Part shown: in pieces, positions 1 through 64,000 of the stretch
Layout of the letters: every line of letters starts with the position of its first letter
Position numbering within the stretch: position 1 is the first letter of the stretch
DNA from: Bacteroidales bacterium
GTDB lineage: Bacteria > Bacteroidota > Bacteroidia > Bacteroidales > WCHB1-69
Length of the DNA: 64,000 bases
NCBI GenBank assembly: GCA_024685175.1
Contig: JAIKWD010000004.1
Span: forward strand, 3,622 to 67,621
Direction of reading: 5' to 3'
Program-made: the position numbers and the translations under genes
Notes under the pieces: generated by a model
Database searches by the model: none
What the model was told of the DNA's origin: nothing
Seen by the model: the letters and a program-made list of their open reading frames with translations, nothing else

Positions 1-183
1 ACTGCGTGAGCATCCGTAATTTGCTGTCGGGCTGGAATCCAGGCAAAACACGACTCGCGTGGAAGTCGTCAAACAACTTCCCACCGAATTCCATATAAAG
101 CTTGTCGCCGAATTGAGCAATACGCTCTTTGATGTGCTCTGATTGAATCTTCAGATACTTCCCGTTGTCAAAACCGATCTTCA
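1..183 (-). CDS. DUF1846/UPF0371-family protein, N-terminal fragment (gene runs off the left edge)
   Basis: Manual reverse translation from ATG (complement of 181-183): [61 protein letters not shown]. It resembles recalled UPF0371 N-termini. It is absent from the ORF track because it is truncated. Confidence 0.6.
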
Positions 184-208
184 TAGTAGTTGATTTTAAT
201 ACGGGATG

Positions 209-216
209 CAAAAATA
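209..216 (-). promoter_or_regulatory. Bacteroidota -7 box TAnnTTTG
   Basis: TATTTTTG, 26 nt before the ATG at 183. Confidence 0.5.
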
Positions 217-274
217 GGTTTTTTTTTGGAATAAAAAGTTAACGGCGAAAATTTTGATGAACCGAAGGGGTGGA

Positions 275-302
275 GAGATGAGAGATTATAGATGATAGAT
301 TG
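275..302 (+). repeat. heptamer array (RAGATKR)x4
   Basis: GAGATGA GAGATTA TAGATGA TAGATTG. Plus-strand stops at 279, 289, 293 and 296 cover all 3 frames. Confidence 0.8.
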
Positions 303-322
303 TTATTCACCACACCTGTACT

Positions 323-346
323 GGTTCATTGTTTTATTGGTTCATT
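323..346 (-). repeat. octamer array GGTTCATT GTTTTATT GGTTCATT
   Basis: Abuts the stop codon at 349-351. On the minus strand it gives TGA, TAA and TGA in frames 2, 0 and 1. Confidence 0.8.
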
Positions 347-348
347 TT

Positions 349-1557
349 TTAGAACAACGGTAGGCCTAACAGGGTGGCGAACAACGAACCCAGATAAGTG
401 CCGAGGGCGTAGCCTACCAGACCGATGGCGATACCGCTGATGAGCACCTTCTTGTTGCCCAATGCTTCCACGACGGGCGGAACGAATGGCGGGGAACACA
501 ACAAACTGATGTGTCCTACGGAGAACAGGTCGCCGCTGACTTTGGCGGCACGGCAGAACAACAGATGCAGGACGATGGAAGTGACCATCACAAACAGGAT
601 GTACCACATAATCGTCAACGACGAGCTATCGATCTTGGTCAGGTCGAACATAGAGGCTACCACGACACTGAAGATCAGGATGAAGAACATACCCAACTCA
701 AACGTCTTGGGCAACTCCCTGACTTTCTTGCTGAAAGAGGCGATGATGGCCAATGTGGTGATGGTGAGGATGACGACCAACTCGTTGATTTTGCCTACGA
801 TGAGGATGGAGAGACCGACGCCCACGCCCAGCATTGCAATGGAAAGCAACAAACCGAGCATCATCTTGCCGAAGGTCTTGGCCTTGAGCATTCCGCGGTA
901 GTTCTCGAATGTGCCTTCGGAAATGGCTTTTGGGTCCACGTCATCGTCTACGGAAGTCTCGTCCTTAAAAGGCAGGAACTTGCGAAACAGCTTGTAGCCG
1001 CCAGCGAGGATGAAGATGATGAAGGGTAGGGTAACGATCTCCTCGAAAGCCAATGTGATGCTGATAGTGTTGGGGTCTGCGTGCACCATCTCGCCTAGGG
1101 CGGCGAAGTTCAACGTGCCGCCCGTGTATATGCCCGTCATCATTACGGCCACCTTCTTGAACTCTTCGGCACTTTCGAAATCTTTGGTTCGGAAGATGTA
1201 ATACCCGGCTACCAAGGCAATGGCCACGGACAAGACACCGCCGATCAACACGGCCAACGTCTTGGGCAGCGACTTGGTCCACAATTTGAAGTCGGAGTTG
1301 AACAACATCAACGGGATGGCCAACGGCACGCACACGCTCATCAAGTTTTTCTGGACACTCGTGAGCAACTCAGCCCCACCTTCGCCGGCGGAGGGAAGAA
1401 ACCCGAAAGCCGTGTTCAACAGGGCGATGATGATACCTACTGCGTATGCCAAGATGACCGTTCCGATCTTCTGAGCCCATTTGTATTTGTTGAATAATAA
1501 AATGATAAGCACTGGGAAAATGAAATATCCGGCTATCATTAAATATGTACTGACCAT
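349..1557 (-). CDS. polytopic inner-membrane protein, DUF819-like
   Basis: 402-aa ORF with about 10 or more hydrophobic segments. A -7 box lies 41 nt upstream. The family assignment is from memory only. Confidence 0.55.
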   Translation of the reverse strand: MVSTYLMIAGYFIFPVLIILLFNKYKWAQKIGTVILAYAVGIIIALLNTAFGFLPSAGEGGAELLTSVQKNLMSVCVPLAIPLMLFNSDFKLWTKSLPKTLAVLIGGVLSVAIALVAGYYIFRTKDFESAEEFKKVAVMMTGIYTGGTLNFAALGEMVHADPNTISITLAFEEIVTLPFIIFILAGGYKLFRKFLPFKDETSVDDDVDPKAISEGTFENYRGMLKAKTFGKMMLGLLLSIAMLGVGVGLSILIVGKINELVVILTITTLAIIASFSKKVRELPKTFELGMFFILIFSVVVASMFDLTKIDSSSLTIMWYILFVMVTSIVLHLLFCRAAKVSGDLFSVGHISLLCSPPFVPPVVEALGNKKVLISGIAIGLVGYALGTYLGSLFATLLGLPLF

Positions 1558-1597
1558 AATGCTATGTGTTAATAATTGTTAATTCTATTGAGAGGCA

Positions 1598-1605
1598 CAA
1601 AGATA
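1598..1605 (-). promoter_or_regulatory. Bacteroidota -7 box TAnnTTTG
   Basis: TATCTTTG, 41 nt before the ATG at 1557. Confidence 0.5.
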
Positions 1606-1616
1606 CAATTTTTTAA

Positions 1617-1660
1617 CAATGAACCAATGAACTAATCATTCCTAATTCCAAATTCTTAAC
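1617..1660 (+). repeat. 8/7-nt array CAATGAAC x2 + TAATCAT TCCTAAT TCCAAAT TCTTAAC
   Basis: Plus-strand stops at 1620, 1628, 1633, 1643 and 1657 cover all 3 frames. Lies just upstream of the promoter at 1672. Confidence 0.8.
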
Positions 1661-1671
1661 TGCTTTTTTTG

Positions 1672-1679
1672 TATCTTTG
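1672..1679 (+). promoter_or_regulatory. Bacteroidota -7 box TAnnTTTG
   Basis: TATCTTTG, 22 nt before the ATG at 1701. Confidence 0.55.
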
Positions 1680-1700
1680 CCAGCCTAAAAAACTAAACCT

Positions 1701-3365
1701 ATGGATACTGTACCTGTTTTTTGTGTTACTCTTAACAAAATGATGGATGTCCCCTATGGTATGTCGTTGGGGGAAATGGCAGCACAGAACCACATCAAAC
1801 TTACCGATGACATCTTGGGCGCTTTGGTGAACAACAAGGTGCGTGATTTGACCTATCGGGTGCACAAACCTGCCATTATAGATTTTTTCGACTATATGTC
1901 TACCTACGGCCACGATATGTATGTGCGTTCGTTGTATTTCCTTTTGTGCAAAGCAGTCGACGATCTGTTGCCCCGCAAGGTAAAATTGCATATCAAGCAT
2001 TCCATTTCGGGAGGGCGTTACTGTACGATAACTAATATGGACGAAACCTTAGACGAGGATCTGGTGAATAGACTGTATAAACAGATGCGTCTGGTCGTGG
2101 AGAAAAACATACCCTTTGAACGCGTCGGTATGATTACGCCCGATGCCATCAAGATGTTCCAAGACCATGGTTTGGAGGATAAATTTGCCTTGTTCAAGAA
2201 CCGTGATCGAATTTTTACCTCCGTGTATTGTCTGGAGGATACCGTCAACTATTATTATGGCTTTATGGTGCCTTCTACAGGATATCTCAAGATGTTCGGA
2301 TTGGAGAAGTACGAAAGCGGTATGTTGTTGAAGGTTCCCTCTGCCAAGAATATCAACGCCATTCCCAAGACTCGGCAGTTTCCGAAATTGTTCGCCGTGT
2401 ACAAACAAAACAAGGAGTGGGCCGAACAGATGGGTGTGCCCCACGTGAGCGATATGAACCAGTTGGTGGAAGACGGAAAGGCGCAGGACACGATCCTGAT
2501 GGCCGAGGCCTTCCAGGAAAAGCGCATCGCTTCAGTGGCCGAGGAGATCAAGAACCGTGGCAACGTGAAGATGGTGCTTATTAGCGGTCCGTCCAGCTCG
2601 GGCAAGACCACCACCTGCAAGCGACTCTCCGTGCAATTGGGCGTGCTTGGCTATCATCCCGTGCAGATCTCCGTGGATGACTTCTTCGTGGAACGCGAAG
2701 AGACTCCAAAGGACAAGGACGGCAAGTACGACTTCGAAGCGCTGGAAGCCGTCGACCTGAAACTGTTCAACAAAACGCTCTCGGAACTCATTCAAGGAAA
2801 GTGCGTTGAACTCCCGACTTTTGATTTTGCCAATGGAACCAAACGATGGACGGGCAAGTCCATTCAACTGGACGAAAAATCCATTATGGTCATTGAAGGC
2901 ATACACTGTCTGAATCCGCGCCTCACCGAGATGGTGCCCGACGACATCAAGTTCAAGATTTTTGTGTCCGCTTTGACCTCCATCTCCATTGACCGTCAGA
3001 ATCCCATCCCCACCACGGACAACCGGCTTATCCGTCGTATTGTGCGCGACTACAACTACCGTGGATACTCGGCGATGGACACGTTGCGGCGTTGGCGCAG
3101 TGTGCGCAATGGCGAAGAGAAGAACATCTTCCCGTTCCAAGAGAATGCGGACGAGATGATCAACACCTCGCTCATCTTCGAGTTGGGGGTGCTCAAACCC
3201 TATGCCATCGCCATTCTGCGCGAAGTGCCGGAGACCGCTGTGGAGTTTGCCGAGGCCACGCGCCTGCTCAAGTTTCTATCCTTCTTCAAGACCATTCCGG
3301 AGAAGGCCATCCCTGAAACCTCCATCCTGCGCGAGTTTGTGGGCGGAAGCAAATTCTCCTACTGA
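1701..3365 (+). CDS. uridine/nucleoside kinase-family protein with N-terminal TGS-like extension
   Basis: 554 aa. P-loop ISGPSSSGKTTT and a PRK/uridine-kinase-like core (VIEGIHCLNP). A -7 box lies 22 nt upstream. Confidence 0.7.
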   Translation: MDTVPVFCVTLNKMMDVPYGMSLGEMAAQNHIKLTDDILGALVNNKVRDLTYRVHKPAIIDFFDYMSTYGHDMYVRSLYFLLCKAVDDLLPRKVKLHIKHSISGGRYCTITNMDETLDEDLVNRLYKQMRLVVEKNIPFERVGMITPDAIKMFQDHGLEDKFALFKNRDRIFTSVYCLEDTVNYYYGFMVPSTGYLKMFGLEKYESGMLLKVPSAKNINAIPKTRQFPKLFAVYKQNKEWAEQMGVPHVSDMNQLVEDGKAQDTILMAEAFQEKRIASVAEEIKNRGNVKMVLISGPSSSGKTTTCKRLSVQLGVLGYHPVQISVDDFFVEREETPKDKDGKYDFEALEAVDLKLFNKTLSELIQGKCVELPTFDFANGTKRWTGKSIQLDEKSIMVIEGIHCLNPRLTEMVPDDIKFKIFVSALTSISIDRQNPIPTTDNRLIRRIVRDYNYRGYSAMDTLRRWRSVRNGEEKNIFPFQENADEMINTSLIFELGVLKPYAIAILREVPETAVEFAEATRLLKFLSFFKTIPEKAIPETSILREFVGGSKFSY

Positions 3366-4138
3366 TGATAGCATTGATTGGTTCTGGTAATGTGGCCACC
3401 TGGATAGCGGGCAGGTTGCGCGATTCCGACGAGTTTCGCATCGGACAGGTCTATAGCCGCCATCTCGACAATGCCAAGAAGTTGGCGGATTCGCTGGGCG
3501 CCAAAGCCATCGACGACCTGAAAATGTTGGATCCCGCTTGCGATATCTTCCTGTTTGCCCTTCGCGACGACGCCTATCCCGAGATCTTGAACGAGATTCC
3601 GTTCAAAATGTCCATTGCCCTGCACACCGCTGGCTCAGTCTCTCAGCATATCTTCAAAGATCACGCCGAGTTGTATGGCGTGCTCTATCCTTTGCAGTCC
3701 TTTTCCAAACAGACCGATATGTCCGCCTTGGAAGTCCCCTTGTTCGTGGAAGGCGACAGACTTGGCAAGGCCAAGGACATTGTTATGCGATTGGCGGCTA
3801 TGCTTTCGAACAAGAGCGGAGAGATGACGGAGGAGCAGCGCAAGGTGGTGCACTTGGCCGCCGTTTTCGCCTGCAATTTCAGCAACGCGATGTGCGGCAT
3901 CGCCGACGATATCCTCCGCGACCACGATATGAGTCTGGAAGTCTTGATGCCCTTGTTGCAGCACTCGCTGGATAAACTCAAGACGATGTCGCCGAAACAG
4001 GCGCAGACCGGTCCCGCAGCACGAGGCGACACGGTAGTGATGGGGCAGCAACTCTTTGCCCTGAAAGACGAGCGCCTCCAGGCTATTTATCGGGAGTTGT
4101 CCGATTACATTTTATCCCAATACGAAGAAAAAGCGTGA
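3365..4138 (+). CDS. Rossmann-fold NADP-oxidoreductase-like protein (DUF2520 type)
   Basis: 257 aa with N-terminal LIGSGNVA dinucleotide-binding motif. Its start overlaps the upstream stop by 1 nt (TGATG). Confidence 0.55.
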   Translation: MIALIGSGNVATWIAGRLRDSDEFRIGQVYSRHLDNAKKLADSLGAKAIDDLKMLDPACDIFLFALRDDAYPEILNEIPFKMSIALHTAGSVSQHIFKDHAELYGVLYPLQSFSKQTDMSALEVPLFVEGDRLGKAKDIVMRLAAMLSNKSGEMTEEQRKVVHLAAVFACNFSNAMCGIADDILRDHDMSLEVLMPLLQHSLDKLKTMSPKQAQTGPAARGDTVVMGQQLFALKDERLQAIYRELSDYILSQYEEKA

Positions 4139-4216
4139 TTTTGACAACTCCATCCTATTAACATTGTATGTGAATTACTTTTTTCTAGGGGTAGTTGCAG
4201 ATTATGAAAAAAACGT

Positions 4217-4224
4217 TACCTTTG
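4217..4224 (+). promoter_or_regulatory. Bacteroidota -7 box TAnnTTTG
   Basis: TACCTTTG, 58 nt before the ATG at 4282. Confidence 0.45.
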
Positions 4225-4281
4225 CGCCGCTTTCGATAGAAATAGGAAGCAATTCTGTATAATTTTAAAAATCAAATCAAT

Positions 4282-5355
4282 ATGCAAAAAAAAGGTAATA
4301 AATACGGTACGCACCGTGTGATTGAACCGAAAGGTGTTCTCCCACAACCCGCCAACAAGATTGATAACAATATGGACGAGATCTACGACAACGAGATCCT
4401 CATTGATGTCCAGACCCTGAATATAGATTCCGCTTCTTTTACGGATATTCACAACTATGCCAAGCAACAGGCTGGCGAAGGTGCCACTGAAGAGCAAGTT
4501 ATGGAAGAAGTAAAGAAAGAGATGCTCCTCAATGTCGAATTGCAAGGCAAACACCGTAACCGTAGAACCGGCTCCGGCGGTATGCTCCTCGGTAAGGTTG
4601 AGAAGATCGGCGACGCCCTCAAGGGCAAGATCGACCTCAAGGAAGGCGACCGTATCGCTACGCTCGTCAGCCTCAGCCTCACCCCGCTCCGCATCGACGA
4701 GATCTTGGAAATCCGTCCCGATGTGGACCAGGTGGACATCAAGGGCAAAGCCATTCTCTTCGAAAGCGGCATCTATGCCAAGATCCCGAGCGACCTGCCC
4801 GAGAAACTCGCTTTGTCTGCCCTTGACGTGGCCGGCGCACCTGCCCAAACGGCCAAGTTGTGCCAATATGGCCAGACTGTCGTCATCCTCGGCGCAGGCG
4901 GCAAGAGCGGTATGCTCTGCTGCTACGAGGCCAAGAAACGTGTCGGTGTCACCGGTAAGGTCATCGGCATTGCCAACAGCCCGAAGAGTACCCAACGCAT
5001 CAAGGACCTCGGCTTCTGCGATATCGTGGAGTCTGCCGCAGGTATGACCCCTGTTCAAGTGTACGAGCTTGTCGAAAGACTCACCAACGGCAAAATGGCC
5101 GACGTCACGATCAACTGTGTCAACGTCCCCGATCAGGAGATGACTGCCGTGCTTTGCACAAAGGATGATGGCATCGTCTATTTCTTCTCAATGGCCACCA
5201 GCTTCACGAAAGCCAGTCTCGGTGCCGAAGGCATCGGAAGCGATGTGAATATGATCATGGGTAATGGCTATACGAAGGGACATGCCGAGTTTACGTTGCA
5301 AGAACTTCGCGAGTGCAAGGCACTCCGCGACATCTTCACGGAACTCTATGCATAA
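4282..5355 (+). CDS. kdd: L-erythro-3,5-diaminohexanoate dehydrogenase-like protein
   Basis: 357 aa. The N-terminus KYGTHRVIEPKGVLPQPANKIDN...ILIDVQTLNIDSASF matches recalled Kdd sequences. There is a GAGGKSG nucleotide-binding loop and a terminator at 5391-5416. Confidence 0.6.
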   Translation: MQKKGNKYGTHRVIEPKGVLPQPANKIDNNMDEIYDNEILIDVQTLNIDSASFTDIHNYAKQQAGEGATEEQVMEEVKKEMLLNVELQGKHRNRRTGSGGMLLGKVEKIGDALKGKIDLKEGDRIATLVSLSLTPLRIDEILEIRPDVDQVDIKGKAILFESGIYAKIPSDLPEKLALSALDVAGAPAQTAKLCQYGQTVVILGAGGKSGMLCCYEAKKRVGVTGKVIGIANSPKSTQRIKDLGFCDIVESAAGMTPVQVYELVERLTNGKMADVTINCVNVPDQEMTAVLCTKDDGIVYFFSMATSFTKASLGAEGIGSDVNMIMGNGYTKGHAEFTLQELRECKALRDIFTELYA

Positions 5356-5390
5356 CCTCACACCATATAGTAATAATTTTGACGATGAAA

Positions 5391-5416
5391 GCGGGGCCGA
5401 GAACCCCGCTTTTTTA
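5391..5416 (+). terminator. intrinsic terminator after kdd
   Basis: GCGGGG-N7-CCCCGC followed by a T-run. Confidence 0.75.
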
Positions 5417-5417
5417 T

Positions 5418-5425
5418 TATCTTTG
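5418..5425 (+). promoter_or_regulatory. Bacteroidota -7 box TAnnTTTG
   Basis: TATCTTTG, 19 nt before the ATG at 5444. Confidence 0.55.
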
Positions 5426-5443
5426 CAACTCAAAAATAACCCT

Positions 5444-6250
5444 ATGCAAAAGATTGTCTGTCTGCTGACTCTCCTGTTGTCGTTTTCGATGTTCACGGCT
5501 ACGGCCCAGAACCATGAATTGGTCATCTTGCACACCAACGATACCCATAGCCAAATAGAACCATACACCTACAAGGCCGACACCAACGTGGGCGGGTTCC
5601 TGCGCCGCGAGGCCTATATCCGCGAGGTGCGCAGTATACACCCCAACGTGCTGCTTTTCGATGCTGGCGACTTCTCGCAAGGGACACCCTATTTCAACTT
5701 TTTTAAAGGATACACCGAAGTCTATTTGATGAATGCAATGGGCTACGATGCCGTGACGCTCGGCAACCACGAGTTCGACAACGGATGCCAAGCCCTCGGC
5801 AAACGCCTCCGCAAAGCCGATTTCCAAGTGCTCTGCGCCAATTATGTGTTCAAGAACAAAGCCCTCGCCAAAGTGGTTAAACCTTACACTATCATCGAGA
5901 AGGATGGTCTTAAAATCGGTGTCTTCGGCCTCACCGTAGATTTGCACGCCCTCATCGCCCCGTCTATATCCAAGGACTTGACCTATCTCGATCCCATAAA
6001 GACCGCGAAACAGATGGTCGCTGAACTCAAGAGCAAGGGCTGCGACCTCATTATCTGCCTGTCGCATCTCGGGGTGGAGAAAAACCAGATTGGCGACTAT
6101 GACGTCGCCAGAGACGTGCCCGGCATAGACATCATCATCGGCGGGCATTCCCACGAAGAAATGAAAGAACCGAAACTGGTAGGCGACACTCGTATCTACC
6201 AGATGACCAATAAGGGCAAATGCATCGGTGAAATAACCATTAACTACTAG
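5444..6250 (+). CDS. secreted calcineurin-like metallophosphoesterase (5'-nucleotidase N-terminal-domain type)
   Basis: Start moved to ATG 5444, which gives a signal peptide (MQKIVCLLTLLLSFSMFTATAQ) and sits 19 nt after a -7 box. Motifs HTNDTHS, DAGD and GNHEFD are present. The ORF-track start at 5264 overlaps kdd and its terminator. Confidence 0.75.
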   Translation: MQKIVCLLTLLLSFSMFTATAQNHELVILHTNDTHSQIEPYTYKADTNVGGFLRREAYIREVRSIHPNVLLFDAGDFSQGTPYFNFFKGYTEVYLMNAMGYDAVTLGNHEFDNGCQALGKRLRKADFQVLCANYVFKNKALAKVVKPYTIIEKDGLKIGVFGLTVDLHALIAPSISKDLTYLDPIKTAKQMVAELKSKGCDLIICLSHLGVEKNQIGDYDVARDVPGIDIIIGGHSHEEMKEPKLVGDTRIYQMTNKGKCIGEITINY

Positions 6251-6253
6251 ATT

Positions 6254-7288
6254 ATGAAAAAGAAAATTCTCGTCACCGGTGGCTGTGGCTATATCGGCTC
6301 GCACACGCTGATCGAATTGATCGAAAGCGGCCGCTACGATGTGCTCTGTGTGGACAGCTGCGTGAGAAGCACCCCCGAGACGCTCGATCGAGTCAAGAAC
6401 ATTACGGGCGTGGAGGTGAAGAATTATAAGGTTGATATCTGCGATAAAGACGCCTTTTTCAAGGTCTTTGAGGAGAATGACGATATCGCGGGTATTATCC
6501 ACTTTGCCGCATACAAGGCCGTCGGCGAGTCGGTGGAACAACCGCTGATGTACTACCGCAATAATTTGGGCGCCTTGGCCAATGTGCTGGAGGCGTGCCA
6601 AAAATACCATATATCCCATTTGCTATTCTCGTCGTCTTGCTCGGTGTACGGAGACGTGAAGACCCTCCCCGTCAACGAAGAGACTCCGATGGGAGAGGCG
6701 TTCTGTCCTTATGCCCATACCAAACAGATTGGCGAGGCGATGATTCGCAGTATGCAGGTGCCTAATCCTGGCACCACATCGCTCATCCTCCGATATTTCA
6801 ACCCCGTAGGGGCGCACCCCTCCGGAATGAACGGAGAACTTTCGCCCGACAAACCCAACAATCTGATACCCATTATTATGCACGTGGCCAGCGGCGTGCT
6901 GCCGCAAATGACCGTTTTCGGCACGGATTACGACACCCGTGACGGCTCGTGCATCCGCGACTACCTGCATGTGTCCGACATCGCCGACGCTCACGTCAAG
7001 GCGATGGACTATCTCGTGGAGCATCGCAACACGGATGGATGCGAGGTGTTCAACCTCGGCAGCGGTAACGGCGTTACCGTTCTCGAAATGCTCGATGCGG
7101 CTGAAAAAGTGGTGGGCCATAGACTCAACTATGTGCTCGGCGACCGTCGGCCCGGCGATATTCCCGCCATCTATGGGGATAGCAGCAAGGCCGAACAACT
7201 GCTCCATTGGCACTGCCGTTACAATGTGGACGATATGATCGCTTCCGCTTGGAAATGGGAAAACTATCTGAAAGAAAACGTGAAATAG
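6254..7288 (+). CDS. galE: UDP-glucose 4-epimerase
   Basis: 344 aa. Contains VTGGCGYIGSH, YxxxK (YAHTKQ), and GalE-like sequence along the whole length. Confidence 0.92.
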   Translation: MKKKILVTGGCGYIGSHTLIELIESGRYDVLCVDSCVRSTPETLDRVKNITGVEVKNYKVDICDKDAFFKVFEENDDIAGIIHFAAYKAVGESVEQPLMYYRNNLGALANVLEACQKYHISHLLFSSSCSVYGDVKTLPVNEETPMGEAFCPYAHTKQIGEAMIRSMQVPNPGTTSLILRYFNPVGAHPSGMNGELSPDKPNNLIPIIMHVASGVLPQMTVFGTDYDTRDGSCIRDYLHVSDIADAHVKAMDYLVEHRNTDGCEVFNLGSGNGVTVLEMLDAAEKVVGHRLNYVLGDRRPGDIPAIYGDSSKAEQLLHWHCRYNVDDMIASAWKWENYLKENVK

Positions 7289-7302
7289 ACTGACCTGACC
7301 CA

Positions 7303-9060
7303 ATGGCTGAAAATCTGAAACTTGTATCCGACCTTGCCCTGATCCTCATCTCCGCTGGCGTGATGACGATTGTCTTCAAGCTGCTCAAGCAACCCTTGGT
7401 GCTGGGATACATCGTGGCCGGTTTCCTCGTCGGGCCTCATCTGAATATATTCCCGACCGTTACGGACACGACCAATATTGAAGTTTGGTCTGAAATCGGT
7501 ATCATCTTCTTGCTCTTTGGCTTGGGACTGGAGTTTAGTTTCAAGAAACTGTTCTCCGTGGGTAGCAAGGCTTTCGTTACGGCCTTTCTTGAGATCTTGG
7601 CTATGATCGCCGTGGGTATGCTGCTGGGCTTCGTTATGGGGTGGAGCGTTATGGAGAGCATTTTCCTTGGCGGTATGCTGGCGATGTCTTCGACCACCAT
7701 CATTATCAAGGCATTCGATGATATGAACCTCAAAGACGAGCCGTTCGTGGATTTAACCTTGGTGGTGCTCATTATCCAGGATGTCGTGGCCGTGGTGATG
7801 ATGGTCTTGATGTCCACTACCGCCGCAAGCAAACAAGCCTCGGGCGCTGGAATGGAGATGCTGATGAGTGTCGTAAAACTTGTGTTTTTCTTGATTTTGT
7901 GGTTCGTGGTCGGTATCTATGTGATTCCTACCTTCTTCAAGAAAGCCAAGAAATACATCAATGACGAAACGCTGCTCATCATCTCCATCGGACTCTGTTT
8001 CGGTATGGTCATCATCGCCAACAATGTGGGATTTTCATCCGCTCTCGGTGCGTTCGTGATTGGCTCCATCTTGTCGGAAACTATTGAAAGTGAACGGATT
8101 ATTAGACTTACTGGAAGCATAAAGGATCTTTTCGGGGCTATTTTCTTCGTCTCTGTAGGTATGATGATTGACCCACAGATTATTGTGCAGTATTGGAAAC
8201 TGATTTTGTCGTTGGTGATCATCACTTTGGTTATCAAGGCATTGGTCTCTTCAGCATCAGCCTTGGTCGCCGGAGCCTCACTGGAAGACTCTTTGAAGAC
8301 GGGCTTCACGTTGTCTCAAGTGGGTGAGTTTGCCTTCATCATTGCTTCCGTGGGCGTCACCCAAGGGGTGTTGCCTAAGCATATTTACCCTGTCATTATT
8401 GCGACTTCCGTGATTTCAACATTTACTACACCATATTGGATCAAGGCCGCATCCCCGTTCTATCGTTTCCTAAACCGTGTGCTGCCTGATAATGTTAAAG
8501 CTCGCATGGATGAATATAGCTTGTTGGGTAGGAAAACAGGCAATAAAAATTGGCGTACCGTCATAGTTAGTACTTTACCACGCGTGCTGGTGTTTTTTGT
8601 GCTTTGCTTTGCTATGCTGGTCTTGCTTTTCGACCACCTGTGGCCATTTGTGAAACAACTTGAAATAGGAAAGTTCTTGCCCCAGTGGCTGTATAATACC
8701 ATTTTGGCCTTGCTCTCGCTCTTGCTCATAATGCCTTTCTTATTTGGATTGGTGCACAATAAACAGAAAGTCAGACAGATGTATATCGATATGATACAAG
8801 AGAATAAAGCCAATACCATCGCAGTGGTGGTTTGGACGCTTATTCGATTTGTGTTGGCAGGATTCTTTGTCTTTTCTATTCTTATTAATTTCTTTAAATA
8901 CACCAAATGGGTAATTGTCCTCATTACAATAGCGATTATTCTCTTTATGATGTTCTCCGGACGCACACTCAGACAATTTTCATTTCTTGAGAATAAGTTT
9001 ATGGAGAACCTTAATGCCAAAGAAAGAACCCCTCAAAAAAAAGAAATTGAGAAAAAATAG
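7303..9060 (+). CDS. cation:proton antiporter (CPA2/Kef-type) with an additional C-terminal membrane domain
   Basis: 585 aa. The N-terminus LKQPLVLGYIVAGFLVGPH is typical of Na+/H+ exchanger-family proteins. The last ~200 aa are extra transmembrane segments rather than a KTN/TrkA domain. Confidence 0.75.
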   Translation: MAENLKLVSDLALILISAGVMTIVFKLLKQPLVLGYIVAGFLVGPHLNIFPTVTDTTNIEVWSEIGIIFLLFGLGLEFSFKKLFSVGSKAFVTAFLEILAMIAVGMLLGFVMGWSVMESIFLGGMLAMSSTTIIIKAFDDMNLKDEPFVDLTLVVLIIQDVVAVVMMVLMSTTAASKQASGAGMEMLMSVVKLVFFLILWFVVGIYVIPTFFKKAKKYINDETLLIISIGLCFGMVIIANNVGFSSALGAFVIGSILSETIESERIIRLTGSIKDLFGAIFFVSVGMMIDPQIIVQYWKLILSLVIITLVIKALVSSASALVAGASLEDSLKTGFTLSQVGEFAFIIASVGVTQGVLPKHIYPVIIATSVISTFTTPYWIKAASPFYRFLNRVLPDNVKARMDEYSLLGRKTGNKNWRTVIVSTLPRVLVFFVLCFAMLVLLFDHLWPFVKQLEIGKFLPQWLYNTILALLSLLLIMPFLFGLVHNKQKVRQMYIDMIQENKANTIAVVVWTLIRFVLAGFFVFSILINFFKYTKWVIVLITIAIILFMMFSGRTLRQFSFLENKFMENLNAKERTPQKKEIEKK

Positions 9061-9201
9061 TTAAAACTGTTTTTAACAAATATTTCTTAAGATATTCTAT
9101 AAATTATTCTTTATAAGTATCTTGTGGAATAATGCTTTTTTGGTATAAGTTAATTTATACTAAAAATAATGTTATAATACTTTTGTTTGTTCGTTTGGAT
9201 G

Positions 9202-9209
9202 TATCTTTG
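9202..9209 (+). promoter_or_regulatory. Bacteroidota -7 box TAnnTTTG
   Basis: TATCTTTG, 25 nt before the ATG at 9234. Confidence 0.55.
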
Positions 9210-9233
9210 TCGTTGAAAACAAAACGCACGACT

Positions 9234-11990
9234 ATGAAAAGAAGATACATCCTATTTCTATTATTATTTGTAGGGTTTGAGGCTCTTTCTGCCCAGGTCG
9301 CCTTAATTCGTCCAAGTTCCATTGAATTCTCGCGGTCAAAGGAACACTATTTAATAATGAAACCCTATTTTGAGGCGGCATACCAAACTTATCCAGCTGT
9401 CCCACGTGGAATATTGGAAGCGATGTCCTTCAACTATACTCGTTTCACGCCACAAATATGGCCAGACACAGTAGAAGATGACTTAAAGATGCCACGTACG
9501 TATACTGTGATGGGCTTAACGTTGCACGGCAAAAACTATTTTCGGGAAAATGTTCGCCGGGTGTCAAATTTGTCAGGTATATCTGTCCAGGATATTCTGG
9601 AAAAGGACGAAACGGCGATAATGGCCTATGCGGCGGCTGTTGACAGTCTGCAAAGGAAGTTTGGCTGCAAGCAGGGTAGTGTAGAAGATTGTTTCCCCAT
9701 TTTAGTTGATTTGTCCGAGATTCCCGCGAGTTGTGAATTTGCTTTGAATAGTTCAATGTATGTTATTTATTTGTTTCTTGCCGACAGCTCGGTGATGCAG
9801 TGTGGCATACCTCGTCGTAATATTGATTTTGATAAGCTGTTTGGGAATATGTTACCGATATTGCAACAACACGAGGTGAATATTGATGCAACGCAGGGTG
9901 TGCAAGATGTTGAATCCAGGGATTATGGCGCAGCAATTTGGGTGCCTGCGGCTAGCTGTAATTACTCTTCGCGAAACGGAATGTCTGTGTCCAATGTCGC
10001 CATACATTATACGGAAGGTACTTATGCCGGCGCCATCGCTTGGTTCCAGAATTGTGCGGCCAAGGCATCAGCACACTATGTGATCCGTTCGGTTGATGGG
10101 CAAATTACACAAATGGTTCGTGAAAACGACAAAGCCTGGCATGTGGGTGTGGCTAATAGCTATACCATTGGCATTGAGCACGAAGCCTATGGCGATGTAT
10201 CCTCCTTCTTTACTATGGCAATGTACGTGTCCTCCGCTACCTTGGTGCGCAATATTTGTGCTAGGTACCCTGTGATAAAACCCCATCACACATTCTACCG
10301 CGATACGCTGGACGACGGGACCGCGTTGAATAGTGGTCAACATCCCTTGGGGGGCTCTTCGTCCTGCACTCAAATTAGAGGCCATCAGCATTTCCCCAAT
10401 CAAACGCACACGGACCCCGGCCCCTACTGGGACTGGAATTTTTACTATCAATTGGTTAATCCTGTGGTGGAATTGGACTCTTCAAATGCAGAAACAGGAC
10501 TATTTACGGATTCTGGGGGCTCGGCGGGTGGCTACGGCAACGATGAGCGTCGCGCGTTCCTTATTCGTGTGCCGGGAGCTGACAGCATTGTGCTGCAGTT
10601 CAGCACTTTTGAACTTGAACCAAATTATGACTTCCTTTGGATCTATGCAGGCGACTCGCCTTTCGCTCACAAACTGGGCCGCTGGAACACGCAGAATCCT
10701 GGTAGGGTAGTGGCACCGGGTGATTGTATGTTTATAGAGTTCCGATCGGATTGCCAAACCACGGCTGCCGGCTGGCAAGCACAGTGGACGGCTTGTTCCC
10801 ATCAACAAGATATTATGCCACCGACGACTCAAATATTACTTGATGAGCATCAATGGATAACGCAAGATTTTGTGGCGCACTTCGCCGATTACGACGACGT
10901 AAGGGTAAAATACCGCTTCTATCAGATTACGGAACACACCTCTGCAGGTTGGACGGCTAATGCAAAATGCGGTTTTCTATGCGACAATTTTGATGCTCCA
11001 TCACCGGCATCACCATGGACCCATGATGGCTTGTGGCAGGTTGTCGACCAAGAACTCGTCAATACCTCACATGAGTCCCGTTCGTGGATTACTTTCCCCT
11101 TCAACGACCAAACCCACGATGCATTCCTGTTTGATTTTTATTTGGCAATAAATGATACAGGGCGCGTTTCGTTCTGTTTTCATGTGGACGGATCATTAGT
11201 TAATCCTGAAACGGATTGTTATGGCATCACTTTTGACAAGACTGCACATTCGCTGACGATTTGGCAGATGAAAAATGGAATGAAGGTTTTTTTTGCCAGT
11301 CGCTCGGATATCTACTATGCGACAGGTCAGCCATTCTTGTGTCGAGTGGTTTGGGATATGCGTTCGCGGCGTGTTATGGTCTTTAGGCATACAGCATTGC
11401 TGGCCGACGTACAGGTGGATCTGTTGCCTGGACCTGGGGGTGCAGTTGGCTTCGAGCTTGAAAACGCCATCGTGTCGATTGATAACCTCCGAGCTTACGG
11501 CTCACGGGCAGATACCGTAAATATAACCGTAGGCTCCCATCCCAATGCTATGATTGCTTCGCAAGCAGATAATGGCAACTCCACAAGCAAACTCAAATCC
11601 GTGGTGATGGATGCTACAGGAAAGTTTTCTCCATCTGGAGAGATGTCTTTGTTGGTGGACTATACAAGCCCACCTCCTGTGAGTTTTGTCCGTTGCGGGT
11701 ATTTAGCCACAGTTAGTGGAAGCGCGCAGTTCGTAGGCAACATCATAGCTTACTGGAACTCGGTGCAGGACCCACACTCGGGAGTTAAATCTTATCATTA
11801 TTTGCTTGACTTGGAAAATAATCGTGATTGGTTACGCCAGTCATGGGTGAACAACGAATTGCAAACGGACTGTATCCGATCGGTCAGACTGCCTTTTGGC
11901 TCATTTTTTCGTCTAGTTGTGAAGGTGGAGAACGGAGCGGGACTTTGTTCGCCTAAGACTTGCTCTCAACGTTATACCCTTACGCAATGA
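9234..11990 (+). CDS. secreted multidomain N-acetylmuramoyl-L-alanine amidase (Amidase_2/PGRP-like) with CUB-like and jelly-roll-like domains
   Basis: Start moved to ATG 9234, which gives a signal peptide (MKRRYILFLLLFVGFEALSAQ) and sits 25 nt after a -7 box. Amidase_2 motifs at about 9993-10448 (IHYTEG...AHYVI...AWHVG...IGIEHE...HTDPGPYWDW). CUB-like block at about 10500-10796. Confidence 0.8.
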   Translation: MKRRYILFLLLFVGFEALSAQVALIRPSSIEFSRSKEHYLIMKPYFEAAYQTYPAVPRGILEAMSFNYTRFTPQIWPDTVEDDLKMPRTYTVMGLTLHGKNYFRENVRRVSNLSGISVQDILEKDETAIMAYAAAVDSLQRKFGCKQGSVEDCFPILVDLSEIPASCEFALNSSMYVIYLFLADSSVMQCGIPRRNIDFDKLFGNMLPILQQHEVNIDATQGVQDVESRDYGAAIWVPAASCNYSSRNGMSVSNVAIHYTEGTYAGAIAWFQNCAAKASAHYVIRSVDGQITQMVRENDKAWHVGVANSYTIGIEHEAYGDVSSFFTMAMYVSSATLVRNICARYPVIKPHHTFYRDTLDDGTALNSGQHPLGGSSSCTQIRGHQHFPNQTHTDPGPYWDWNFYYQLVNPVVELDSSNAETGLFTDSGGSAGGYGNDERRAFLIRVPGADSIVLQFSTFELEPNYDFLWIYAGDSPFAHKLGRWNTQNPGRVVAPGDCMFIEFRSDCQTTAAGWQAQWTACSHQQDIMPPTTQILLDEHQWITQDFVAHFADYDDVRVKYRFYQITEHTSAGWTANAKCGFLCDNFDAPSPASPWTHDGLWQVVDQELVNTSHESRSWITFPFNDQTHDAFLFDFYLAINDTGRVSFCFHVDGSLVNPETDCYGITFDKTAHSLTIWQMKNGMKVFFASRSDIYYATGQPFLCRVVWDMRSRRVMVFRHTALLADVQVDLLPGPGGAVGFELENAIVSIDNLRAYGSRADTVNITVGSHPNAMIASQADNGNSTSKLKSVVMDATGKFSPSGEMSLLVDYTSPPPVSFVRCGYLATVSGSAQFVGNIIAYWNSVQDPHSGVKSYHYLLDLENNRDWLRQSWVNNELQTDCIRSVRLPFGSFFRLVVKVENGAGLCSPKTCSQRYTLTQ

Positions 11991-12000
11991 AATCAAAAAA

Positions 12001-12023
12001 GGCTGCCGAACGGCAGCCTTTTT
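12001..12023. terminator. bidirectional intrinsic terminator (amidase gene / groEL)
   Basis: GGCTGCC-GAAC-GGCAGCC, flanked by A6 on the left and T5 on the right, between convergent genes. Confidence 0.8.
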
Positions 12024-12047
12024 CTATGCAGTGTATGGAATGATCTA

Positions 12048-13730
<1,683 letters not shown>

Positions 13731-13737
13731 CAGCTGG

Positions 13738-14013
13738 TTAGCAGATAGCGTAAATGTCGCTCTCTTTCATAATGAGGAAGGTCTCGCCATCCAGTTGGAT
13801 TTCCGTGCCGGAATATTTGCCGTAGAGAACGGTGTCGTTCACCTTGACGGTCATAGGTTCGTCCTTTTTGCCAGGACCTACGGCTATAACGGTGCCCTTT
13901 TGGGGTTTTTCTTTTGCGGTGTCGGGGATGATGATGCCGCCGGCAGTCTTCTGCTCAGCTTCGGCAGGCTTTACCAAAACTCTGTCTGCCAATGGTTTAA
14001 TGTTACACTTCAT
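13738..14013 (-). CDS. groS: co-chaperonin GroES
   Basis: 91 aa. [12 protein letters not shown]...[24 protein letters not shown]. Lies immediately upstream of groEL. Confidence 0.95.
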
Positions 14014-14133
14014 AGTAATTGTTTTTAATGTTTATAATTATTTTTGTTGTTTACTAAAAAACGCGATTAATGTTTTACAAAATCTGTGCCAAAAAACACC
14101 AATGCGTTTTTTCTGACAATAATAATATGCAAA

Positions 14134-14148
14134 CTGACAAACTGTCAG
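14134..14148. promoter_or_regulatory. perfect inverted repeat CTGACA-AAC-TGTCAG upstream of groES (candidate operator)
   Basis: Lies about 120 nt upstream of the groES start. A third CTGACAA copy is at 14113-14119. It is not a CIRCE element. Confidence 0.3.
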
Positions 14149-14153
14149 ATGTA

Positions 14154-14170
14154 GGATATTGGATATTGGA
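14154..14170 (+). repeat. heptamer repeat GGATATT x2.4
   Basis: GGATATT GGATATT GGA. Confidence 0.7.
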
Positions 14171-14193
14171 AGTAGGTGATAATAGTTAGTATG

Positions 14194-14252
14194 AAAATCT
14201 TAAATCTCACGTCTCAAATCTCAAATCTCAAATCTAAATCTCTCACCTCACG
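14194..14252 (-). repeat. heptamer array (NAAATCT / TCTCAAA)x8
   Basis: TCTCAAA x3 is perfect at 14212-14232, with degenerate flanking units. The minus strand reads TTTGAGA, giving TGA every 7 nt. Confidence 0.85.
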
Positions 14253-14274
14253 TTTCATTATTCTCTGTTTTTTG

Positions 14275-14282
14275 TATATTTG
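14275..14282 (+). promoter_or_regulatory. Bacteroidota -7 box TAnnTTTG
   Basis: TATATTTG, 37 nt before pepD. Confidence 0.55.
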
Positions 14283-14318
14283 CCACCCTCAAGAATATTA
14301 ACTTAAAAATTTACAGAT

Positions 14319-15785
14319 ATGAATGAAGAAATGTTAAATCTCAAACCTGCTAAGGTTTTCTATTATTTCAATGAGATTACAAAGATTCCGCGTCCTTCCA
14401 AGAAAGAGGAACGCATATCCGCTTGGCTCGAGCAAACAGGCAAAAATCTAGGTCTTGCGACCTATCGTGACAAAGTCGGCAATGTCGTGATTTCCAAACC
14501 TGCCACTCCAGGCAAGGAGAATGTCACACCCGTTATCTTCCAAGCCCACATGGATATGGTGTGCGAGAAGAACAACGACACGAACTTCGACTTTGAGAAG
14601 GATGCCATCCAGACATACGTGGACGGTGAGTGGCTCAAGGCCAAGGGTACCACGCTTGGCGCCGATGACGGCATTGGCGTGGCTATTGCGTTGGCTATCC
14701 TCGACGACAAGGAACTCCAACACGGCCCCATCGAATGTCTCTTCACCATTGACGAGGAAACCGGTCTGTCTGGCGCAAAAGCCTTGGAAGGCGGAGTCCT
14801 CAAAGGCAAGATGCTCATCAACCTCGACTCTGAAGATGAAGGCCAGTTCTTCATCGGCTGCGCCGGCGGCAAGGACACGGTGGCTACTCTTGAGTGCGAC
14901 TATGAGAAGGTCAAGGAACTCGAAGACGACGAGTTCAACTTCTACAAGATTACCGTCAAGGGCTTGCAAGGCGGTCACTCCGGCGACGACATCAACAAGG
15001 GCCGCGGCAATGCCGTCAAGTTGCTCACCCGCGTGCTGTGGAACGCTTACTGTGATTACAGTGCCCGCATCGTAGACATCCAGGCTGGTAACTTGCGCAA
15101 CGCCATCGCCCGCGAGGGTGTCGCCATTGTTGCGGTTCCCTCCGTCAACGCAGAATCCATCGAGGCTTACATCAAAGAGATGGACGAAACCTACAAGAGC
15201 GAGTTCCATACTACGGATCCCGGCGTGACCGTGACAATGGAGCCGGCTGATCCTGCCGAGAAAGTGCTGGAAGAGACCTTCCAGATCGATGTGCTGAACG
15301 CTTTGCTCGTGTGTCCTCACGGCGTACAGGCAATGTCGCAGGACATCTCAGGTTTTGTGGAGACCTCTACCAACTTGGCTTCCGTCAAGAAAGACGGCGA
15401 CAAGATCATCATCACGACGAGCCAACGCAGTTCCGTGGAATCGCGCAAGCAGGCCATCGTGGACAAAGTCTCCACCACATTCTGGATGGTGGGCGCCGAC
15501 GTGGTCTCCGGCGACGGCTATCCCGGCTGGAACCCCAATCCGGATTCCAAGGTGCTCAATGTGCTCGTGGATGCTTACAAGAACCTCTTCCACAAGGATC
15601 CCCAAGTGCTGGCTATCCACGCCGGCCTCGAGTGCGGCCTCTTCTCCGAGAAGTACCCCTACCTCGATATGGTCTCCATCGGACCGACCTTGCGTGGCGT
15701 GCACTCTCCTGACGAAAAACTCGAAATCAAGACCGTACAGATGTGCTGGGATCTCTTGGTCGAGTTCTTCAGACTGCTGAAATAA
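14319..15785 (+). CDS. pepD: aminoacyl-histidine dipeptidase (M20 family, PepD-like)
   Basis: 488 aa. PRPSKKEERIS...QAHMDMVCEKN...GADDGIG...DEETGLSGA motifs. A -7 box lies 37 nt upstream. Confidence 0.85.
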   Translation: MNEEMLNLKPAKVFYYFNEITKIPRPSKKEERISAWLEQTGKNLGLATYRDKVGNVVISKPATPGKENVTPVIFQAHMDMVCEKNNDTNFDFEKDAIQTYVDGEWLKAKGTTLGADDGIGVAIALAILDDKELQHGPIECLFTIDEETGLSGAKALEGGVLKGKMLINLDSEDEGQFFIGCAGGKDTVATLECDYEKVKELEDDEFNFYKITVKGLQGGHSGDDINKGRGNAVKLLTRVLWNAYCDYSARIVDIQAGNLRNAIAREGVAIVAVPSVNAESIEAYIKEMDETYKSEFHTTDPGVTVTMEPADPAEKVLEETFQIDVLNALLVCPHGVQAMSQDISGFVETSTNLASVKKDGDKIIITTSQRSSVESRKQAIVDKVSTTFWMVGADVVSGDGYPGWNPNPDSKVLNVLVDAYKNLFHKDPQVLAIHAGLECGLFSEKYPYLDMVSIGPTLRGVHSPDEKLEIKTVQMCWDLLVEFFRLLK

Positions 15786-15812
15786 AAAAGTAAAGGGGTT
15801 TACCTACTTTGT

Positions 15813-15838
15813 ATAGGCATCGGGTTCCCGATGCCTAT
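15813..15838. terminator. hairpin between convergent pepD and the L,D-transpeptidase gene
   Basis: ATAGGCATCGGG/CCCGATGCCTAT followed by T7. It overlaps the stop codon of the minus-strand gene. Confidence 0.65.
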
Positions 15839-17724
15839 TTTTTTGCAAAGCCTAAGGTGTTCAGGATGTTGTCGTCCTTGTAATAGATGTCCTCACGATA
15901 TTGAATGCGATCCTGAGCGTCAGGGTAACAGGTGTAATATTCGATGAAGAGGGGCATCCGTTTCTTGAGAAATACGGAGGTGGGGCGTAACTTGCGATAG
16001 AAGGGCTTTTCCGCGTCAGGCAATTTCTCGTAATATTCGGTCTCTTTTTCCTCCATCTTCTCCAGGTATTTCTTGCCCTTTTCTGTTGTAGGCTTATTGC
16101 CGACCAGCAACCCCAGACGTTCCACTTCCCACTCGTCGTATTCATTGTACTGGTAAAGCAGATCTACAAGGTCGAAGGGGTTCTCGACGCGTACGCAACC
16201 GTGACTGAAGGTGCGTACACGACGCTTGAAGGCACCCTTGTTGTTGGTGTCGTGCAAATAGACGGATTCCGTGTTTGAAAAGTCGAATTTGACCTGTCCC
16301 AGAGCATTGTATCGTCCGGAACTTTGGATGAGTCGGTAGGGGATGTTGTTGCGGTTGACGTTGTTCCAATCAATGGATTCGGGCGCCACAAATTTGCCGT
16401 TGCGCGCATCTTTGATGTACAGGTGCTCGCGGTTGATGACGGCAGTGTTGCTCTTGCAGAGTTTGTGGTAGTATTCGTTCTTGATGATGTCATAAGGAAT
16501 GTTCCACTCCGGATTCAGCACAAGACGACGGATTTCGCTATGCAGGAGGGGCGTCTCGGCCTTGTAGGCCCGCGTGATGCCATTGCGTGTGCGCCCAGGA
16601 GAGTTTTGAGGGTTCTGCGTCTTTCCACAACAAATGCGCGTCTTGAAGGCGCATTCGTTTTTTACAAAGGCTTGCAGCGTAAAGTCGGGGATGTTGACGG
16701 CAATATAGTCCTCGCCTTTGGTGGCCTCGGTGCGCCAGCGCAACCGCTCCAAATTGGCGCTGATCCTTCTGCAATAGTAGTCGATGGGACGGTTCAACTT
16801 TTCAATGGTCTCTTTGCCCAAAGAGTCGGCAGCGGGGATGTTATTGTGCGCACGGAACAGATTTATGCCGTCCAGCACTTGCTTGGTAAGCATATTGGTG
16901 TCTGGATAGTTGGCGGCCAGCTCTCCCGTAACACGCAATCGTTGACAGACTAAAGGGATAATGTCGCTGTTTTGACCTGCCGTGATCGTCTTGACGGGAA
17001 TCTCTTTTAATACCGTGTCTTTGATAGGATATAGACGTTGCAACTCTTTTTGCAGTCTGACATAGGTCGCACTTTTGGGCTGGTAGTTATCTAATGTGTT
17101 TGATAGGGCGGCAAGTCCGTCTAAGGCTTGCTTGTGGAAGTTGCTGTCGGGTTGCACCATCTTGTACAGCCATTTACCGCCATTGACGATTTTGGGGTCG
17201 GTGGCACCGTATTGCAGGGCATGCGCGTATTTGAGATATGCATCACTTAAAAGACACTCCAAGTTAAAGAGCGCATCATAAAGGTTGTCATCGTTGGCAA
17301 CCTTATGGCTTTGTAATTCGGTTAGGCTGCTTCTGATAGAGTCGTACCCGAAGAAATTGGCTGGAATACCATGCTCCGGAGCTCGTGACAAATAGTCCAT
17401 CAGAACACCCACTTTGTGCTCTTGACAACCGTTTATCGTCCAAATGGGCGATTGCTCGGCAATATAATATTGCTTGAGATAGTCTGGCATGGAATGTGCC
17501 GAATCAGAATCAAGTTTTTCAATCCTTTGCAGGAAGTAGACTTGATAGTCGTTGTTGCTAAATGTGCTATAATACTTGAACCAATGGGGCTTTGACTCCA
17601 CTTTGCCGCGTAATTTGCTGCAGCTGATGGTGCACAAAATCCCTATGCACAGAAGGATAGCACGCTTGATGAGGGCGGGTCGCTTTATGCCTTGGGAGTG
17701 ACTGAGGTGGCTCGTGGGTTTCAT
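15835..17724 (-). CDS. L,D-transpeptidase (YkuD domain) family protein
   Basis: 629 aa. C-terminal YkuD signature VYLHDTNNKGAFKRRVRTFSHGCVRVENP. ATGA overlap with the upstream gene. Confidence 0.8.
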   Translation of the reverse strand: MKPTSHLSHSQGIKRPALIKRAILLCIGILCTISCSKLRGKVESKPHWFKYYSTFSNNDYQVYFLQRIEKLDSDSAHSMPDYLKQYYIAEQSPIWTINGCQEHKVGVLMDYLSRAPEHGIPANFFGYDSIRSSLTELQSHKVANDDNLYDALFNLECLLSDAYLKYAHALQYGATDPKIVNGGKWLYKMVQPDSNFHKQALDGLAALSNTLDNYQPKSATYVRLQKELQRLYPIKDTVLKEIPVKTITAGQNSDIIPLVCQRLRVTGELAANYPDTNMLTKQVLDGINLFRAHNNIPAADSLGKETIEKLNRPIDYYCRRISANLERLRWRTEATKGEDYIAVNIPDFTLQAFVKNECAFKTRICCGKTQNPQNSPGRTRNGITRAYKAETPLLHSEIRRLVLNPEWNIPYDIIKNEYYHKLCKSNTAVINREHLYIKDARNGKFVAPESIDWNNVNRNNIPYRLIQSSGRYNALGQVKFDFSNTESVYLHDTNNKGAFKRRVRTFSHGCVRVENPFDLVDLLYQYNEYDEWEVERLGLLVGNKPTTEKGKKYLEKMEEKETEYYEKLPDAEKPFYRKLRPTSVFLKKRMPLFIEYYTCYPDAQDRIQYREDIYYKDDNILNTLGFAKK

Positions 17725-19406
17725 AAGGGGTTGTATCGAATAAAGGTTTTGTTGCTGAATGAGGCACCGTTGTCAAGAATGGCGGATACGCTCACAGTGT
17801 GTCTCTTCGTACCTTTGCGCCAAAGTACTGTGATGGTGTTGTCCTTGCTTTCTGTGATGAATCCGCCCTCTACCTTCCAACTTGCGCTTTGCACATTAGG
17901 GTTGGACAGCGAGAAAATGCTCGGATTATCCTTGTCGTATTGTATGGTTCTGTCGCCGCAGAGTTCGCGATAGAAGAAATCCTGCGTCTTGTCTTGGATA
18001 TAGTAGAAATATTGGGTCAGCTTGCCCGATTTGTCTTGGAATGGCGAGTGCTCTGCGCCTTCGAGAGGGTGGAATTCGTTGCGAATGTGCAACTCATCGA
18101 GCCGACGGTGAATGGACTTGGAACCATACATTTTGTCGAAGAGTTTCTCGCCCAATTCTCCTTTTATGAAGCCGAATGGCGCTCCTTCGTCGTATGGCAC
18201 GATATTATCCTCAGTGCCGTGGAAGGAAACCACGGACACTGGATGGTTGCTGAGGACTTTAAGGTCGTGTACGGCTCCCCACATGTTGGATACACCCTTG
18301 ATAGTGAACTTGTTGTGCAAATTGTTTCCGGAGGATTCTATTTTTCCCAATTTCGCATCAAGGTTATGCTCTTGTATGAAGGGTGGTCTTGTACTATTGG
18401 TCATAAAGGCCACGTTGAGGGCGGTGATGGATCCTGCGCTGGCGCCGGCCAGGAAAATGGCGCTCGTGTCAATGCCGTATTCGTCGGCGTGGGCGACGAG
18501 ATATCGCACGGCAGCGTGCGCGTCCTGTATGGCTTGGTAACCGCACTGCAGGATGGAAGTCTTGGTGAACTTGAACCCCAATCGGTAGTTGATGGAAGCT
18601 GCCACGTAGCCTGCCTTGGCGAAATGGCTGCAGAATGTGGCCATCGGCAACGCGCCCTTGTCACCGAAATAATACGCACCACCATGGATGAACACGATGA
18701 GCGGATGACGCTCAAGCGTGTCGTCGTCCGGATAGTAGAGATCGAAATCCAAGTTTAGATCCTTGGCTTTCGCTGTCTTGGAAATCGTCTTGGTGAACAT
18801 CTTCAAATACTTGGAATCGTTCATGGCATAAGATGTCCAATAACCTTTGGCGCTGCCATACTTTATGTTTTTCTTTGTCTTGGTGGAAAAAACGCTTTTG
18901 CGGTAGCGAGGCGAGTCGTATTGGGTGTATGCGGGTTCGCGATGGCGCTCGAAATAGATGGAACGCTTGTCGAGCCGTGAGTGCACGGGCGTGAACTCGC
19001 CCGTGATGCAGGCAGTATCAATAGTGACGGAGAATCGTATCTCTCGTTCCGTCTCCTTCGTCTTGAAATAGTAGTCGTCATCCCGACGGACAATGCTGAA
19101 GGGCACCTCTTCGAGCCAGACGGATTTGCCTACGGGATAAAAATGCCCTTCAAGACCGTCTTTGGAGACTTCGTCTATCTTGAAATAGAGGCAACTGTCT
19201 TGCACTACGCCATAGTAATAGTATGCGGTGTCGAAAATGCTGAAGTCGAATGCTTCTTTTTGGGTGATGGTTACGGCCTCTTTGGAATGTTTTACATTCT
19301 TGCGATGTCTGGTCGCGGCATCTTCTTGTTTGCGGCACGACGCGAGCAACAGTATGGTCATGCCGAGTAGTAGAAAGAGAATGCTATGGGCAGTGCAGTA
19401 TCTCAT
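17721..19406 (-). CDS. lipoprotein alpha/beta-hydrolase (esterase/lipase type) with extra N- and C-terminal domains
   Basis: 561 aa. Lipobox LLASC, oxyanion HGGAYYFG, and nucleophile elbow GASAGS. Confidence 0.7.
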   Translation of the reverse strand: MRYCTAHSILFLLLGMTILLLASCRKQEDAATRHRKNVKHSKEAVTITQKEAFDFSIFDTAYYYYGVVQDSCLYFKIDEVSKDGLEGHFYPVGKSVWLEEVPFSIVRRDDDYYFKTKETEREIRFSVTIDTACITGEFTPVHSRLDKRSIYFERHREPAYTQYDSPRYRKSVFSTKTKKNIKYGSAKGYWTSYAMNDSKYLKMFTKTISKTAKAKDLNLDFDLYYPDDDTLERHPLIVFIHGGAYYFGDKGALPMATFCSHFAKAGYVAASINYRLGFKFTKTSILQCGYQAIQDAHAAVRYLVAHADEYGIDTSAIFLAGASAGSITALNVAFMTNSTRPPFIQEHNLDAKLGKIESSGNNLHNKFTIKGVSNMWGAVHDLKVLSNHPVSVVSFHGTEDNIVPYDEGAPFGFIKGELGEKLFDKMYGSKSIHRRLDELHIRNEFHPLEGAEHSPFQDKSGKLTQYFYYIQDKTQDFFYRELCGDRTIQYDKDNPSIFSLSNPNVQSASWKVEGGFITESKDNTITVLWRKGTKRHTVSVSAILDNGASFSNKTFIRYNPL

Positions 19407-19412
19407 AGGTTT

Positions 19413-20450
19413 TTATTGTGCGTTGGCTTCGCCGTTGTCAACACTGAGCAATTCAATGTCGAATACAAGCGGAGAGTATGGCGGAATGCCGTAGTTGCCA
19501 CGCTCACCATAGGCAAAGTCGGAGGGGATGATAACGGTGGCCTTCTCGCCTACATGCATTTTCGAGATGGCAACCTCCCAACCAGGAATCACTTGGCGAT
19601 CACCTAAGGTGAAAGAGAACGGCTCGTTGCGATCTGCTGAACTGTCAAAGACGGTGCCGTCTAAGAACTTGCCAGTGTAGTTTACTGTTACATGTTGCAT
19701 CTCTTTGGGCTGCTCCCCAGTGCCTTTTTTCTTGGTGATAATGTAGATGCCTTCCTCGGTCGGTTTTACTGTGATATGGTTCTTGGCCACATATTCACTG
19801 ATGTTTTTGGACTCTTCGGCTTTTTTCTCCTCCATGGCCTTCTCATACTCGGCTCTCATCTGTTCGAATTGCGCTTTGGGCATCTGACCATAAAGTTTTA
19901 CATCGAAATAGAGCGGATCTTTGCCGAACGGGTAGACCGTGTCTTGCATGAAATGTCTGAAGAACTCAGGACCATCGAGTATAAAAGAGGCAGAGTCGCC
20001 CACATGCATCATACGTATGGCAGAAAAGATGTCTCCATTGTACAAGGAGTCCATGAGCATCTCGTTGGGGGTCATCGGGATGAGCACGGAGTCGCCAGCG
20101 CGGAGGGAGAATAAGATACCCACCAAGTCGCCAGTCTTTGGCATCGCGGCGGTGTCGTGGATGTCACCAAAAAATTGGTAATACAGACCGGTGGCACGGT
20201 CTTTCTTGTATCCCTTGTGCTTGTTGAAAACTCCAGAGAAGTATAGGGCAGCGGCTATGCCAGCCAGTACGGCAATAATAATGAGACTGATGATTAATGG
20301 CTTCTTGCTGCCGGTTGGCATGGCAGGCTCATTATCTTCCATCTTTACTTCTTCGGCTTGAGGCTCTTCGGCGATAGGCTCATTGTTGATCTCGTTTTCG
20401 ATCAGTTCATTTCTGTCCATCGTGTTTTTCTCTTCGTTAATGTCTTCCAT
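19413..20450 (-). CDS. FKBP-type peptidyl-prolyl cis-trans isomerase with N-terminal acidic region and transmembrane anchor
   Basis: 345 aa. C-terminal FKBP domain VTVNYTGKFLDGTVFDSS...VIPGWEVAISKMHVGEKATVIIPSDFAYGERG. Confidence 0.85.
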   Translation of the reverse strand: MEDINEEKNTMDRNELIENEINNEPIAEEPQAEEVKMEDNEPAMPTGSKKPLIISLIIIAVLAGIAAALYFSGVFNKHKGYKKDRATGLYYQFFGDIHDTAAMPKTGDLVGILFSLRAGDSVLIPMTPNEMLMDSLYNGDIFSAIRMMHVGDSASFILDGPEFFRHFMQDTVYPFGKDPLYFDVKLYGQMPKAQFEQMRAEYEKAMEEKKAEESKNISEYVAKNHITVKPTEEGIYIITKKKGTGEQPKEMQHVTVNYTGKFLDGTVFDSSADRNEPFSFTLGDRQVIPGWEVAISKMHVGEKATVIIPSDFAYGERGNYGIPPYSPLVFDIELLSVDNGEANAQ

Positions 20451-20460
20451 AATTTACTAG

Positions 20461-20488
20461 TTTAATATTTAATGTTTAATTCTTAATT
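20461..20488 (-). repeat. heptamer array (TTTAATN)x4 between the two FKBP genes
   Basis: TTTAATA TTTAATG TTTAATT CTTAATT. Minus-strand TAA every 7 nt. Confidence 0.85.
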
Positions 20489-20494
20489 TTTTAC

Positions 20495-21040
20495 TCATTC
20501 TAATACTTCTAAAGTCATGGCAATGGGCATACGGCCGCGAACTCGATCGCCGTCGCCGCTCACCCCGTAAGCGAGGTAGGATGGGATTACCAACCGGGCT
20601 CGACTGCCATGTCGTAGCATGGGCGCTACTTCGTGCAAAGCCTCGAGCTCCTCGGAACGGGCCACCTTGAAAGTCTTGATGCCATCGTGGGTGGAGTCGT
20701 ATAGTGGCTCGCCGTTGAGCATGGTGATCTGGTATTTGAGCGATACCTCGTCGCCTTCTTGGAAGGTGTCGCCGTGCCCTGGCGCGAGAATCTGTACGTA
20801 GAGGCCAGTGCCCGTTCGCTCCATATCCCATTCGTATCGTTTGATGAATAGGCTCATCTCCTCGTCCTCCCAACGCATGATAGCCTTGTTGCCCTCGATG
20901 TATGGGGCTTCCTTGTCCTCTACGGGAGCCTTGTCGGTAGTGACTACCTTGCCAGTGCTCTTATTGCGGTTGCAAGCGGACAAAAGCGTTGCAACGCATA
21001 ACAGGGTTATGAGGATGATATGTGAACGGCACAAAACCAT
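20495..21040 (-). CDS. FKBP-type peptidyl-prolyl isomerase-like lipoprotein
   Basis: 181 aa. Lipobox LLSACN and a divergent FKBP-like C-terminal half (VSLKYQITMLNGEPLYDS...RLVIPSYLAYG). Confidence 0.65.
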   Translation of the reverse strand: MVLCRSHIILITLLCVATLLSACNRNKSTGKVVTTDKAPVEDKEAPYIEGNKAIMRWEDEEMSLFIKRYEWDMERTGTGLYVQILAPGHGDTFQEGDEVSLKYQITMLNGEPLYDSTHDGIKTFKVARSEELEALHEVAPMLRHGSRARLVIPSYLAYGVSGDGDRVRGRMPIAMTLEVLE

Positions 21041-21049
21041 ACGGATGGA

Positions 21050-22075
21050 CTATTTCTTGTTCTTGGCTGGTTTGACTTCTTGCTTGACGACTTTCTCAAA
21101 ATGCTTGATTGCCTCCTCAATGGTTCCATTGAAGAAAGCCCCGGCAGCATTGTGATGCCCCCCGCCATTAAAGTGTTTGCGAGCAAAGATGTTAACATCG
21201 AAATCTCCCTTCGAACGGAAAGACACACGCACCCGGTTCTCGCGATCGATGAAAAAAGCGGTAAACTGAACCACATCAATGGAGAGTCCATAGTTGACAA
21301 AGCCTTCCGTGTCACCAATTTTGAAGTCGTTTTCTTTTAAATCCTTTTTGGTAAGATACATATATGAAGCGCCATACTTGGGCATGACGGTGAGGCGTTG
21401 CGATAGGGCAAGCCCTAACAACTTCATGCGGCTAGTAGTGTAGTTGTCATACACTTTGCGGTGGATGGCTTCTCCGTTGATGCCCGAGGCGATGAGCTTG
21501 CGGAGTACGTCGTAGGTGCTGGGATGGTCACAAGCGTACGTCACAGAACCCGTATCCGTGATGATGCCTACGTAAAGAGCTTCGGCAATGGAACGTGTGA
21601 ACTTGCGCTTGGGCGTGAGCTTGCGATAGAGGAAGTTGTACACCAACTCGCTGGCGGAACTTGTCTGGGGCGTGGAGTACATGACATCACACTCAATGTC
21701 AGGCTGTACATGATGGTCGATGAGAATGCGAAATCCCTTGAACTTGGCGATTTGGTTCTGCAAATCCTGCCCGGCCCGATGAGGAGCGTTCATGTCCACA
21801 ATAAATAACATCTCAGCTTCCTTGATGGCCTTGCGGGCCTTGACAAGTTCATGTTGCGCAACGATGATGTCCTCACTGCCTTGCATCCAGTGCAAAAAAT
21901 CCGGAAATGCATTGGGGGAGACCACGGACACATCATATCCGTCGTCTTTAAAATAATGATAGAGTGCCAACGCACTACCCACGGCGTCCCCGTCAGGGTT
22001 GAAATGGAATACGATGGCGATTTTCTTTACTTTATCAAGGGCCTCTCTGACCTTTTGAATATCTTGCCGTTTCAA
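21050..22075 (-). CDS. nrnA: DHH-family phosphoesterase (NrnA-like oligoribonuclease/pAp phosphatase)
   Basis: 341 aa. Contains HFNPDGDAVGS, DHH (LIDHH), and a DHHA1-like end (GGGHHNAAG). Confidence 0.75.
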   Translation of the reverse strand: MKRQDIQKVREALDKVKKIAIVFHFNPDGDAVGSALALYHYFKDDGYDVSVVSPNAFPDFLHWMQGSEDIIVAQHELVKARKAIKEAEMLFIVDMNAPHRAGQDLQNQIAKFKGFRILIDHHVQPDIECDVMYSTPQTSSASELVYNFLYRKLTPKRKFTRSIAEALYVGIITDTGSVTYACDHPSTYDVLRKLIASGINGEAIHRKVYDNYTTSRMKLLGLALSQRLTVMPKYGASYMYLTKKDLKENDFKIGDTEGFVNYGLSIDVVQFTAFFIDRENRVRVSFRSKGDFDVNIFARKHFNGGGHHNAAGAFFNGTIEEAIKHFEKVVKQEVKPAKNKK

Positions 22076-22098
22076 TTCATATTAAATTTTAGAGCCGA

Positions 22099-22106
22099 CA
22101 AAAATA
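22099..22106 (-). promoter_or_regulatory. Bacteroidota -7 box TAnnTTTG
   Basis: TATTTTTG, 24 nt before nrnA. Confidence 0.55.
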
Positions 22107-22212
22107 CAAAAAAAACACACCTAATAAGTAATAATTATTTTGATAAAGTATGCTATGCGGGGAGTGTTTGTAATGAATGGAGACTTGCTGCATGATGTGG
22201 CTCGCCCAAAAC

Positions 22213-22836
22213 TTAGGCATTAATATCCTCGAGTTCCCCTTTGCCCTCACGGATAACGTCTATCTCGCCTGTTGTGCAGTCTAGCACGGTAGAAGGCGTG
22301 TTGTCGCCGTAACCGCCGTCAATGACAATATCCACCAGGTTGCCGTATTTCTCATGGATGAGTTCGGGGTCAGTGGTGTACTCAATCACCTCATCGTCGT
22401 CCTTGACAGAGGTGGAGAGGATAGGATGGCCCAGTTGGCGAACCACCTCGCGGATGATGTTGTTATCGGGCACGCGGATGCCGACAGTCTTCTTGTTGCT
22501 CTGCAATAGTTTGGGAACGTTGTTGTTTGCTTCCAAAATAAAGGTGAAGGGCCCGGGCAATGCCTTCTTCATGGTCTTGAAGATGTTGTTGGGGATGGGC
22601 TTGGTGAAATCTGACAGACTGCTCAGGTCCGAACAGATGAACGTCATGGCGTTTTTCTTCTTTCGGTCTCCTAAAATCTCCGTGATGCGCTCAATGCTTT
22701 TGGAACGGAAGATGTCGCACCCCATTCCATAAATGGTGTCAGTGGGATAAATGATGATGCCGCCGTCCTGTAAACACTTGACCACTTGGTCGATGGCTCG
22801 CTGGCTTGGATTTTCCGGATAGATTTTGATCAACAT
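22213..22836 (-). CDS. tsaC: L-threonylcarbamoyladenylate synthase (TsaC/YrdC/Sua5 family)
   Basis: Start moved to ATG 22836 (MLIKIYPENPS...IIIYPTDTIYGMGCD). The 43-codon extension in the ORF track runs across the SRP RNA. Confidence 0.8.
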   Translation of the reverse strand: MLIKIYPENPSQRAIDQVVKCLQDGGIIIYPTDTIYGMGCDIFRSKSIERITEILGDRKKKNAMTFICSDLSSLSDFTKPIPNNIFKTMKKALPGPFTFILEANNNVPKLLQSNKKTVGIRVPDNNIIREVVRQLGHPILSTSVKDDDEVIEYTTDPELIHEKYGNLVDIVIDGGYGDNTPSTVLDCTTGEIDVIREGKGELEDINA

Positions 22837-22876
22837 GATGTTATGGCGTGAATGATTGACGGCTACATAAAAAAAA

Positions 22877-22974
22877 GGGTAAGCTACTTGCATCGCATCG
22901 CTACAACCGACGTACCCTTGCTGTATTCCTACCCTGGGGGAGTTAGAAGGGAGCAGATCGTACAAGACTTACCC
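22877..22974 (-). ncRNA. ffs: signal recognition particle RNA (small bacterial 4.5S type)
   Basis: Minus-strand 98-nt RNA GGGUAAG...CUUACCC with 7-bp terminal pairing. The central domain-IV signature AGG-GUA-GGAA-UAC-AGCA is present (GNRA tetraloop hairpin at plus 22923-22932, AGCA at 22919-22922). A U-run follows on the minus strand (plus A-run 22869-22876). Confidence 0.7.
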
Positions 22975-23007
22975 GCCGCAAAAATAGGAAAATTTTCGTT
23001 TTGCGGC
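22975..23007 (-). terminator. hairpin after the decarboxylase gene, just upstream of ffs
   Basis: GCCGCAAAA-N15-TTTTGCGGC, with no downstream U-run. Confidence 0.4.
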
Positions 23008-24423
23008 CTAGTAGCCTAAAATTTTCAGCATTGACTTGTAACTCTGCTCTTTAGCGAAAAGCTTAGTGCAGATTTCGTCATCTTCGTCGCGGTAGATGAT
23101 GATGTGTTTCGGAGCTGGTGTCATGCAATGTTGTATGCCGCCATAACCGCCGAGTGCCTCTTGGTAGGCACCGGTGTTGAACAATCCGATGTATTGAATG
23201 TCTTCGCTGTTTTCGGTCGGATAGGCCTCCGACGCGATCTGGGGCAAGAACACGGCGTTCAGGTGCGCCTCCGAGTTGTAGTAGTCGTGACTGTCACACG
23301 TTAATCCACCCAAGAAAACACGCTCATAACCTTGATCCCAATGGTTGATGGCCAGGATGATGAACTGCTGGTTGATGGCCCATGTGTCAGGCAAGGTGGT
23401 CATGAACGAGCTGTCGATCATGTTCCACAACTCACGGTCGTTCTGACGCTTCTGCTGCAAAACGGAGAAAAGGACCGCACTGGCTTCACCTACGGTGTAG
23501 GAACCGAACTCGGTGAATATGTCTGGCTCCTCTACGCCTTCACGATTACATATTGTCTTGATCTGCGATACAATCTCTTCCGCCATGTACTCGTAGTCGT
23601 AATCGAAGGAGAGTGAACTCTTGATGGGGAAACCACCGCCGATGTTCAAGGAATCCAATTCGGGCGAGATCTTCTTGAGTTCACAATACATATTTACACA
23701 CTTGGTGAGCTCGTTCCAGTAGTATGCAGTGTCGTGAATACCGGTATTGATGAAGAAATGCAACATCTTCAACTCAAACTTCGGATTGTTTTTGATCTTC
23801 TCTTGGTAGAAAGGAATGATGTCATTGTATCGGATGCCAAGGCGAGAGGTGTAGAACTCGAACTGAGGCTCTTCCTCTGTGGCAATTCGTATGCCTACCT
23901 TACATTTGTTGTTGATGTTCTTGTCCAGCATGTCAAACTCTTTCTTGCTGTCCAACACGGGTATCGTGTTTGTAAAGCCCTTTTCCAACATCATTGAAAT
24001 GTTGTCAATATAGGGCTGACGCTTGAATCCGTTGCAGATGATGTAGTTGTCTTTCTGGAATTGTCCGTTTTCGGCCAACGTCTCTATAAGGTTTAGGTCG
24101 AATGCAGAGGAGGTCTCCAAATGTACATCGTTCTTCAGTACTTCCGAAAGGACAAACTCAAAATGAGAACTCTTGGTGCAATAACAATAGTGATAACTAC
24201 TCTTGTAGTCCGACTTGGCAATAGCTACATTGAACCAACGTTTCGCCTTCTGGATGTTCTGGGATATCTTGGGTAGATAGGTTATCTTAAGCGGCGTCCC
24301 ATACTGCTTGATGATGTCCATTAATGGTACTCCGTTGAATAACAATTCGTTGCCTTCAACGGTAAACTCTTCCTGCGGAAACTCGTAGGTCTGTGAAATG
24401 AGGTCGATGTACTTGGTTTTCAT
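23008..24423 (-). CDS. type III PLP-dependent decarboxylase (Orn/Arg/DAP decarboxylase fold)
   Basis: 471 aa. The N-terminal YGTPLKITYL and the CTKS lysine region resemble alanine-racemase-fold decarboxylases. The substrate cannot be determined from sequence. Confidence 0.65.
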   Translation of the reverse strand: MKTKYIDLISQTYEFPQEEFTVEGNELLFNGVPLMDIIKQYGTPLKITYLPKISQNIQKAKRWFNVAIAKSDYKSSYHYCYCTKSSHFEFVLSEVLKNDVHLETSSAFDLNLIETLAENGQFQKDNYIICNGFKRQPYIDNISMMLEKGFTNTIPVLDSKKEFDMLDKNINNKCKVGIRIATEEEPQFEFYTSRLGIRYNDIIPFYQEKIKNNPKFELKMLHFFINTGIHDTAYYWNELTKCVNMYCELKKISPELDSLNIGGGFPIKSSLSFDYDYEYMAEEIVSQIKTICNREGVEEPDIFTEFGSYTVGEASAVLFSVLQQKRQNDRELWNMIDSSFMTTLPDTWAINQQFIILAINHWDQGYERVFLGGLTCDSHDYYNSEAHLNAVFLPQIASEAYPTENSEDIQYIGLFNTGAYQEALGGYGGIQHCMTPAPKHIIIYRDEDDEICTKLFAKEQSYKSMLKILGY

Positions 24424-24452
24424 TTTCGGATCCGATTAATTTATTATGTCGA

Positions 24453-24460
24453 CAAAAATA
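24453..24460 (-). promoter_or_regulatory. Bacteroidota -7 box TAnnTTTG
   Basis: TATTTTTG, 30 nt before the decarboxylase gene. Confidence 0.55.
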
Positions 24461-24536
24461 ATAAATTAACTTACGTGGATTACGAAAAAATGTTACATCC
24501 GAGTGACTTGGATTGAAAATTTTTTAACAATCCAAT

Positions 24537-25172
24537 TTAGTTGTGATCACGTCGATTTTCACACTCGCAAATATCGGTGAAAAGTATTTCTGTGTATGGT
24601 AAAAGCTCTTTCATGGCTAAATATTCTGTTTTTGTTAGCGGAATTTGACGTAAATCCAGCGTATTTAAGCTGCTTTGTAGAGATTTTATCGTTTCAGGAA
24701 GAATATACAAAGGATTGTCCCATGCATCAATGTATGCGAGCTGCGTTAGATTGGATATTGCATCTGGTAGCGTCTCGACCATGTTTCTGCTAATGCATAG
24801 AAAACGTAGGTTTTTTAACTTTCCTATAGTTTCGGGCAACCTAACGAGCTTGTTCTTGTCCAGATTGAGGTATTGCAAACATTCTAATTTCTCTATGTTT
24901 TGATTGATACTATTAAGCTTGCATCCTTTGACTGTAAGCTCCCGAAGTTCTGTTAATTGGAATAATTCCTCAGGCAATGAGTCACGCAATGGAAGCTTCG
25001 TAAGCTTGAGGCGATATACTGGCGTGGGAGCATTTAGTGCTTCTTGTATTGTGGTGTATGTTCTACCATCATCGTCTTTTCCGTAGCGCGTGTCAGGTTC
25101 GCCCTGTGCATTAGCAAGGGATGTTTGACAAACTATTAAGAATGCTAAACAGACAAATTTTAATATGTTCAT
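24537..25172 (-). CDS. secreted leucine-rich-repeat (LRR) protein
   Basis: Start moved to ATG 25172, which gives a signal peptide (MNILKFVCLAFLIVCQTSLANAQ) and an ATGA overlap with the upstream gene. It has about 6 LxxLxxLxLxxNxL repeats. Confidence 0.8.
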   Translation of the reverse strand: MNILKFVCLAFLIVCQTSLANAQGEPDTRYGKDDDGRTYTTIQEALNAPTPVYRLKLTKLPLRDSLPEELFQLTELRELTVKGCKLNSINQNIEKLECLQYLNLDKNKLVRLPETIGKLKNLRFLCISRNMVETLPDAISNLTQLAYIDAWDNPLYILPETIKSLQSSLNTLDLRQIPLTKTEYLAMKELLPYTEILFTDICECENRRDHN

Positions 25173-25507
25173 TCTAAATATGTACCCTGTGCCCAGATGC
25201 AACGGATGACTGTGGCGTTCTCGAAGAAGTCGGGACAGCGCCCGTCACCATACCCCGTAATGCCACCAAAAACCGCCATCAATACGCCGCCGGAAGAGTA
25301 TAGATAGTCGCAGTTATCCGCGATGTCGGTCCTCCCACAGAAGAAGTATACGACCTGGCCGTGATATTGGCATTCGTCAACGCGGTCGATCGTGTTCGAT
25401 TGTTGGGAAATAAGCTGTCGGATGGCAGCAGGCACACTGCTTGGCGTGCTGCAACCCACAAGCAACAGACAGGCTGCTATGACGATGAAGGAGAATGCTT
25501 TTTTCAT
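25169..25507 (-). CDS. small Cys-rich lipoprotein, function unknown
   Basis: 112 aa. Lipobox LLVGC with 6 further Cys. ATGA overlaps at both ends. Confidence 0.6.
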   Translation of the reverse strand: MKKAFSFIVIAACLLLVGCSTPSSVPAAIRQLISQQSNTIDRVDECQYHGQVVYFFCGRTDIADNCDYLYSSGGVLMAVFGGITGYGDGRCPDFFENATVIRCIWAQGTYLE

Positions 25508-25926
25508 AATGGTGTGGTTTTAAAATGCAAAGATAATAAAAAAGCGGCTAGCGCACGGTCTTTTTCTAGTTGCTTCGACAAGGCGTCGCGATTCGCAAAA
25601 TGCTGTTCGTTACGAAGTTTGGAGACGATGACAAAGGAGATCTCCTGGCCATATAAATCACCGGTAAAATCAAAGAGGTTGATTTCATACGTTAATTCTG
25701 TGAGGCCCAAAGTCGGTCGCGTACCCACATACATCATTCCTCCGAACCGCCTGCCGTCCACATAGGCCCACACTGCGTATGCGCCTTTGGCAATAGCCGC
25801 ATTCCCGGATAGTTGTACATTGGCGGTGGGAAATCCCAGCCCTTCGCCGTTGTGCAAACCGTGTACCACCGTGCCGAAATACGGGCCGGCGGGTAGGGAA
25901 GTGATGCTGTCTTTTTGGGGTTCCAT
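25504..25926 (-). CDS. stand-alone riboflavin kinase (flavokinase domain only)
   Basis: 140 aa. GEGLGFPTANV...MYVGTRPT...EINLFDFTGDLYGQEISFVIVSKLRNEQHF matches the RibF C-terminal domain pattern. There is no FAD-synthetase half. Confidence 0.7.
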   Translation of the reverse strand: MEPQKDSITSLPAGPYFGTVVHGLHNGEGLGFPTANVQLSGNAAIAKGAYAVWAYVDGRRFGGMMYVGTRPTLGLTELTYEINLFDFTGDLYGQEISFVIVSKLRNEQHFANRDALSKQLEKDRALAAFLLSLHFKTTPL

Positions 25927-25946
25927 AATACTTATGACATGCTAGA

Positions 25947-27401
<1,455 letters not shown>

Positions 27402-27419
27402 CTTTTTTTATTGCTGTTG

Positions 27420-27439
27420 AGACAACGCATGCGTTATCT
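27420..27439 (-). terminator. near-perfect 20-bp palindrome between trxB stop and sufB start
   Basis: AGACAACGCATGCGTTATCT, with 1 mismatch. Confidence 0.4.
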
Positions 27440-27442
27440 GTA

Positions 27443-28390
27443 CTATAGGGGGTGCTCCATAAGAAATCGCGATGCCTCGATGCCGGCGATGGCGCCGGAT
27501 GCTGCGGCCACGATGGCTTGACGGTAGTGCGGGTCTTGCACGTCGCCTGCGGCGAAAACGCCCTCCACGCTGGTGTGGCCGTTGCCCGGGGTGGTGACGA
27601 TGTAGCCCTGCTCGTTGAGCTCCAGTTGGCCCTTGAACAGTTCAGATGCAGGGGTCACGCCTATGGCTTCGAAGACGCCATCCACGGCGATGGTCTGCTC
27701 TTCGTTGGTCTTGACGTTGCGCACTTGCAATCCCGTCACCTTCTTTATGAAACCCTGTTGCTCGCCCATGATGTCGACGGGCACGGTGTCCCAGAGTACT
27801 TCAATGTTCTCGGCTTTCAACACTTGAGTCTGCAAAGACTTGGTCCCGCGGAACTCGTCGCGGCGGTGCACGATGTAGACCTTGTTGCAGAGGGTCGACA
27901 GGTACAGGGCGTCTTCCAGGGCGGTGTCGCCGCCGCCGATGACGACAGTAGTCTTCTTGCGGAAGAAGTTGCCGTCGCAAGTGGCACATGTGGAGACACC
28001 ATAGCCGCGATACTTCTGCTCGCTGGGCATTCCCAACCATCGGGCGTTGGCACCGGTGGCCACGACCACAGTGTCGGCGATGATTTCCGTGCCGTTGTCC
28101 AACTGACAATGGAACGGGCGACTGGAGAAGTCGACCTTCGTGACGGTGGCGGCACGCATCTCGGTGCCCACGCGGAGCGCCTGCTGACGGATATCCTCCA
28201 TAATGACGGGACCGGTGGAACCGTCGGGATAGCCGGGAAAGTTCTCCACTTCGTTGGTGATGGTGAGCTGGCCGCCGGGCTGTATGCCCTCAATCAACAA
28301 GGGCTTTAACTCGGCTCTGGAAAGGTAGATGCCTGCCGTGTAACCTGCAGGACCTGAACCAATTATAAGGGCTTTTACGTGTTCTGACAT
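27443..28390 (-). CDS. trxB: thioredoxin-disulfide reductase
   Basis: 315 aa. Contains GSGPAGYTAG, redox CATCDG, and GGGDTALE. Confidence 0.95.
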   Translation of the reverse strand: MSEHVKALIIGSGPAGYTAGIYLSRAELKPLLIEGIQPGGQLTITNEVENFPGYPDGSTGPVIMEDIRQQALRVGTEMRAATVTKVDFSSRPFHCQLDNGTEIIADTVVVATGANARWLGMPSEQKYRGYGVSTCATCDGNFFRKKTTVVIGGGDTALEDALYLSTLCNKVYIVHRRDEFRGTKSLQTQVLKAENIEVLWDTVPVDIMGEQQGFIKKVTGLQVRNVKTNEEQTIAVDGVFEAIGVTPASELFKGQLELNEQGYIVTTPGNGHTSVEGVFAAGDVQDPHYRQAIVAAASGAIAGIEASRFLMEHPL

Positions 28391-28411
28391 ATCGTTTGTG
28401 GTTTAAGGGTG

Positions 28412-28419
28412 CAAAGATA
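28412..28419 (-). promoter_or_regulatory. Bacteroidota -7 box TAnnTTTG
   Basis: TATCTTTG, 22 nt before trxB. Confidence 0.55.
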
Positions 28420-28432
28420 CAAAAAATGCAGC

Positions 28433-28460
28433 TTAGTGAGGAGTTAGGAGTGAAGGGTGA
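28433..28460 (+). repeat. purine-rich heptamer array x4
   Basis: TTAGTGA GGAGTTA GGAGTGA AGGGTGA. Confidence 0.75.
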
Positions 28461-28463
28461 CTT

Positions 28464-28524
28464 TATCTCTATCATCTCTCATCTCAAGTCTTAAATCTCT
28501 ATTCTCAAATCCCAAATCATTCCC
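28464..28524 (-). repeat. pyrimidine-rich heptamer array x8
   Basis: TCATCTC TCATCTC AAGTCTT AAATCTC TATTCTC AAATCCC AAATCAT (approximate phase). Confidence 0.7.
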
Positions 28525-28538
28525 GCCCCCAGACTATC

Positions 28539-28570
28539 GGTTCATTGAATTATTGGTTCATTGGATTATT
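28539..28570 (-). repeat. octamer array GGTTCATT GAATTATT GGTTCATT GGATTATT
   Basis: Same GGTTCATT unit and 16-nt spacing as at 323-346. Confidence 0.8.
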
Positions 28571-28703
28571 GTTTTTTTTCTTTTGCTCTGAAAAACAAAA
28601 CCGTATACTATTGTTAATCAATACGATATGTAAATTTTAAAGTGTTGTCACGCCAAAAGAAAAAAAACTTCAAGATATAAGTTGTTAATAATCAAAAAAA
28701 ATG

Positions 28704-28711
28704 TATTTTTG
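28704..28711 (+). promoter_or_regulatory. Bacteroidota -7 box TAnnTTTG
   Basis: TATTTTTG, 44 nt before rplS. Confidence 0.55.
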
Positions 28712-28754
28712 CAGCCTCAAAAAATAAGCGTAAAAATTTAAAAGAGATATAGAG

Positions 28755-29111
28755 ATGAAACAAGAATTGATTCAGTACGTAGAGGACAATTTCATTACAA
28801 AACAAGAATTTCCGAAATTTAAGGCTGGTGACACTGTCACTGTTTCCTATAGAATCGTGGAAGGCTCCAAGGAGCGTATCCAGCAATTCCAAGGCGTGGT
28901 ATTGCAAATTAACGGTTCTGGCGCTACCAAGACTTTCACCGTTAGAAAGATTTCCAGCGGTATCGGCGTTGAGAGAATTTTCCCGTTCACAACTCCGATG
29001 ATTGCCGGTCTGACCGTCAACAAACGCGGTGTTGTAAGACGCGCTCGTATTTACTACTTCCGTGATCTTACTGGCAAGAAAGCCCGTATCAAAGAACGCA
29101 GAGGCCAATAG
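28755..29111 (+). CDS. rplS: 50S ribosomal protein L19
   Basis: 118 aa. [28 protein letters not shown]...[10 protein letters not shown] -7 box lies 44 nt upstream and a terminator follows downstream. Confidence 0.95.
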
Positions 29112-29133
29112 TCTTGGTAAACGCAAAACAAAA

Positions 29134-29166
29134 AAGAGGATGGACATTGTTCATCCTCTTTTTTTA
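29134..29166 (+). terminator. intrinsic terminator after rplS
   Basis: AAGAGGATG-N9-CATCCTCTT followed by T-run. Confidence 0.8.
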
Positions 29167-29178
29167 TTCCTCAACGAA

Positions 29179-29212
29179 TAAAAAAAAGGGTTGCTTTTTG
29201 AGAACAACCCTT
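29179..29212 (-). terminator. intrinsic terminator of the tRNA-Pro/tRNA-Arg unit
   Basis: Minus strand reads AAGGGTTG-N11-CAACCCTT followed by U9. Confidence 0.8.
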
Positions 29213-29223
29213 TCGTGATAATG

Positions 29224-29297
29224 TGATTCCGCTGCGACTCGAACGCAGAACCTGCTGCTTAGAAGGCAGCTGCTCTATCCAGTTGAGCTACGGAACC
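29224..29297 (-). tRNA. tRNA-Arg (anticodon UCU)
   Basis: Hand-folded 74-nt cloverleaf: acceptor GGTTCCG/CGGAATC, anticodon loop CTTCTAA, T-loop TTCGAGT, discriminator A. CCA is not encoded. Confidence 0.9.
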
Positions 29298-29312
29298 AAC
29301 GCCTTTATCCGG

Positions 29313-29387
29313 TCGGGATAGCCTGATTCGAACAGGCGACCTCCTGCTCCCAAAGCAGGCGCGATAACCGGACTACGCTATATCCCG
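29313..29387 (-). tRNA. tRNA-Pro (anticodon UGG)
   Basis: Hand-folded 75-nt cloverleaf: acceptor CGGGATA/TATCCCG, anticodon loop TTTGGGA, T-loop TTCGAAT. A -7 box ends 12 nt upstream of the 5' end. Confidence 0.9.
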
Positions 29388-29398
29388 ATTTGAGGCCG

Positions 29399-29406
29399 CA
29401 AAAATA
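29399..29406 (-). promoter_or_regulatory. Bacteroidota -7 box TAnnTTTG
   Basis: TATTTTTG, 12 nt before the tRNA-Pro 5' end. Confidence 0.6.
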
Positions 29407-29470
29407 CACTTTTTTCCATTATCTTGGACGATAACGAAGATGTTTTTTTCACAAGCCCAAAATGAGATAT

Positions 29471-30157
29471 TTATTGCTTATTGTCTTTTTCTTTTTTCTT
29501 GAACAACGTCTTCCAATAATTCATGTGCCAGAAGATGTGGAACAGAGCGATAAGGGTCATCGCGATGCCAAACTCCACGTGGTAGAAGCGGAACGTATGC
29601 AGCCACTCCATTTTCCATCCATAGTTGATTTGTAATACAAGGAAGAACCCGAGCAAGCAAGATACGAGTGCCGTGATAAGCAACATCGTGTTCCAGATCT
29701 TGCGATGGGTGGTTTTTGCCATCACCTTTGTCTTGACCAAAATGGCGGTCAGGGCGTACAATCCTAGCGTAATGGCGGAGATGAGAATGAGATGGTAAGG
29801 CTTTTTGTCCTTGGCCGGCTCCTCTTGTGTCGTGGATGTTGCTTCGATCGGTTTTTCCTCCTGAGCATCGATGGTGCCGGGTAGGGTAGGATCTTCTACC
29901 GTATTAGTAGTTTCGCTATGTTTTTTTTCTGTTGGGGCATTCTGTACAGGTGCCTCTGTCTTGACGTTCTGAGGCGTTGCGACCTTTTCAGTGGTCGGAG
30001 GATTTGAGAGCTTCCCGTGGTCGCAAAAGCCATCCTGGTTCTCGTCCACAAAGCGGCCGCACAGGCCAGGACAGTCTATCTGCTGGCAGTCCTGTTGCGC
30101 TACGGCGAAAAGACATGCTGAGCAAGCAAAAATGAGGGTGAGTATTATTCTTTTCAT
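29471..30157 (-). CDS. membrane protein with N-terminal Cys-rich module and His-bearing transmembrane helices (DUF4405-like?)
   Basis: Start moved to ATG 30157 (signal peptide MKRIILTLIFACSACLFAVAQ). The longer GTG start would lie inside the fklB-type terminator hairpin. Contains CQQIDCPGLCGRFVDENQDGFCDHG, a T/P/E/K-rich linker, then 3-4 transmembrane segments. Confidence 0.6.
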   Translation of the reverse strand: MKRIILTLIFACSACLFAVAQQDCQQIDCPGLCGRFVDENQDGFCDHGKLSNPPTTEKVATPQNVKTEAPVQNAPTEKKHSETTNTVEDPTLPGTIDAQEEKPIEATSTTQEEPAKDKKPYHLILISAITLGLYALTAILVKTKVMAKTTHRKIWNTMLLITALVSCLLGFFLVLQINYGWKMEWLHTFRFYHVEFGIAMTLIALFHIFWHMNYWKTLFKKKEKDNKQ

Positions 30158-30168
30158 AAAAGGGATAT

Positions 30169-30197
30169 TAAAAAGGGTGGTCATAGCCACCCTTTTT
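30169..30197 (-). terminator. intrinsic terminator after the Mip/FklB-like gene
   Basis: AAGGGTGG-N6-CCACCCTT with flanking T/A runs. Confidence 0.7.
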
Positions 30198-30199
30198 CT

Positions 30200-30874
30200 T
30201 TATTCAAAACTTAACAGTTCGATGTCGAAAATCAAGGTCGCGCCTCCCGGAATGACACCGCCGGCACCTTGGTCGCCGTAGGCAAGATCGGAAGGAATGT
30301 AGAATCTGAATTTAGAACCAGTAGGCATGAGCTGCAGACCTTCTGTCCAACCCTTGATTACTTGGTTGAGACCGAAAGAGATGGGCTCGCCGCCATTGTT
30401 ATCAGTGGAGTCGAATACCGTGCCATCGATCAGTTTACCGGTATATTTCACAGTTACTTTGCTGGTGGCGCTAGGCTTGGGACCATTGCCCATTTGGATC
30501 ACTTCATATTGCAAACCGGATCCTGTTACCTTAACGTTGGGGTTTTTCTTGTTGGCTTCGAGGAAGGCGATGCCGGCAGCCTTGGCTTGATTGGCTTCGT
30601 CAGCTTTCTTGGCTTGCAAGTCCTGCTGGAACTGCATGAAGATTTCTTGCATCTCCTGATCGGTGAACTTGTTCTGTCCTGCCATACCGTCTTGTACACC
30701 TTGCATAAAAGCATTCTTGTCCAGCTCAACACCGTCGCGATGGACTTGCGTTCCGAAATTGGCACCGATAGCGTAGCTAACTTTTTGTTCTTTTGTCATT
30801 GTCTCTTGAGATTTTAGGGACATACTTGTGCCAATCAGGGCCAAGCAAAGTCCGATGGTTAATAATCTTTTCAT
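30200..30874 (-). CDS. FKBP-type peptidyl-prolyl cis-trans isomerase (Mip/FklB-like), secreted
   Basis: 224 aa. Signal peptide, then VTVKYTGKLIDGTVFDS...VIKGWTEGLQLMPTGSKFRFYIPSDLAYGDQG. Confidence 0.88.
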   Translation of the reverse strand: MKRLLTIGLCLALIGTSMSLKSQETMTKEQKVSYAIGANFGTQVHRDGVELDKNAFMQGVQDGMAGQNKFTDQEMQEIFMQFQQDLQAKKADEANQAKAAGIAFLEANKKNPNVKVTGSGLQYEVIQMGNGPKPSATSKVTVKYTGKLIDGTVFDSTDNNGGEPISFGLNQVIKGWTEGLQLMPTGSKFRFYIPSDLAYGDQGAGGVIPGGATLIFDIELLSFE

Positions 30875-30909
30875 TATTGTGTGTTTTAGGGTTATTTCAA
30901 TAAGGGCGG

Positions 30910-30917
30910 CAAATATA
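30910..30917 (-). promoter_or_regulatory. Bacteroidota -7 box TAnnTTTG
   Basis: TATATTTG, 36 nt before the Mip/FklB-like gene. Confidence 0.55.
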
Positions 30918-31074
30918 CAAAAATGTTAGATGATTTTCATAAGAAGAAGTTTAAGAAACGCCACATCCTACTCCTGTGTGAGAGGTGTTGATGGGATTTA
31001 TTCCCCTCTAAATGAGGACCGTGATCGATAGGTGTAATTTTTTTACGAAGGATGTTTCAACAATACAAAATTTG

Positions 31075-31082
31075 TATTTTTG
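31075..31082 (+). promoter_or_regulatory. Bacteroidota -7 box TAnnTTTG
   Basis: TATTTTTG, 22 nt before the ATG at 31104. Confidence 0.55.
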
Positions 31083-31103
31083 CAACGGATTACACAAAAT
31101 CTT

Positions 31104-31784
31104 ATGGCGGAAGAAAAACAACCGGAATCCCCTCGCAGACCTAAACGCAAAGTGCTGTTTGTCGTCGGTATCTTACTTGGTCTGTTATTTGGCGCATTGG
31201 CCACCTTGTTACTGGTGGATTGGTTTGACTATAAAGCTCCTACCGTAGTGAAAGTCCTCGAACGTACTCCCCAAAATGATCCGGATACGGTTGTCCGGTA
31301 TGTAATAAAAAATAAATCCACCCAAGAAGAATCTGTTACTGACGATTTTATGCCGGACTCCCTCACCGTTGACTCCGCTTTTATGGCCGATGACTCGCAA
31401 GACCTTATTCTGGAAGAAGATGATTTGGATGATTGGCAGGATGGTTCCGCACCGCAGCAGGACGTGATGACGGACAAGATGATGCGCAAGATCTCTTCCA
31501 AGGTCGTCTATTTTGACAATAACAAACGTGAGCAGGCTCCCCCCGCTTACGCTACGACACAGATACAAGTCCAACAATGGAGTACGCCTATAAAGAATAG
31601 ACTATCCTATAATTTTTCAGGTAATGTGCTGAAAATTAAAGGAATGGATATTGACAATGTGAAGGTTGTCAACTACAAGAACAACTTCTATGCCGTAGCT
31701 GGAAAGCATGTCTATTTGCTTAAACCGAATGACCATTTCGATAGGATGAATGAAGTGGTCGACGTGAGTTTCCCCTTCAACTAG
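31104..31784 (+). CDS. single-pass membrane protein, function unknown
   Basis: Start moved to ATG 31104, 22 nt after a -7 box. The ORF-track TTG start lies inside that box. One transmembrane segment (VLFVVGILLGLLFGALATLLLV) and an acidic linker. Confidence 0.55.
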   Translation: MAEEKQPESPRRPKRKVLFVVGILLGLLFGALATLLLVDWFDYKAPTVVKVLERTPQNDPDTVVRYVIKNKSTQEESVTDDFMPDSLTVDSAFMADDSQDLILEEDDLDDWQDGSAPQQDVMTDKMMRKISSKVVYFDNNKREQAPPAYATTQIQVQQWSTPIKNRLSYNFSGNVLKIKGMDIDNVKVVNYKNNFYAVAGKHVYLLKPNDHFDRMNEVVDVSFPFN

Positions 31785-32947
31785 TCTTCTTTCACGATTG
31801 ACTCATCGATCGCGACTTCTGTGACGACAGGAGGCGTTGTGTCGTCGGTGTCCGTAGGCTCATCGGCGTTTTCCTGGTAATAGGCGCCGAAAAATTCCTT
31901 GACGACAATACGAAGCAGGGTGTAGGCTGGAACGGCAAAGACCATGGCGAAAACGCCGCCAAGATAACCAGCCATTAAAATGACGATGAAAATCTCTAAT
32001 GGATGTGTGTGTGTACGCTTGCCATATATGTATGGCTGCAACACAAAGTCATCCACCAATTTAGCGACCACGAAAGCGATCACGACTTTGAGGGCCGTGG
32101 AAAACAGAACTGCACTGGCCAGCTCGCTAGTGATGAGCGAAGTGACAGAGATGACAATGCCAACGATGCCGGCTATCAGCGGTCCTACGTATGGAATGAT
32201 GTTCAACAGGCCACCAATGGCGCCGATTAGTAACGCATTGGGCACACCCAAAATAAGGCACATGACAATTTCAATAATACCCACGATAAGCATCTCCATC
32301 AACACACCTAAGAAATAGGATGAGAGCTGTTTTCCAGTGGCATCCAAGATGTTGTCGAAGTTCTTTCTGTACTTTACGGGAAGCCAACCTTTTACCATTT
32401 TGAAAAAGATGTTATGGTCTTTCAAGGCAAAAAAGGTCATGAACAGGATGGAGAAAACAGCGATGAACAAGCTGCCAACCAGACTAAAAGTGTTGCTTAA
32501 GATGGATGAAAGGTTGAAGTCTTGCAGTAATTTGGACGCTTCAATCATGATCATGTCAAAGGCATGATCGTGTGGCTTAAGCAGACCAAACTTGCGCAGC
32601 ATGGGATCCAGATTGTTGATCCAAGTCTCGAAGGATGAGCTTATGTTGCTGGACTCAAGTGTGGAAAGATAGGAGATTTCCCGAGTTATGGCAGGTAAGA
32701 TAAAGTATCCGGCCACAACAAGGATTGCTATGATAAGAATTAATGTGATGGCAGCCGCAAGCGATGTGGGAAAGTTCCATTTCCCGATACGGATGCGCGT
32801 GAGCAGACGCACGACGGGTGTGCCTATCAGCGAAAGAAAGATGGCTGTAAATATATATAGAACAATATCCCAGAAAAACCATCCTAAAAAAACAATGATG
32901 GCCAACAATGCGATGACGGCTATGATACTTCTGGTGTTGTTGTTCAT
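31781..32947 (-). CDS. AI-2E family transporter (PerM/UPF0118)
   Basis: 388 aa, polytopic. Family-typical GGLLNIIPYVGPLIAGIVG segment. ATGA overlap with tamB. Confidence 0.8.
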   Translation of the reverse strand: MNNNTRSIIAVIALLAIIVFLGWFFWDIVLYIFTAIFLSLIGTPVVRLLTRIRIGKWNFPTSLAAAITLILIIAILVVAGYFILPAITREISYLSTLESSNISSSFETWINNLDPMLRKFGLLKPHDHAFDMIMIEASKLLQDFNLSSILSNTFSLVGSLFIAVFSILFMTFFALKDHNIFFKMVKGWLPVKYRKNFDNILDATGKQLSSYFLGVLMEMLIVGIIEIVMCLILGVPNALLIGAIGGLLNIIPYVGPLIAGIVGIVISVTSLITSELASAVLFSTALKVVIAFVVAKLVDDFVLQPYIYGKRTHTHPLEIFIVILMAGYLGGVFAMVFAVPAYTLLRIVVKEFFGAYYQENADEPTDTDDTTPPVVTEVAIDESIVKED

Positions 32948-35900
32948 TGTTTCTTGTTTTTGTCCTTTCCTTTAGCTTTGCGTTGATTTGCCTCCAGCAT
33001 TTTCCTGATTTTGCGTCGAGAACTGGAATCGAAGTTTTGCTTATAAGCCAAGCCAACACCGGCAGTGTAGTTGATTTGAGAGTTGAAGTTGGGGTTGTAG
33101 TAATAGTTTTCGTCGTGTTCACCAATATAAGTGTATGCTTTCAGCTTCCAAGTTCCGGCTTTGTTAATGTTGTACTCAATGGTGAAGTCACCATACATGT
33201 TGTTGCCCGCATCGGCGGTCCTGTCATCGTAATAGCCAATACTTGTAGACATGCTCACGCGATCCTTCACGATATCTGCGTTAGCTTTGATGCCGTATTC
33301 GGCCGAGGTGGTCTCTGTGGCTTGGTTGTAGATAATGCCGAACGAGCCGCTTTGTTTTTCCATCAAATTGCTCAGCATGTTGTTCACAAGGTTGCTCAAA
33401 AGAGTGTAGTTGGTTCCCACTGATGTGAAGTTGTCATGAGCAAGGAAGTTGTTGGTGACCATAAAGTAGGCGAACTGCTTGGTCATATTTTCCGTATTGG
33501 TGGTGTCGAGAGCGTTGTAGAACAAGTTGCGAACCTCAGCGCTAGTGTTTGGCAATTCAAAGCTGAAGGTTGGACTGATATTCTTCATAATCTCTCCGTT
33601 GAGATGTATATAGGCATCTACATTGGCGTTGGCATTTGTGCCTGTGCTGGTAAGATACTCTTCAGGAATGATGCTGGCCAAGGAAGTCTTGGATGACTTG
33701 TAAGCGCTGGCTTTGACGACCATCTCATCCAGTGGGCCATTGAATACAATGCTTCCACCTGGAACCAAAGTGAAGCGAGGATTTACAATGTTGTAGAAAG
33801 AGAAACGAATGTCGCCTTTGTGCAGCTCCAGATTTCCGTATAAGTTAAGATCGTCGGTTTCGTTGTAGGTCAGTCGGAAGCTACCGTTGGAACGAGCGTT
33901 AAGTGTGCCGCCGACAGATTCCAAGAGTAGGACGATATCTGCATCGTCAGTTACGTTAAACGTGAAGTCGAAGTCAAGAGCGATGCTTGAGGACTCCTCT
34001 TCCTCCGTGGAAACAGTGTCTCCGGGCGTTGTTGTCTTGAAATGAATGATGTTGGACTCCGAAGCCGAGCTGGCTGAGCTGACCAACAAATATATCTTGG
34101 ATCCAGGCAAAGTCTTTAAGTTGTTGCCTCGGAATTTCAGCAGCTCGTCATCACCTGTAATGGTTACTTCGCCCGACACATAGCCTTTGCCGTAGAATGG
34201 GGTTTCGGCACTTTTGTCCGTGTTTAGCACCATAATACCAGGTGTTGAGATACGCAAATCGAACTTCATGTCGTTGAACAACCTGTGGCTTATGGTACCG
34301 TTGAGGCGGGCTTGGTTGCCGTCGCCATCAGTCAGAAGCATGTTGTTGAAGGATATGCCTTCCCAGTTGAAATGGATATCTTGGTCTTTGACATCATAAC
34401 TGGTTCCCAAGGCGGCGATACCCATGTTGGCGTCTAAAACACGGACTGTACCATCCATGAAGGCGGTTTCTGGCGATGAGTAGAAAGCAAGCTTGCCGGA
34501 TGCCGTACCTCTGATGTGGTCGCTAAAGCCCGATAGGAAGGGATCCAGGAACGCGGCATTCAAAGTGTCAAAGTCAGTGTTGATTTGCAAATATTTGGTC
34601 TCTGAGGTGTAAGATCCTTGGATATGGGCGAAGATGTCCTCCTCTTCTTTGAATTTGCGCACATCGTAATCCGTCAAAGTATTGGTGGTGACTACTTCGT
34701 CGTTGTGGAAAAAACCTCCATTGAAGCCGATCTGGCCTTTCTCATTCCATCCGGCCATCAAGAATAGATCGCCAATCTCGGCATCGTTGAACACAAAATT
34801 GTCGGCAAGCACTTTGCCTAACAAAAATCTGCGCTCCCCACTGCGGACGTTGACATCGGCGGATAAAGAGCCGCCAAAGCTCATGCTTGACAATAAGGCA
34901 TTAGCAATGGACATGTCCAAGGATTGAACCTTGACATTGAGATTGGAAGTTGTGGAGTTTGAGTAGTCGCCATTGACGAAGATCTGACTGGAGTCGTTGT
35001 CGATGACCAAATTATCGACCGTGATAAGTTTCTTTTTGAGGTGGATGCTGTTCTCTTCGTTGAAGTCCCATGGCATGTCATTGAGGTAAAGCAACGTGTT
35101 TCGTAACTTAAAGACAAGGTCGGAAGGCTCGGATATGTCGACTATGCCGGCCAATTTGGAGTCATGGCCTGGAACTTTATTGAAGTTGTTGTGCCAGTTT
35201 ATGTCATAGTCGATCTGATCTCTATTGGACGTGGCCTTGGCGCTTACCTTGTCGAAGATGATACTCTTTTCTCTATTGCCGACGGCCACGGAGTCTGTGG
35301 TGATATTCAGGGCTAGTTTGCCATCGTCCTTGCCTTTGCCGTCAAGGGCAAATCTGTATACGGCCACTTTGTTGCGGACGAGGACAAGCGGAATGTTGGC
35401 TTGTATTATGTTGTCATGATTGTTGGCAAACAATTCCAGGTCGACGGTTGAGTTGGGAGCCACGAACACATCGGGGAAGATAAGCTTTAGGATGTTGCGG
35501 GTACGATAGGTGCTGGCGTGAGCTTTGACATAGAAGTCACGGTCGTCGATAGGATTGTTGCTTTTGACGTTTTTCTGTTTGGGTGCATCAATAAGAGTAG
35601 GGAAGTAGTTGTGGGCAATCGACATGATAGAGTCCATCGCACTGGCTAATGAGTGGTTGGTCTCCACGGATGCATTGGCGATGTTGGAGGAAAGGATGAT
35701 CTTGTGGGCTACGTCTGTGTTAATGGAGGTGACCCTGAAACGGCCGTCTGTCAGACTGTCACCGTTGTTGTAAACACGGATATTGTCACATCCTACATAG
35801 CCGCTCACATCATCAATGTTACTGCCGCGGAGTGTCACGGTTAGGTCGTCGAAGCCTGCCTTGAGGGTGGGGTTTTTCTGCAAGGTGTAGATGACCTTGT

Positions 35901-37575
35901 CGAGGCCTTCTGCCGTGGCGGAGTCTCGTTTAGGCATCGCGTTGGCAATAGCGCCGAGATCGATCTCATCCATGGAGATGTTGCCCTGCAACAAAGGTGT
36001 CTTCTCGGAAAGGTCTAATTGACCTAAGATTGTACATTTGATGTGCGGGTCGCGGGCGACGAGTGTGGCGTCGTAGCGATTGTTTGCATATTCACCATCA
36101 ATGGTGGTGTTGCGGAGAGGATAACCGTATATGTTCAAGTGAGCCACATCGCCGCCAAGATGCCCTTTTAGGGTCTTTAGGTTTTCAGCGGACCAGCTGG
36201 TGCCGTCCATCTCCCCGTTGAATGTGAGATCGAAGGTTCCACTGCCCAATTTACCGTAGGCCTTCGTGATCTTGCCTATGTTGAGGCCATTGGTGGTGAC
36301 GTTTCCTTGTAACTGCATCTGTCCTCCATCCGTGAGGGAAGCGAGTTGAGCTTTGACAGCTCCTAAGGCGGTGTTGGCAGCCAGGTCGGCGTCAAAGTCG
36401 GTCAACGTGCCGATATAGGAGACGTCAAAGTCGGTTTGTCCTAGATCTTTCAGAGTGTTGTTGATGGGGATCTTCTTGCCGCCAGGTAGTGTGAACAAAG
36501 CCAGGCTGGGAACGTTTACCGTACACGAGTCGAGCTGCGCATTGACGTAGACTTTTGACGGATCTGTTATGTTCTTTAGGGCTAAGTCCCCGTGAATACG
36601 GTTGCTGAATCCGCAGTTGGCCAGCAGTTTGATGATGTGGAAATCATTGACGGTGCCGTCGAAACGATCAGCGGTAAGATGGATTACCTCCGACATGCCC
36701 TTCAGGGCTGGCGCAAAACCTGCCACATCACTCATGCATAGCGTGGATGGACGTATCTTGGCAGTTATTCGTACGGAGTCGGTAAAGTCTCCCATCTTTT
36801 CCCAATCATCATAATGGAAATTCAAATCCCCGTCAATAAAACTTTGGGCTGTTTGGATTTTAAGGTTGTTGAAAGCCAGACCGTGACTGCAAATGCTGAA
36901 AGCTCCCTGCCCATCCTTCATGCTGAATCCACCGTATTGGTTGAAGGCTAGATGATTGAACTTGGCGGCCACGCTGTCGTTGTACACGACGAAGTTGTCC
37001 ACATCCCAGTTGATGTCCTTTAACTCGAAGAATGCATAGTCGATATCGGGATTGTCTCGGGTGTCGTACACTTTCCTGATGTTGTCGTTTGCATAGACGA
37101 ACCGCGAATTTACCAAGTTGAGGTGCTTGGCAGTAAGCGTGAAGTCACTCTTCGGCTTGTCGCTGACGAATTTCTTGCTCCACTTGACGATGTTCAGGTC
37201 CTCCTCACCCTTGTAGGTGCGGAGGACGACATCGGCATTCTCCAAGGTCACAGTGCCGAGTTTCAACTTGAACGGCTTCAGAGTGATGCCTCTTAGCCGT
37301 CCGTTTACCGTCCCGACAAAGATCATATCGTTGTTGCGGTCGTCTTTTATGCGGACTTCGTGGGCAACCAGACGGAGCGAAGGCGTGAGATGAACATCCT
37401 TGATAGACAGTTCCGTGCCCCAACTTTTACTGATGCCTTGTGTGATCTTGTTAACCACGAAGGTCTGTATGGCAGGCACAAAAAGCAGACCCACCAGCAG
37501 GATGTCCAGGGCGAAAAGCCCGAACAGCACCCACAGGATAATCTTCACGATTTTTTTACTACTTTTGCTGCCCAC
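32944..37575 (-). CDS. tamB: translocation/assembly module TamB-like giant envelope protein
   Basis: 1543 aa. N-terminal transmembrane anchor, then a long beta-rich body, typical of Bacteroidota TamB/DUF490 proteins. The start is uncertain: GTG 37575 or GTG 37548. Confidence 0.75.
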   Translation of the reverse strand: MGSKSSKKIVKIILWVLFGLFALDILLVGLLFVPAIQTFVVNKITQGISKSWGTELSIKDVHLTPSLRLVAHEVRIKDDRNNDMIFVGTVNGRLRGITLKPFKLKLGTVTLENADVVLRTYKGEEDLNIVKWSKKFVSDKPKSDFTLTAKHLNLVNSRFVYANDNIRKVYDTRDNPDIDYAFFELKDINWDVDNFVVYNDSVAAKFNHLAFNQYGGFSMKDGQGAFSICSHGLAFNNLKIQTAQSFIDGDLNFHYDDWEKMGDFTDSVRITAKIRPSTLCMSDVAGFAPALKGMSEVIHLTADRFDGTVNDFHIIKLLANCGFSNRIHGDLALKNITDPSKVYVNAQLDSCTVNVPSLALFTLPGGKKIPINNTLKDLGQTDFDVSYIGTLTDFDADLAANTALGAVKAQLASLTDGGQMQLQGNVTTNGLNIGKITKAYGKLGSGTFDLTFNGEMDGTSWSAENLKTLKGHLGGDVAHLNIYGYPLRNTTIDGEYANNRYDATLVARDPHIKCTILGQLDLSEKTPLLQGNISMDEIDLGAIANAMPKRDSATAEGLDKVIYTLQKNPTLKAGFDDLTVTLRGSNIDDVSGYVGCDNIRVYNNGDSLTDGRFRVTSINTDVAHKIILSSNIANASVETNHSLASAMDSIMSIAHNYFPTLIDAPKQKNVKSNNPIDDRDFYVKAHASTYRTRNILKLIFPDVFVAPNSTVDLELFANNHDNIIQANIPLVLVRNKVAVYRFALDGKGKDDGKLALNITTDSVAVGNREKSIIFDKVSAKATSNRDQIDYDINWHNNFNKVPGHDSKLAGIVDISEPSDLVFKLRNTLLYLNDMPWDFNEENSIHLKKKLITVDNLVIDNDSSQIFVNGDYSNSTTSNLNVKVQSLDMSIANALLSSMSFGGSLSADVNVRSGERRFLLGKVLADNFVFNDAEIGDLFLMAGWNEKGQIGFNGGFFHNDEVVTTNTLTDYDVRKFKEEEDIFAHIQGSYTSETKYLQINTDFDTLNAAFLDPFLSGFSDHIRGTASGKLAFYSSPETAFMDGTVRVLDANMGIAALGTSYDVKDQDIHFNWEGISFNNMLLTDGDGNQARLNGTISHRLFNDMKFDLRISTPGIMVLNTDKSAETPFYGKGYVSGEVTITGDDELLKFRGNNLKTLPGSKIYLLVSSASSASESNIIHFKTTTPGDTVSTEEEESSSIALDFDFTFNVTDDADIVLLLESVGGTLNARSNGSFRLTYNETDDLNLYGNLELHKGDIRFSFYNIVNPRFTLVPGGSIVFNGPLDEMVVKASAYKSSKTSLASIIPEEYLTSTGTNANANVDAYIHLNGEIMKNISPTFSFELPNTSAEVRNLFYNALDTTNTENMTKQFAYFMVTNNFLAHDNFTSVGTNYTLLSNLVNNMLSNLMEKQSGSFGIIYNQATETTSAEYGIKANADIVKDRVSMSTSIGYYDDRTADAGNNMYGDFTIEYNINKAGTWKLKAYTYIGEHDENYYYNPNFNSQINYTAGVGLAYKQNFDSSSRRKIRKMLEANQRKAKGKDKNKKQ
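37560..37567 (+). promoter_or_regulatory. Bacteroidota -7 box TAnnTTTG
   Basis: TACTTTTG, 21 nt before tsaD. It lies inside the first codons of tamB if tamB starts at 37575. Confidence 0.5.
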
Positions 37576-37587
37576 AATTTAGAAGTT

Positions 37588-38616
37588 ATGTCTGTTTATA
37601 TTCTTGGTATAGAATCTTCTTGTGACGATACATCTGCCGCCGTAGTGGACGGCACCACCATACTTTCCAATGTCATTGCCAGTCAGAAAGTGCATGCTGA
37701 GTTTGGAGGAGTTGTGCCCGAGTTGGCGTCGCGCGCCCATCAGCAGAATATCATCCCTGTGATTGACACTGCATTAAAGCGTGCAAAGATAAATAAAAAT
37801 CAGTTATCTGCCATCGCTTTTACAAATGGTCCAGGATTGCTTGGCTCTTTATTGGTGGGCAGCTCCTTCGCCAAGGCTATGGCTTATAGTCTGCAAGTGC
37901 CCTTGATCCAGGTCGATCACTTGCAAGGTCATGTGCTGGCCAACTTCCTCAATAAGCCGGATGAGGATAAGCTAAAACCTTCATTTCCATTCCTTTGCCT
38001 TACGGTCTCGGGCGGCCATACCCTGCTGTTGCAGGTCAACGACTACTTCGATATGCAGCGTTTGGGCGGCACCATCGACGATGCCGCGGGCGAAGCCTTT
38101 GACAAGGCAGCCAAGATCCTCGGCCTTCCATATCCTGGAGGCCCCGTCATCGACAAATACGCCCAAGAGGGCGATCCCAAGAAATTCCAGTTCGCTGTCG
38201 CCCACGTGCCCTATTTGGACTATAGCTTCAGCGGACTCAAGACCTCGTTTCTCTATTTTGTCAGAGATCATCTCAAGGAAAATCCCAATTTTATCGAAGA
38301 GAATATCCACGATTTGGCGGCGTCTATCCAGTATGCTATCGTCAAGTCGTTGATGGACAAGGTAAAGAAAGCCTTGAAGACCTCTCCATGTAAGGATTTG
38401 GTGCTTGCCGGCGGCGTGTCCGCCAATTCAGGCTTGCGCAACGCCGCCATTGACGTGGCCCGTCGCTATCATCGCAACCTCTTCTTGCCCACGTTGGATC
38501 TCACCACGGACAATGCTGCCATGATCGCCGTATGCGGATATTTCAAATATTTAAAAAAAGAATTCGTGAACGTCGACGTCGTCCCCTACAGCAGCGAGAA
38601 AAACAAAAACCTCTAA
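37588..38616 (+). CDS. tsaD: tRNA N6-adenosine threonylcarbamoyltransferase
   Basis: Start moved to ATG 37588 (MSVYILGIESSCDDTSAAVV...), 21 nt after a -7 box. The ORF-track extension is antisense to tamB. Confidence 0.93.
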   Translation: MSVYILGIESSCDDTSAAVVDGTTILSNVIASQKVHAEFGGVVPELASRAHQQNIIPVIDTALKRAKINKNQLSAIAFTNGPGLLGSLLVGSSFAKAMAYSLQVPLIQVDHLQGHVLANFLNKPDEDKLKPSFPFLCLTVSGGHTLLLQVNDYFDMQRLGGTIDDAAGEAFDKAAKILGLPYPGGPVIDKYAQEGDPKKFQFAVAHVPYLDYSFSGLKTSFLYFVRDHLKENPNFIEENIHDLAASIQYAIVKSLMDKVKKALKTSPCKDLVLAGGVSANSGLRNAAIDVARRYHRNLFLPTLDLTTDNAAMIAVCGYFKYLKKEFVNVDVVPYSSEKNKNL

Positions 38617-38644
38617 CTCCTCATCTCTCATTCCTAACTCCTAA
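38611..38644 (-). repeat. heptamer array CTCTAA CTCCTCA TCTCTCA TTCCTAA CTCCTAA
   Basis: Contains both the tsaD stop (38614-38616) and the permease stop (38634-38636). Confidence 0.8.
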
Positions 38645-39731
38645 CGTCCATTGCATTGCGCAGCGCATTGCCGATCAGCATAAAGGATAAGACCAGCAAC
38701 ATAATGGCTACACCCGGCACGATGGCCAGGTAGGCCTTGTCGAGGACGATATAAGCATAGTTTTCTTTCATCATCATACCCCAGGAAGGCATTGGTGGCT
38801 GAACGCCGAGACCGAGGAAGCTCAAGCCCGCCTCCATCAGGATGGCCGATGAGAAATTGGAGGCCGCGATGACGATGATGGTACCCGTGATGTTGGGGAT
38901 TATATGCTTGAAAATGATGCGGAAATTGCTGTATCCTAAAGCTTTGCCGGATTCCACGAAGTCTTGTTCCCGCAGACTGATGACCTGCCCGCGTACCACG
39001 CGCGCGATGTCCACCCACATTGTCAGACCAATGGCGATAAAGATCTGCCAGAAGCCCTTGCCCAAGGCAAAACTGATGGCGATGACCAGCAGCAGGGTAG
39101 GGATGGACCACACCACGTTGAGGATGAACATCAGCACGTCGTCCACCTTGCCGCGATAGTACCCAGCTATGGAACCAACGGTGATGCCGATGACCAAAGC
39201 GATGAAAATGGAAAGGAAACCTACCGACAAGCTAACCCTTGAGCCCATCATCAACTGGCTCAATACATCGCGGCCGTAGCGATCCGTACCGAGTAGGAAC
39301 TTTCGCTTGACTACTGGCTTTTCAGCAAGGTTTGATTTGGCATAGCTGACCCACTCACGCTGCTCAAAAAGACGGACTCTGACAGAGTCGGAGGTCTCCT
39401 TGTATTGGCTGACGGGGATGGTCTGGTAGAAGGCGGGCTGCCCGAAAAGCATCTTGCGCAAAGGTCCGACTTTGGAAACCTCGGTGGCAGGCTTGACTTG
39501 TAACAACTCCACAGAGAAGCCCGGCTTCCGTAGCGCGATTTCCAGCTGCTGGTGATTACAGTATGGACTGCTGTCTGGGGTGATGAGATATCCGAGAATG
39601 GCCACGATGACAACTAAAAAGATAAATCCTAAGGACAACATGCCTTCCCACTCCTTCTTGAAACGTTTCCAGGTAAGAGCAGACAAAGACACAGAGTTGT
39701 ACTCTTTAGGCTTCTTTCTCAAAAATTTCAT
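38634..39731 (-). CDS. ABC transporter permease (DppC/OppC type)
   Basis: Start moved to ATG 39731, 19 nt after a -7 box. Has an OppC-type N-terminal transmembrane segment plus periplasmic loop, and an EAA-like region (ESGKALGYSNFRIIFKHIIPN). Confidence 0.8.
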   Translation of the reverse strand: MKFLRKKPKEYNSVSLSALTWKRFKKEWEGMLSLGFIFLVVIVAILGYLITPDSSPYCNHQQLEIALRKPGFSVELLQVKPATEVSKVGPLRKMLFGQPAFYQTIPVSQYKETSDSVRVRLFEQREWVSYAKSNLAEKPVVKRKFLLGTDRYGRDVLSQLMMGSRVSLSVGFLSIFIALVIGITVGSIAGYYRGKVDDVLMFILNVVWSIPTLLLVIAISFALGKGFWQIFIAIGLTMWVDIARVVRGQVISLREQDFVESGKALGYSNFRIIFKHIIPNITGTIIVIAASNFSSAILMEAGLSFLGLGVQPPMPSWGMMMKENYAYIVLDKAYLAIVPGVAIMLLVLSFMLIGNALRNAMDVRS

Positions 39732-39749
39732 CGTAACACGTTGAGGCTG

Positions 39750-39757
39750 CAAAAATA
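39750..39757 (-). promoter_or_regulatory. Bacteroidota -7 box TAnnTTTG
   Basis: TATTTTTG, 19 nt before the ATG at 39731. Confidence 0.55.
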
Positions 39758-39834
39758 GAAAATTTATTGGCTGGGATGGGTCGTTGGATTATACAGGTTT
39801 GTTGATGAGCCTTATGGTTGAGGGTGTCCATCTA

Positions 39835-41832
39835 TTATTTTATGATCACAGCTCCCCCGCCGGGTGCCAACTCCAATGTCACCTTGCCGTCAGCGGGAAC
39901 AGCCAGTGTCTTCTTTTGGTAGTCCACGCCCTTGCGATGAGCGTTAGGACCGTCCACATAGAGGGTCATCATGCCTGAAGTGATGCCTAATCCGGAGAGG
40001 TCGACCTCAATAGTGCGAGCGTTCCAGTCGGTGATTGCGCCAACGTACCAGTTGTTGCCTTTGCGTTTGGCCGTCACCACGTATTCGCCCACCTTGCCGT
40101 CCAAGACGCGGGTTTCGTCCCAGACCGTGGGCACCTTGGCGATGAAGTCGGTGCATTCGGGCTCCTGCATATAAGCTGTGGGCGCGTCGCAAAGCATAGA
40201 GAAGGGCGCATCGAAGATGATGTACATCGCCAACTGTCTACAGCGTGTGCCCTGGCTCATAGGCTCGTTCCAACTGGGCCAATAGCAGTGCTTGGCGGCG
40301 TTGCGCATGGCCCCCTGTGTGTAGTCCATTGGACCGGCCAACATTCGGATGAAGGGGATTGTCACATCGTAGGTAACTATATCCACATCACTGCCAATCC
40401 ACTTGCACTGCTCCAGTCCGAAGACGCCTTCGTAGTTCAAGATGTTGGGGTAGGTGCGATTCAGACCCGTGGGCTTGTAGGCCCCGTGGAAGTCGACAAA
40501 CAGATGGTATTTGGCGGCCATCGCGGCCATGCGCTCGTAAAAGTCGACCACGATTTGGTCGTCACGGTCCATAAAGTCGACTTTGAACCCTTTGACGCCC
40601 ATCTCGGAGTAGTGTTTGCACACACGCTCCATCTCCTTGTCCATGGCGGCATAGCCTGCCCACAGCACGATGCCCACACCCTTGGATTTGGCGTAGTTCA
40701 CCAACATCGGGAGGTCGATTTCGGGTACTACTTGGAAGAGGTCGGCCTGTTTGTTTACGGCCCACCCCTCGTCAAGAATCACGTATTCAATGCCTTTGTC
40801 GGCGGCAAAGTCGATGTAATACTTGTATGTGTCGTTGTTGATGCCAGCCTTGAAGTCCACACCCCAGATGTTCCAGTTATTCCACCAGTCCCAGGCCACC
40901 TTGCCAGGTTTGATCCAGGAGACATCTTCCACCTTGGAGGGCTCGGCTAGCAGATAGACGAGGTCGTTGTCCACGAGTTGGCGGTCTTCGGTGGATATGG
41001 CCACGATACGCCATGGGAAGGTGCGTGTGCCGGCGGTGCGGGCGAGGTAGTCCTCGCGCTCTTTGACGCGGTATTGCAGATTGTTGTGGCCGCCTTGCTC
41101 CACACGCTTCGGACGGGGAGCCCAAAGCCCTTTTAGGGCAGCACCGCCGGTGGCTTGTAAGTACATGCCTGGGTAGTCGTGCAAGTCCGACTCTGTAATG
41201 ACCACTTTGCGTCCATCGGGTAATGCTACCATCAACGGCAGAAACGCCAGCTTGCGGGCATCCATGTCCGATAGGTGCTCCAATGAGGTATAGCGGTTCT
41301 CAAAAGAAGTCTCGAAAAGCTTGTCAATAGGCTCACCTGCTTCACGTTCCGCGTTTACGTATGGAATGAGAGTGGGGTAGTCGTCCGCAAATGCAAAAGT
41401 GGCATTTTCGCTTTTGATGTTAATGGAGTCTTTAAATGCCGTCTCAAAACGATAGGCTACGCCATTGTCATAGATGCGAAATACCACTGTGTAATTGCCT
41501 TTGTATCCAATAACAAGTTCGTTGTACTGATCTTGAATAGTACTTTTACGGTATAAAGAGGCACTCACGGTCTTGTCTACGCTTCGACGAAAACCTTTGC
41601 GGATGGACCTGAGCGGCTCGCGGCCGAGCACGATGCCGTTGTCCAGTTCCATACTTATGGGTGATGGAGCTATGATTACTCCTTTGTTGTCAGAAATGGT
41701 GTACTGGATGACCTCACCGCTGAGGTCTACTACTAATTTCAGATTTTTACTCGGAGAGTAAAGGGTCTGGCTGGTCTGCGCGGTGGCGGCGCTAACGAGC
41801 GCCACAAAGCAGATTAAGAGCGTCTTTTTCAT
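39835..41832 (-). CDS. glycoside hydrolase family 97 (SusB-like alpha-glucosidase/alpha-galactosidase)
   Basis: 665 aa. Signal peptide, IEYVILDEGW and GVKGFKVDFMDRDDQ motifs as recalled for GH97. Confidence 0.85.
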   Translation of the reverse strand: MKKTLLICFVALVSAATAQTSQTLYSPSKNLKLVVDLSGEVIQYTISDNKGVIIAPSPISMELDNGIVLGREPLRSIRKGFRRSVDKTVSASLYRKSTIQDQYNELVIGYKGNYTVVFRIYDNGVAYRFETAFKDSINIKSENATFAFADDYPTLIPYVNAEREAGEPIDKLFETSFENRYTSLEHLSDMDARKLAFLPLMVALPDGRKVVITESDLHDYPGMYLQATGGAALKGLWAPRPKRVEQGGHNNLQYRVKEREDYLARTAGTRTFPWRIVAISTEDRQLVDNDLVYLLAEPSKVEDVSWIKPGKVAWDWWNNWNIWGVDFKAGINNDTYKYYIDFAADKGIEYVILDEGWAVNKQADLFQVVPEIDLPMLVNYAKSKGVGIVLWAGYAAMDKEMERVCKHYSEMGVKGFKVDFMDRDDQIVVDFYERMAAMAAKYHLFVDFHGAYKPTGLNRTYPNILNYEGVFGLEQCKWIGSDVDIVTYDVTIPFIRMLAGPMDYTQGAMRNAAKHCYWPSWNEPMSQGTRCRQLAMYIIFDAPFSMLCDAPTAYMQEPECTDFIAKVPTVWDETRVLDGKVGEYVVTAKRKGNNWYVGAITDWNARTIEVDLSGLGITSGMMTLYVDGPNAHRKGVDYQKKTLAVPADGKVTLELAPGGGAVIIK

Positions 41833-41847
41833 ATTATCACTTTAAAT

Positions 41848-41882
41848 TTTGCATTTTGAACTTTGCATTTTGAACTTTGAAT
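41848..41882 (+). repeat. heptamer/14-mer array TTTGCAT TTTGAAC x2 + TTTGAAT
   Basis: A perfect 14-nt duplication that abuts the nuclease stop at 41882. Confidence 0.85.
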
Positions 41883-42718
41883 CACCATCTCCCCAAGTCC
41901 GCTTGGCTCTCAACCAAGTCCTCGATGTTGTCGGGAAGATTGTAGAAGAAGTCTATGCCCGTGGTCTCTTCGACCTTGTCGACGGTGGTCACATAGTAGC
42001 TGAGCGGATGTGATTCGCCATTGTTCGGATAGATGAAACCCAGGGCCTTGGGCTTCTTGCCATTGTACAGCACCACTTTGAAGAAAGCGTCGGGAACGCG
42101 CACCTTGTTGTGTCCCATCGTTACTCTTGGTTTGTCGTCATAGAAAACCGGGCCGCACGCGATGTAGATCTCGCCATACTGCTTGGCCCATCCCCGACAG
42201 CGCGATTCCAGGTACTCCCAGTCGTTTTGGTTCAGTGCCCTGTCCTGCGGACACATATTGGTTAAGAGGAAGGTCTGGTTCATCGCGGCCTTGCTGACCT
42301 TCGCGTCTGCGGCCGGGCACAAATGTCCGTGCGACATTCTGAGGGGATTGCCGTCGCGATAGTCGGAGCCCTCCTGCCGTGGCTTCATCGCCTCCGGATC
42401 GGTCATATAGGGCCCGTTGACCATATTGTCAGACAGCCTTCCGACTCCCGCCACATTGCCGTTCTCGTCGTAATAGGGCACGCCCTTCCGGGACGCCGTC
42501 CCATTCAACATCTCCGACGTCAGCTTCCAAGCTACCCAATTGGGACATTTCGTTTTGTTGTTGTAGGACACCGTATAGACCTCGCGTTGCAATATCTGCT
42601 CCGGCTTTTGGGTGGTCAGCCGAGGCATTTCCAACGATTGCACGTTTTGCGCGACAATATGGCCCACGCTTGAAACGATGCAAAAGATTGTCAATAATAA
42701 AAAAGATATTCTTTTCAT
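41882..42718 (-). CDS. secreted DNA/RNA non-specific endonuclease
   Basis: 278 aa. Signal peptide, catalytic-type RMSHGHLCPAAD and NMCPQ motifs (Endonuclease_NS pattern). Confidence 0.8.
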   Translation of the reverse strand: MKRISFLLLTIFCIVSSVGHIVAQNVQSLEMPRLTTQKPEQILQREVYTVSYNNKTKCPNWVAWKLTSEMLNGTASRKGVPYYDENGNVAGVGRLSDNMVNGPYMTDPEAMKPRQEGSDYRDGNPLRMSHGHLCPAADAKVSKAAMNQTFLLTNMCPQDRALNQNDWEYLESRCRGWAKQYGEIYIACGPVFYDDKPRVTMGHNKVRVPDAFFKVVLYNGKKPKALGFIYPNNGESHPLSYYVTTVDKVEETTGIDFFYNLPDNIEDLVESQADLGRW

Positions 42719-42760
42719 CTATAGGGCGATCATCCCTACGGGATGGAATCAATACGATTA

Positions 42761-42820
42761 TCTATAATCTAAAAATCAAAATTCAAAATCCATTATCTAT
42801 TATCAATTCCTCATTCCTAA
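42761..42820 (-). repeat. degenerate ~7-nt array (TCWAWWW-like)x8
   Basis: Units start at 42761, 42768, 42776, 42783, 42789, 42796 and 42803. The array ends at the GH3 stop (42817-42819). Confidence 0.6.
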
Positions 42821-45159
42821 TTTTCAACCCTTCCTTCAAGTTTGATGTCCACCGACGAGCTTCCCACCATAACGGTAAACTCGCCTGGTTCAACCACCCA
42901 TTGCAGGTCTGCGGTCAGCACGGCGAGGTCTTGCTTGGGCACGCGGATAGTGACTGTTTGGGTCTCACCACGTTTAAGGGACACCTTTTGGAATCCTTTT
43001 AACTGGCGTTCCGGGGTCTTGACAGAAGCCTTTTCGTCGCGCACATAGACCTGTGCCACCTCGGCGCCGTCGCAGTCGCCGGTATTCGTAAGTTGGAAGG
43101 AGATTTCCAACATAGAGCCGTCGGTCCAAGTAGTCGTCAGATTGGAATACTTGAACGTGGTATAGCTCAGTCCGTAGCCGAAGGGATAGAGTGGTTGTGC
43201 GGAGGCGTCGGTGTAGTCGCGGCGCGGGTCGAGGGTGTTGTAGTAGACAGGCAGTTGGCCCACGGAGCGCGGGTACGAGACGGGCAGTCTGCCGGAGGGA
43301 TTGGCGTCACCGAAGAGAATGTCGGCCACGGCCCTTCCGCCTTGTGCACCGGGGTACCAGGCGTTGAGGATGGCGGGTACGTGCTTGTCGGCCCACGATA
43401 GGTCGAGCGGACGGCCCTGGATCATCACGAGCACTACGGGCTTGTCGGTCGCACAGAGGGCTTGCAGCAATTCCTCCTGTCGGCCCAGCATCTTGAGAGT
43501 GGCACGGTCAAAGCCCTCGCCGGCATCCATATCGCTGAGCGCGGGCGAGGAGACATCCGCTGCGCCGGTCTGTTGGTAGTTGGTACGAAAGTCGCGGGCG
43601 CTGGAGCCTCCAAGGGCCACGACGATAACGTCGGCATCCTGCGCGGCGCGCACGGCCCTGTCGATTTCAGCGTTATTGGTGTCGCGGATGTGACAGCCAC
43701 GTACATAGGTCACCTCTGCGTCAGACAACTTCTCGCGAACGCCCTGCAGGATGGTCGTCACGGCACCCTCTTGCTGCGGAGCCGTATAGTCGCCCAGCAT
43801 ATTATATATATTGTCGGCATTGGGACCTATAACCGTCACCTTTTTGATGTCCTTGGACAAGGGCAGTGTATGGTTGTCGTTCTTCAGCAACACGATGGAC
43901 TCTTGCGCGGCGCGGCGGTTCCATTCCGTATTGCGGGACTTCGGCTCGCTGGCAGCCGTATGTTGGAAGGCGTCGTCGAAGAGGCCCATCTTGAACTTCT
44001 CGGCCAGCACGTCGCGCACCAGCTCGTCCACTTGTTCCTCGGACACGAGTCCTTTGCGTACGGCTTGCACCAACGGTTCTCCGTAGCAAGAGGCACCAAG
44101 GTCGATGTGTACGCCAGCTTTGACCGCCAGGGCCGCGGCCTCGGTGTAGTCCTCGGCCATCCGCGCGCTCACGAGTCCGTTGATGGCGAACAGGTCGGAG
44201 ATGACGAGTCCGCGGAAGCCCCATTGCTGGCGGAGCACGTTGCGCAGCAACCAGGGATTGCCGGAGCAGGGGATGCCGTCCACGTCGTTGTAGGAGGTCA
44301 TCACGGAGCCGGCACCATTTTGGATGGCTGTCATAAAGGGGTATGAGAGCACGGAGAGTACCTCACGCGGGCCGACCTGCGCGGTGTTGCCGTTGTGGCC
44401 CCCCTCGGACACGCCGTGGGCGGTAAGATGTTTCAGGGTGGAGACGAGTCCTGCGGATTGCAGTCCGCGTGTGTAGGCGGAACCCATAACTGCCGACAGC
44501 ACAGGGTCTTCGCCGTAAGTTTCTTCCACGCGCGACCAGCGGGGGTCGCGCACAATGTCGAGCACGGGCCCGAAGGCGATCTGTGCGCCCTGGTCGTGAA
44601 CCTCGCGCGACACGTAGTAGCCCAACATATACTCTAGCTCGGGATTGAAGGTTGACGCGCGGCCAATGGCGGTGGGCAGCACCGTGGTGCCGATGGCCAT
44701 GTGCCCGTGCGGCGCCTCCTCGGCGAAAAACAAGGGAATGCCCAATCTCGTGTTAGCACGGTTCCAACGCTGCATCTCGTCGGTCACGCTACGCGACACG
44801 TTGGGTGTGAGACCATTAAACAGCGTCTTCTGCGTCCAGGGATCGGCACGCATCACCGCCCAAGCGCCACCAATCTGACGTTTGTGAACGGCACTCTTGA
44901 ACTTGTCGGTCAGCACATAGCCGCTGTCGGACTTGTCGTAGTATTCCCATCCCATCGTCATTGCCAGTTGCCCCACTTTTTCTTCTAAGGTCATTCGACT
45001 CATCAGGTCGTCTACGCGCTGGGCAATGGACAAATCCGGATTCTCGTAGGTGTCCATACGGCCATTATGGTTAAGGTCTTGGTATAATGGTGCCTGTGCC
45101 CTTACTGGCGTAAGTATGGAAACGAACAACAGAAGGGCCAAGAAAAAACTATTTTTCAT
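42817..45159 (-). CDS. glycoside hydrolase family 3 beta-glucosidase (BglX-like)
   Basis: 780 aa. Signal peptide, KHLTAHG, GLVISD nucleophile region, and a C-terminal Fn3-like domain. Confidence 0.88.
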   Translation of the reverse strand: MKNSFFLALLLFVSILTPVRAQAPLYQDLNHNGRMDTYENPDLSIAQRVDDLMSRMTLEEKVGQLAMTMGWEYYDKSDSGYVLTDKFKSAVHKRQIGGAWAVMRADPWTQKTLFNGLTPNVSRSVTDEMQRWNRANTRLGIPLFFAEEAPHGHMAIGTTVLPTAIGRASTFNPELEYMLGYYVSREVHDQGAQIAFGPVLDIVRDPRWSRVEETYGEDPVLSAVMGSAYTRGLQSAGLVSTLKHLTAHGVSEGGHNGNTAQVGPREVLSVLSYPFMTAIQNGAGSVMTSYNDVDGIPCSGNPWLLRNVLRQQWGFRGLVISDLFAINGLVSARMAEDYTEAAALAVKAGVHIDLGASCYGEPLVQAVRKGLVSEEQVDELVRDVLAEKFKMGLFDDAFQHTAASEPKSRNTEWNRRAAQESIVLLKNDNHTLPLSKDIKKVTVIGPNADNIYNMLGDYTAPQQEGAVTTILQGVREKLSDAEVTYVRGCHIRDTNNAEIDRAVRAAQDADVIVVALGGSSARDFRTNYQQTGAADVSSPALSDMDAGEGFDRATLKMLGRQEELLQALCATDKPVVLVMIQGRPLDLSWADKHVPAILNAWYPGAQGGRAVADILFGDANPSGRLPVSYPRSVGQLPVYYNTLDPRRDYTDASAQPLYPFGYGLSYTTFKYSNLTTTWTDGSMLEISFQLTNTGDCDGAEVAQVYVRDEKASVKTPERQLKGFQKVSLKRGETQTVTIRVPKQDLAVLTADLQWVVEPGEFTVMVGSSSVDIKLEGRVEN

Positions 45160-45170
45160 GAGGAATATTG

Positions 45171-45647
45171 CTAATAAGATGAACGTGAGAACATTTCAAT
45201 GCGCCAATGGTTGCCATCCTCGTCATCGTACTCGTAAATGAGTTCCTTGCGGGATAGCTTTTGTACGGCTGCTACGTATTGGTATTTTTTACCTAGGATA
45301 TGAAAAGAGATGACGAGATCTTTGTAGTTGTTTTGAAAATACCAATTGCCAGTGGTGGAGTAGCGCACGTCACCATTGTAGTATACCATAACCTGCATTA
45401 CATAGTCGGCATAAATATAATAGAATGTGCCTATGTTGTTAGCCAAAGATCCTGTAGCTTCAATGGCAGAGCTGTGTGTGGAGTCAATTTCAGTGCCGTT
45501 CAAATAAGTGTGTCCTATCTGCCAGGAACCGATAATACGGTATTCTGGGTTGTGGAGGCTGAATACCGGTTGGGGGTATCGACAGGAAGTACACGTTACG
45601 GCAGCTAGGCCAAGCATTGCGACAATCAGATATTGTGTAAATCTCAT
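45171..45647 (-). CDS. small lipoprotein, lipocalin-like?, function unknown
   Basis: 158 aa. Lipobox-like VTCTSC and a beta-rich sequence. Sits 9 nt downstream of cobB. Confidence 0.5.
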   Translation of the reverse strand: MRFTQYLIVAMLGLAAVTCTSCRYPQPVFSLHNPEYRIIGSWQIGHTYLNGTEIDSTHSSAIEATGSLANNIGTFYYIYADYVMQVMVYYNGDVRYSTTGNWYFQNNYKDLVISFHILGKKYQYVAAVQKLSRKELIYEYDDEDGNHWRIEMFSRSSY

Positions 45648-45655
45648 ATTGGATG

Positions 45656-46345
45656 TTAAGCTTGTTTTTTAAGTTCTTCGAAAAGGCTTTTCATGCCGAC
45701 GGTGGCCTTCTCTTTGATGAACGTCACCTTACGGGAGATGGGTTGAACATCTTTAGGGTCGATAACGTAGATCTTGGCGTTGGCTGGAGCATAGTAGAGT
45801 AGACCGGCTGCTGGGTAAACATTGAGAGAGGTGCCGATGATGATGAGTATGTCGGCCATCTCCACTTCACGGGCGGCATCTTCGAGCAATGGCACGGCTT
45901 CGCCGAACCATACGATGAAGGGACGCATGCGATAGCCGTCGGGTGTTTTCTCATTATGGCCTATAGGACGGTAGCCGATGTCTTGGACATACTTCTTGTT
46001 GTTCTCGCTGCATGCCTTGGTAGCTTCGCCGTGCAAGTGGATGATGTGGGTCGAGCCGCCGCGCTCGTGCAGGTCGTCGATGTTCTGCGTCACGACGGTG
46101 ACGTCGTAAAACGCTTCGAGAGCAGCCACGAGTTTGTGGGCGTCGTTGGGACCGGTCTTGGCCAATTCGGCACGACGAGCGTTATAGAAGTCAGTGACCA
46201 AGTCGGGATTGCGGTACCAGCCGTCAAGGGTGGCCACCTCCTCCACATTATAGTTTTCCCAAAGACCGTCGCTGTCGCGAAAAGTCTTGATGCCGCTTTC
46301 GGCACTGATACCTGCACCGGACAATACTACGAGTTTTTTCTTCAT
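45656..46345 (-). CDS. cobB: NAD-dependent protein deacylase (Sir2/CobB family)
   Basis: 229 aa. Contains GAGISAESGIKTFR, QNIDDLH, and catalytic HLHG. Only one Cys is present, so there is no Cys4 zinc site. Confidence 0.8.
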   Translation of the reverse strand: MKKKLVVLSGAGISAESGIKTFRDSDGLWENYNVEEVATLDGWYRNPDLVTDFYNARRAELAKTGPNDAHKLVAALEAFYDVTVVTQNIDDLHERGGSTHIIHLHGEATKACSENNKKYVQDIGYRPIGHNEKTPDGYRMRPFIVWFGEAVPLLEDAAREVEMADILIIIGTSLNVYPAAGLLYYAPANAKIYVIDPKDVQPISRKVTFIKEKATVGMKSLFEELKKQA

Positions 46346-46384
46346 ATTGATAACCTGTTTAGTTGCTAAGTTGTGAATGAAAAT

Positions 46385-46419
46385 GCTATCCGCTACCCGC
46401 TATCTGCTGTCTGCTACCT
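46385..46419 (-). repeat. heptamer array (GCTRYCY)x5
   Basis: GCTATCC GCTACCC GCTATCT GCTGTCT GCTACCT. On the minus strand it reads RDTAGCR units directly after the pfkA stop. Confidence 0.9.
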
Positions 46420-47525
46420 TACTCATCTCCAAAGCAGATGCCGACGCTACGGGCGGTGTGTACAAGGAAGTCCTTGTCGGGTTGCACAAGGTGCGGTTCC
46501 TTGAGTGCTTCTTCCAGTGGGACGCTATGAATGTTAGGCTGTCTGTAGACGACAAGTTGTCCGTATTGGTGGTTTTTGACCAGTTCGAAAGCCTTGACGC
46601 CGAATTCGGTGGCGAGGATGCGGTCGTAGGCCACAGGGGTGCCGCCACGTTGGAGATGTCCGAGCACGGTGACGCGCACATCATGCTCGATGCCGAGGTC
46701 AATGAGTTCTCGGCGGAGTACGTCGCCAACGCCACCCAGCTTAAAGTGACGGTCGCCGACAGCCTCCGGAGCACTGCCTGTCACTAAGCCGTCGGCCTTC
46801 TTGGCGCCTTCGGCGATGACGATGTTGCAGAAACCCATGCCGTTCTTGTAGCGGGTCTCGATCTTTTTGACGATATTTCTAGGGTCGTAGGGGATTTCAG
46901 GGATGATACAGACTTCGGCTCCACCCGCCAATGCGGTATGCAGGGCAATCCAGCCAGCATCACGCCCCATCACCTCCATGATGAACACGCGGTTGTGACT
47001 CTCGGCAGTGGTCACTAGCTTGTCGAAGGCCTCCGTGGCGATCTGCACGGCCGTCTGGAACCCGAACGTGAAGTCGGTGCTTGACAAATCGTTGTCAATG
47101 GTCTTGGGCACGCCCACCACGTTGATGCCGATCTTTTGCAAAGCCAAAGAAATACCTTGGGAGCCGTCTCCTCCGATGTTGATGACGGCTTCGATGCCAA
47201 GCTCTTCCACACGCTTCTTCATTAGCTGGGAACGGTCTTCGATGATCCATGAGCCATCAGGTTGTTTGACGGGAAAATGGAATGGACCGCCACGGTTGGT
47301 GGTCTTGATGATGGTGCCGCCTTTCACGTGTAGGCCGGACACCATTTCTTCGGTGAGCTCCATGAGCTCTATGTTGTCTTTGAGGATGCCGTTGAAGGAT
47401 TCTATGCATCCATAAATCTTCCACTCCTCGGGTTCGAGGCTCGCGCGTTTGACGATGCCGCGGATGACCGCATTGAGGCCTGGGCAATCGCCGCCACCAG
47501 TGGCTACTAGTATCTTATGAGACAT
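46419..47525 (-). CDS. pfkA: 6-phosphofructokinase
   Basis: Start moved to ATG 47525 (MSHKILVATGGGDCPGLNAVIRG), 22 nt after a -7 box. Contains IGGDGS and PKTIDND. Confidence 0.9.
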   Translation of the reverse strand: MSHKILVATGGGDCPGLNAVIRGIVKRASLEPEEWKIYGCIESFNGILKDNIELMELTEEMVSGLHVKGGTIIKTTNRGGPFHFPVKQPDGSWIIEDRSQLMKKRVEELGIEAVINIGGDGSQGISLALQKIGINVVGVPKTIDNDLSSTDFTFGFQTAVQIATEAFDKLVTTAESHNRVFIMEVMGRDAGWIALHTALAGGAEVCIIPEIPYDPRNIVKKIETRYKNGMGFCNIVIAEGAKKADGLVTGSAPEAVGDRHFKLGGVGDVLRRELIDLGIEHDVRVTVLGHLQRGGTPVAYDRILATEFGVKAFELVKNHQYGQLVVYRQPNIHSVPLEEALKEPHLVQPDKDFLVHTARSVGICFGDE

Positions 47526-47546
47526 AGATGTTGTTTTTAGTGGCTG

Positions 47547-47554
47547 CAAATATA
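47547..47554 (-). promoter_or_regulatory. Bacteroidota -7 box TAnnTTTG
   Basis: TATATTTG, 22 nt before pfkA. Confidence 0.55.
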
Positions 47555-47587
47555 CAAAAAATGATGTAGTGCATGATCTATTTTTTA

Positions 47588-47595
47588 TATCTTTG
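47588..47595 (+). promoter_or_regulatory. Bacteroidota -7 box TAnnTTTG
   Basis: TATCTTTG, 32 nt before the SDR gene. Confidence 0.55.
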
Positions 47596-47626
47596 CCATC
47601 TTTATTATGCCAAAATCTATCTTGTT

Positions 47627-48382
47627 ATGAAAAATGTATTTATTACAGGTGCTACTAGCGGATTCGGCGAGGCCATAGCCCGCACACTCGCTAAACAGAA
47701 CATTAAAATGATCATTACAGGCCGTACGGAAGGCAAGCTTCTCCAGGTGGCCAAGGATATAGAGACCACAACACAGACCAAGGTGTTGCCTTTGGTCTTT
47801 GACGTGCGCGACTATCATGCTTGCGAGACGGCCATCAACACGATTCCCGACGATTTCCGCGATGTGGATGTGCTTGTCAACAACGCCGGCCTCGCCGTGG
47901 AGCTGAATCCTATCCAGGAGGGTGCTATAGAAGACTGGGAACGAATGATTGACACCAACATCAAGGGCTTGCTCTATGTCACACGCCTAGTGTCTCCGTG
48001 GATGGTGGCGCGGAAGCAGGGCCACATCATCAACATCGGCTCTACAGCATCACATGAGATCTATTATGGCGGCAACGTCTATTGTGCTACCAAGCATGCC
48101 GTGTTGGCTCTTACCAAAGGCATGCGTACGGATATGCTCCAGTACGGCATCAAGGTCACCCAGATCTCCCCAGGCGCCTGCGAGACCAATTTCTCAGTGG
48201 TCCGTTTCCACGGCGACAAGGCCAAGGCCGACAAGGTCTACGAAGGCTATGACCCACTCGTGGCCCAAGACATCGCCGACGTGGTGGAGTTTGTGCTCTC
48301 CCGCCCGCCGCACGTATGCCTCAACGAGATTATCCTTACACCCACCGCCCAATTCAACGGCGTGATCCACAAAAACAAATAG
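47627..48382 (+). CDS. short-chain dehydrogenase/reductase (YdfG-like)
   Basis: Start moved to ATG 47627 (MKNVFITGATSGFGEA), 32 nt after a -7 box. Contains NNAG and YCATKHA. Confidence 0.85.
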   Translation: MKNVFITGATSGFGEAIARTLAKQNIKMIITGRTEGKLLQVAKDIETTTQTKVLPLVFDVRDYHACETAINTIPDDFRDVDVLVNNAGLAVELNPIQEGAIEDWERMIDTNIKGLLYVTRLVSPWMVARKQGHIINIGSTASHEIYYGGNVYCATKHAVLALTKGMRTDMLQYGIKVTQISPGACETNFSVVRFHGDKAKADKVYEGYDPLVAQDIADVVEFVLSRPPHVCLNEIILTPTAQFNGVIHKNK

Positions 48383-48395
48383 CCGTTCTACAGCA

Positions 48396-51300
48396 GTGAA
48401 AAGGATTTGGTGCATATTGTTCGTTCTGGCAACCCTCATAGGGTGGGGGAACGCGTATGCCCAAAACTCCTATAATGTCCCCTCTTCCAGTCACACAAAC
48501 GTTACCACTTGCGACGCCTGGATCTACGACAATGGTGGTGCAAATGGCAACTATTCAAACAATTGCAATGGCTATTTGGTCATCTATCCGAGCGGGAACA
48601 ATACATTGGTGTCCATAACATCCGGTACCTACAACACGATAGACGTAAGCTACGATTATATTGAGATCTATAATGGCGTCGGTACCAACGGTACGCCATT
48701 GGTCAGACTTGGCGGATCGGGGAGTATTACGAGTCCGATAACTTCTACCGCCGCCAACGGGGCCCTGACCATACGTTTCATTTCGGACTTCTGGTTTACC
48801 CGTCCCGGTTTTTCCTTGCATGTGCAGTGCACGCCTGTGGTTTCGATGTCTTCCACGATGCTGTCAACCTGCAATATGGCGTGGGCGGATCCAGGCGGTA
48901 CGGGCAACTACTCGAGCAACCAGAACATAACCCAAACCATCTGCTCCGACAACGGCGAACGGTTGATGGTCGACTTTTCTTCGTTTTCTTTGTATACTGG
49001 CGATACACTGTTCGTCTATGACGGAAACACCATAGCGGCCAACTTGTCGGGCTCTTTTTCCTGGAACTCGTCACCTGGAACCATAATCTCTTCGGGCACC
49101 TGTCTGACCTTCCGTTTCGTCAGCAACGGCTATGGCAACAACTCTGGTTGGCTTGCGCTAGTCTCTTGTTCCAATTGTTCTTCTGGCAACCACCCGCCCA
49201 GTACCGATTTGGGTTCGCCATGCGCCGCCGACAACATCCATCCGTTCTGTACGGACGAAGGCCAATATGTCTACGAGTCAGGTGTGACGGGCAGCGCTGA
49301 CGGTTTCTTTGATGATCCTTCTTCAGTGGGCTGCCTTGCAGTGACTCCTGCTCCGGCGTGGTATTATATGCGTATTGCCGATTCTGGCGACATCACTATC
49401 CACATCACACAACGTTTGCTCGCGCCTAATTTGTGGGGATCCTATATGGGTGACGTGGATTTCGCCTGTTGGGGCCCATTCACGGCGCAGAGCCCGAGCG
49501 ATTTCATAGAAAACCTCTGTTGTGGATTCTATTCGTTAAATATTGACGATCACCCCGATAATACGAGTCCCGATGCCCATTATCCATATCCCAACTTGGT
49601 GGACTGCAGTTACGATCCGGCCTCCACGGAAGATTGTCACATTACCAACGCCCAAGTCGGAGAGTATTATCTTTTGTTGATAACGAATTATGAGCGGGAA
49701 AGGGGAGTCATAACCTTCAACTCCACGCCAACCTCCACGGCCACCACGGACTGCAGCATTATGGTGGATGTGTCCAATGATGGTCCTTACTGTGAGGGCG
49801 ATACGATCCACTTGATATGTAATAATCCTTCGGTAGGAGCAAGCTATTCGTGGACAGGCCCTAACGGCTGGACGTCGAATGAGGTCAATCCAGTGATTTA
49901 TCCAGCTACGACTGCGATGAACGGCAATGCTTATTATTTGGTGAAAAGCATAGATGGCGTCGATTCGGATCCCGACACGACCATAATATCTGTTTCTCCG
50001 AAACCCATTGCTGAAATCATAGCTACTGATACTGTCATTTGCCTTGGCGAATCGGTGACCCTTTCTGCCCAGTGTAGGCCAGATACTTTCTTTACGGAAC
50101 TGTTTGATGGGATTTTGTCTGGGAACAATGCCTATTCTACGGGTTCGCTCAATCAGGTGGACGTCTCTGATATGGTGCAGTTCTCTGCCTATTCCAATAT
50201 TTATATGGCCGGCGGCGCTGTGAAGGTGGGCGACCAGAACATTCCCGGTAGCATGACGTCCGTGCCCTACGATCTGACAAATCCTTTCACGGTGCTCATT
50301 GGGGCAAAGAATTGGTTCGGTGCCAATGCGATGATGAGAGTGGAAGTGATTGACAATAACGGCGTCTCGCATCAAGCGCAGAATATCAATGTACATCAAG
50401 ACTGGTTTGAAGATTACCCAGTCACTTTTACGGGTGTTTCCAGTGGAGCTAAGATTAAGATATCCAAGGAATCGGGTAATCCTTATTTCATAGATAGGAT
50501 CTCCTTCTTGCGTGATGTACAATGTGTCAACCATTGGAGCCCTGGTGGGCAAACATCACAGTCTATAACAGTGTCACCCCAAAACACTACACAATACATA
50601 TTGCAGCAAAGTGTCGGTCCATGTGACGATTATGATACTATAACGATAGTCGTTAATCAACCGACAGTCAATCCAGATACGATTGTCCGAATGGTACGTT
50701 CCGATGCTTTCCCGTACTCGTTCAATAACACATTGTTCTATATTCCTGGTGAGTATGTGTTAACAACCCAGAATGCGGCTGGCTGCGACAGTACATACTT
50801 CTTATCACTGAGGTTGTTGCCCGCCGTGTATGTGAATCTGGATACTATTGTCTGTAAGCAATCGTTGCCTGTGCAATGGCATGATGTGATGTTTTATGGC
50901 GACAGTGTAGCCTCTCTCACATTTTTGAGCGCTTCTGGCGCCGATAGCATCGTGCAGCTGTCACTTTCAGTGAGTCTCAACCCTATCATCTCCGTTAACC
51001 TGGTGGATGAGACTTGCGCAGGAGATACACTGTTCGTGATGATCAGCAGCGACGAAAATGCTACTCTGCAAATAGATGACAATGCCGCCACGCGCGGCGA
51101 GACCCAGAAAGTGTTCCTGCCCGATTCCATCGATTGCCCACCATACGGTTCCAGTTACCGGTCGTTGGCCAACTTTTCACATTTCCAGTCAGGTGCTATG
51201 GTTACATCCGTCAATGACATCCTCTATCTGCGACTCAAGATCGAACACTCTGCCCTTGAAGACCTTCGTATGTCTGTGGTATGCCCAACCGGCCAAAGAA

Positions 51301-53399
51301 GCAAACTGGTGGCCGACTATAACCGCGAAACCGGACAGTGGGACAACATACCAAATACAGGATTTAGACTGAATCTGGGCCTCGCTAACCGCTTGACTGA
51401 CGAACTGGATTGTGACAGTACCCTTAGTCCGATTGGCATCCCGTGGGATTATGTCTGGTCCAATAACACGACGCTAAACTATCAGTACGCCAATAGCGCT
51501 CACAGCTATTGCTACGAGCAGGCAAATATCCAGTTGTACAACAATCCTTATTGGGACTCTAGCCCTTATCACTATTCTGTAAAACCGAGCAATCTTAACA
51601 ATCGTAGCCAGATCTATCATCCATACCAAAGCTTCTCTAATCTTGTTGGATGTCCTTTGAATGGAGAATGGTATATTGAAATCCAAGATATGATGCCGGA
51701 TGACAATGGATATTTGGTGGAATGGGAGTTGGCTATGGATCCTTCATTGCTGCGTGTAGAGAATCCGCCCGTGGTTAGTCGCTCCCTCACTGGCCCGTGG
51801 GTGACTCGCCTCACGGATTCGACTTTCATCGTCACGCCGCCATACAACTTGGCCCACGATACGACCGCCACTTATGTGTTCCATATTCAGGACTCTATTG
51901 GTTGCACCTTCGATACGTTGACCAAAGTCACCTTCTTTGCCCATGTCTCTTCCCAATATGATACGGCTGTTTGTTCCAACGACTTGCCGATCACTTGGCG
52001 TGATGAACTCTTTACGGCGGCTGGAAGTCGAGAATTGACGAGGACCTCCTATCATGGATGTGATAGCCTGGTGACACTTACCCTTACCACCAAACATGCT
52101 GTTACCCAGAATGTCGATACCTCTGTTTGCATCGGCGACTTGCCGATCACTTGGAATGGCATGAACATAAGTCAATCATTCTTGGCTACTCTTGTGCCAA
52201 CTAGTACTCAACCCCCAACGTATGCCATAGTTGATACGCTCTTCGGGGCCGCGGCCAATCAATGCGATAGTATTGTTACGTTGCATCTTACCCTTACCCA
52301 GTCTGTGGTTGCCAGACCGGTAGATACCATTATATGTGCCGCCGACTTGCCGTTTGTTTGGAATGAGACTGCCATAACCCAGCAAGATCTGGATTCCCAT
52401 GAGGCCGAGGGTATGCCACCTGTGTACACCTTTGTCGATACCCTATCAAGGGCTTCCCTCAATGGGTGCGATAGTATCATTACGTTGCACCTTACTGTAA
52501 ATCGGCCTGTTGAGGCAGCCAGGGTTGAGACCCTCGTTTGCGCTGACGATTTGCCCATCATTTGGCTTAACACAACTATTGATCAACATTACCTTGAACT
52601 ATTGGAAGAGACGGGCGCGCAGCCCCCGACCTATATTATCGTCGATACCATCGAAAGAGCTGCCGCCAATGGCTGTGATAGTATTGTGACCTTGCGTTTA
52701 ACGGTCAATCAACCTTCAGACCCTGAGGCTGTAGAGGTAACTGCATGCGGAGAATACACATGGATCGATGGCCGTACTTATACGTATAGCACCAATACTC
52801 CGACCCATATCTTGTCTAATATGGCAGGCTGTGATAGCGTATTAACCCTGCATCTGACTATTTTTCCCAAACCCCAAGCCTGTTTTGTGGTCTCTGCGCT
52901 TGATGACAACTATGAATTAGGCGCCACTCTGCATTTTGAGGAATGCTCACCAGGAATGGCTAATTATGAATGGTCTATGGGCAATATGGTGACTTTTGAT
53001 ATGCCCTCTTTTGATTATGTCTATCCGCATTCAGGATACTATCACGTTACGCTTAAGGTGACGGATGCAAATGGCTGCACCGATGAGCAGGGTAAAACAG
53101 TCTCTATCCATGAGCCGGAAACACAGGTTTTCTTCGCCAATACTTTCACCCCTAACGGAGATGGCTTGAATGACATTTTCAAGCCTGAAGGACAACATAT
53201 TATGCCTGAGGGCTACTCGTTGGTGATCTACGACCGATGGGGCGTGAAGGTCTTCAGTAGCACCGATCCCAACTATGGCTGGGATGGTACCTATATGGGT
53301 AGACTTGTGCCCAACAACTCCGTGATGTCCTATACGTTTAGATGTATTACAGAGTACGGTATGATCAGACAGAAAGGTGCTGTGACAGTCGTTTATTAA
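48396..53399 (+). CDS. giant secreted T9SS cargo protein: 2x CUB-like, P-domain-like, ~7 Cys-containing repeats, PKD, type-B (CHU_C/gliding) C-terminal sorting domain
   Basis: 1667 aa with a GTG start and signal peptide VKRIWCILFVLATLIGWGNAYAQ. CUB-like blocks at about 48471-48830 and 48856-49169. P-domain-like block at about 51175-51740 (LEDLRMSVVCPTG...GEWYIEIQDMMPDDNGYLVEWELAM). PKD at about 52921-53115. C-terminal domain FTPNGDGLNDIF...IYDRWG...WDG at about 53127-53396. Confidence 0.85.
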   Translation: MKRIWCILFVLATLIGWGNAYAQNSYNVPSSSHTNVTTCDAWIYDNGGANGNYSNNCNGYLVIYPSGNNTLVSITSGTYNTIDVSYDYIEIYNGVGTNGTPLVRLGGSGSITSPITSTAANGALTIRFISDFWFTRPGFSLHVQCTPVVSMSSTMLSTCNMAWADPGGTGNYSSNQNITQTICSDNGERLMVDFSSFSLYTGDTLFVYDGNTIAANLSGSFSWNSSPGTIISSGTCLTFRFVSNGYGNNSGWLALVSCSNCSSGNHPPSTDLGSPCAADNIHPFCTDEGQYVYESGVTGSADGFFDDPSSVGCLAVTPAPAWYYMRIADSGDITIHITQRLLAPNLWGSYMGDVDFACWGPFTAQSPSDFIENLCCGFYSLNIDDHPDNTSPDAHYPYPNLVDCSYDPASTEDCHITNAQVGEYYLLLITNYERERGVITFNSTPTSTATTDCSIMVDVSNDGPYCEGDTIHLICNNPSVGASYSWTGPNGWTSNEVNPVIYPATTAMNGNAYYLVKSIDGVDSDPDTTIISVSPKPIAEIIATDTVICLGESVTLSAQCRPDTFFTELFDGILSGNNAYSTGSLNQVDVSDMVQFSAYSNIYMAGGAVKVGDQNIPGSMTSVPYDLTNPFTVLIGAKNWFGANAMMRVEVIDNNGVSHQAQNINVHQDWFEDYPVTFTGVSSGAKIKISKESGNPYFIDRISFLRDVQCVNHWSPGGQTSQSITVSPQNTTQYILQQSVGPCDDYDTITIVVNQPTVNPDTIVRMVRSDAFPYSFNNTLFYIPGEYVLTTQNAAGCDSTYFLSLRLLPAVYVNLDTIVCKQSLPVQWHDVMFYGDSVASLTFLSASGADSIVQLSLSVSLNPIISVNLVDETCAGDTLFVMISSDENATLQIDDNAATRGETQKVFLPDSIDCPPYGSSYRSLANFSHFQSGAMVTSVNDILYLRLKIEHSALEDLRMSVVCPTGQRSKLVADYNRETGQWDNIPNTGFRLNLGLANRLTDELDCDSTLSPIGIPWDYVWSNNTTLNYQYANSAHSYCYEQANIQLYNNPYWDSSPYHYSVKPSNLNNRSQIYHPYQSFSNLVGCPLNGEWYIEIQDMMPDDNGYLVEWELAMDPSLLRVENPPVVSRSLTGPWVTRLTDSTFIVTPPYNLAHDTTATYVFHIQDSIGCTFDTLTKVTFFAHVSSQYDTAVCSNDLPITWRDELFTAAGSRELTRTSYHGCDSLVTLTLTTKHAVTQNVDTSVCIGDLPITWNGMNISQSFLATLVPTSTQPPTYAIVDTLFGAAANQCDSIVTLHLTLTQSVVARPVDTIICAADLPFVWNETAITQQDLDSHEAEGMPPVYTFVDTLSRASLNGCDSIITLHLTVNRPVEAARVETLVCADDLPIIWLNTTIDQHYLELLEETGAQPPTYIIVDTIERAAANGCDSIVTLRLTVNQPSDPEAVEVTACGEYTWIDGRTYTYSTNTPTHILSNMAGCDSVLTLHLTIFPKPQACFVVSALDDNYELGATLHFEECSPGMANYEWSMGNMVTFDMPSFDYVYPHSGYYHVTLKVTDANGCTDEQGKTVSIHEPETQVFFANTFTPNGDGLNDIFKPEGQHIMPEGYSLVIYDRWGVKVFSSTDPNYGWDGTYMGRLVPNNSVMSYTFRCITEYGMIRQKGAVTVVY
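51956..52880 (+). repeat. in-frame tandem repeats (~204-207 nt, ~69 aa) inside the T9SS cargo gene
   Basis: Units start at 52113, 52320 and 52524 (full copies), with shorter copies at 51956 and 52731. Each has VDTxVCxxDLPIxW ... GCDSIVTLxLTV. Confidence 0.85.
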
Positions 53400-53413
53400 A
53401 GCTTTTAAGAACT

Positions 53414-53833
53414 ATGGATATTTTCTCTCCTCACTCCAACAAATCGCAAACGCCTTTGGTAGAAGGAATCAGGGCAGGGTTTCCTTCCCCGGCGGAAGAC
53501 TTTACCGGTCCCGCGCTCGACCTGAACCAATATGTCATCAAGAACGCCGCCTCCACCTTCTACGCCCGCATCACGGGCTATAGTATGGTTGGCGCTGGCA
53601 TCCAGGACGGCGACATCGTCGTCATCGACAAGTCTTTGGAACCCACAGACGGCTGCATCGCCGTTTGCTTCCTCGACGGCGAGTTTACCCTTAAGAGCAT
53701 CAAGGTGGAGAAGGACCGTGTCTGGCTTATACCCGCCAATCCGGATTATAAGCCTATTGAGGTGACCGAAGACAATCACTTCGTGGTGTGGGGCATCGTC
53801 ACCTATGTGATCAAGAAAATGAATCGCCTGTAA
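53414..53833 (+). CDS. umuD: S24 peptidase, UmuD-like translesion polymerase accessory subunit
   Basis: Start moved to ATG 53414. GFPSPAEDF, GYSM (Ser nucleophile) and the DGEFTLK lysine region are present. Confidence 0.8.
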   Translation: MDIFSPHSNKSQTPLVEGIRAGFPSPAEDFTGPALDLNQYVIKNAASTFYARITGYSMVGAGIQDGDIVVIDKSLEPTDGCIAVCFLDGEFTLKSIKVEKDRVWLIPANPDYKPIEVTEDNHFVVWGIVTYVIKKMNRL

Positions 53834-53855
53834 AAGGGCTTTATATCAATATATT

Positions 53856-55115
53856 ATGTATGGCCTTGCCGACTGCAACAACTTTTTCGCCTCTTGCGAA
53901 CGAGTCTTCCGTCCTGACTTGAACGGGAAACCGGTCATCATTTTGTCCAACAACGACGGTTGTGTGATTTCGCGTTCCAACGAGGCCAAACGCATCGGCA
54001 TCAAGATGGGCCAACCGTACTATCAACTCAAGCAGGTGATAAAACAGTACGGGGTTGAGGTGTTCTCCTCGAACTTCGCCTTGTATGGGGATATGTCCCG
54101 CAGGGTACAGATTACGTTGCAGGAACTCGTGCCTGCCACCGAGGTCTACTCCATCGACGAGTCCTTCCTTGACCTTCGGGGCATTGAGGAGTCGGAGTTG
54201 GACGCCCTCGGCCATCATATCTCCTATGTTGTGCAACGCAATACGGGCGTGCCCATCAGCGTGGGCATTGCCCCGACGAAGACCCTGGCCAAGATTGCCT
54301 CCAAACTCTGCAAACAGTACCCCAAACTGCACGGCAGTTGCTTTATGTATCGCCCTGAGGATATAGAGAAGGTGTTGCGCAAGTTTCCCGTGGAAGACGT
54401 TTGGGGCATTGGCCGCCGCTTTTCCAAGATGCTGCAGAGTAGGGGAATACATACGGCCCAGGACTTCGCCAATATGCCGATGAGCCTCGTGCAGTCGCTG
54501 ATGCACGTGGGGGGCGTCAAGACGTGGCGCGAACTGCACGGCGAGCCCTGCGTCGAGTTTGAGGAACAGGCCAAGGACAAACAGCAGATTACCGTCTCAC
54601 GCAGTTTCGCCAAGGAGTTGACCGAAGTGGACGACTTGCAGCAGCAAGTGGCGCTTTTCACCTCGATGGCGGCCGAAAAACTGCGCAAGCAAGAGAGCGT
54701 CTGCAATGCCGTGATGGTCTTTATGCTCACCAACCGCCACCGCGAGGATAAACCACAACAGTTCGCCAACCGCTTGATTCCGTTGCCCGTGGGCACCGAC
54801 AGCACGCTGGAATTGGTCAACGTGGCCACCCGTGCCGTAGCGGAACTGGCCCGTTTCGGCTACGCATACAAGAAAGCGGGCGTGATCTTGTCCGACATTT
54901 TGCCGAAAAATGCATTCCAGACTGCCCTCTTTGACGATGTGGACCATCAAAAGCAATCGAAACTGATGTCCGCCTTGGATGCTATCAACAAGAAGCAAGG
55001 TCCACGCTCCGTGGTAGTTGCCAGTGCCGGTTTCGACGGTGTCAAGATGAACCGTAATCACCTCTCGCCTAACTATACCACGGAGTGGGAAGACATACTA
55101 GTAGTTAGTAGCTAG
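53856..55115 (+). CDS. umuC: Y-family DNA polymerase, UmuC-like
   Basis: 419 aa. MYGLADCNNFFASCERVFRPDL...SIDESFLDL. Lies directly after umuD. Confidence 0.85.
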   Translation: MYGLADCNNFFASCERVFRPDLNGKPVIILSNNDGCVISRSNEAKRIGIKMGQPYYQLKQVIKQYGVEVFSSNFALYGDMSRRVQITLQELVPATEVYSIDESFLDLRGIEESELDALGHHISYVVQRNTGVPISVGIAPTKTLAKIASKLCKQYPKLHGSCFMYRPEDIEKVLRKFPVEDVWGIGRRFSKMLQSRGIHTAQDFANMPMSLVQSLMHVGGVKTWRELHGEPCVEFEEQAKDKQQITVSRSFAKELTEVDDLQQQVALFTSMAAEKLRKQESVCNAVMVFMLTNRHREDKPQQFANRLIPLPVGTDSTLELVNVATRAVAELARFGYAYKKAGVILSDILPKNAFQTALFDDVDHQKQSKLMSALDAINKKQGPRSVVVASAGFDGVKMNRNHLSPNYTTEWEDILVVSS

Positions 55116-55140
55116 TAGTCAGTGGCCAGTTAGCAGAGAC
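55099..55140 (+). repeat. heptamer array TAGTAGT TAGTAGC TAGTAGT CAGTGGC CAGTTAG CAGAGAC
   Basis: Six in-phase heptamers. The first three give two TAG in each reading frame and include the umuC stop (55113-55115). Confidence 0.9.
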
Positions 55141-55160
55141 GATGCACGCATCGTCTCTGC
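55133..55160. terminator. perfect 12-bp-arm hairpin with CACG loop between convergent umuC and the DUF4139 gene
   Basis: GCAGAGACGATG-CACG-CATCGTCTCTGC, with no U-run. Confidence 0.55.
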
Positions 55161-55161
55161 G

Positions 55162-56790
55162 CTAGAATGCGTTCAACACCTTGTCCTTCGGGTATTTCAC
55201 GCTGTAGGTGATGATGAACGTCTTGGTCTCGCCTGCCTTGAGTTCGGTGTCCCAAGTGATGACGCCGATGTCGGTCTTGTCGTAGGTGGCGTTGGGGCTG
55301 ACAGAGACATCTTTAACCTCGATGTCCTTGTTGTTGGAGATGGGATACTGCTCCTTCAACGTCAGTTTTGCACTGCGGTTGAGGTTGTTCTTGACGGTGA
55401 TCTCGAACGACTGCGTGACGGTGGTGCTGTTGCCCACGTGCTTGGTTTCGCAGTAGTCGCGGCGCTTCTCGCGCTTTACGGTCATTCTCGGCTCGGTGGT
55501 GAGCGTCAGCGTGATGTGCTCTTCCGTGTTGTTGGGACGAATGAAACTCTTGCCCACAAAGGTGTTGTCAAAGGTGACGGTGGCCTCGCCTGGCAGCAAG
55601 TTGTATTGCTCATAGTCGGAGAGGGTGGCGACGAGATAGGTTTCGTCTGACAACTTCGGAATACTGTAATACTTGAAGTCGGCCTTGATGTCGTAGCTCT
55701 TCAGGTCGATGAGTTGGGGCTTGCCGTTGCCGGGGATGTCGTAGGGCACGGCGATGTTGTACGACACTTGAATGTCCTGTTCTTCAACCTCTACAAATTG
55801 ATCCATCAAAATCGGTGCGTTTTGAACTGAGACACCCTCTAGGCTTGAATGGACATTTTGGACAGATGCAGCATCGTATTCTATACTGTTTTTAGCGAGG
55901 GGAACGCCATTTGTATATTGTCTGTAATTTCTTTGGAAATTTAGGTGCCACGGTGTGAAGACGGGCGCTTGCGAATAGCGGTTGGGGGTGGCGTTGGAAA
56001 GGGTGAGTCGGACATTGTCCCAGTCAAGGCCGGTGAGTTGGTAGACGCGGGCTTTGGCCTTCAGCGCGATGGGCTTGTCCATAGAAGGAATGTTGAGGTC
56101 GTAGCAGGGCACCCACTGCGCTTTGTCGGTGAAGTAGGTGATGGTGAACTTCGTGGTGATGCTTTCCGGTACACTGATGGAGAGGCGCAGGATACCCGTG
56201 CGCGTCTGGCTGTTGGCATTGTCTTCGGCGATTTGCTGGGTTAACCGATTGACGGTCTCGCGTAACTTCTCCACCTTCTTTTTGTCCTTGTCGATGCTTT
56301 TTTGCAACTCTGCGGCCTTGGTTTGGTAGAGCTCCATATTGGCGTTGATGTCGGCGATGGAGACCTGGTGTTCCTTAAGTTGCATATTGCTTTGTGTGCC
56401 GTCGGTCAACAGCTTCAGCATCTGTTTGTGGCGGGACAGCTCGTTGTCGGCGTCGTTAAGCTTGTCCGTGTAATACTCGAGTGAGTCGGTGAGCTTTTTG
56501 ATGCGGGCGCTCTCCTCACGCGGGGTGATGAAGTCGTTGGAGAACTCGCTGGCGGAAACGAGCACGCCGTTTGCACTGACCTTGAGACTGTTGAGCTCGA
56601 TGTCGGGACTCAGGTTGTCGATGATGATCTCTTGGCTGCCGCTCTTGAGATTAGCGGTGGCCGTGTGGGTGAGCGCCGCGCCGCGGAGATAGACGGTGGC
56701 CTGCTCCAACTTGGCGGAAATCTGTTTTTGGGCAAACGATGGCATAGCGATTGCTATGCATAAAAGCATTAAAGCAAAAGACTTTTTCAT
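55162..56790 (-). CDS. secreted DUF4140/DUF4139 (MuiA-like) protein with central coiled coil
   Basis: Start moved to ATG 56790 (signal peptide MKKSFALMLLCIAIAMPSFAQ). The N-terminus ATVYLRGAALTHTA...LSPDIELNSLKV is typical of this family as recalled. Confidence 0.65.
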   Translation of the reverse strand: MKKSFALMLLCIAIAMPSFAQKQISAKLEQATVYLRGAALTHTATANLKSGSQEIIIDNLSPDIELNSLKVSANGVLVSASEFSNDFITPREESARIKKLTDSLEYYTDKLNDADNELSRHKQMLKLLTDGTQSNMQLKEHQVSIADINANMELYQTKAAELQKSIDKDKKKVEKLRETVNRLTQQIAEDNANSQTRTGILRLSISVPESITTKFTITYFTDKAQWVPCYDLNIPSMDKPIALKAKARVYQLTGLDWDNVRLTLSNATPNRYSQAPVFTPWHLNFQRNYRQYTNGVPLAKNSIEYDAASVQNVHSSLEGVSVQNAPILMDQFVEVEEQDIQVSYNIAVPYDIPGNGKPQLIDLKSYDIKADFKYYSIPKLSDETYLVATLSDYEQYNLLPGEATVTFDNTFVGKSFIRPNNTEEHITLTLTTEPRMTVKREKRRDYCETKHVGNSTTVTQSFEITVKNNLNRSAKLTLKEQYPISNNKDIEVKDVSVSPNATYDKTDIGVITWDTELKAGETKTFIITYSVKYPKDKVLNAF

Positions 56791-56899
56791 AATAATATTA
56801 TTATTGAATATTTTGATAGCAAAAAACAGATAATAGAATATGTTTTTGATGATTGGTTTAAATGTAATTGCACAATACATCAATCACCCTGATATGATA

Positions 56900-56927
56900 G
56901 TAGGGACGCAGCACGCTGCGTCCCTAC
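56900..56927 (-). terminator. perfect 12-bp-arm hairpin with CACG loop after the nfeD-like gene
   Basis: GTAGGGACGCAG-CACG-CTGCGTCCCTAC. Same architecture as 55133-55160. Confidence 0.55.
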
Positions 56928-56930
56928 AAA

Positions 56931-56958
56931 TGCTAACTGCTATCGGCTAACCGCTAAT
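56931..56958 (-). repeat. heptamer array (NGCTAWY)x4
   Basis: TGCTAAC TGCTATC GGCTAAC CGCTAAT. Minus-strand TAG at 56956, 56949, 56942 and 56935; the first is the nfeD-like stop codon. Confidence 0.9.
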
Positions 56959-58309
56959 TCGCTTTTTTTACCACCAATTGTGCGTTCTCGAATTTCGTCA
57001 CCACGATGGGGGTGCCTTTGTCGATGAGGCCATGCTCGGATTCGGCTTCTAGGATTTCGCCGTCAATGTCGATCTTGCCGGCGGGGCGCATAAAGGTGGC
57101 GGCGGTGCCGGTCTTGCCCACGTATGCCTGCATACGCTGGTCTTGGGCCGAATAGCCCTTGTCGGTGTCCAGTCGGGTCTTTAGTGCCAACGAGCCGAAA
57201 CGGGTGTCGGCCGTGATGAGCTTCTTGCCCAGCCATAAAGACAAGAAGAAACCCAATACGGTGCTGAGGAAGACGATGAGCGTACTCTTGCCCAGTTGGG
57301 CGGCGGAGTCAAGGTTGGGGTTGAAATTGAAATGGAAGCCCACGTTGAAGACCATCGTCAGAATGAGGGAAGCCAAAATGAGGATGATGCCGGAGATGCC
57401 GGCAATGCCGAAGCCTGGGATGACGAAGATCTCCAACATCAATAAGACTACGCCGCAAATGAAGACCAGAATTTCCCAATGTTGGGCCAGCCCTTCCAAG
57501 TAATGGGGGGCAAAGAAGAGAAGTGCGCCGATGATGGCGATAATGATGGGAAGCCCAAGACCGGGCGACTGCAACTCGAAATAGAGCCCACCCACGATAC
57601 ACATGATGAGCAGACCGCTCACGACTGGGTTGACCAAGAAGTTGATGAACTTGTCGATCCAGGAGAGATGTTGTTCGTTCACGGTGCTGCCGTCGAGCCC
57701 GGCGGCTTTCAGCACCTCCTCGCGTGTGTTGGCCATTCCTTGGCAATAGCCGTGCTTCACCGCCTCTTCCGAGGTGAAGGTGAGCACCTTACCCTTTTCG
57801 CTGATTCCCTTGACTATCACGTCGGGGTCGACCATCGCCTGCGCGATGTCGGGGTTGCGATGGTTCTTTTCTGCAGTAGCGCGCATAAGGGAGCGCATAT
57901 ACGACTGGTATTTGTCCGGCATTATCTCGCCTTTCTCGTTGACAACGGAGGCAGCACCGAACGAAGAACCAGGCGCCATATAGATGCTGTCGCAGGCGAT
58001 GGCGATGAGTGCACCCGCGGATGCCGCATTGTTGTTGATGAAGACCATCGTGGGCATCGGTGCATTGAGCAACAAGGTCCGTATCTCGTCAGCGGCCTGG
58101 AGCTCGCCTCCAAAGGTGTTCAATTCCAGTAAGATATAGTCGGCTTTCTGCTCGGTGGCATCTTTCACCGCCCGCTCCGTCAACCGTTGTGCCGGCTTCG
58201 AGATGTTGTCGTTAATGGTGTAGTAGTAGACTTTCTTTTGAGCTAATACGTTAGATAAAGCAAGACAAATTATTAATATTGAGAATAATACCTTGTATTT
58301 CATATTCAA
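56954..58309 (-). CDS. NfeD-family membrane-bound ClpP-class serine protease (long form)
   Basis: 451 aa. Signal peptide, ClpP-like N-terminal domain (INNNAASAGALIA), 4-5 transmembrane segments, and a C-terminal OB-like NfeD domain. Confidence 0.75.
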   Translation of the reverse strand: MNMKYKVLFSILIICLALSNVLAQKKVYYYTINDNISKPAQRLTERAVKDATEQKADYILLELNTFGGELQAADEIRTLLLNAPMPTMVFINNNAASAGALIAIACDSIYMAPGSSFGAASVVNEKGEIMPDKYQSYMRSLMRATAEKNHRNPDIAQAMVDPDVIVKGISEKGKVLTFTSEEAVKHGYCQGMANTREEVLKAAGLDGSTVNEQHLSWIDKFINFLVNPVVSGLLIMCIVGGLYFELQSPGLGLPIIIAIIGALLFFAPHYLEGLAQHWEILVFICGVVLLMLEIFVIPGFGIAGISGIILILASLILTMVFNVGFHFNFNPNLDSAAQLGKSTLIVFLSTVLGFFLSLWLGKKLITADTRFGSLALKTRLDTDKGYSAQDQRMQAYVGKTGTAATFMRPAGKIDIDGEILEAESEHGLIDKGTPIVVTKFENAQLVVKKAN

Positions 58310-58330
58310 TGAATTTTACAATGATTAAGA

Positions 58331-61300
58331 TTAATCCAACTCTATTTTATAGGGAACGGGTAAGCGCAAGTTCTTAATGAAAGACTCAGGCTCCACCTTA
58401 GTGCTGAAGTTGAAGAAATCGGCGTAGTAGACATTGTTGTCTTCCACGATGCGGACGGCAAAAGGAATCTTGCCTTTGTGCTTCTCCAATGAAGCCTTGA
58501 GGGCATGGGCTAGCTCCGCACTCACATCGTTGATGCTGAATGCTAGCCGAATCTCTTGACAGAGCTTTTCATAGGAGTCTTCCAGATAGAGGATTTGAAT
58601 GGGCACTACGTCTGCACGTATTGACTCCGAGCCGTCTTTGTTGCGCCAGCTCTTTACCACTAGTCGAGCTCGAACGAACAGACGTTTTCCCGGTTCCAAA
58701 AGATGCCGATACTTGGTGTAGTCTTCGCCAACGAGGAACCAGTTCCAGGAGCCGTCGTAGTCTTCCAGCGTAACACTTCCGTAATCTTTGTTGGAACGTG
58801 TGACCCCAGTGCGGATGTCAGTGACAATGCCGGCAAAAGCGAACGGCTTTCCACTGGAGTAGGCCTTCTTCATGAATTCTTCGTCGTTGAGCTTGGCCAG
58901 ACTGAGATTGCAGTAGTTCTGAATGATAGGTTTGAACTCATCCAGTGGATGTGCGGTGATGTAGAATCCCGCCACCTCCTTCTCGTGTTTTACCTGCTCG
59001 TAGGCACTCCAGGGCTCGCATTGAGGTATCTCAAGCTTACTCTCTTCTTGCAGACTCTCGTCTATATCGAAAATGGAGATCTGGTTTTGAGCTCCTTTCT
59101 GGCTGTTCCCGGAATAGGCGATGAGCTTGTCTATAAAAGTCTGGTTGTTGCCGTAATCGATGAAGAACTGGGCGCGATGGATCTCTTTGAATCCATCGAA
59201 CGCCCCACCCATGGCCAAAGTCTCGATGCAACGTTTGTTGCAGTTGCGCAAGTTGATACGTGACATGAAGTCGAAGATGTCCTTGTATGGGCCATGTGCA
59301 TTGCGCTCTTCCAAGATGCTGTCTACTGCGCTTGCCCCAACGCCTTTCAAGGCGGCGAGACCGAAGCGGATGTCACCATGGGAATTTACGGTAAAGTTAA
59401 ACTCCGACTCGTTGATGTCAGGGCCCAACAACCGGATGTCCTTCTTCTGTGCATCTTCGATGAGAACGCTGATGGATTCTATATCACTGATACTGTTGGT
59501 CATGTTGGCAGCCATGAACTCTGCCCGATAGTGGGCCTTCAAGTATGCGGTCTGGTATGCCACCCATGAATAACAGGTGGCGTGAGACTTGTTGAATGCG
59601 TATGAGGCGAACTTCTCCCAGTCACTCCATATTTTCTCCAATACTTTGGGATCGTGACCATTTTCAGTGCCCTGTTTGATGAATTTGGGCTTGAGATGGT
59701 CCAACTTGTCCCGTTGTTTCTTGCCCATTGCTTTTCGCAAAGTGTCGGATTCGCCGCGGGTGAAGTTGGCCAGCAGACGTGACAAAAGCATAACCTGCTC
59801 TTGATATACTGTGATGCCGTACGTGTCTTTCAAGTAACGCTCCATGATGGGAATGTCGTACTTGATCTCTTCATCGCCGTGCTTGCGGCGGATGAACTGC
59901 GGTATGTAGTCCATAGGGCCGGGACGATAGAGGGCATTCATGGCTATGAGGTCTTCAAACTTGCTGGGCTTCAGCTCTTTGAGGTATTTCTGCATACCTG
60001 CGGATTCAAACTGGAACGTGGCCACCGTATCACCTTCGCAGAACAATTGATAAGTCTCGGGGTCGTCAATGGGGATGGCGTCAATGTCAATGTCTATGCC
60101 CTTGGATTTCTTGATGTTGGCAAGGGTGTTCTTGATGATAGTTAAAGTCTTTAGGCCGAGGAAGTCCATCTTGATGAGGCCCACGTCCTCGATGACGGAT
60201 CCTTCGTATTCTGTGACGAGCACGTCTTCTTTGGAGTTTTTGTCTTCTACGGTGGACAAAGGAGCGAAGTTGGTGAGGTCGTCGGCACCGATGATGACTC
60301 CGCACGCGTGGATGCCGGTCTGTCTAACTGTTCCTTCCAACTGGGAGGCGTAATAGAGCACATCGTGAACCTTTTGACCACCATTTTCAAAGGCATCCTT
60401 CATTTCAGGGACCATTGAGAGGCAATTCTTGATGTTGACCTTCGGCGCTTTGCCCGTCTTGGCGTCTTCGTGAAACCGGTCGGGCACGAGCTTGGCCAAC
60501 CGGTTCGACTCGTTAAGGTCCAAGTCTTGCACCCTTGCCACGTCCTTGATGCTGGACTTGGTGGCCATGGTGCCGTAGGTGATGATGTGGGCCACGCGTT
60601 CCTGGCCATATTTGTTGGTGATCCAGTCGAGTACCTTGTACCGCCCGTCGTCGTCAAAGTCCACGTCGATATCGGGTAAGGAGATTCGGTCTGGATTTAG
60701 AAAACGTTCGAACAGCAAGTCGTATTTGAGCGGGTCTATGTCGGTGATCTTGAGGCAGTAGGCTACCACTGATCCAGCTGCGGAGCCACGTCCAGGGCCC
60801 ACGGATACGCCCATGTTGCGGGCGGCTGCAATGAAGTCCTGCACGATGAGGAAGTAGCCGGGAAAGCCCATGTTGCGCATGACGCCCAGCTCGAAGTCGA
60901 TGCGTTCCCGAATATCGTCAGGTACTGGATCCCCGTAGCGTTTGACGGCTCCGTCGTAGGTGAGTTTGCGCAGGTAGTCGGACTCCAGCTTGATACGGTA
61001 GGCGCGCTCCATGCCGCCCAACTTCTCGATTCGGCCTTTGCTCTCCTCGTCGGCTTCAAATTCGGCCTTGAGGTCCTCTTCCGTGAATTTTTGCTTGTAG
61101 CTTTCCACGGTGCCAAAAGATTCAGGGATGTCGAACACCGGCATGATGGGATCGTGCTTGAGTTTGTAGCATTCCACCTTGTCCACGATCTCTTGGGTGT
61201 TGGCCAAGGCCTCAGGCACGTCGGCGAAGATGGCGGCCATTTCGTCGGGTGTTTTGAGCCATTCTTGCTTGGTGTAATGCATGCGGTCTGTGTCGCTAAG

Positions 61301-62146
61301 CTTCTTGCCTGTGCTGAGACAGATAAGGCGGTCGTGTGCTTCGCCATCCTCTTCGTCCACGAAGTGGGCGTCGTTGGTGGCAATCACCTTGGTGTGGGTC
61401 TCTTCGGCCAGTTGGAGGATAACCTTGTTGACAATCTGTTGGTGCTCGTAAACGGTACGGTCGCCGCCCGGCTTGTCGGTCTTGTGGCGTTGGATCTCAA
61501 GGTAGTAGTCATCGCCGAAGATGCCTTTGTACCAGGCGATGACCTCACGGGCTCGGTCCAAATCCTCGTTCATGATGGCGCGTGGCACCTCGCCCGCCAA
61601 GCAGGCAGAGGACACAATAACCCCCTCGTGGTACTTGGCCAGCAATTCGCGATCAATGCGCGGACGCTGATACTTGCCATCAATCCAGCCGTAGGAGACC
61701 ATCTTGCAAAGGTTGTGATAGCCAGTCTCGTTCTTGGCCAGCAAGATAAGATGATAGCCGCTGAAGTTCTCCTTTTGCTCTTTCACCAAACGGCTTCCCG
61801 TGGGGTTGCTGCGGGTCTGCTTGGCAACGTATGCCTCGCAACCGAAGATAGGCTTGAAAAGCTGGCTTTTGGCTTTGTCTAGCTGTGCTTGGCATTCGAC
61901 AATCTTTTCTTCGTCCTCGAGTTCAGCCAACTCTTTCTCCAATGTTGACACCTTGTTCTTGACGGAACTATTGTGCTTGTCTACATAGTCGGAGAACTCC
62001 TTGATGCCGAACATATTGCCATGGTCCGTGATGGCCAGGGCGTTCATTCCGTTGGCAAGGCATTTTTCAACAAGCTTTGGGATCTTCGACATGCCGTCGA
62101 GGATGGAATATTCCGTATGGACGTGAAGATGCGTAAATTGGGTCAT
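58331..62146 (-). CDS. dnaE: DNA polymerase III alpha subunit
   Basis: 1271 aa. PHP domain (FTHLHVHTEYSILDG), then palm, fingers and OB regions typical of DnaE. Confidence 0.97.
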   Translation of the reverse strand: MTQFTHLHVHTEYSILDGMSKIPKLVEKCLANGMNALAITDHGNMFGIKEFSDYVDKHNSSVKNKVSTLEKELAELEDEEKIVECQAQLDKAKSQLFKPIFGCEAYVAKQTRSNPTGSRLVKEQKENFSGYHLILLAKNETGYHNLCKMVSYGWIDGKYQRPRIDRELLAKYHEGVIVSSACLAGEVPRAIMNEDLDRAREVIAWYKGIFGDDYYLEIQRHKTDKPGGDRTVYEHQQIVNKVILQLAEETHTKVIATNDAHFVDEEDGEAHDRLICLSTGKKLSDTDRMHYTKQEWLKTPDEMAAIFADVPEALANTQEIVDKVECYKLKHDPIMPVFDIPESFGTVESYKQKFTEEDLKAEFEADEESKGRIEKLGGMERAYRIKLESDYLRKLTYDGAVKRYGDPVPDDIRERIDFELGVMRNMGFPGYFLIVQDFIAAARNMGVSVGPGRGSAAGSVVAYCLKITDIDPLKYDLLFERFLNPDRISLPDIDVDFDDDGRYKVLDWITNKYGQERVAHIITYGTMATKSSIKDVARVQDLDLNESNRLAKLVPDRFHEDAKTGKAPKVNIKNCLSMVPEMKDAFENGGQKVHDVLYYASQLEGTVRQTGIHACGVIIGADDLTNFAPLSTVEDKNSKEDVLVTEYEGSVIEDVGLIKMDFLGLKTLTIIKNTLANIKKSKGIDIDIDAIPIDDPETYQLFCEGDTVATFQFESAGMQKYLKELKPSKFEDLIAMNALYRPGPMDYIPQFIRRKHGDEEIKYDIPIMERYLKDTYGITVYQEQVMLLSRLLANFTRGESDTLRKAMGKKQRDKLDHLKPKFIKQGTENGHDPKVLEKIWSDWEKFASYAFNKSHATCYSWVAYQTAYLKAHYRAEFMAANMTNSISDIESISVLIEDAQKKDIRLLGPDINESEFNFTVNSHGDIRFGLAALKGVGASAVDSILEERNAHGPYKDIFDFMSRINLRNCNKRCIETLAMGGAFDGFKEIHRAQFFIDYGNNQTFIDKLIAYSGNSQKGAQNQISIFDIDESLQEESKLEIPQCEPWSAYEQVKHEKEVAGFYITAHPLDEFKPIIQNYCNLSLAKLNDEEFMKKAYSSGKPFAFAGIVTDIRTGVTRSNKDYGSVTLEDYDGSWNWFLVGEDYTKYRHLLEPGKRLFVRARLVVKSWRNKDGSESIRADVVPIQILYLEDSYEKLCQEIRLAFSINDVSAELAHALKASLEKHKGKIPFAVRIVEDNNVYYADFFNFSTKVEPESFIKNLRLPVPYKIELD

Positions 62147-62184
62147 ATTGCGAGGTCGATGGTTTTAGGTTGAAATGTAGCCTG

Positions 62185-62192
62185 CAAATATA
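62185..62192 (-). promoter_or_regulatory. Bacteroidota -7 box TAnnTTTG
   Basis: TATATTTG, 39 nt before dnaE. Confidence 0.55.
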
Positions 62193-62222
62193 CAAAAAAT
62201 GTATTTGGAATCGCAACCGCAA

Positions 62223-62271
62223 CCTCAATCATCCTCCCTCTCACATCCTATCTCATACTTCTCATTCCTCA
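62223..62271 (-). repeat. pyrimidine-rich heptamer array x7
   Basis: CCTCAAT CATCCTC CCTCTCA CATCCTA TCTCATA CTTCTCA TTCCTCA. Directly follows the stop at 62274-62276. Confidence 0.75.
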
Positions 62272-62273
62272 TT

Positions 62274-62825
62274 TTAGAAGTCGGAGTCTATCTCTTTGAG
62301 GTCGATGATGGCGTTGCGACCGTCGATGTAGGACAAGACGAGGGGAAAGTTGGCGCGGTAACTGCATTGTGAGAGCACGAGGCGGTTGCACACGTTGGTG
62401 GTGGTGTCGGCGTTGAGTTGCCACACCGAGTAGTCCGTGGTGAACTTGGCGTATTTGTCCAGCTCGTCCAGGCCGTTCAGCTCCTGGAAGTCGCCGCCGT
62501 ACTTTTCGGTCAGTTTGGTCTTGAGGGCGGAATAGGTGTAGCTGGTGCTGCGGTTGAAGTTGACCACGACGATATAGACGAGGTGGGTCTTTGCGGCGGC
62601 GCGGATCTCGAGTTTGACGCGTTCGCCGGCGAAGGCGCCTTTCATAAACACCGTGTTGTCATGGCTGGTGTTGACATCCTGCACGAAGCCCTTGCCTTTA
62701 AGCTTGTTGACGAACGTGTTCATCGTGCAATTCATATTGATGCCGAGGAACTTCATCGGAGCCGTCTGCGCCGAAGCCACCAGCCCAACGGCCAAGATGG
62801 TAAGGAGTATGACGAATTTCTTCAT
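62274..62825 (-). CDS. secreted protein, function unknown
   Basis: 183 aa. Signal peptide MKKFVILLTILAVGLVASAQ. A -7 box lies 29 nt upstream. Confidence 0.55.
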   Translation of the reverse strand: MKKFVILLTILAVGLVASAQTAPMKFLGINMNCTMNTFVNKLKGKGFVQDVNTSHDNTVFMKGAFAGERVKLEIRAAAKTHLVYIVVVNFNRSTSYTYSALKTKLTEKYGGDFQELNGLDELDKYAKFTTDYSVWQLNADTTTNVCNRLVLSQCSYRANFPLVLSYIDGRNAIIDLKEIDSDF

Positions 62826-62853
62826 TGTTGTTGTCTTTATCGCTAATTCGCGG

Positions 62854-62861
62854 CAAAGATA
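62854..62861 (-). promoter_or_regulatory. Bacteroidota -7 box TAnnTTTG
   Basis: TATCTTTG, 29 nt before the ATG at 62825. Confidence 0.55.
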
Positions 62862-62868
62862 GTATTTT

Positions 62869-62903
62869 TAGGATATAGGGGATAGGAGATAGGAATTAGG
62901 GAA
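62869..62903 (+). repeat. heptamer array (TAGGNNN)x5
   Basis: TAGGATA TAGGGGA TAGGAGA TAGGAAT TAGGGAA, with TAG at an exact 7-nt spacing. Confidence 0.9.
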
Positions 62904-62937
62904 GCGATTTGAAAATGCACGCTACGCCTCTACAAAC

Positions 62938-64000
62938 CTACCAATATTCTATCGCCACGGGTAACGCCGTGTTGCTCGCATATTTGGGCAAGGAGACGGT
63001 GACCTGGCCTTTCTGTATCTTGTACTTCAACTTCTCGCCGGTGCTGAGCAACTTTATCTCGGTACGCTTCGAGGGCAAATTGGTGCGCCACGTCACGGTG
63101 CTCCCAATGGGATGGTCGGCGTCCACGGTAACGATGGCATAACGTACGGTCTTGTCCTTGCTCACGGTGAACCAGACGTTGCCTTCGTTGTAGATGAGCA
63201 CGGGACGCGTGCCGTAGATGGCACTGCCGTTGGCCTGCAACCACTGACCGATCTGCTCCAGGCGCTCCACCACGGCGGGCTCGATGACGCCCTCTGGCGT
63301 CGGGCCGACACCCAGCAACAGACTGCCGCCCTTGGCCACCACTTCCACCAACATATTGATGATCTGCTGCGTCGTCTTGAACTCCGCACCTGGCACATAA
63401 CCCCAGTCCTTGCTCAACGGCACACAGGTCTCCCACGGATATGCCAACTGACGCTCGGGCACCATCTTCTCGGGCGTGCGATAGTTCTCGTACTTGCCCG
63501 TCACGGTGCGGTCCACGACCAACAAGCCGGGCTGGTTCTGCCGCGCCTTCGTCACGATGCGGTCCATATTGATGTCCTCATCAGGCTCACGAACCCAACC
63601 GCCATCCAGCCAAAGGATGTCCAGCGGACCATAATTGGCGGTAATCTCGTTGATCTGGTTGTATACGAAGTTCTTATAACGCTCCCATCGATAGGGATGG
63701 TTCTCAATCTTGTAGTTGACATGACGGTCGGGCGTGGCGTAGCGGTCCCACCAATAGTCCTGCGAATGCCAGTCGGGCTTGGAAAAATAGGCACCCACCA
63801 TAAAATGCTGCTTGCGGAAGGCGTCGAACACATACTTGGCCACGTCGGCCTTCGGGTGGTCGGCAAAGGGCCCCTTGGCTATGGAATAGTTGCTGTATTT
63901 GGTGTCGTACATCGCGAAGCCGTCGTGATGCTTGGTGGTAAAGACCACATATCTCATCCCCGCCTTGCGCGCGGCTGTGGCCCACTGGTCGGGGTCGAAC
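62938..64000 (-). CDS. alpha-L-fucosidase (GH29), C-terminal ~354 codons; gene continues past the right edge
   Basis: The frame stays open to 64000 (...FDPDQWATAARKAGMRYVVFTTKHHDGFAMYDT...). The Met at 63957 is internal to the conserved GH29 block. Confidence 0.85.
   Translation of the reverse strand, partial: FDPDQWATAARKAGMRYVVFTTKHHDGFAMYDTKYSNYSIAKGPFADHPKADVAKYVFDAFRKQHFMVGAYFSKPDWHSQDYWWDRYATPDRHVNYKIENHPYRWERYKNFVYNQINEITANYGPLDILWLDGGWVREPDEDINMDRIVTKARQNQPGLLVVDRTVTGKYENYRTPEKMVPERQLAYPWETCVPLSKDWGYVPGAEFKTTQQIINMLVEVVAKGGSLLLGVGPTPEGVIEPAVVERLEQIGQWLQANGSAIYGTRPVLIYNEGNVWFTVSKDKTVRYAIVTVDADHPIGSTVTWRTNLPSKRTEIKLLSTGEKLKYKIQKGQVTVSLPKYASNTALPVAIEYW

Follow-up and report, generated by a model that had tools for sequence, protein, structure and literature searches.

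In the window, the whole 64,000-nt stretch of a rumen/gut-type Bacteroidales genome that was analysed here, we found that 7-base tandem repeats between genes are a real pattern and take up about one fifth of the intergenic DNA. Eighteen arrays cover 687 nt of 3296 nt of spacer sequence, and 13 of the 25 spacers of at least 40 nt contain at least one of them. The arrays are periodic and confined to noncoding DNA, their lengths differ by whole units among strains, and their units are replaced between species. They are probably heptanucleotide microsatellites, remodelled by slippage, of the known prokaryotic class of long simple sequence repeats, whose best-known example is the STRR sequences of cyanobacteria. 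A sequence-only reading of the window had listed the 18 arrays in roughly 14 of about 25 spacers, and all 18 were present where it had placed them; the weight that it gave to period 8 was too great, its 7% chance baseline was wrong, and one early assumption about a gene was off.

Periodicity and location of the arrays

When the 24 spacers of at least 40 nt were pooled, identity at lag 7 was 0.354 versus 0.279±0.0085 in dinucleotide-preserving shuffles (z=8.9), with harmonics at lag 14 (z=3.2) and lag 21 (z=3.1). The coding DNA of the window showed period 3 only, and no lag-7 periodicity was found there. Period 8, which the sequence-only reading had put beside period 7, is a minor component (lag 8, z=2.2) represented by four 8/16-nt arrays, three of which, in three separate spacers, have the 9-mer AATGAACCA in common. 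TRF recovered 16 of the 18 arrays with periods of 7, 14, 21, 8 or 16; 38611–38644 and 62223–62271 were not detected by this search of the window. Twelve arrays individually beat the best stretch in all shuffled spacers (family-wise P≤0.02), 62223–62271 came to P=0.07 (lag-14 matches 21/35), and those at 275, 323, 1617, 28433 and 38611 were not significant in this single-array test. The latter five would fit a chance pattern in AT-rich, low-complexity spacer DNA. However, this explanation is rejected by the family-wise tests, the lag-7 z of 8.9 and the length alleles of strains, which differ by exact 7-nt indels, and it retains practically no probability. No Rfam family matched the arrays, and their folding was neither more nor less structured than that of shuffles (mean z about 0).

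The array at 275–302 (GAGATGA GAGATTA TAGATGA TAGATTG; TRF 273–300, period 7; lag-7 matches 16/21; P=0.23 alone) lies between the start of a DUF1846-family gene and the DUF819 stop, and did not differ across four conspecific sequences. An 8/16-nt repeat at 323–346 (TRF 322–351, period 16), ending 2 nt from the DUF819 stop, contains TGGTTCATT twice (AATGAACCA on the minus strand), with the 9-mer in two exact copies and two substitutions between strains. Between the divergent DUF819 and PRK-like promoters, a composite array at 1617–1660 (TRF 1617–1636) joins two copies of CAATGAAC (period 8) to CATTCCT AATTCCA AATTCTT (period 7). It is flanked by TAnnTTTG boxes at 1598 (minus strand) and 1672 (plus strand) and has a 7-nt deletion allele in L115, L117 and L118.

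The whole groES-groEL spacer is occupied by the 8/16-nt array TTGTTTAATTGTTGAT (13683–13730; TRF 13691–13727, period 8/16; family-wise P=0.02), and heptamers TTTAATA TTTAATG TTTAATT CTTAATT (20461–20488; TRF 20452–20491; lag-7 matches 18/21; P<0.004) lie between two FKBP genes; neither array changed in L082 and L088. A perfect GGATATT repeat of 2.4 copies (14154–14170; TRF 100% matches; P=0.02) is located in the divergent groES/peptidase-M20 spacer. About eight copies of AAATCTC (14194–14252; TRF 14195–14242, score 68; P<0.004) end upstream of the peptidase-M20 gene, 23 nt before its -7 box, and L082 and L088 lack one unit of them (TCTCAAA, 14212–14218). The arrays at 28433–28570, previously assumed to be downstream of a gene, are in the divergent TrxR/rplS spacer. 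The first (28433–28460; degenerate TTAGTGA GGAGTTA GGAGTGA AGGGTGA; TRF 28435–28453; P=0.14 alone) starts 14 nt from the TrxR -7 box at 28412 (minus strand). About eight copies of ATCTCNN (28464–28524; TRF periods 14 and 21; P<0.004) are loosely inverted relative to it and constant in length in L091–L094. The third (28539–28570; TRF 28535–28571; lag-16 matches 15/16, P<0.004) consists of two copies of the 16-nt repeat GGTTCATTGRATTATT with the AATGAACC motif, and holds the recurrent 9-mer.

Degenerate minus-strand heptamers at 38611–38644 (TTAGGAG TTAGGAA TGAGAGA TGAGGAG; P=0.57 alone), read directly from the sequence, extend over the two stop codons where the TsaD and OppC-like genes converge, and have constant length in L105 and L106. 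Between an endonuclease stop and a GH97 start, TTTGCAT/TTTGAAC heptamers (41848–41882; TRF period 14, 100%; P<0.004) have three alleles (41, 48 and 55 nt) in three sequences, with homogenised units. The array at 42761–42820 (minus strand TTAGGAA TGAGGAA TTGATAA TAGATAA TGGATTT TGAATTT TGATTTT TAGATTA; TRF 42766–42789; lag-7 matches 38/53; P<0.004) starts at the GH3 stop, and is constant in length among strains with one or two substitutions. Five alleles (38, 45 or 52 nt) were seen in 11 conspecific sequences for 46385–46419 (GCTATCC GCTACCC GCTATCT GCTGTCT GCTACCT; TRF 46384–46416; P<0.004), located between a PFK stop and a SIR2 start.

The array at 55099–55140 (TAGTAGT TAGTAGC TAGTAGT CAGTGGC CAGTTAG CAGAGAC; TRF 55099–55123; P=0.003) runs from the end of the UmuC gene, whose final five codons and stop it encodes according to the translation, into a hairpin at 55135–55159. 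The NfeD stop lies inside 56931–56958 (TGCTAAC TGCTATC GGCTAAC CGCTAAT; TRF 56932–56957; P=0.02), which is followed on the strand of the NfeD gene by a hairpin at 56902–56926. The degenerate minus-strand heptamers of 62223–62271 (TGAGGAA TGAGAAG TATGAGA TAGGATG TGAGAGG) separate the DnaE promoter from the stop of a 183-aa ORF, with a -7 box at 62185 (minus strand). The last array, 62869–62903 (TAGGATA TAGGGGA TAGGAGA TAGGAAT TAGGGAA; TRF 62869–62894; P=0.003), is antisense to both neighbours and starts 8 nt from a -7 box.

Variation between strains and turnover between species

The arrays are hypervariable among strains. We compared conspecifics at 99.3–99.7% identity, a comparison that involves few substitutions, and one conspecific 209-kb contig spans the whole window (L115, L082, L091, L105, L095). 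It differs from the window by seven indels in all, none of which is in coding DNA. Four of them are exactly 7 nt and lie within arrays (at 1638, 14212, 41847 and 46384), a fifth of 191 nt adjoins the array at 62869, and the remaining two, of 1–2 nt, are elsewhere in spacers (22114 and 29158). The 191-nt indel, found at the array edge in L095, L097, L101 and L102, contains more heptamers, and array 62223–62271 was rebuilt in L096, where 17 nt are deleted and the heptamers read more cleanly (CTCAACC CTCAACC CTCAATC). This rebuilt array and the length alleles of 46385 and 41848 were seen in independent assemblies. Substitution rates were 0.6–2.5% in arrays (6.6% in L096), mostly 0.5–1.6% in non-array spacer DNA and 0.3–0.7% in coding DNA, giving no sign of array conservation by this comparison. 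Slippage-generated minisatellites, one of the roles offered by the sequence-only reading, are thus supported by 7-nt copy-number alleles in arrays 1617, 14194, 41848 and 46385, by the restructuring of 62223 and by the indel beside 62869. Such unconserved arrays, varying like neutral microsatellites, are also what that reading itself had held to speak against a functional element.

Unit-length alleles that segregate in natural populations are compatible with contingency loci as well, in which slippage would alter spacing and tune or switch the expression of a neighbour, as in phase variation; in some operon-like pairs, such as PFK-SIR2 and endonuclease-GH97, an array does occupy the gap from the stop of the first gene to the start of the second. 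We consider this highly improbable. No array interrupts an ORF body or separates the -33 element of a promoter from its -7 element, the neighbours are housekeeping genes (groESL, dnaE, pfk, rplS, trxB-like) and not surface or host-interaction genes, and, with 13 of 25 spacers holding one, arrays are too common for specific switching.

A sister species has an unrelated period-7 array in the groES-groEL spacer, where the window has the 8-mer array. In L012, arrays follow DnaE, UmuC and a T9SS gene, and their counterparts in the window are short array-free spacers; several distant DnaE loci have different units immediately downstream of dnaE. In 83 non-redundant Bacteroidales loci (1.56 Mb), 68 noncoding period-7 arrays were identified versus at most 21 for each other period from 4 to 12. 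The gene models of the 80 related loci were crude longest-ORF calls. Another 105 heptamer arrays were found in 80 environmental contigs, where any other period reached at most 33.

The units nevertheless favour certain sequences, which would not be expected if arbitrary heptamers slipped in a purely neutral way. This preference is seen in an excess of stop triplets, a depletion of TAT/ATA, units that recur across genomes, the unit family of L012 and the recurrence of AATGAACCA. The same unit occurred in different genomes in 24 pairs versus 6.4±2.6 for permuted units, and in L012 one family (AGTTTAG / AGTTGAG / AGATTAG) follows three different stop codons. Recurring families would suit arrays that serve as binding sites for a protein whose footprint is about 7 nt. 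It might be a single-strand binder of the cold-shock-domain or S1-like type that acts on the transcript, a role proposed for TAACTGA repeats, or a DNA-binding factor just upstream of promoters. B. subtilis CspB binds heptamer repeats with one protein per heptamer (PMC4679880), array ends lie 8–31 nt from TAnnTTTG boxes at five promoters, and unstructured arrays would be accessible as single strands. However, the lack of structure is due to base composition, and many unrelated units are present in one genome, in both orientations relative to transcription. In addition, the units are not conserved in sequence or in copy number, either among strains or among species, and the recurrent AATGAACCA motif itself has substitutions between 99.4%-identical strains. 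Protein binding therefore appears unlikely.

Stop triplets in and around the arrays

In 68 of 79 repeat units, at least one of the two strands carries a stop triplet, versus 52.4±3.8 among GC-matched native noncoding heptamers (z=4.1), an enrichment that also holds against permuted units (P=0.0015). TAA, TAG and TGA are each enriched, and TAT/ATA is depleted (z=-3.3). Nine arrays of the window adjoin a same-strand stop codon and seven of the nine give stops in all three frames, as had been reported, and arrays 275, 41848 and 62869 indeed carry antisense stops. It had been suggested that such arrays are frame-independent translation stops or insulators, which would be selected for catching read-through or frameshifted ribosomes where initiation is not guided by Shine-Dalgarno sequences. 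The 42 nt that follow stop codons covered all three frames more often than expected in the array-rich clade (28/123 vs 19.3±3.5, P=0.01), and in L096 a 2-nt deletion near the umuC end lets a TAG of the array terminate translation 7 nt before the normal stop.

On the other hand, total stop triplets downstream of genes equal expectation in this clade (294 vs 294.6), and neither the window (80 vs 73.4, P=0.11) nor other Bacteroidales (1123 vs 1189.5) showed an excess. Only the spread over frames differs, as any stop-bearing heptamer repeat would give, since the period is not a multiple of 3. Three-frame coverage was 9/24 in the window versus 5.6±1.8 expected (P=0.057), and the effect is absent in the other 66 Bacteroidales loci (80/466 vs 81.8). 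The chance baseline of 7% was too low: shuffles give about 23% per stretch of ≤55 nt (5.6/24) and 16% per 42-nt stretch. Units in divergent spacers, where no ORF ends, are as strongly enriched in stops (16 vs 11.9, ratio 1.34) as those in tandem spacers (64 vs 46.1, 1.39), and the excess of sense-only over antisense-only stops (16 vs 7) is inflated because one locus (L007) contributes six arrays of one unit family. Furthermore, three arrays of the window run antisense to the genes on both sides, several lie upstream of promoters, and copy number varies freely. The adjacency to stop codons is partly forced: arrays seem to begin at stop codons because an ORF entering an array ends at its first in-frame stop. 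Selection for translation stops or insulation is thus very unlikely, and of the roles proposed earlier it is slippage that stands.

Heptanucleotide repeats and proposed replication slippage

The sequence-only reading did not recognize a described class of elements. However, according to PMC4679880 and PMC4692102, which summarize Mrázek et al. 2007, heptanucleotide repeats are the most abundant class of long simple sequence repeats in most prokaryote genomes, with polymerase slippage as the proposed cause. The same sources report intergenic heptanucleotide tandem repeats from many bacteria, some Bacteroidetes among them. The preference for 7 nt has been attributed, in a published proposal, to the length of DNA that the replicative polymerase grips.

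In the proposed mechanism, the arrays would be created and continually remodelled as DNA is replicated, by slippage of the strands or perhaps by unequal exchange. Whole 7-nt units would be gained or lost, with point mutations between these events producing degenerate copies. Because a 7-nt unit shifts the reading frame, arrays would persist only in unconstrained DNA and therefore fill the free space left between stop codons, terminator-like hairpins, promoters of the Bacteroidetes type (TAnnTTTG) and the start codons that follow. Where a unit happens to bear a stop triplet, stops would step through the three frames. The arrays, which lack both conservation and RNA structure, may be largely neutral filler. 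It is most likely that they represent a dense Bacteroidales instance of the known heptanucleotide class, generated by replication slippage.

Period-7 arrays in the spacers of the window

All 18 tandem arrays that the sequence-only reading had located in the window were recovered at their positions, and they are a real and statistically strong feature of this DNA. TRF independently detected 16 of them, with a period of 7, 14 or 21 for 12 arrays and of 8 or 16 for four. The autocorrelation proposed at lags 7 and 8 proved strong at the former and weak at the latter (z=2.2): across 24 spacers 40 nt or longer, lag-7 identity was 0.354 vs 0.279±0.0085 in dinucleotide-preserving shuffles (z=8.9), with harmonics at lags 14 and 21 in the pooled spacers. 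Coding DNA displayed the period-3 signal alone, and where TRF called a period of 6, 9 or 12 in the window, the array falls within a gene, save for a weak 9/19-nt repeat at 14016-14053. Twelve of the 18 arrays singly exceeded the best stretch of all shuffled spacers (P≤0.02); one of the other six was borderline and five were not significant alone. Of the 25 spacers that reach 40 nt, 13 contained an array; the arrays sum to 687 nt, compared with 3296 nt of spacer DNA (about a fifth). Most of them are short and degenerate (3-8 copies) and built from many different unit sequences.

Pfam annotation identified ~47 genes in the window, among them groES/groEL, dnaE, umuDC, pfk, sufB, a trxB-like gene and genes for GH3, GH97, TamB and a CHU_C/T9SS protein, and gene starts were adjusted by the gene calls of conspecific contigs. 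The DnaE sequences closest to that of the window come from MAGs of uncultured rumen/gut Bacteroidales (≤79% identity). An Rfam search of the window found only the Bacteroidales small SRP RNA (22873-22981, minus strand) and two tRNA genes (29224-29297 and 29313-29387, both minus strand), all away from the arrays and in spacers that lack heptamer arrays. The longest ORF at 28692-29147 (minus strand, 151 aa) is spurious. The true gene there, on the plus strand at 28755-29111, is rplS, which encodes ribosomal protein L19; this places the arrays at 28433-28570 in the divergent TrxR/rplS promoter region.

Since Bacteroidetes promoters differ, TAnnTTTG, the Bacteroidetes-type -7 consensus, was searched directly instead of using a sigma-70 scan, and such boxes were present in the window spacers. 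In promoter-bearing co-directional gene pairs, the order is the upstream stop codon, the array, sometimes a hairpin, the -7 box and the start codon. Arrays end 8-31 nt upstream of the boxes at 1672, 14275, 28412, 62185 and 62854 (the last three on the minus strand), and thus none lies inside the -33/-7 interval. Where an operon-like pair has no promoter box, as in groES-groEL, FKBP-FKBP, endonuclease-GH97, GH3-endonuclease and PFK-SIR2, most of the spacer is occupied by the array. In only three cases, the arrays starting at 13683, 20461 and 41848, is the end of the array ~15 nt or less from a start codon; the majority adjoin stop codons or precede promoters. Arrays also extend into coding ends: umuC takes its final five codons and its stop from an array, and array 38611-38644 spans both stop codons of a convergent gene pair. 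In the conspecific sequence L096 (13082-14332), a 2-nt deletion was observed close to the umuC 3' end (window 55079-55115), and the shifted frame terminates at a TAG within the TAGTAGT array, 7 nt short of the normal stop (416 vs 419 aa).

Variation among strains and related lineages

Conspecific contigs from several independent assemblies (99.3-99.7% identity) were retrieved by exact-protein look-up, which gave no match for six window proteins. The species is present in rumen samples, among them the runs SRR7907940-52, SRR30328954-70 and DRR855079-112. Compared with a 209-kb conspecific contig covering all of the window, k141_121019 of ENA ERZ27274642, we identified seven indels, none of which was in coding DNA. 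Four of them are exactly 7 nt long and every one falls within an array (at 1638, 14212, 41847 and 46384, affecting the arrays that start at 1617, 14194, 41848 and 46385). Another, of 191 nt, is located at the edge of array 62869-62903 (window 62902-62912; positions 9733-9914 of L095, which is part of the 209-kb contig; also in the conspecific sequences L097, L101 and L102), and the remaining two are 1-2 nt indels elsewhere in spacers. The extra 191-nt segment opens with more heptamers (TGAGATT TGAGACG TAGGATG).

The alignment of spacers across strains, which had been suggested as a check, revealed arrays that vary by whole units and no sign of conservation. Five alleles of 38, 45 or 52 nt were observed for array 46385-46419 across the conspecific sequences, and array 41848-41882 occurred at lengths of 41, 48 and 55 nt, its units being homogenised. 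Array 62223-62271 has been rebuilt in L096, and the degenerate arrays starting at 42761 and 38611 kept their length. Substitutions in arrays reached 0.6-2.5% (6.6% in L096), which is equal to or higher than in other spacer DNA and higher than in coding DNA. Between conspecific strains, the gene for the large T9SS/CUB protein differs by an indel of 12 nt that keeps the frame (window 52553, L106), and a zinc-ADH-like gene differs by ~54 nt near its 5' end (window 4342-4397, L116).

Units also turn over between species. The groES-groEL spacer contains an 8-mer array in the window and an unrelated heptamer array in a sister species (ATAGTGA TCAGTAA TCAGGGA ACAGTAA ACAGTTA). In L012, a locus of a related species, a single unit family directly follows the stop codons of dnaE, umuC and the T9SS gene, whereas in the window the spacers after dnaE and the T9SS gene are array-free (14-27 nt) and the TAGTAGT array after umuC is unrelated to that of L012.

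Across 83 non-redundant Bacteroidales loci, strict criteria yielded 68 noncoding arrays of period 7, compared with at most 21 for any other period and with 11 period-7 arrays that overlap ORFs. The lag-7 excess was graded by lineage, from 0.065 in the window to 0.033 in its clade and 0.007 elsewhere. Perfect (TTTGAAC)x4 was present in metagenome contigs of widely differing environmental origin, more than 120 in number and with a G+C content of 29-68%, and the 80 loci fetched for it (L125-L204) contained 105 further heptamer arrays with other units vs at most 33 for any other period.

Two further observations were made outside the window. Adjacent inverted pairs, in which a heptamer array is followed by its reverse complement, are frequent in other Bacteroidales (L039 1403-1502 and 16108-16211; L017 5226-5317; L032 433-542; L059 15354-15435; L012 6937-7013). 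Such pairs may be able to fold into long hairpins, and they hint at template switching. A rumen MAG (L007 1074-3131) carries a 1.4-kb noncoding stretch dominated by several GAATGNW arrays of up to 113 nt each, a satellite far larger than any array of the window.

Stop triplets, unit preference and structure

The arrays had been proposed to act as frame-independent translation stops or insulators. Nine arrays indeed adjoin a stop codon, and seven of these nine place stops in all three frames. However, the chance level of 7% assumed for such coverage was wrong, as shuffles yield about 23% per stretch of ≤55 nt. In the window, three-frame coverage after stop codons was found in 9 of 24 stretches vs 5.6±1.8 in dinucleotide shuffles (P=0.057), and the total number of stop triplets after genes was 80 vs 73.4 expected (P=0.11). 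The same comparison with dinucleotide shuffles was made for 589 downstream stretches of related loci. In the array-rich clade, which comprises the window and the 14 DnaE loci closest to it, the 42-nt stretches downstream of stops more often had stops in all three frames (28/123 vs 19.3±3.5, P=0.01), and total stops were not raised (294 vs 294.6 expected); the 66 more distant loci displayed no three-frame effect (80/466 vs 81.8 expected). The proposed count of stops per frame after genes therefore upheld a wider spread over frames in this clade and no excess in number. Such a spread is the necessary outcome for any stop-bearing unit whose period is not a multiple of 3. These shuffle tests, in the window and in the 589 related stretches, led us to reject a stop-codon insulator as the main explanation.

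The units themselves are enriched in stop triplets. At least one strand bears a stop triplet in 68 of 79 repeat units vs 52.4±3.8 for GC-matched native heptamers (z=4.1), and stop-bearing units numbered 61 of 68 vs 52.6 for letter-permuted units (P=0.0015). TAA, TAG and TGA were all enriched. TpA-richness was ruled out as the cause, as TAT/ATA and TAC/GTA were depleted. Ascertainment could not be the whole cause either, since including the 11 ORF-overlapping arrays reduces the enrichment and does not abolish it. The enrichment ratio was 1.34 in divergent spacers, which contain no ORF end, and 1.39 in tandem spacers, and 16 sense-only vs 7 antisense-only arrays relative to transcription is not a convincing strand bias. 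The similar enrichment in both spacer types, together with the weak strand bias, points to a sequence preference of the repeat and not a translational role; a stop or insulator function is not supported.

Identical units recur in different loci (24 between-locus pairs vs 6.4±2.6 expected). The 9-mer AATGAACCA is common to three of the four 8/16-nt arrays, in three unrelated spacers, and its four exact copies are all within arrays (322-346, 1618-1634 and 28538-28562) vs ~0.5 expected from the window length. It was considered as a conserved binding site and rejected: although enriched, it is substituted between strains of 99.4% identity.

No RNA structure beyond base composition was detected in the arrays (MFE ~0, z ~0), and an inverted-repeat scan of the window found nothing at them. 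Intrinsic terminators, which combine a G+C-rich hairpin with a U-run, do not account for the arrays, which are unfolded. A candidate hairpin between the arrays starting at 28433 and 28464 is just a weak, imperfect fold (-16.6 kcal/mol over 106 nt). Separate hairpins adjoin the arrays starting at 55099 and 56931. They belong to a small family of strong hairpins with the stem (T)AGRGACG...CGTCYCT(A) and -22 to -24 kcal/mol (window 55135-55159 and 56902-56926; L008 445; L012 4083 and 22678), which was observed in the window's own clade only and has no clear U-run; its 5' arm is similar to the heptamer unit TAGAGAC.

Relation to known heptamer repeats and implications

In Haemophilus, Neisseria and similar bacteria, contingency SSRs switch the expression of genes for surface structures from positions within the ORF or between the promoter elements. 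The window arrays resemble such phase-variable SSRs in what would be gain and loss of whole units by slippage, but they are outside ORF bodies and outside the -33/-7 interval, beside housekeeping genes. The classic case of heptamer repeats is the cyanobacterial STRR, whose units, reportedly described by Mazel et al. in 1990, are CCCCAGT, TTGGTCA and CAACAGT; to our knowledge, no function has been established for them. STRR and the window arrays are both intergenic tandem heptamers with several unit families per genome. In contrast to the cyanobacterial hosts of STRR, the organism here is a member of Bacteroidales, as indicated by its SRP RNA, its DnaE relatives and its CHU_C/T9SS, GH97 and TamB genes. 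The three STRR units occurred in 0, 0 and 3 arrays, respectively, which is within the range of permuted controls, and none was in the window.

Intergenic direct repeats of TAACTGA have been reported in Beggiatoaceae, cyanobacteria and five Bacteroidetes including Paludibacter (MacGregor, 2015, PMC4679880). In the forward orientation they give stops in three frames and necessarily terminate ORFs, and in close relatives the spacers are shorter and repeat-free (PMC4679880). That system has one unit located mostly a few nt upstream of starts, whereas the window has diverse units in positions from stop-adjacent to promoter-upstream; TAACTGA in any rotation or strand was found in no array of the window and 82 other loci. 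Our literature search for heptamer repeats in Bacteroidales returned this study and none on Bacteroidales in general. The G-rich intergenic heptamers GGGAATC and GGGGAYT of Xanthomonas and Nostoc, sometimes in inverted pairs, vary extensively in length and sequence among close relatives (Rehm et al., 2015, PMC4692102). Their units form G-quadruplexes, whereas the window units lack the required run of 3-5 G per unit (PMC4692102): they have on average ~31% G+C and no G-runs, with occasional GGG/GGGG in 62869-62903 only. One GGGGATT-type array was seen in L001, outside the window. None of the three unit families (TAACTGA, STRR and GGGAATC) includes the window arrays.

According to Mrázek et al. 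(2007, PNAS), as quoted in PMC4679880 and PMC4692102, heptanucleotide repeats are the most abundant class of long SSRs in most prokaryote genomes, and polymerase or replication slippage has been proposed as their origin. The window arrays have the properties of this class, with head-to-tail 7-nt units, above-chance length, a mainly noncoding location and copy change by whole units. As in the part of that survey quoted, 7 nt is the dominant noncoding period and multiples of 3 are confined to genes. Unlike the long SSRs quoted, the window arrays are unusually dense, mostly short and degenerate, with many units, and the host, an uncultured rumen/gut-type Bacteroidales, is absent from the repeat-rich genomes quoted. 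The arrays are a new and dense case of a repeat type that is already known.

The arrays are periodic, restricted to noncoding DNA, polymorphic by unit length and subject to turnover, and they show neither structure nor conservation. The simplest account is that they are slippage-generated heptanucleotide microsatellites in unconstrained spacer DNA: replication slippage would create heptamer arrays, which would accumulate wherever spacers carry no constraint. Both slippage as the process and neutrality are inferred by us from these properties. The preference for 7 nt and for certain units is left unexplained by this account. It is quite improbable, in our judgement, that the non-arbitrary units reflect a lineage-specific process or selection for stop-bearing units and a few families, with unstructured three-frame-stop arrays serving as intergenic punctuation in Bacteroidales without Shine-Dalgarno initiation. 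Such arrays could end stray translation or act as landing or binding platforms, and variation in copy number would have no consequence as long as an array is present.

The arrays matter in practical terms. They provide ready-made VNTR strain markers of high polymorphism for this uncultured rumen/gut-type Bacteroidales species, whose independent assemblies differ at many arrays. Gene callers should be used with caution, since the repeat sets the ORF starts and ends beside arrays, as in the last five codons of umuC. The old bias toward 7-nt units is extended to Bacteroidales, with a lineage-graded signal, and a measurable sequence preference is added, in that stop-type triplets are enriched regardless of gene context. 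What is still of interest is the unit preference, so far unexplained, together with the lineage-specific density of the arrays. If the 7-nt preference reflects a property of the replisome, this array-rich lineage, with its abundant natural alleles, would be well suited to testing that link.

Follow-up and report, generated by a model that had tools for sequence, protein, structure and literature searches.

The locus examined here lies in an uncultured ruminant-gut Bacteroidales and falls within a window of 64,000 nucleotides, which is the whole stretch of DNA that was analysed. At its centre is a umuDC pair, in which a gene for an S24-type UmuD-like protein precedes umuC. The UmuC product has the architecture of a Y-family polymerase, with an IMS core, an IMS_C little finger and a DUF4113 tail (Pfam E-values from 4.5e-37 for IMS to 1.2e-05 for IMS_HHH), and the S24 neighbour is in keeping with this assignment. 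The umuD-like gene call was taken from the identical contig L081, positions 2059-2478, and mapped to the window with an offset of 51355. Downstream of umuC the window holds a convergent MuiA-family gene and then the gene for NfeD, and the spacers on both sides of the MuiA-family gene carry short tandem arrays and hairpins (Table 1).

Table 1. Genes, heptamer arrays and hairpins at the umuC locus and elsewhere in the window
Feature	Position	Strand	Details
Third TAG-bearing heptamer array	46384..46418	-	GTAGCAG ACAGCAG ATAGCGG GTAGCGG ATAGCAT; starts 1 nt past the TAA stop of gene 46419-47525
umuD-like gene, S24 peptidase, 139 aa	53414..53833	+	Pfam Peptidase_S24, E = 1e-26; first of the umuDC pair
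umuC, Y-family DNA polymerase V subunit, 419 aa	53856..55115	+	Pfam IMS, IMS_HHH, IMS_C, DUF4113; stop TAG 55113-55115
Three clean heptamers	55099..55119	+	TAGTAGT TAGTAGC TAGTAGT; code for (L)VVSS and include the umuC stop and, in frame, another TAG
Three degenerate in-phase heptamers	55120..55140	+	CAGTGGC CAGTTAG CAGAGAC; the last one overlaps a hairpin arm
Perfect palindromic hairpin	55133..55160		13-nt arms 55133-55145 and 55148-55160, 2-nt centre AC; between convergent umuC and MuiA/DUF4139 gene
DUF4140/DUF4139 gene, MuiA-family, TIGR02231	55162..56790	-	Pfam and gene call; convergent with umuC
Second hairpin	56900..56927		13-nt arms, centre AC, geometry as in the 55133 hairpin; downstream of NfeD
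Sister array	56929..56956	-	TAGCGGT TAGCCGA TAGCAGT TAGCATT; TRF period 7, 3.7 copies; hairpin next to it
Fourth TAG-bearing heptamer array	62866..62900	+	(TAGGRRA)x5; divergent spacer, away from gene ends

The 3′-end of umuC is itself part of a tandem repeat. Its tail reads cTAGTAGtTAGTAGcTAGTAGt, with TAG trinucleotides starting at 55099, 55102, 55106, 55109, 55113 and 55116, and a direct reading of the letters confirmed all six positions given in the original prediction, together with its statement that every reading frame receives two of them: 55099 and 55102 in frame +1, 55106 and 55109 in frame +2, and 55113 and 55116 in frame 0, where an additional TAG follows at 55131. The TAG at 55113 had been named as the genuine umuC terminator, and the ORF does end there (53856-55115), with the second in-frame TAG at 55116. 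The residues LVVSS are likewise encoded by the array, as had been stated, the C-terminal ILVVSS being spelled ATA CTA GTA GTT AGT AGC. Three further in-phase heptamers described downstream are real but are a degenerate continuation, with a lag-7 identity of 12/21 over 55113-55140, a value reached in 0.03% of shuffles (p about 3e-4). Over the full 55099-55140 the lag-7 identity is 24/35, all other lags from 3 to 11 giving 3-14 matches, and Tandem Repeats Finder (TRF) reports a period of 7 with 3.6 copies at 55099-55123. The motif TAGTAGNTAGTAG, allowing at most one mismatch, has 2 matches against 0.07 expected, and the unit CAGTTAG is found again in the array at the 3′-end of the NfeD gene and in an array of the relative L154. 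A longer string, CAGTTAGCA, has exact copies only at 55127 on the plus strand and 56931 on the minus strand; it was rejected as a general motif, there being just these two exact copies and one-mismatch matches below chance expectation. The cassette is a period-7 tandem repeat of three clean and three decayed TAGTAGN copies. With 7 mod 3 equal to 1, three copies of any 7-nt unit that includes a TAG suffice to bring TAG into every frame; this unit holds two TAGs and its length is not divisible by 3, which gives two per frame.

The three-frame layout has a real consequence for translation, in that all frames are closed twice and a natural frameshift is terminated inside the array. The umuC allele of the strain assembly L091 has lost 2 nt some 30 nt upstream; read out of frame, it stops at the TAG at 55106 and gives a product of 416 aa ending in ...NYTGVGRHTSS. 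Such observations could be read as evidence of a selected fail-safe terminator, in which a double TAG per frame is kept to stop read-through and frameshifting and to limit extended Pol V subunits; each of the three frames is closed twice in 21 nt, a stop at codon +1 is found in 5 of the 46 genes of the window, and at least ten assemblies have the array unchanged while the centre of the adjacent hairpin varies, although this invariance carries little weight among strains with more than 99% identity. We regard this reading as most improbable. There are 26 out-of-frame stops along umuC (15 and 11 in the two frames, the last at 55048 and 55070), and because these earlier stops already lie 15-20 codons upstream, the array can catch no shifts other than those in the final 14-17 codons. 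A shifted ribosome that met no out-of-frame TAGs in the array would gain a few residues only, and other UmuC lineages lack the cassette and manage with one stop. Across the window, closure of all frames within 21, 30 and 45 nt past the stop is found for 1, 3 and 5 genes, against 1.0, 3.5 and 8.4 in shuffles, and a general three-frame insulation after genes was therefore rejected. In related genomes, moreover, the unit has its TAG on the strand opposite to that of the flanking genes, and the strand of those genes shows a TAA in each unit there. Additional stops show no enrichment over shuffles and the cassette is not conserved beyond the species, and there is no sign of selection for it as a stop cassette. 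The meaning implied by the original prediction, a universal stop cassette made or selected for the purpose and with some link to an error-prone polymerase, is unsupported by these observations: the frame coverage is automatic, the array is species-specific and one of many, and three-frame closure is not in excess. Nothing in these observations ties the array to UmuC function or SOS mutagenesis, and similar arrays follow NfeD and an unrelated gene.

Engineered three-frame stop cassettes are designed sequences found in cloning vectors, and they share with the umuC array the placement of all-frame stops in about 20 nt; the umuC version is a by-product of period and unit content. The ambush hypothesis, reportedly put forward by Seligmann and Pollock in 2004, is said to concern out-of-frame hidden stops spread along whole genes, and has been put to the test (PMC5909447 and PMC3700767). 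The out-of-frame TAGs in the last umuC codons do stop shifted ribosomes in this manner, as the L091 allele demonstrates, but of the 26 hidden stops along the gene the array adds just the last four. With regard to tandem in-frame stops, umuC has one at codon +1 (TAG TAG) and another at +6, but the second TAG is a part of the repeat unit and not an independent feature. Eubacteria show a paucity of additional stops, with no link to expression or to leaky stops (Ho & Hurst 2019, PMC6764699), and the lack of selection for additional stop codons in bacteria generally also speaks against a fail-safe role.

The distribution of the array among strains and relatives defines it as a feature of one species. 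It is identical in at least ten assemblies (L081-L084, L091, X1, X5, X6, X11 and X25), and it occurs in none of the other relatives examined, which comprise 121 further UmuC clusters (82-83% identity for the nearest) and 80 genomes at the species level. Strain-specificity and absence from close relatives had been put forward as marks of chance slippage; the former does not hold, the same array being shared by these assemblies, and the latter does. UmuC of relatives is mostly 419 aa long, and the gene ends ...ata ctg gtg gtg aag agt TGA in L085 and ...gag gtt aaa ggg TGA in L086-L090. Among the ten or more assemblies there is no indel or copy-number variation in the array, as judged from assembled contigs, which hide minority variants, and the array is not visibly slipping now. 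Like a phase-variable contingency locus it combines a tandem unit not divisible by 3 with an overlap of coding sequence, but no array indel was found in these contigs, and no on/off switch is possible because gain or loss of a unit alters at most the last two UmuC residues.

The cassette is a species-specific heptamer array that we infer to have most likely arisen through slipped-strand duplication where umuC ends, in the lineage of this one species. The ancestral tail would have been of the ILVVKS-stop type that is still present in the closest relative (P0011/L085). If the residues LVV were spelled CTA GTA GTT, they would supply the proto-unit TAGTAGT, and a first 7-nt duplication would shift the frame to give ILVVSS with a stop directly after it; a second 7-nt duplication would then give ILVVSS-TAG-TAG-T, which is the sequence of today. 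In a reconstruction from an L085-like end, three synonymous changes and two 7-nt duplications lead to ILVVSS followed by two stops and match the window at 24 of 25 nt. The length of 419 aa and the conserved I-L-V-V strand are kept, and the event would thus have been tolerated. The codons of the umuC tail are rare ones (CTA is 5.4% of Leu codons, GTA and GTT are each 15% of Val, and AGT is 13% of Ser), which is consistent with a sequence imposed at the level of DNA. Several observations run counter to slippage. The ancestral spelling CTA GTA GTT is assumed, L085 having CTG GTG GTG, and its codon-usage prior is about 1e-3. We also know of no mutational cause for a preference for period 7.

The neighbouring hairpin and the MuiA-family gene bring in a different possible origin. 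The original prediction had described a perfect 12-bp hairpin at 55133-55160; a perfect hairpin is present, but its arms measure 13 nt. It folds as 12 bp with a 4-nt loop, and the minimum free energy of an 86-nt stretch containing it is -34.1 kcal/mol (z = -4.3). The centre is GT and not AC in L091, X1, X5 and X6, with the same stem. When the arms of the 56900 hairpin are compared with those of the 55133 hairpin, 9 of 13 positions match and all 4 differences are compensated. The hairpin is separate from the array, and is one of two homologous palindromes around the MuiA-family gene. No T-run lies next to the 55133 hairpin on either strand, and for this reason it is not a canonical intrinsic terminator; tested as a Rho-independent terminator, 55133-55160 provides the stem and lacks the U-tract. 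A scan with consensus terminator and promoter patterns left the hairpin unflagged, with match counts equal to shuffle expectation, and a scan of 52000-59000 against Rfam at E-values up to 1 returned no matches. A relationship to REP or MITE elements was considered and rejected, the arm GCAGAGACGATGC with at most 3 mismatches having no copies in the window above chance and only the 56900 hairpin being geometrically similar. Its probable role is to mark or stabilise the convergent transcripts at their 3′-ends; breaks of assembled contigs at the palindrome were not read as RNA ends.

In this species only, the MuiA-family gene sits between umuC and the NfeD gene, whereas in L086-L090, L298 and L299 umuC faces NfeD directly. 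This raises the possibility that the array came with a 1.8-kb MuiA/DUF4139 segment inserted in the umuC-NfeD gap and did not grow from umuC, with a (TAACTAC)n-type minus-strand array, downstream of the hairpin of the MuiA gene, having been fused to the umuC tail by recombination at microhomology with an ancestral CTAGTAGT. The edges of the segment are the two homologous hairpins, each adjoining CAGTTAGCA, and the minus-strand array TAACTGG CCACTGA CTACTAG CTACTAA CTACTAG resembles arrays in the leaders of L100 and L154. Orthologues of MuiA with identities of 82% and 70% nonetheless lie in other contexts, their 3′ flanks lack the hairpin and array of the window, and no donor configuration was found among them. 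Import would also depend on the LVV codon coincidence that the slippage model requires, with a recombination event on top of it, and we consider it very unlikely.

Slipped-strand duplication at umuC has to be seen against the abundance of tandem arrays in this genome. TRF reports 46 arrays in the window where shuffles give 8.7; for periods of 7, 14 or 21, there are 20 where shuffles give 1.5. Spacers make up 5% of the window and hold 26 of the 46 TRF arrays; a period-7 array is found in 9 of the 28 spacers of at least 25 nt, and the autocorrelation of intergenic sequence peaks at lag 7. A search for TAGTAGN arrays found no second copy within the window, in which other TAG-bearing heptamer arrays are present. 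The NfeD gene ends on the first TAG (56954-56956) of the sister array, in which TAG occurs in all three frames. The array at umuC is one case of a genome-wide habit, spacers being packed with tandem arrays whose 7-9-nt units are of many kinds. Arrays are also found in L154, L298 and L299, with different units, periods and positions, and the density of arrays in 80 more distant genomes is about one sixth; the spacer arrays of this clade turn over quickly between species.

A point that tells against local slippage is that three of the four TAG-heptamer arrays of the window lie at or after a stop codon in the sense orientation, and two of these then have homologous hairpins. The stop-codon placement and the hairpins hint at a recurring module rather than at independent accidents. 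Local slippage alone also does not predict that TAACTAC, the reverse-complement unit, recurs just upstream of start codons in related genomes. The array, with or without the hairpin, might accordingly be a functional cis-element that binds a protein with affinity for single-stranded nucleic acid, of the S1, Csp or OB-fold type and with one domain per heptamer, or that sets mRNA stability or termination, as a part of a clade-wide system related to TAACTGA. The pattern TAG-N4-TAG-N4-TAG occurs at 4 loci of the window against 0.09 expected, and at both umuC and NfeD the same order is found, with the stop codon in a TAG-heptamer array followed by CAGTTAGCA and a hairpin of 13+2+13 nt whose arms have the compensated differences noted above. 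Furthermore, (TAGTAGT)n is the reverse complement of (TAACTAC)n, and TAACTAC/TAACTGC arrays lie upstream of start codons in related Bacteroidales contigs, at a distance of 20 nt in L154 and 5 nt in L100, which is the arrangement described by MacGregor for TAACTGA repeats (PMC4679880); in relatives, G-poor nonamer arrays reach the umuC ATG. Units vary from array to array and, at orthologous spacers, from species to species, leaving no conserved sequence for a specific binder. The umuC array is reversed, with no start codon downstream, and neither the lack of an Rfam family nor a hairpin without a U-tract favours a functional element. We view a cis-element as possible but unlikely.

Translation in Bacteroidetes starts without Shine-Dalgarno pairing. 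A more elaborate proposal would have this clade use 7-9-nt arrays as intergenic punctuation, with G-poor (UAACUAC)n and (CCCAUUUAC)n arrays serving as unstructured leaders before starts, with (UAGUAGN)n and (UAGCNNN)n arrays in the opposite orientation, together with a hairpin of conserved geometry, placed at stops, and with both kinds read by an RNA-binding OB-fold protein, each repeat by one domain, to set termination, re-initiation or 3′-end stability. This proposal is decidedly doubtful; if it were true, the umuC cassette would be a working 3′ module and not debris.

Tandem heptamers of this kind have precedents. The STRR heptanucleotides of cyanobacteria, reportedly described by Mazel and colleagues in 1990, are said to comprise several tandem-heptamer families in the non-coding DNA of one lineage. 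The arrays of the window are similar in being period-7 arrays at gene edges and in non-coding DNA, at many loci and above chance, with multiple families and an unexplained 7-nt period; they differ in belonging to another phylum, in their units, and in that STRR copy number per genome is far higher. We know of no STRR array that carries the stop codon of a gene. The closest precedent is the TAACTGA repeats, which occur in Beggiatoaceae, cyanobacteria and some Bacteroidetes, with Paludibacter, a member of the Bacteroidales, among the carriers (MacGregor 2015, PMC4679880). These repeats consist of 2 to tens of tandem 7-nt copies that are nearly all intergenic and abut gene ends, in thirteen sets the repeats extend over the stop codon of the gene before them, and binding by S1, Csp or CsrA has been proposed (PMC4679880). 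Like the umuC array, they have stops in each of the three frames, and in both cases the repeat can include the terminator of the gene that lies upstream. TAACTAC, which is TAGTAGT on the other strand and rotated, matches TAACTGA at 5 of 7 positions, and the neighbouring units TAACTGC, TAACTGG and TAACTGT match at 6 of 7. The umuC units are nonetheless TAGTAGT/C, with CTACTAA/CTACTAG as reverse complement in register. The orientation is also reversed: the umuC array comes after a stop and before a hairpin in a convergent spacer with no subsequent start on either strand. TAACTGA repeats lie in the forward orientation with a start only a few nt downstream, as do the arrays of L154 and L100. The repeats of the Maribeggiatoa genome are essentially only TAACTGA (PMC4679880), whereas this genome has many unrelated units.

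The cassette alone matters little. It shows that a repeat with a stop in its unit can replace the final codons of a gene without harm, since a terminator comes along in each frame, and it warns against seeing design in the arithmetic of a 7-nt period. Of wider interest is a Bacteroidales lineage that packs its short spacers with fast-changing 7-9-nt arrays, some of them similar to TAACTGA, a family reported earlier in a handful of genomes. An array-rich lineage with many public metagenomes would be a good testing ground for neutral slippage versus post-transcriptional signals. A worldwide orientation bias of (TAGTAGN)n was considered and set aside: 57 of 214 arrays abut the stop of a sense ORF, 22 the end of an antisense ORF, and 15 are read through by an antisense ORF, counts that were not taken as evidence because an array on the sense strand necessarily truncates any ORF that enters it. 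Arrays of (TAGTAGN)3 or longer, with 3-19 copies, are found on more than 120 JGI metagenome contigs and on 86 viral contigs, and TAGTAGN is a generic motif.

The umuC gene, which follows an S24 UmuD-like gene, ends within a heptanucleotide tandem array (cTAGTAGtTAGTAGcTAGTAGt, 55098-55119) that Tandem Repeats Finder reports as 3.6 copies of period 7 at 55099-55123; the two-unit array pattern has 2 matches in the window against 0.07 expected. The six TAG triplets of the original prediction, two per frame, were confirmed in the sequence, with start positions at 55099 and 55102 (frame +1), 55106 and 55109 (frame +2), and 55113 and 55116 (ORF frame). The ORF stops at the TAG at 55113, as had been claimed, with the TAG at 55116 in frame behind it, and the last UmuC residues are indeed encoded by the array, ILVVSS being spelled ATA CTA GTA GTT AGT AGC. 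These codons are rare (CTA, 5.4% of Leu; GTA and GTT, 15% each of Val; AGT, 13% of Ser), as is expected if the DNA repeat rather than translation dictates the sequence. The three further in-phase heptamers reported downstream are a true degenerate continuation, with a lag-7 identity over 55113-55140 (12/21) that is reached by 0.03% of shuffles.

The source organism is an uncultured Bacteroidales from the guts of cattle and sheep. The exact UmuC protein is present on six contigs, and all four that were fetched are identical over the array and the following hairpin; the array is also unchanged, with no indels, in five contigs of the species from further runs (X1, X5, X6, X11, X25) and in L091, a more distant strain. 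Comparison of umuC 3′ ends in relatives, proposed at the outset as a check, found the array within the species only and not beyond it: none of 80 species-level relatives (best 78% identity) carries it, and none of 121 other UmuC clusters has a VVSS C-terminal end. Among the nearest relatives (82-83% UmuC identity), umuC ends in ...ata ctg gtg gtg aag agt TGA (ILVVKS and stop) in L085 and in ...gag gtt aaa ggg TGA in L086-L090. The UmuC proteins of relatives are almost all 419 aa, indicating that the array has not lengthened the protein.

The pathway that we infer begins with an ancestral L085-type ILVVKS tail, the assumed spelling of which, CTA GTA GTT, would contain TAGTAGT. One duplication of this heptamer would give ...GTT AGT AGT TAA (ILVVSS and stop), and two would give ...AGT AGT TAG TAG T, translating as ILVVSS followed by two stops; the modelled two-duplication product agrees with the window sequence at 24 of 25 positions. 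One duplication mechanism would thus explain why K became S, why the length did not change and why TAG stands twice in frame. The umuC heptamer array, which is species-specific, was probably born by slippage from LVV codons and tolerated as self-terminating, in a lineage whose spacers are filled with such arrays.

The likeness to a designed universal stop cassette does not call for selection, because 7 is not a multiple of 3: three heptamer copies show each triplet in every frame, and a unit with two TAGs places two in each. That the array was selected as a fail-safe stop is very improbable, although it does intercept a frameshift in L091, where a 2-nt deletion ~30 nt upstream puts umuC out of frame and translation would end at the TAG at 55106, within the array, after 416 aa (ending NYTGVGRHTSS). 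The deletion, in ACCACGG (L091:2088-2092; window ~55079-55081), abolishes YTTxW, a conserved motif in the tail formed by DUF4113, and may be an assembly error, with coverage of only ~5x. Against selection, umuC already holds 26 out-of-frame stops, 15 in frame +1 (last at 55048) and 11 in frame +2 (last at 55070), so that the array can intercept only shifts in the final 14-17 codons and selection would gain little. Nor are all-frame stops downstream of the 46 window genes above chance: 1, 3 and 5 genes are closed in all frames within 21, 30 and 45 nt past the stop, versus 1.0, 3.5 and 8.4 in shuffles matched for composition. Fifteen of the 46 genes end in TAG, a common stop codon in the window. 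Ho and Hurst likewise found no evidence for bacterial selection of additional stop codons (PMC6764699).

The hairpin predicted at 55133-55160 is perfect and correctly placed, with arms of 13 nt rather than the 12 bp described. Neither of its sides carries a T-run, a terminator scan gives no flag, and an Rfam scan of 52000-59000 returned zero matches. The hairpin centre (55146-55147) reads AC in the window, L081-L084 and X11, and GT in L091, X1, X5 and X6, all contigs of the same species; these are reverse complements, and the difference looks more like a flip of the centre, through template switching or an inversion, than like two separate substitutions. An array and a hairpin also follow NfeD (Table). 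The arms of the two hairpins are identical at 9 of 13 positions with all four differences compensated and, judged by their arms, the hairpins are homologous. The 9-mer CAGTTAGCA precedes both, oriented as the gene that each hairpin follows. The MuiA-family gene between umuC and NfeD is peculiar to the window's species, and in relatives at 83% UmuC identity (L086-L090, L298, L299) umuC is directly convergent with NfeD. Arrival of the array together with this MuiA segment is possible but unsupported, and we regard it as quite unlikely; MuiA orthologues (82% and 70% identity) lie in unrelated neighbourhoods with unrelated flanks, one adjoining a CARF/Card1 nuclease gene.

Table. Genes, hairpins and tandem arrays in the window and in two relatives (L298, L299)
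Feature	Coordinates	Strand	Description
umuC	53856-55115	+	419-aa Y-family polymerase; IMS, IMS_HHH, IMS_C, DUF4113 domains
umuC hairpin	55133-55145 + 55148-55160		Perfect 13-nt arms, 2-nt centre; between convergent umuC and MuiA-family gene
DUF4140/DUF4139 gene	55162-56790	minus	MuiA-family (TIGR02231); convergent with umuC
NfeD hairpin	56900-56927		After NfeD array; 13+2+13 geometry and AC centre, as in umuC hairpin
NfeD array	56929-56956 (as a tandem-array row, 56932-56957)	minus	TAGCGGT TAGCCGA TAGCAGT TAGCATT; first TAG (56954-56956) is NfeD stop codon
Spacer arrays	273-300, 14154-14242, 20452-20491, 28435-28571, 41839-41881, 42766-42789		Mostly period 7
Spacer array	13691-13727		Period 8
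TAG-bearing array	46384-46416		Begins 1 nt past TAA stop of gene 46419-47525
TAG-bearing array	62869-62900		(TAGGRRA)x5; divergent spacer
Nonamer arrays	L299:9915-10000, L298:9958-10001, L299:20434-20491, L298:19666-19719		In relatives

Short tandem arrays are abundant throughout the window, with 46 Tandem Repeats Finder rows versus 8.7 in dinucleotide shuffles, and 20 rows of period 7, 14 or 21 versus 1.5. Spacer makes up 5% of the window and holds 26 of the 46 rows; a period-7 array occupies 9 of the 28 spacers of at least 25 nt, and the autocorrelation of intergenic sequence shows peaks at lags 7 and 14. The units vary by locus (AAATCTC x7, ACTTTGA x6, GAGAGAT x4, TAGGRRA x5, ATTTAAT x5.6). 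Four loci (the umuC, NfeD, gene 46419-47525 and TAGGRRA arrays) carry the pattern TAG-N4-TAG-N4-TAG, against 0.09 expected. Several of the tandem arrays sit either immediately 5′ of TAnnTTTG promoters of the Bacteroidetes type or in the gap that separates a stop codon from the start codon after it.

The umuC-NfeD spacer of the 83% relatives is also a tandem array, of other units (AGAGAGG AAAGAGG AATGAGA in L086; a G-rich 8-9-mer array in L089), and more distant Bacteroidales have ~1/6 of the window's heptamer-array density, pointing to a clade-level habit in which individual arrays are short-lived. This clade-wide abundance is the part worth pursuing, the umuC array itself being of low to moderate interest. 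G-poor nonamer arrays in relatives reach start codons (CCCATTTAC x9 up to the umuC ATG; AACCTTACG x6); the window counterpart of the spacer before umuC is 22 nt only. Exact (TAGTAGN)3 is found in >120 JGI metagenome contigs and 86 viral contigs, in 3-19 copies. About one quarter of the (TAGTAGN)n matches listed abut a sense-strand ORF end, a share that is inflated because the array truncates any ORF reaching it. These metagenome matches include a relative of the window's organism (L154, 84% nucleotide identity over one gene) with TAACTAC x3, TAACTGC and TAACTGT on the gene strand, 20 nt before a start codon (L154:3254-3291). Another relative among these matches has a TAACTAC array with 5 nt between it and the downstream ATG that opens a 107-codon ORF (L100:1922-1953). 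(TAACTAC)n is the reverse complement of (TAGTAGT)n, the umuC unit.

TAACTGA heptamer direct repeats are known from Beggiatoaceae, cyanobacteria and five Bacteroidetes including Paludibacter (MacGregor 2015, PMC4679880), mostly just upstream of start codons, with 13 sets overlapping the upstream gene's stop codon; binding by S1, Csp or CsrA-type proteins is a proposal only (PMC4679880). The umuC array shares with them its period of 7, gene-edge position and three-frame stops, but differs in unit sequence and is not forward-oriented before a start codon; the L154 and L100 arrays resemble them in being placed shortly before start codons. The STRR heptamers of cyanobacteria offer a second precedent for such arrays. 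We place the umuC array in the general kind of intergenic heptanucleotide tandem arrays and not in the TAACTGA family. The main rival to an origin by slippage is a functional reading, in which arrays and hairpins would act as cis-elements in a system like that of TAACTGA; it draws on the leader arrays in relatives and on the way stop, array, CAGTTAGCA and hairpin recur in this order, and we hold it to be unlikely.

The hexamer TAGTAG is itself in excess over the whole window (28 versus 10.7 expected), mostly on the + strand within minus-strand genes (for example 16775-23284), where it reads CTACTA in sense; codon or dipeptide usage is one possible cause. Directly upstream of umuDC, 48396-53399 encodes a 1667-aa secreted protein (677-1667 aa in relatives) whose C-terminal domain is clearly CHU_C (type IX secretion) and whose matches to CUB, P_proprotein and PKD are faint or weak.
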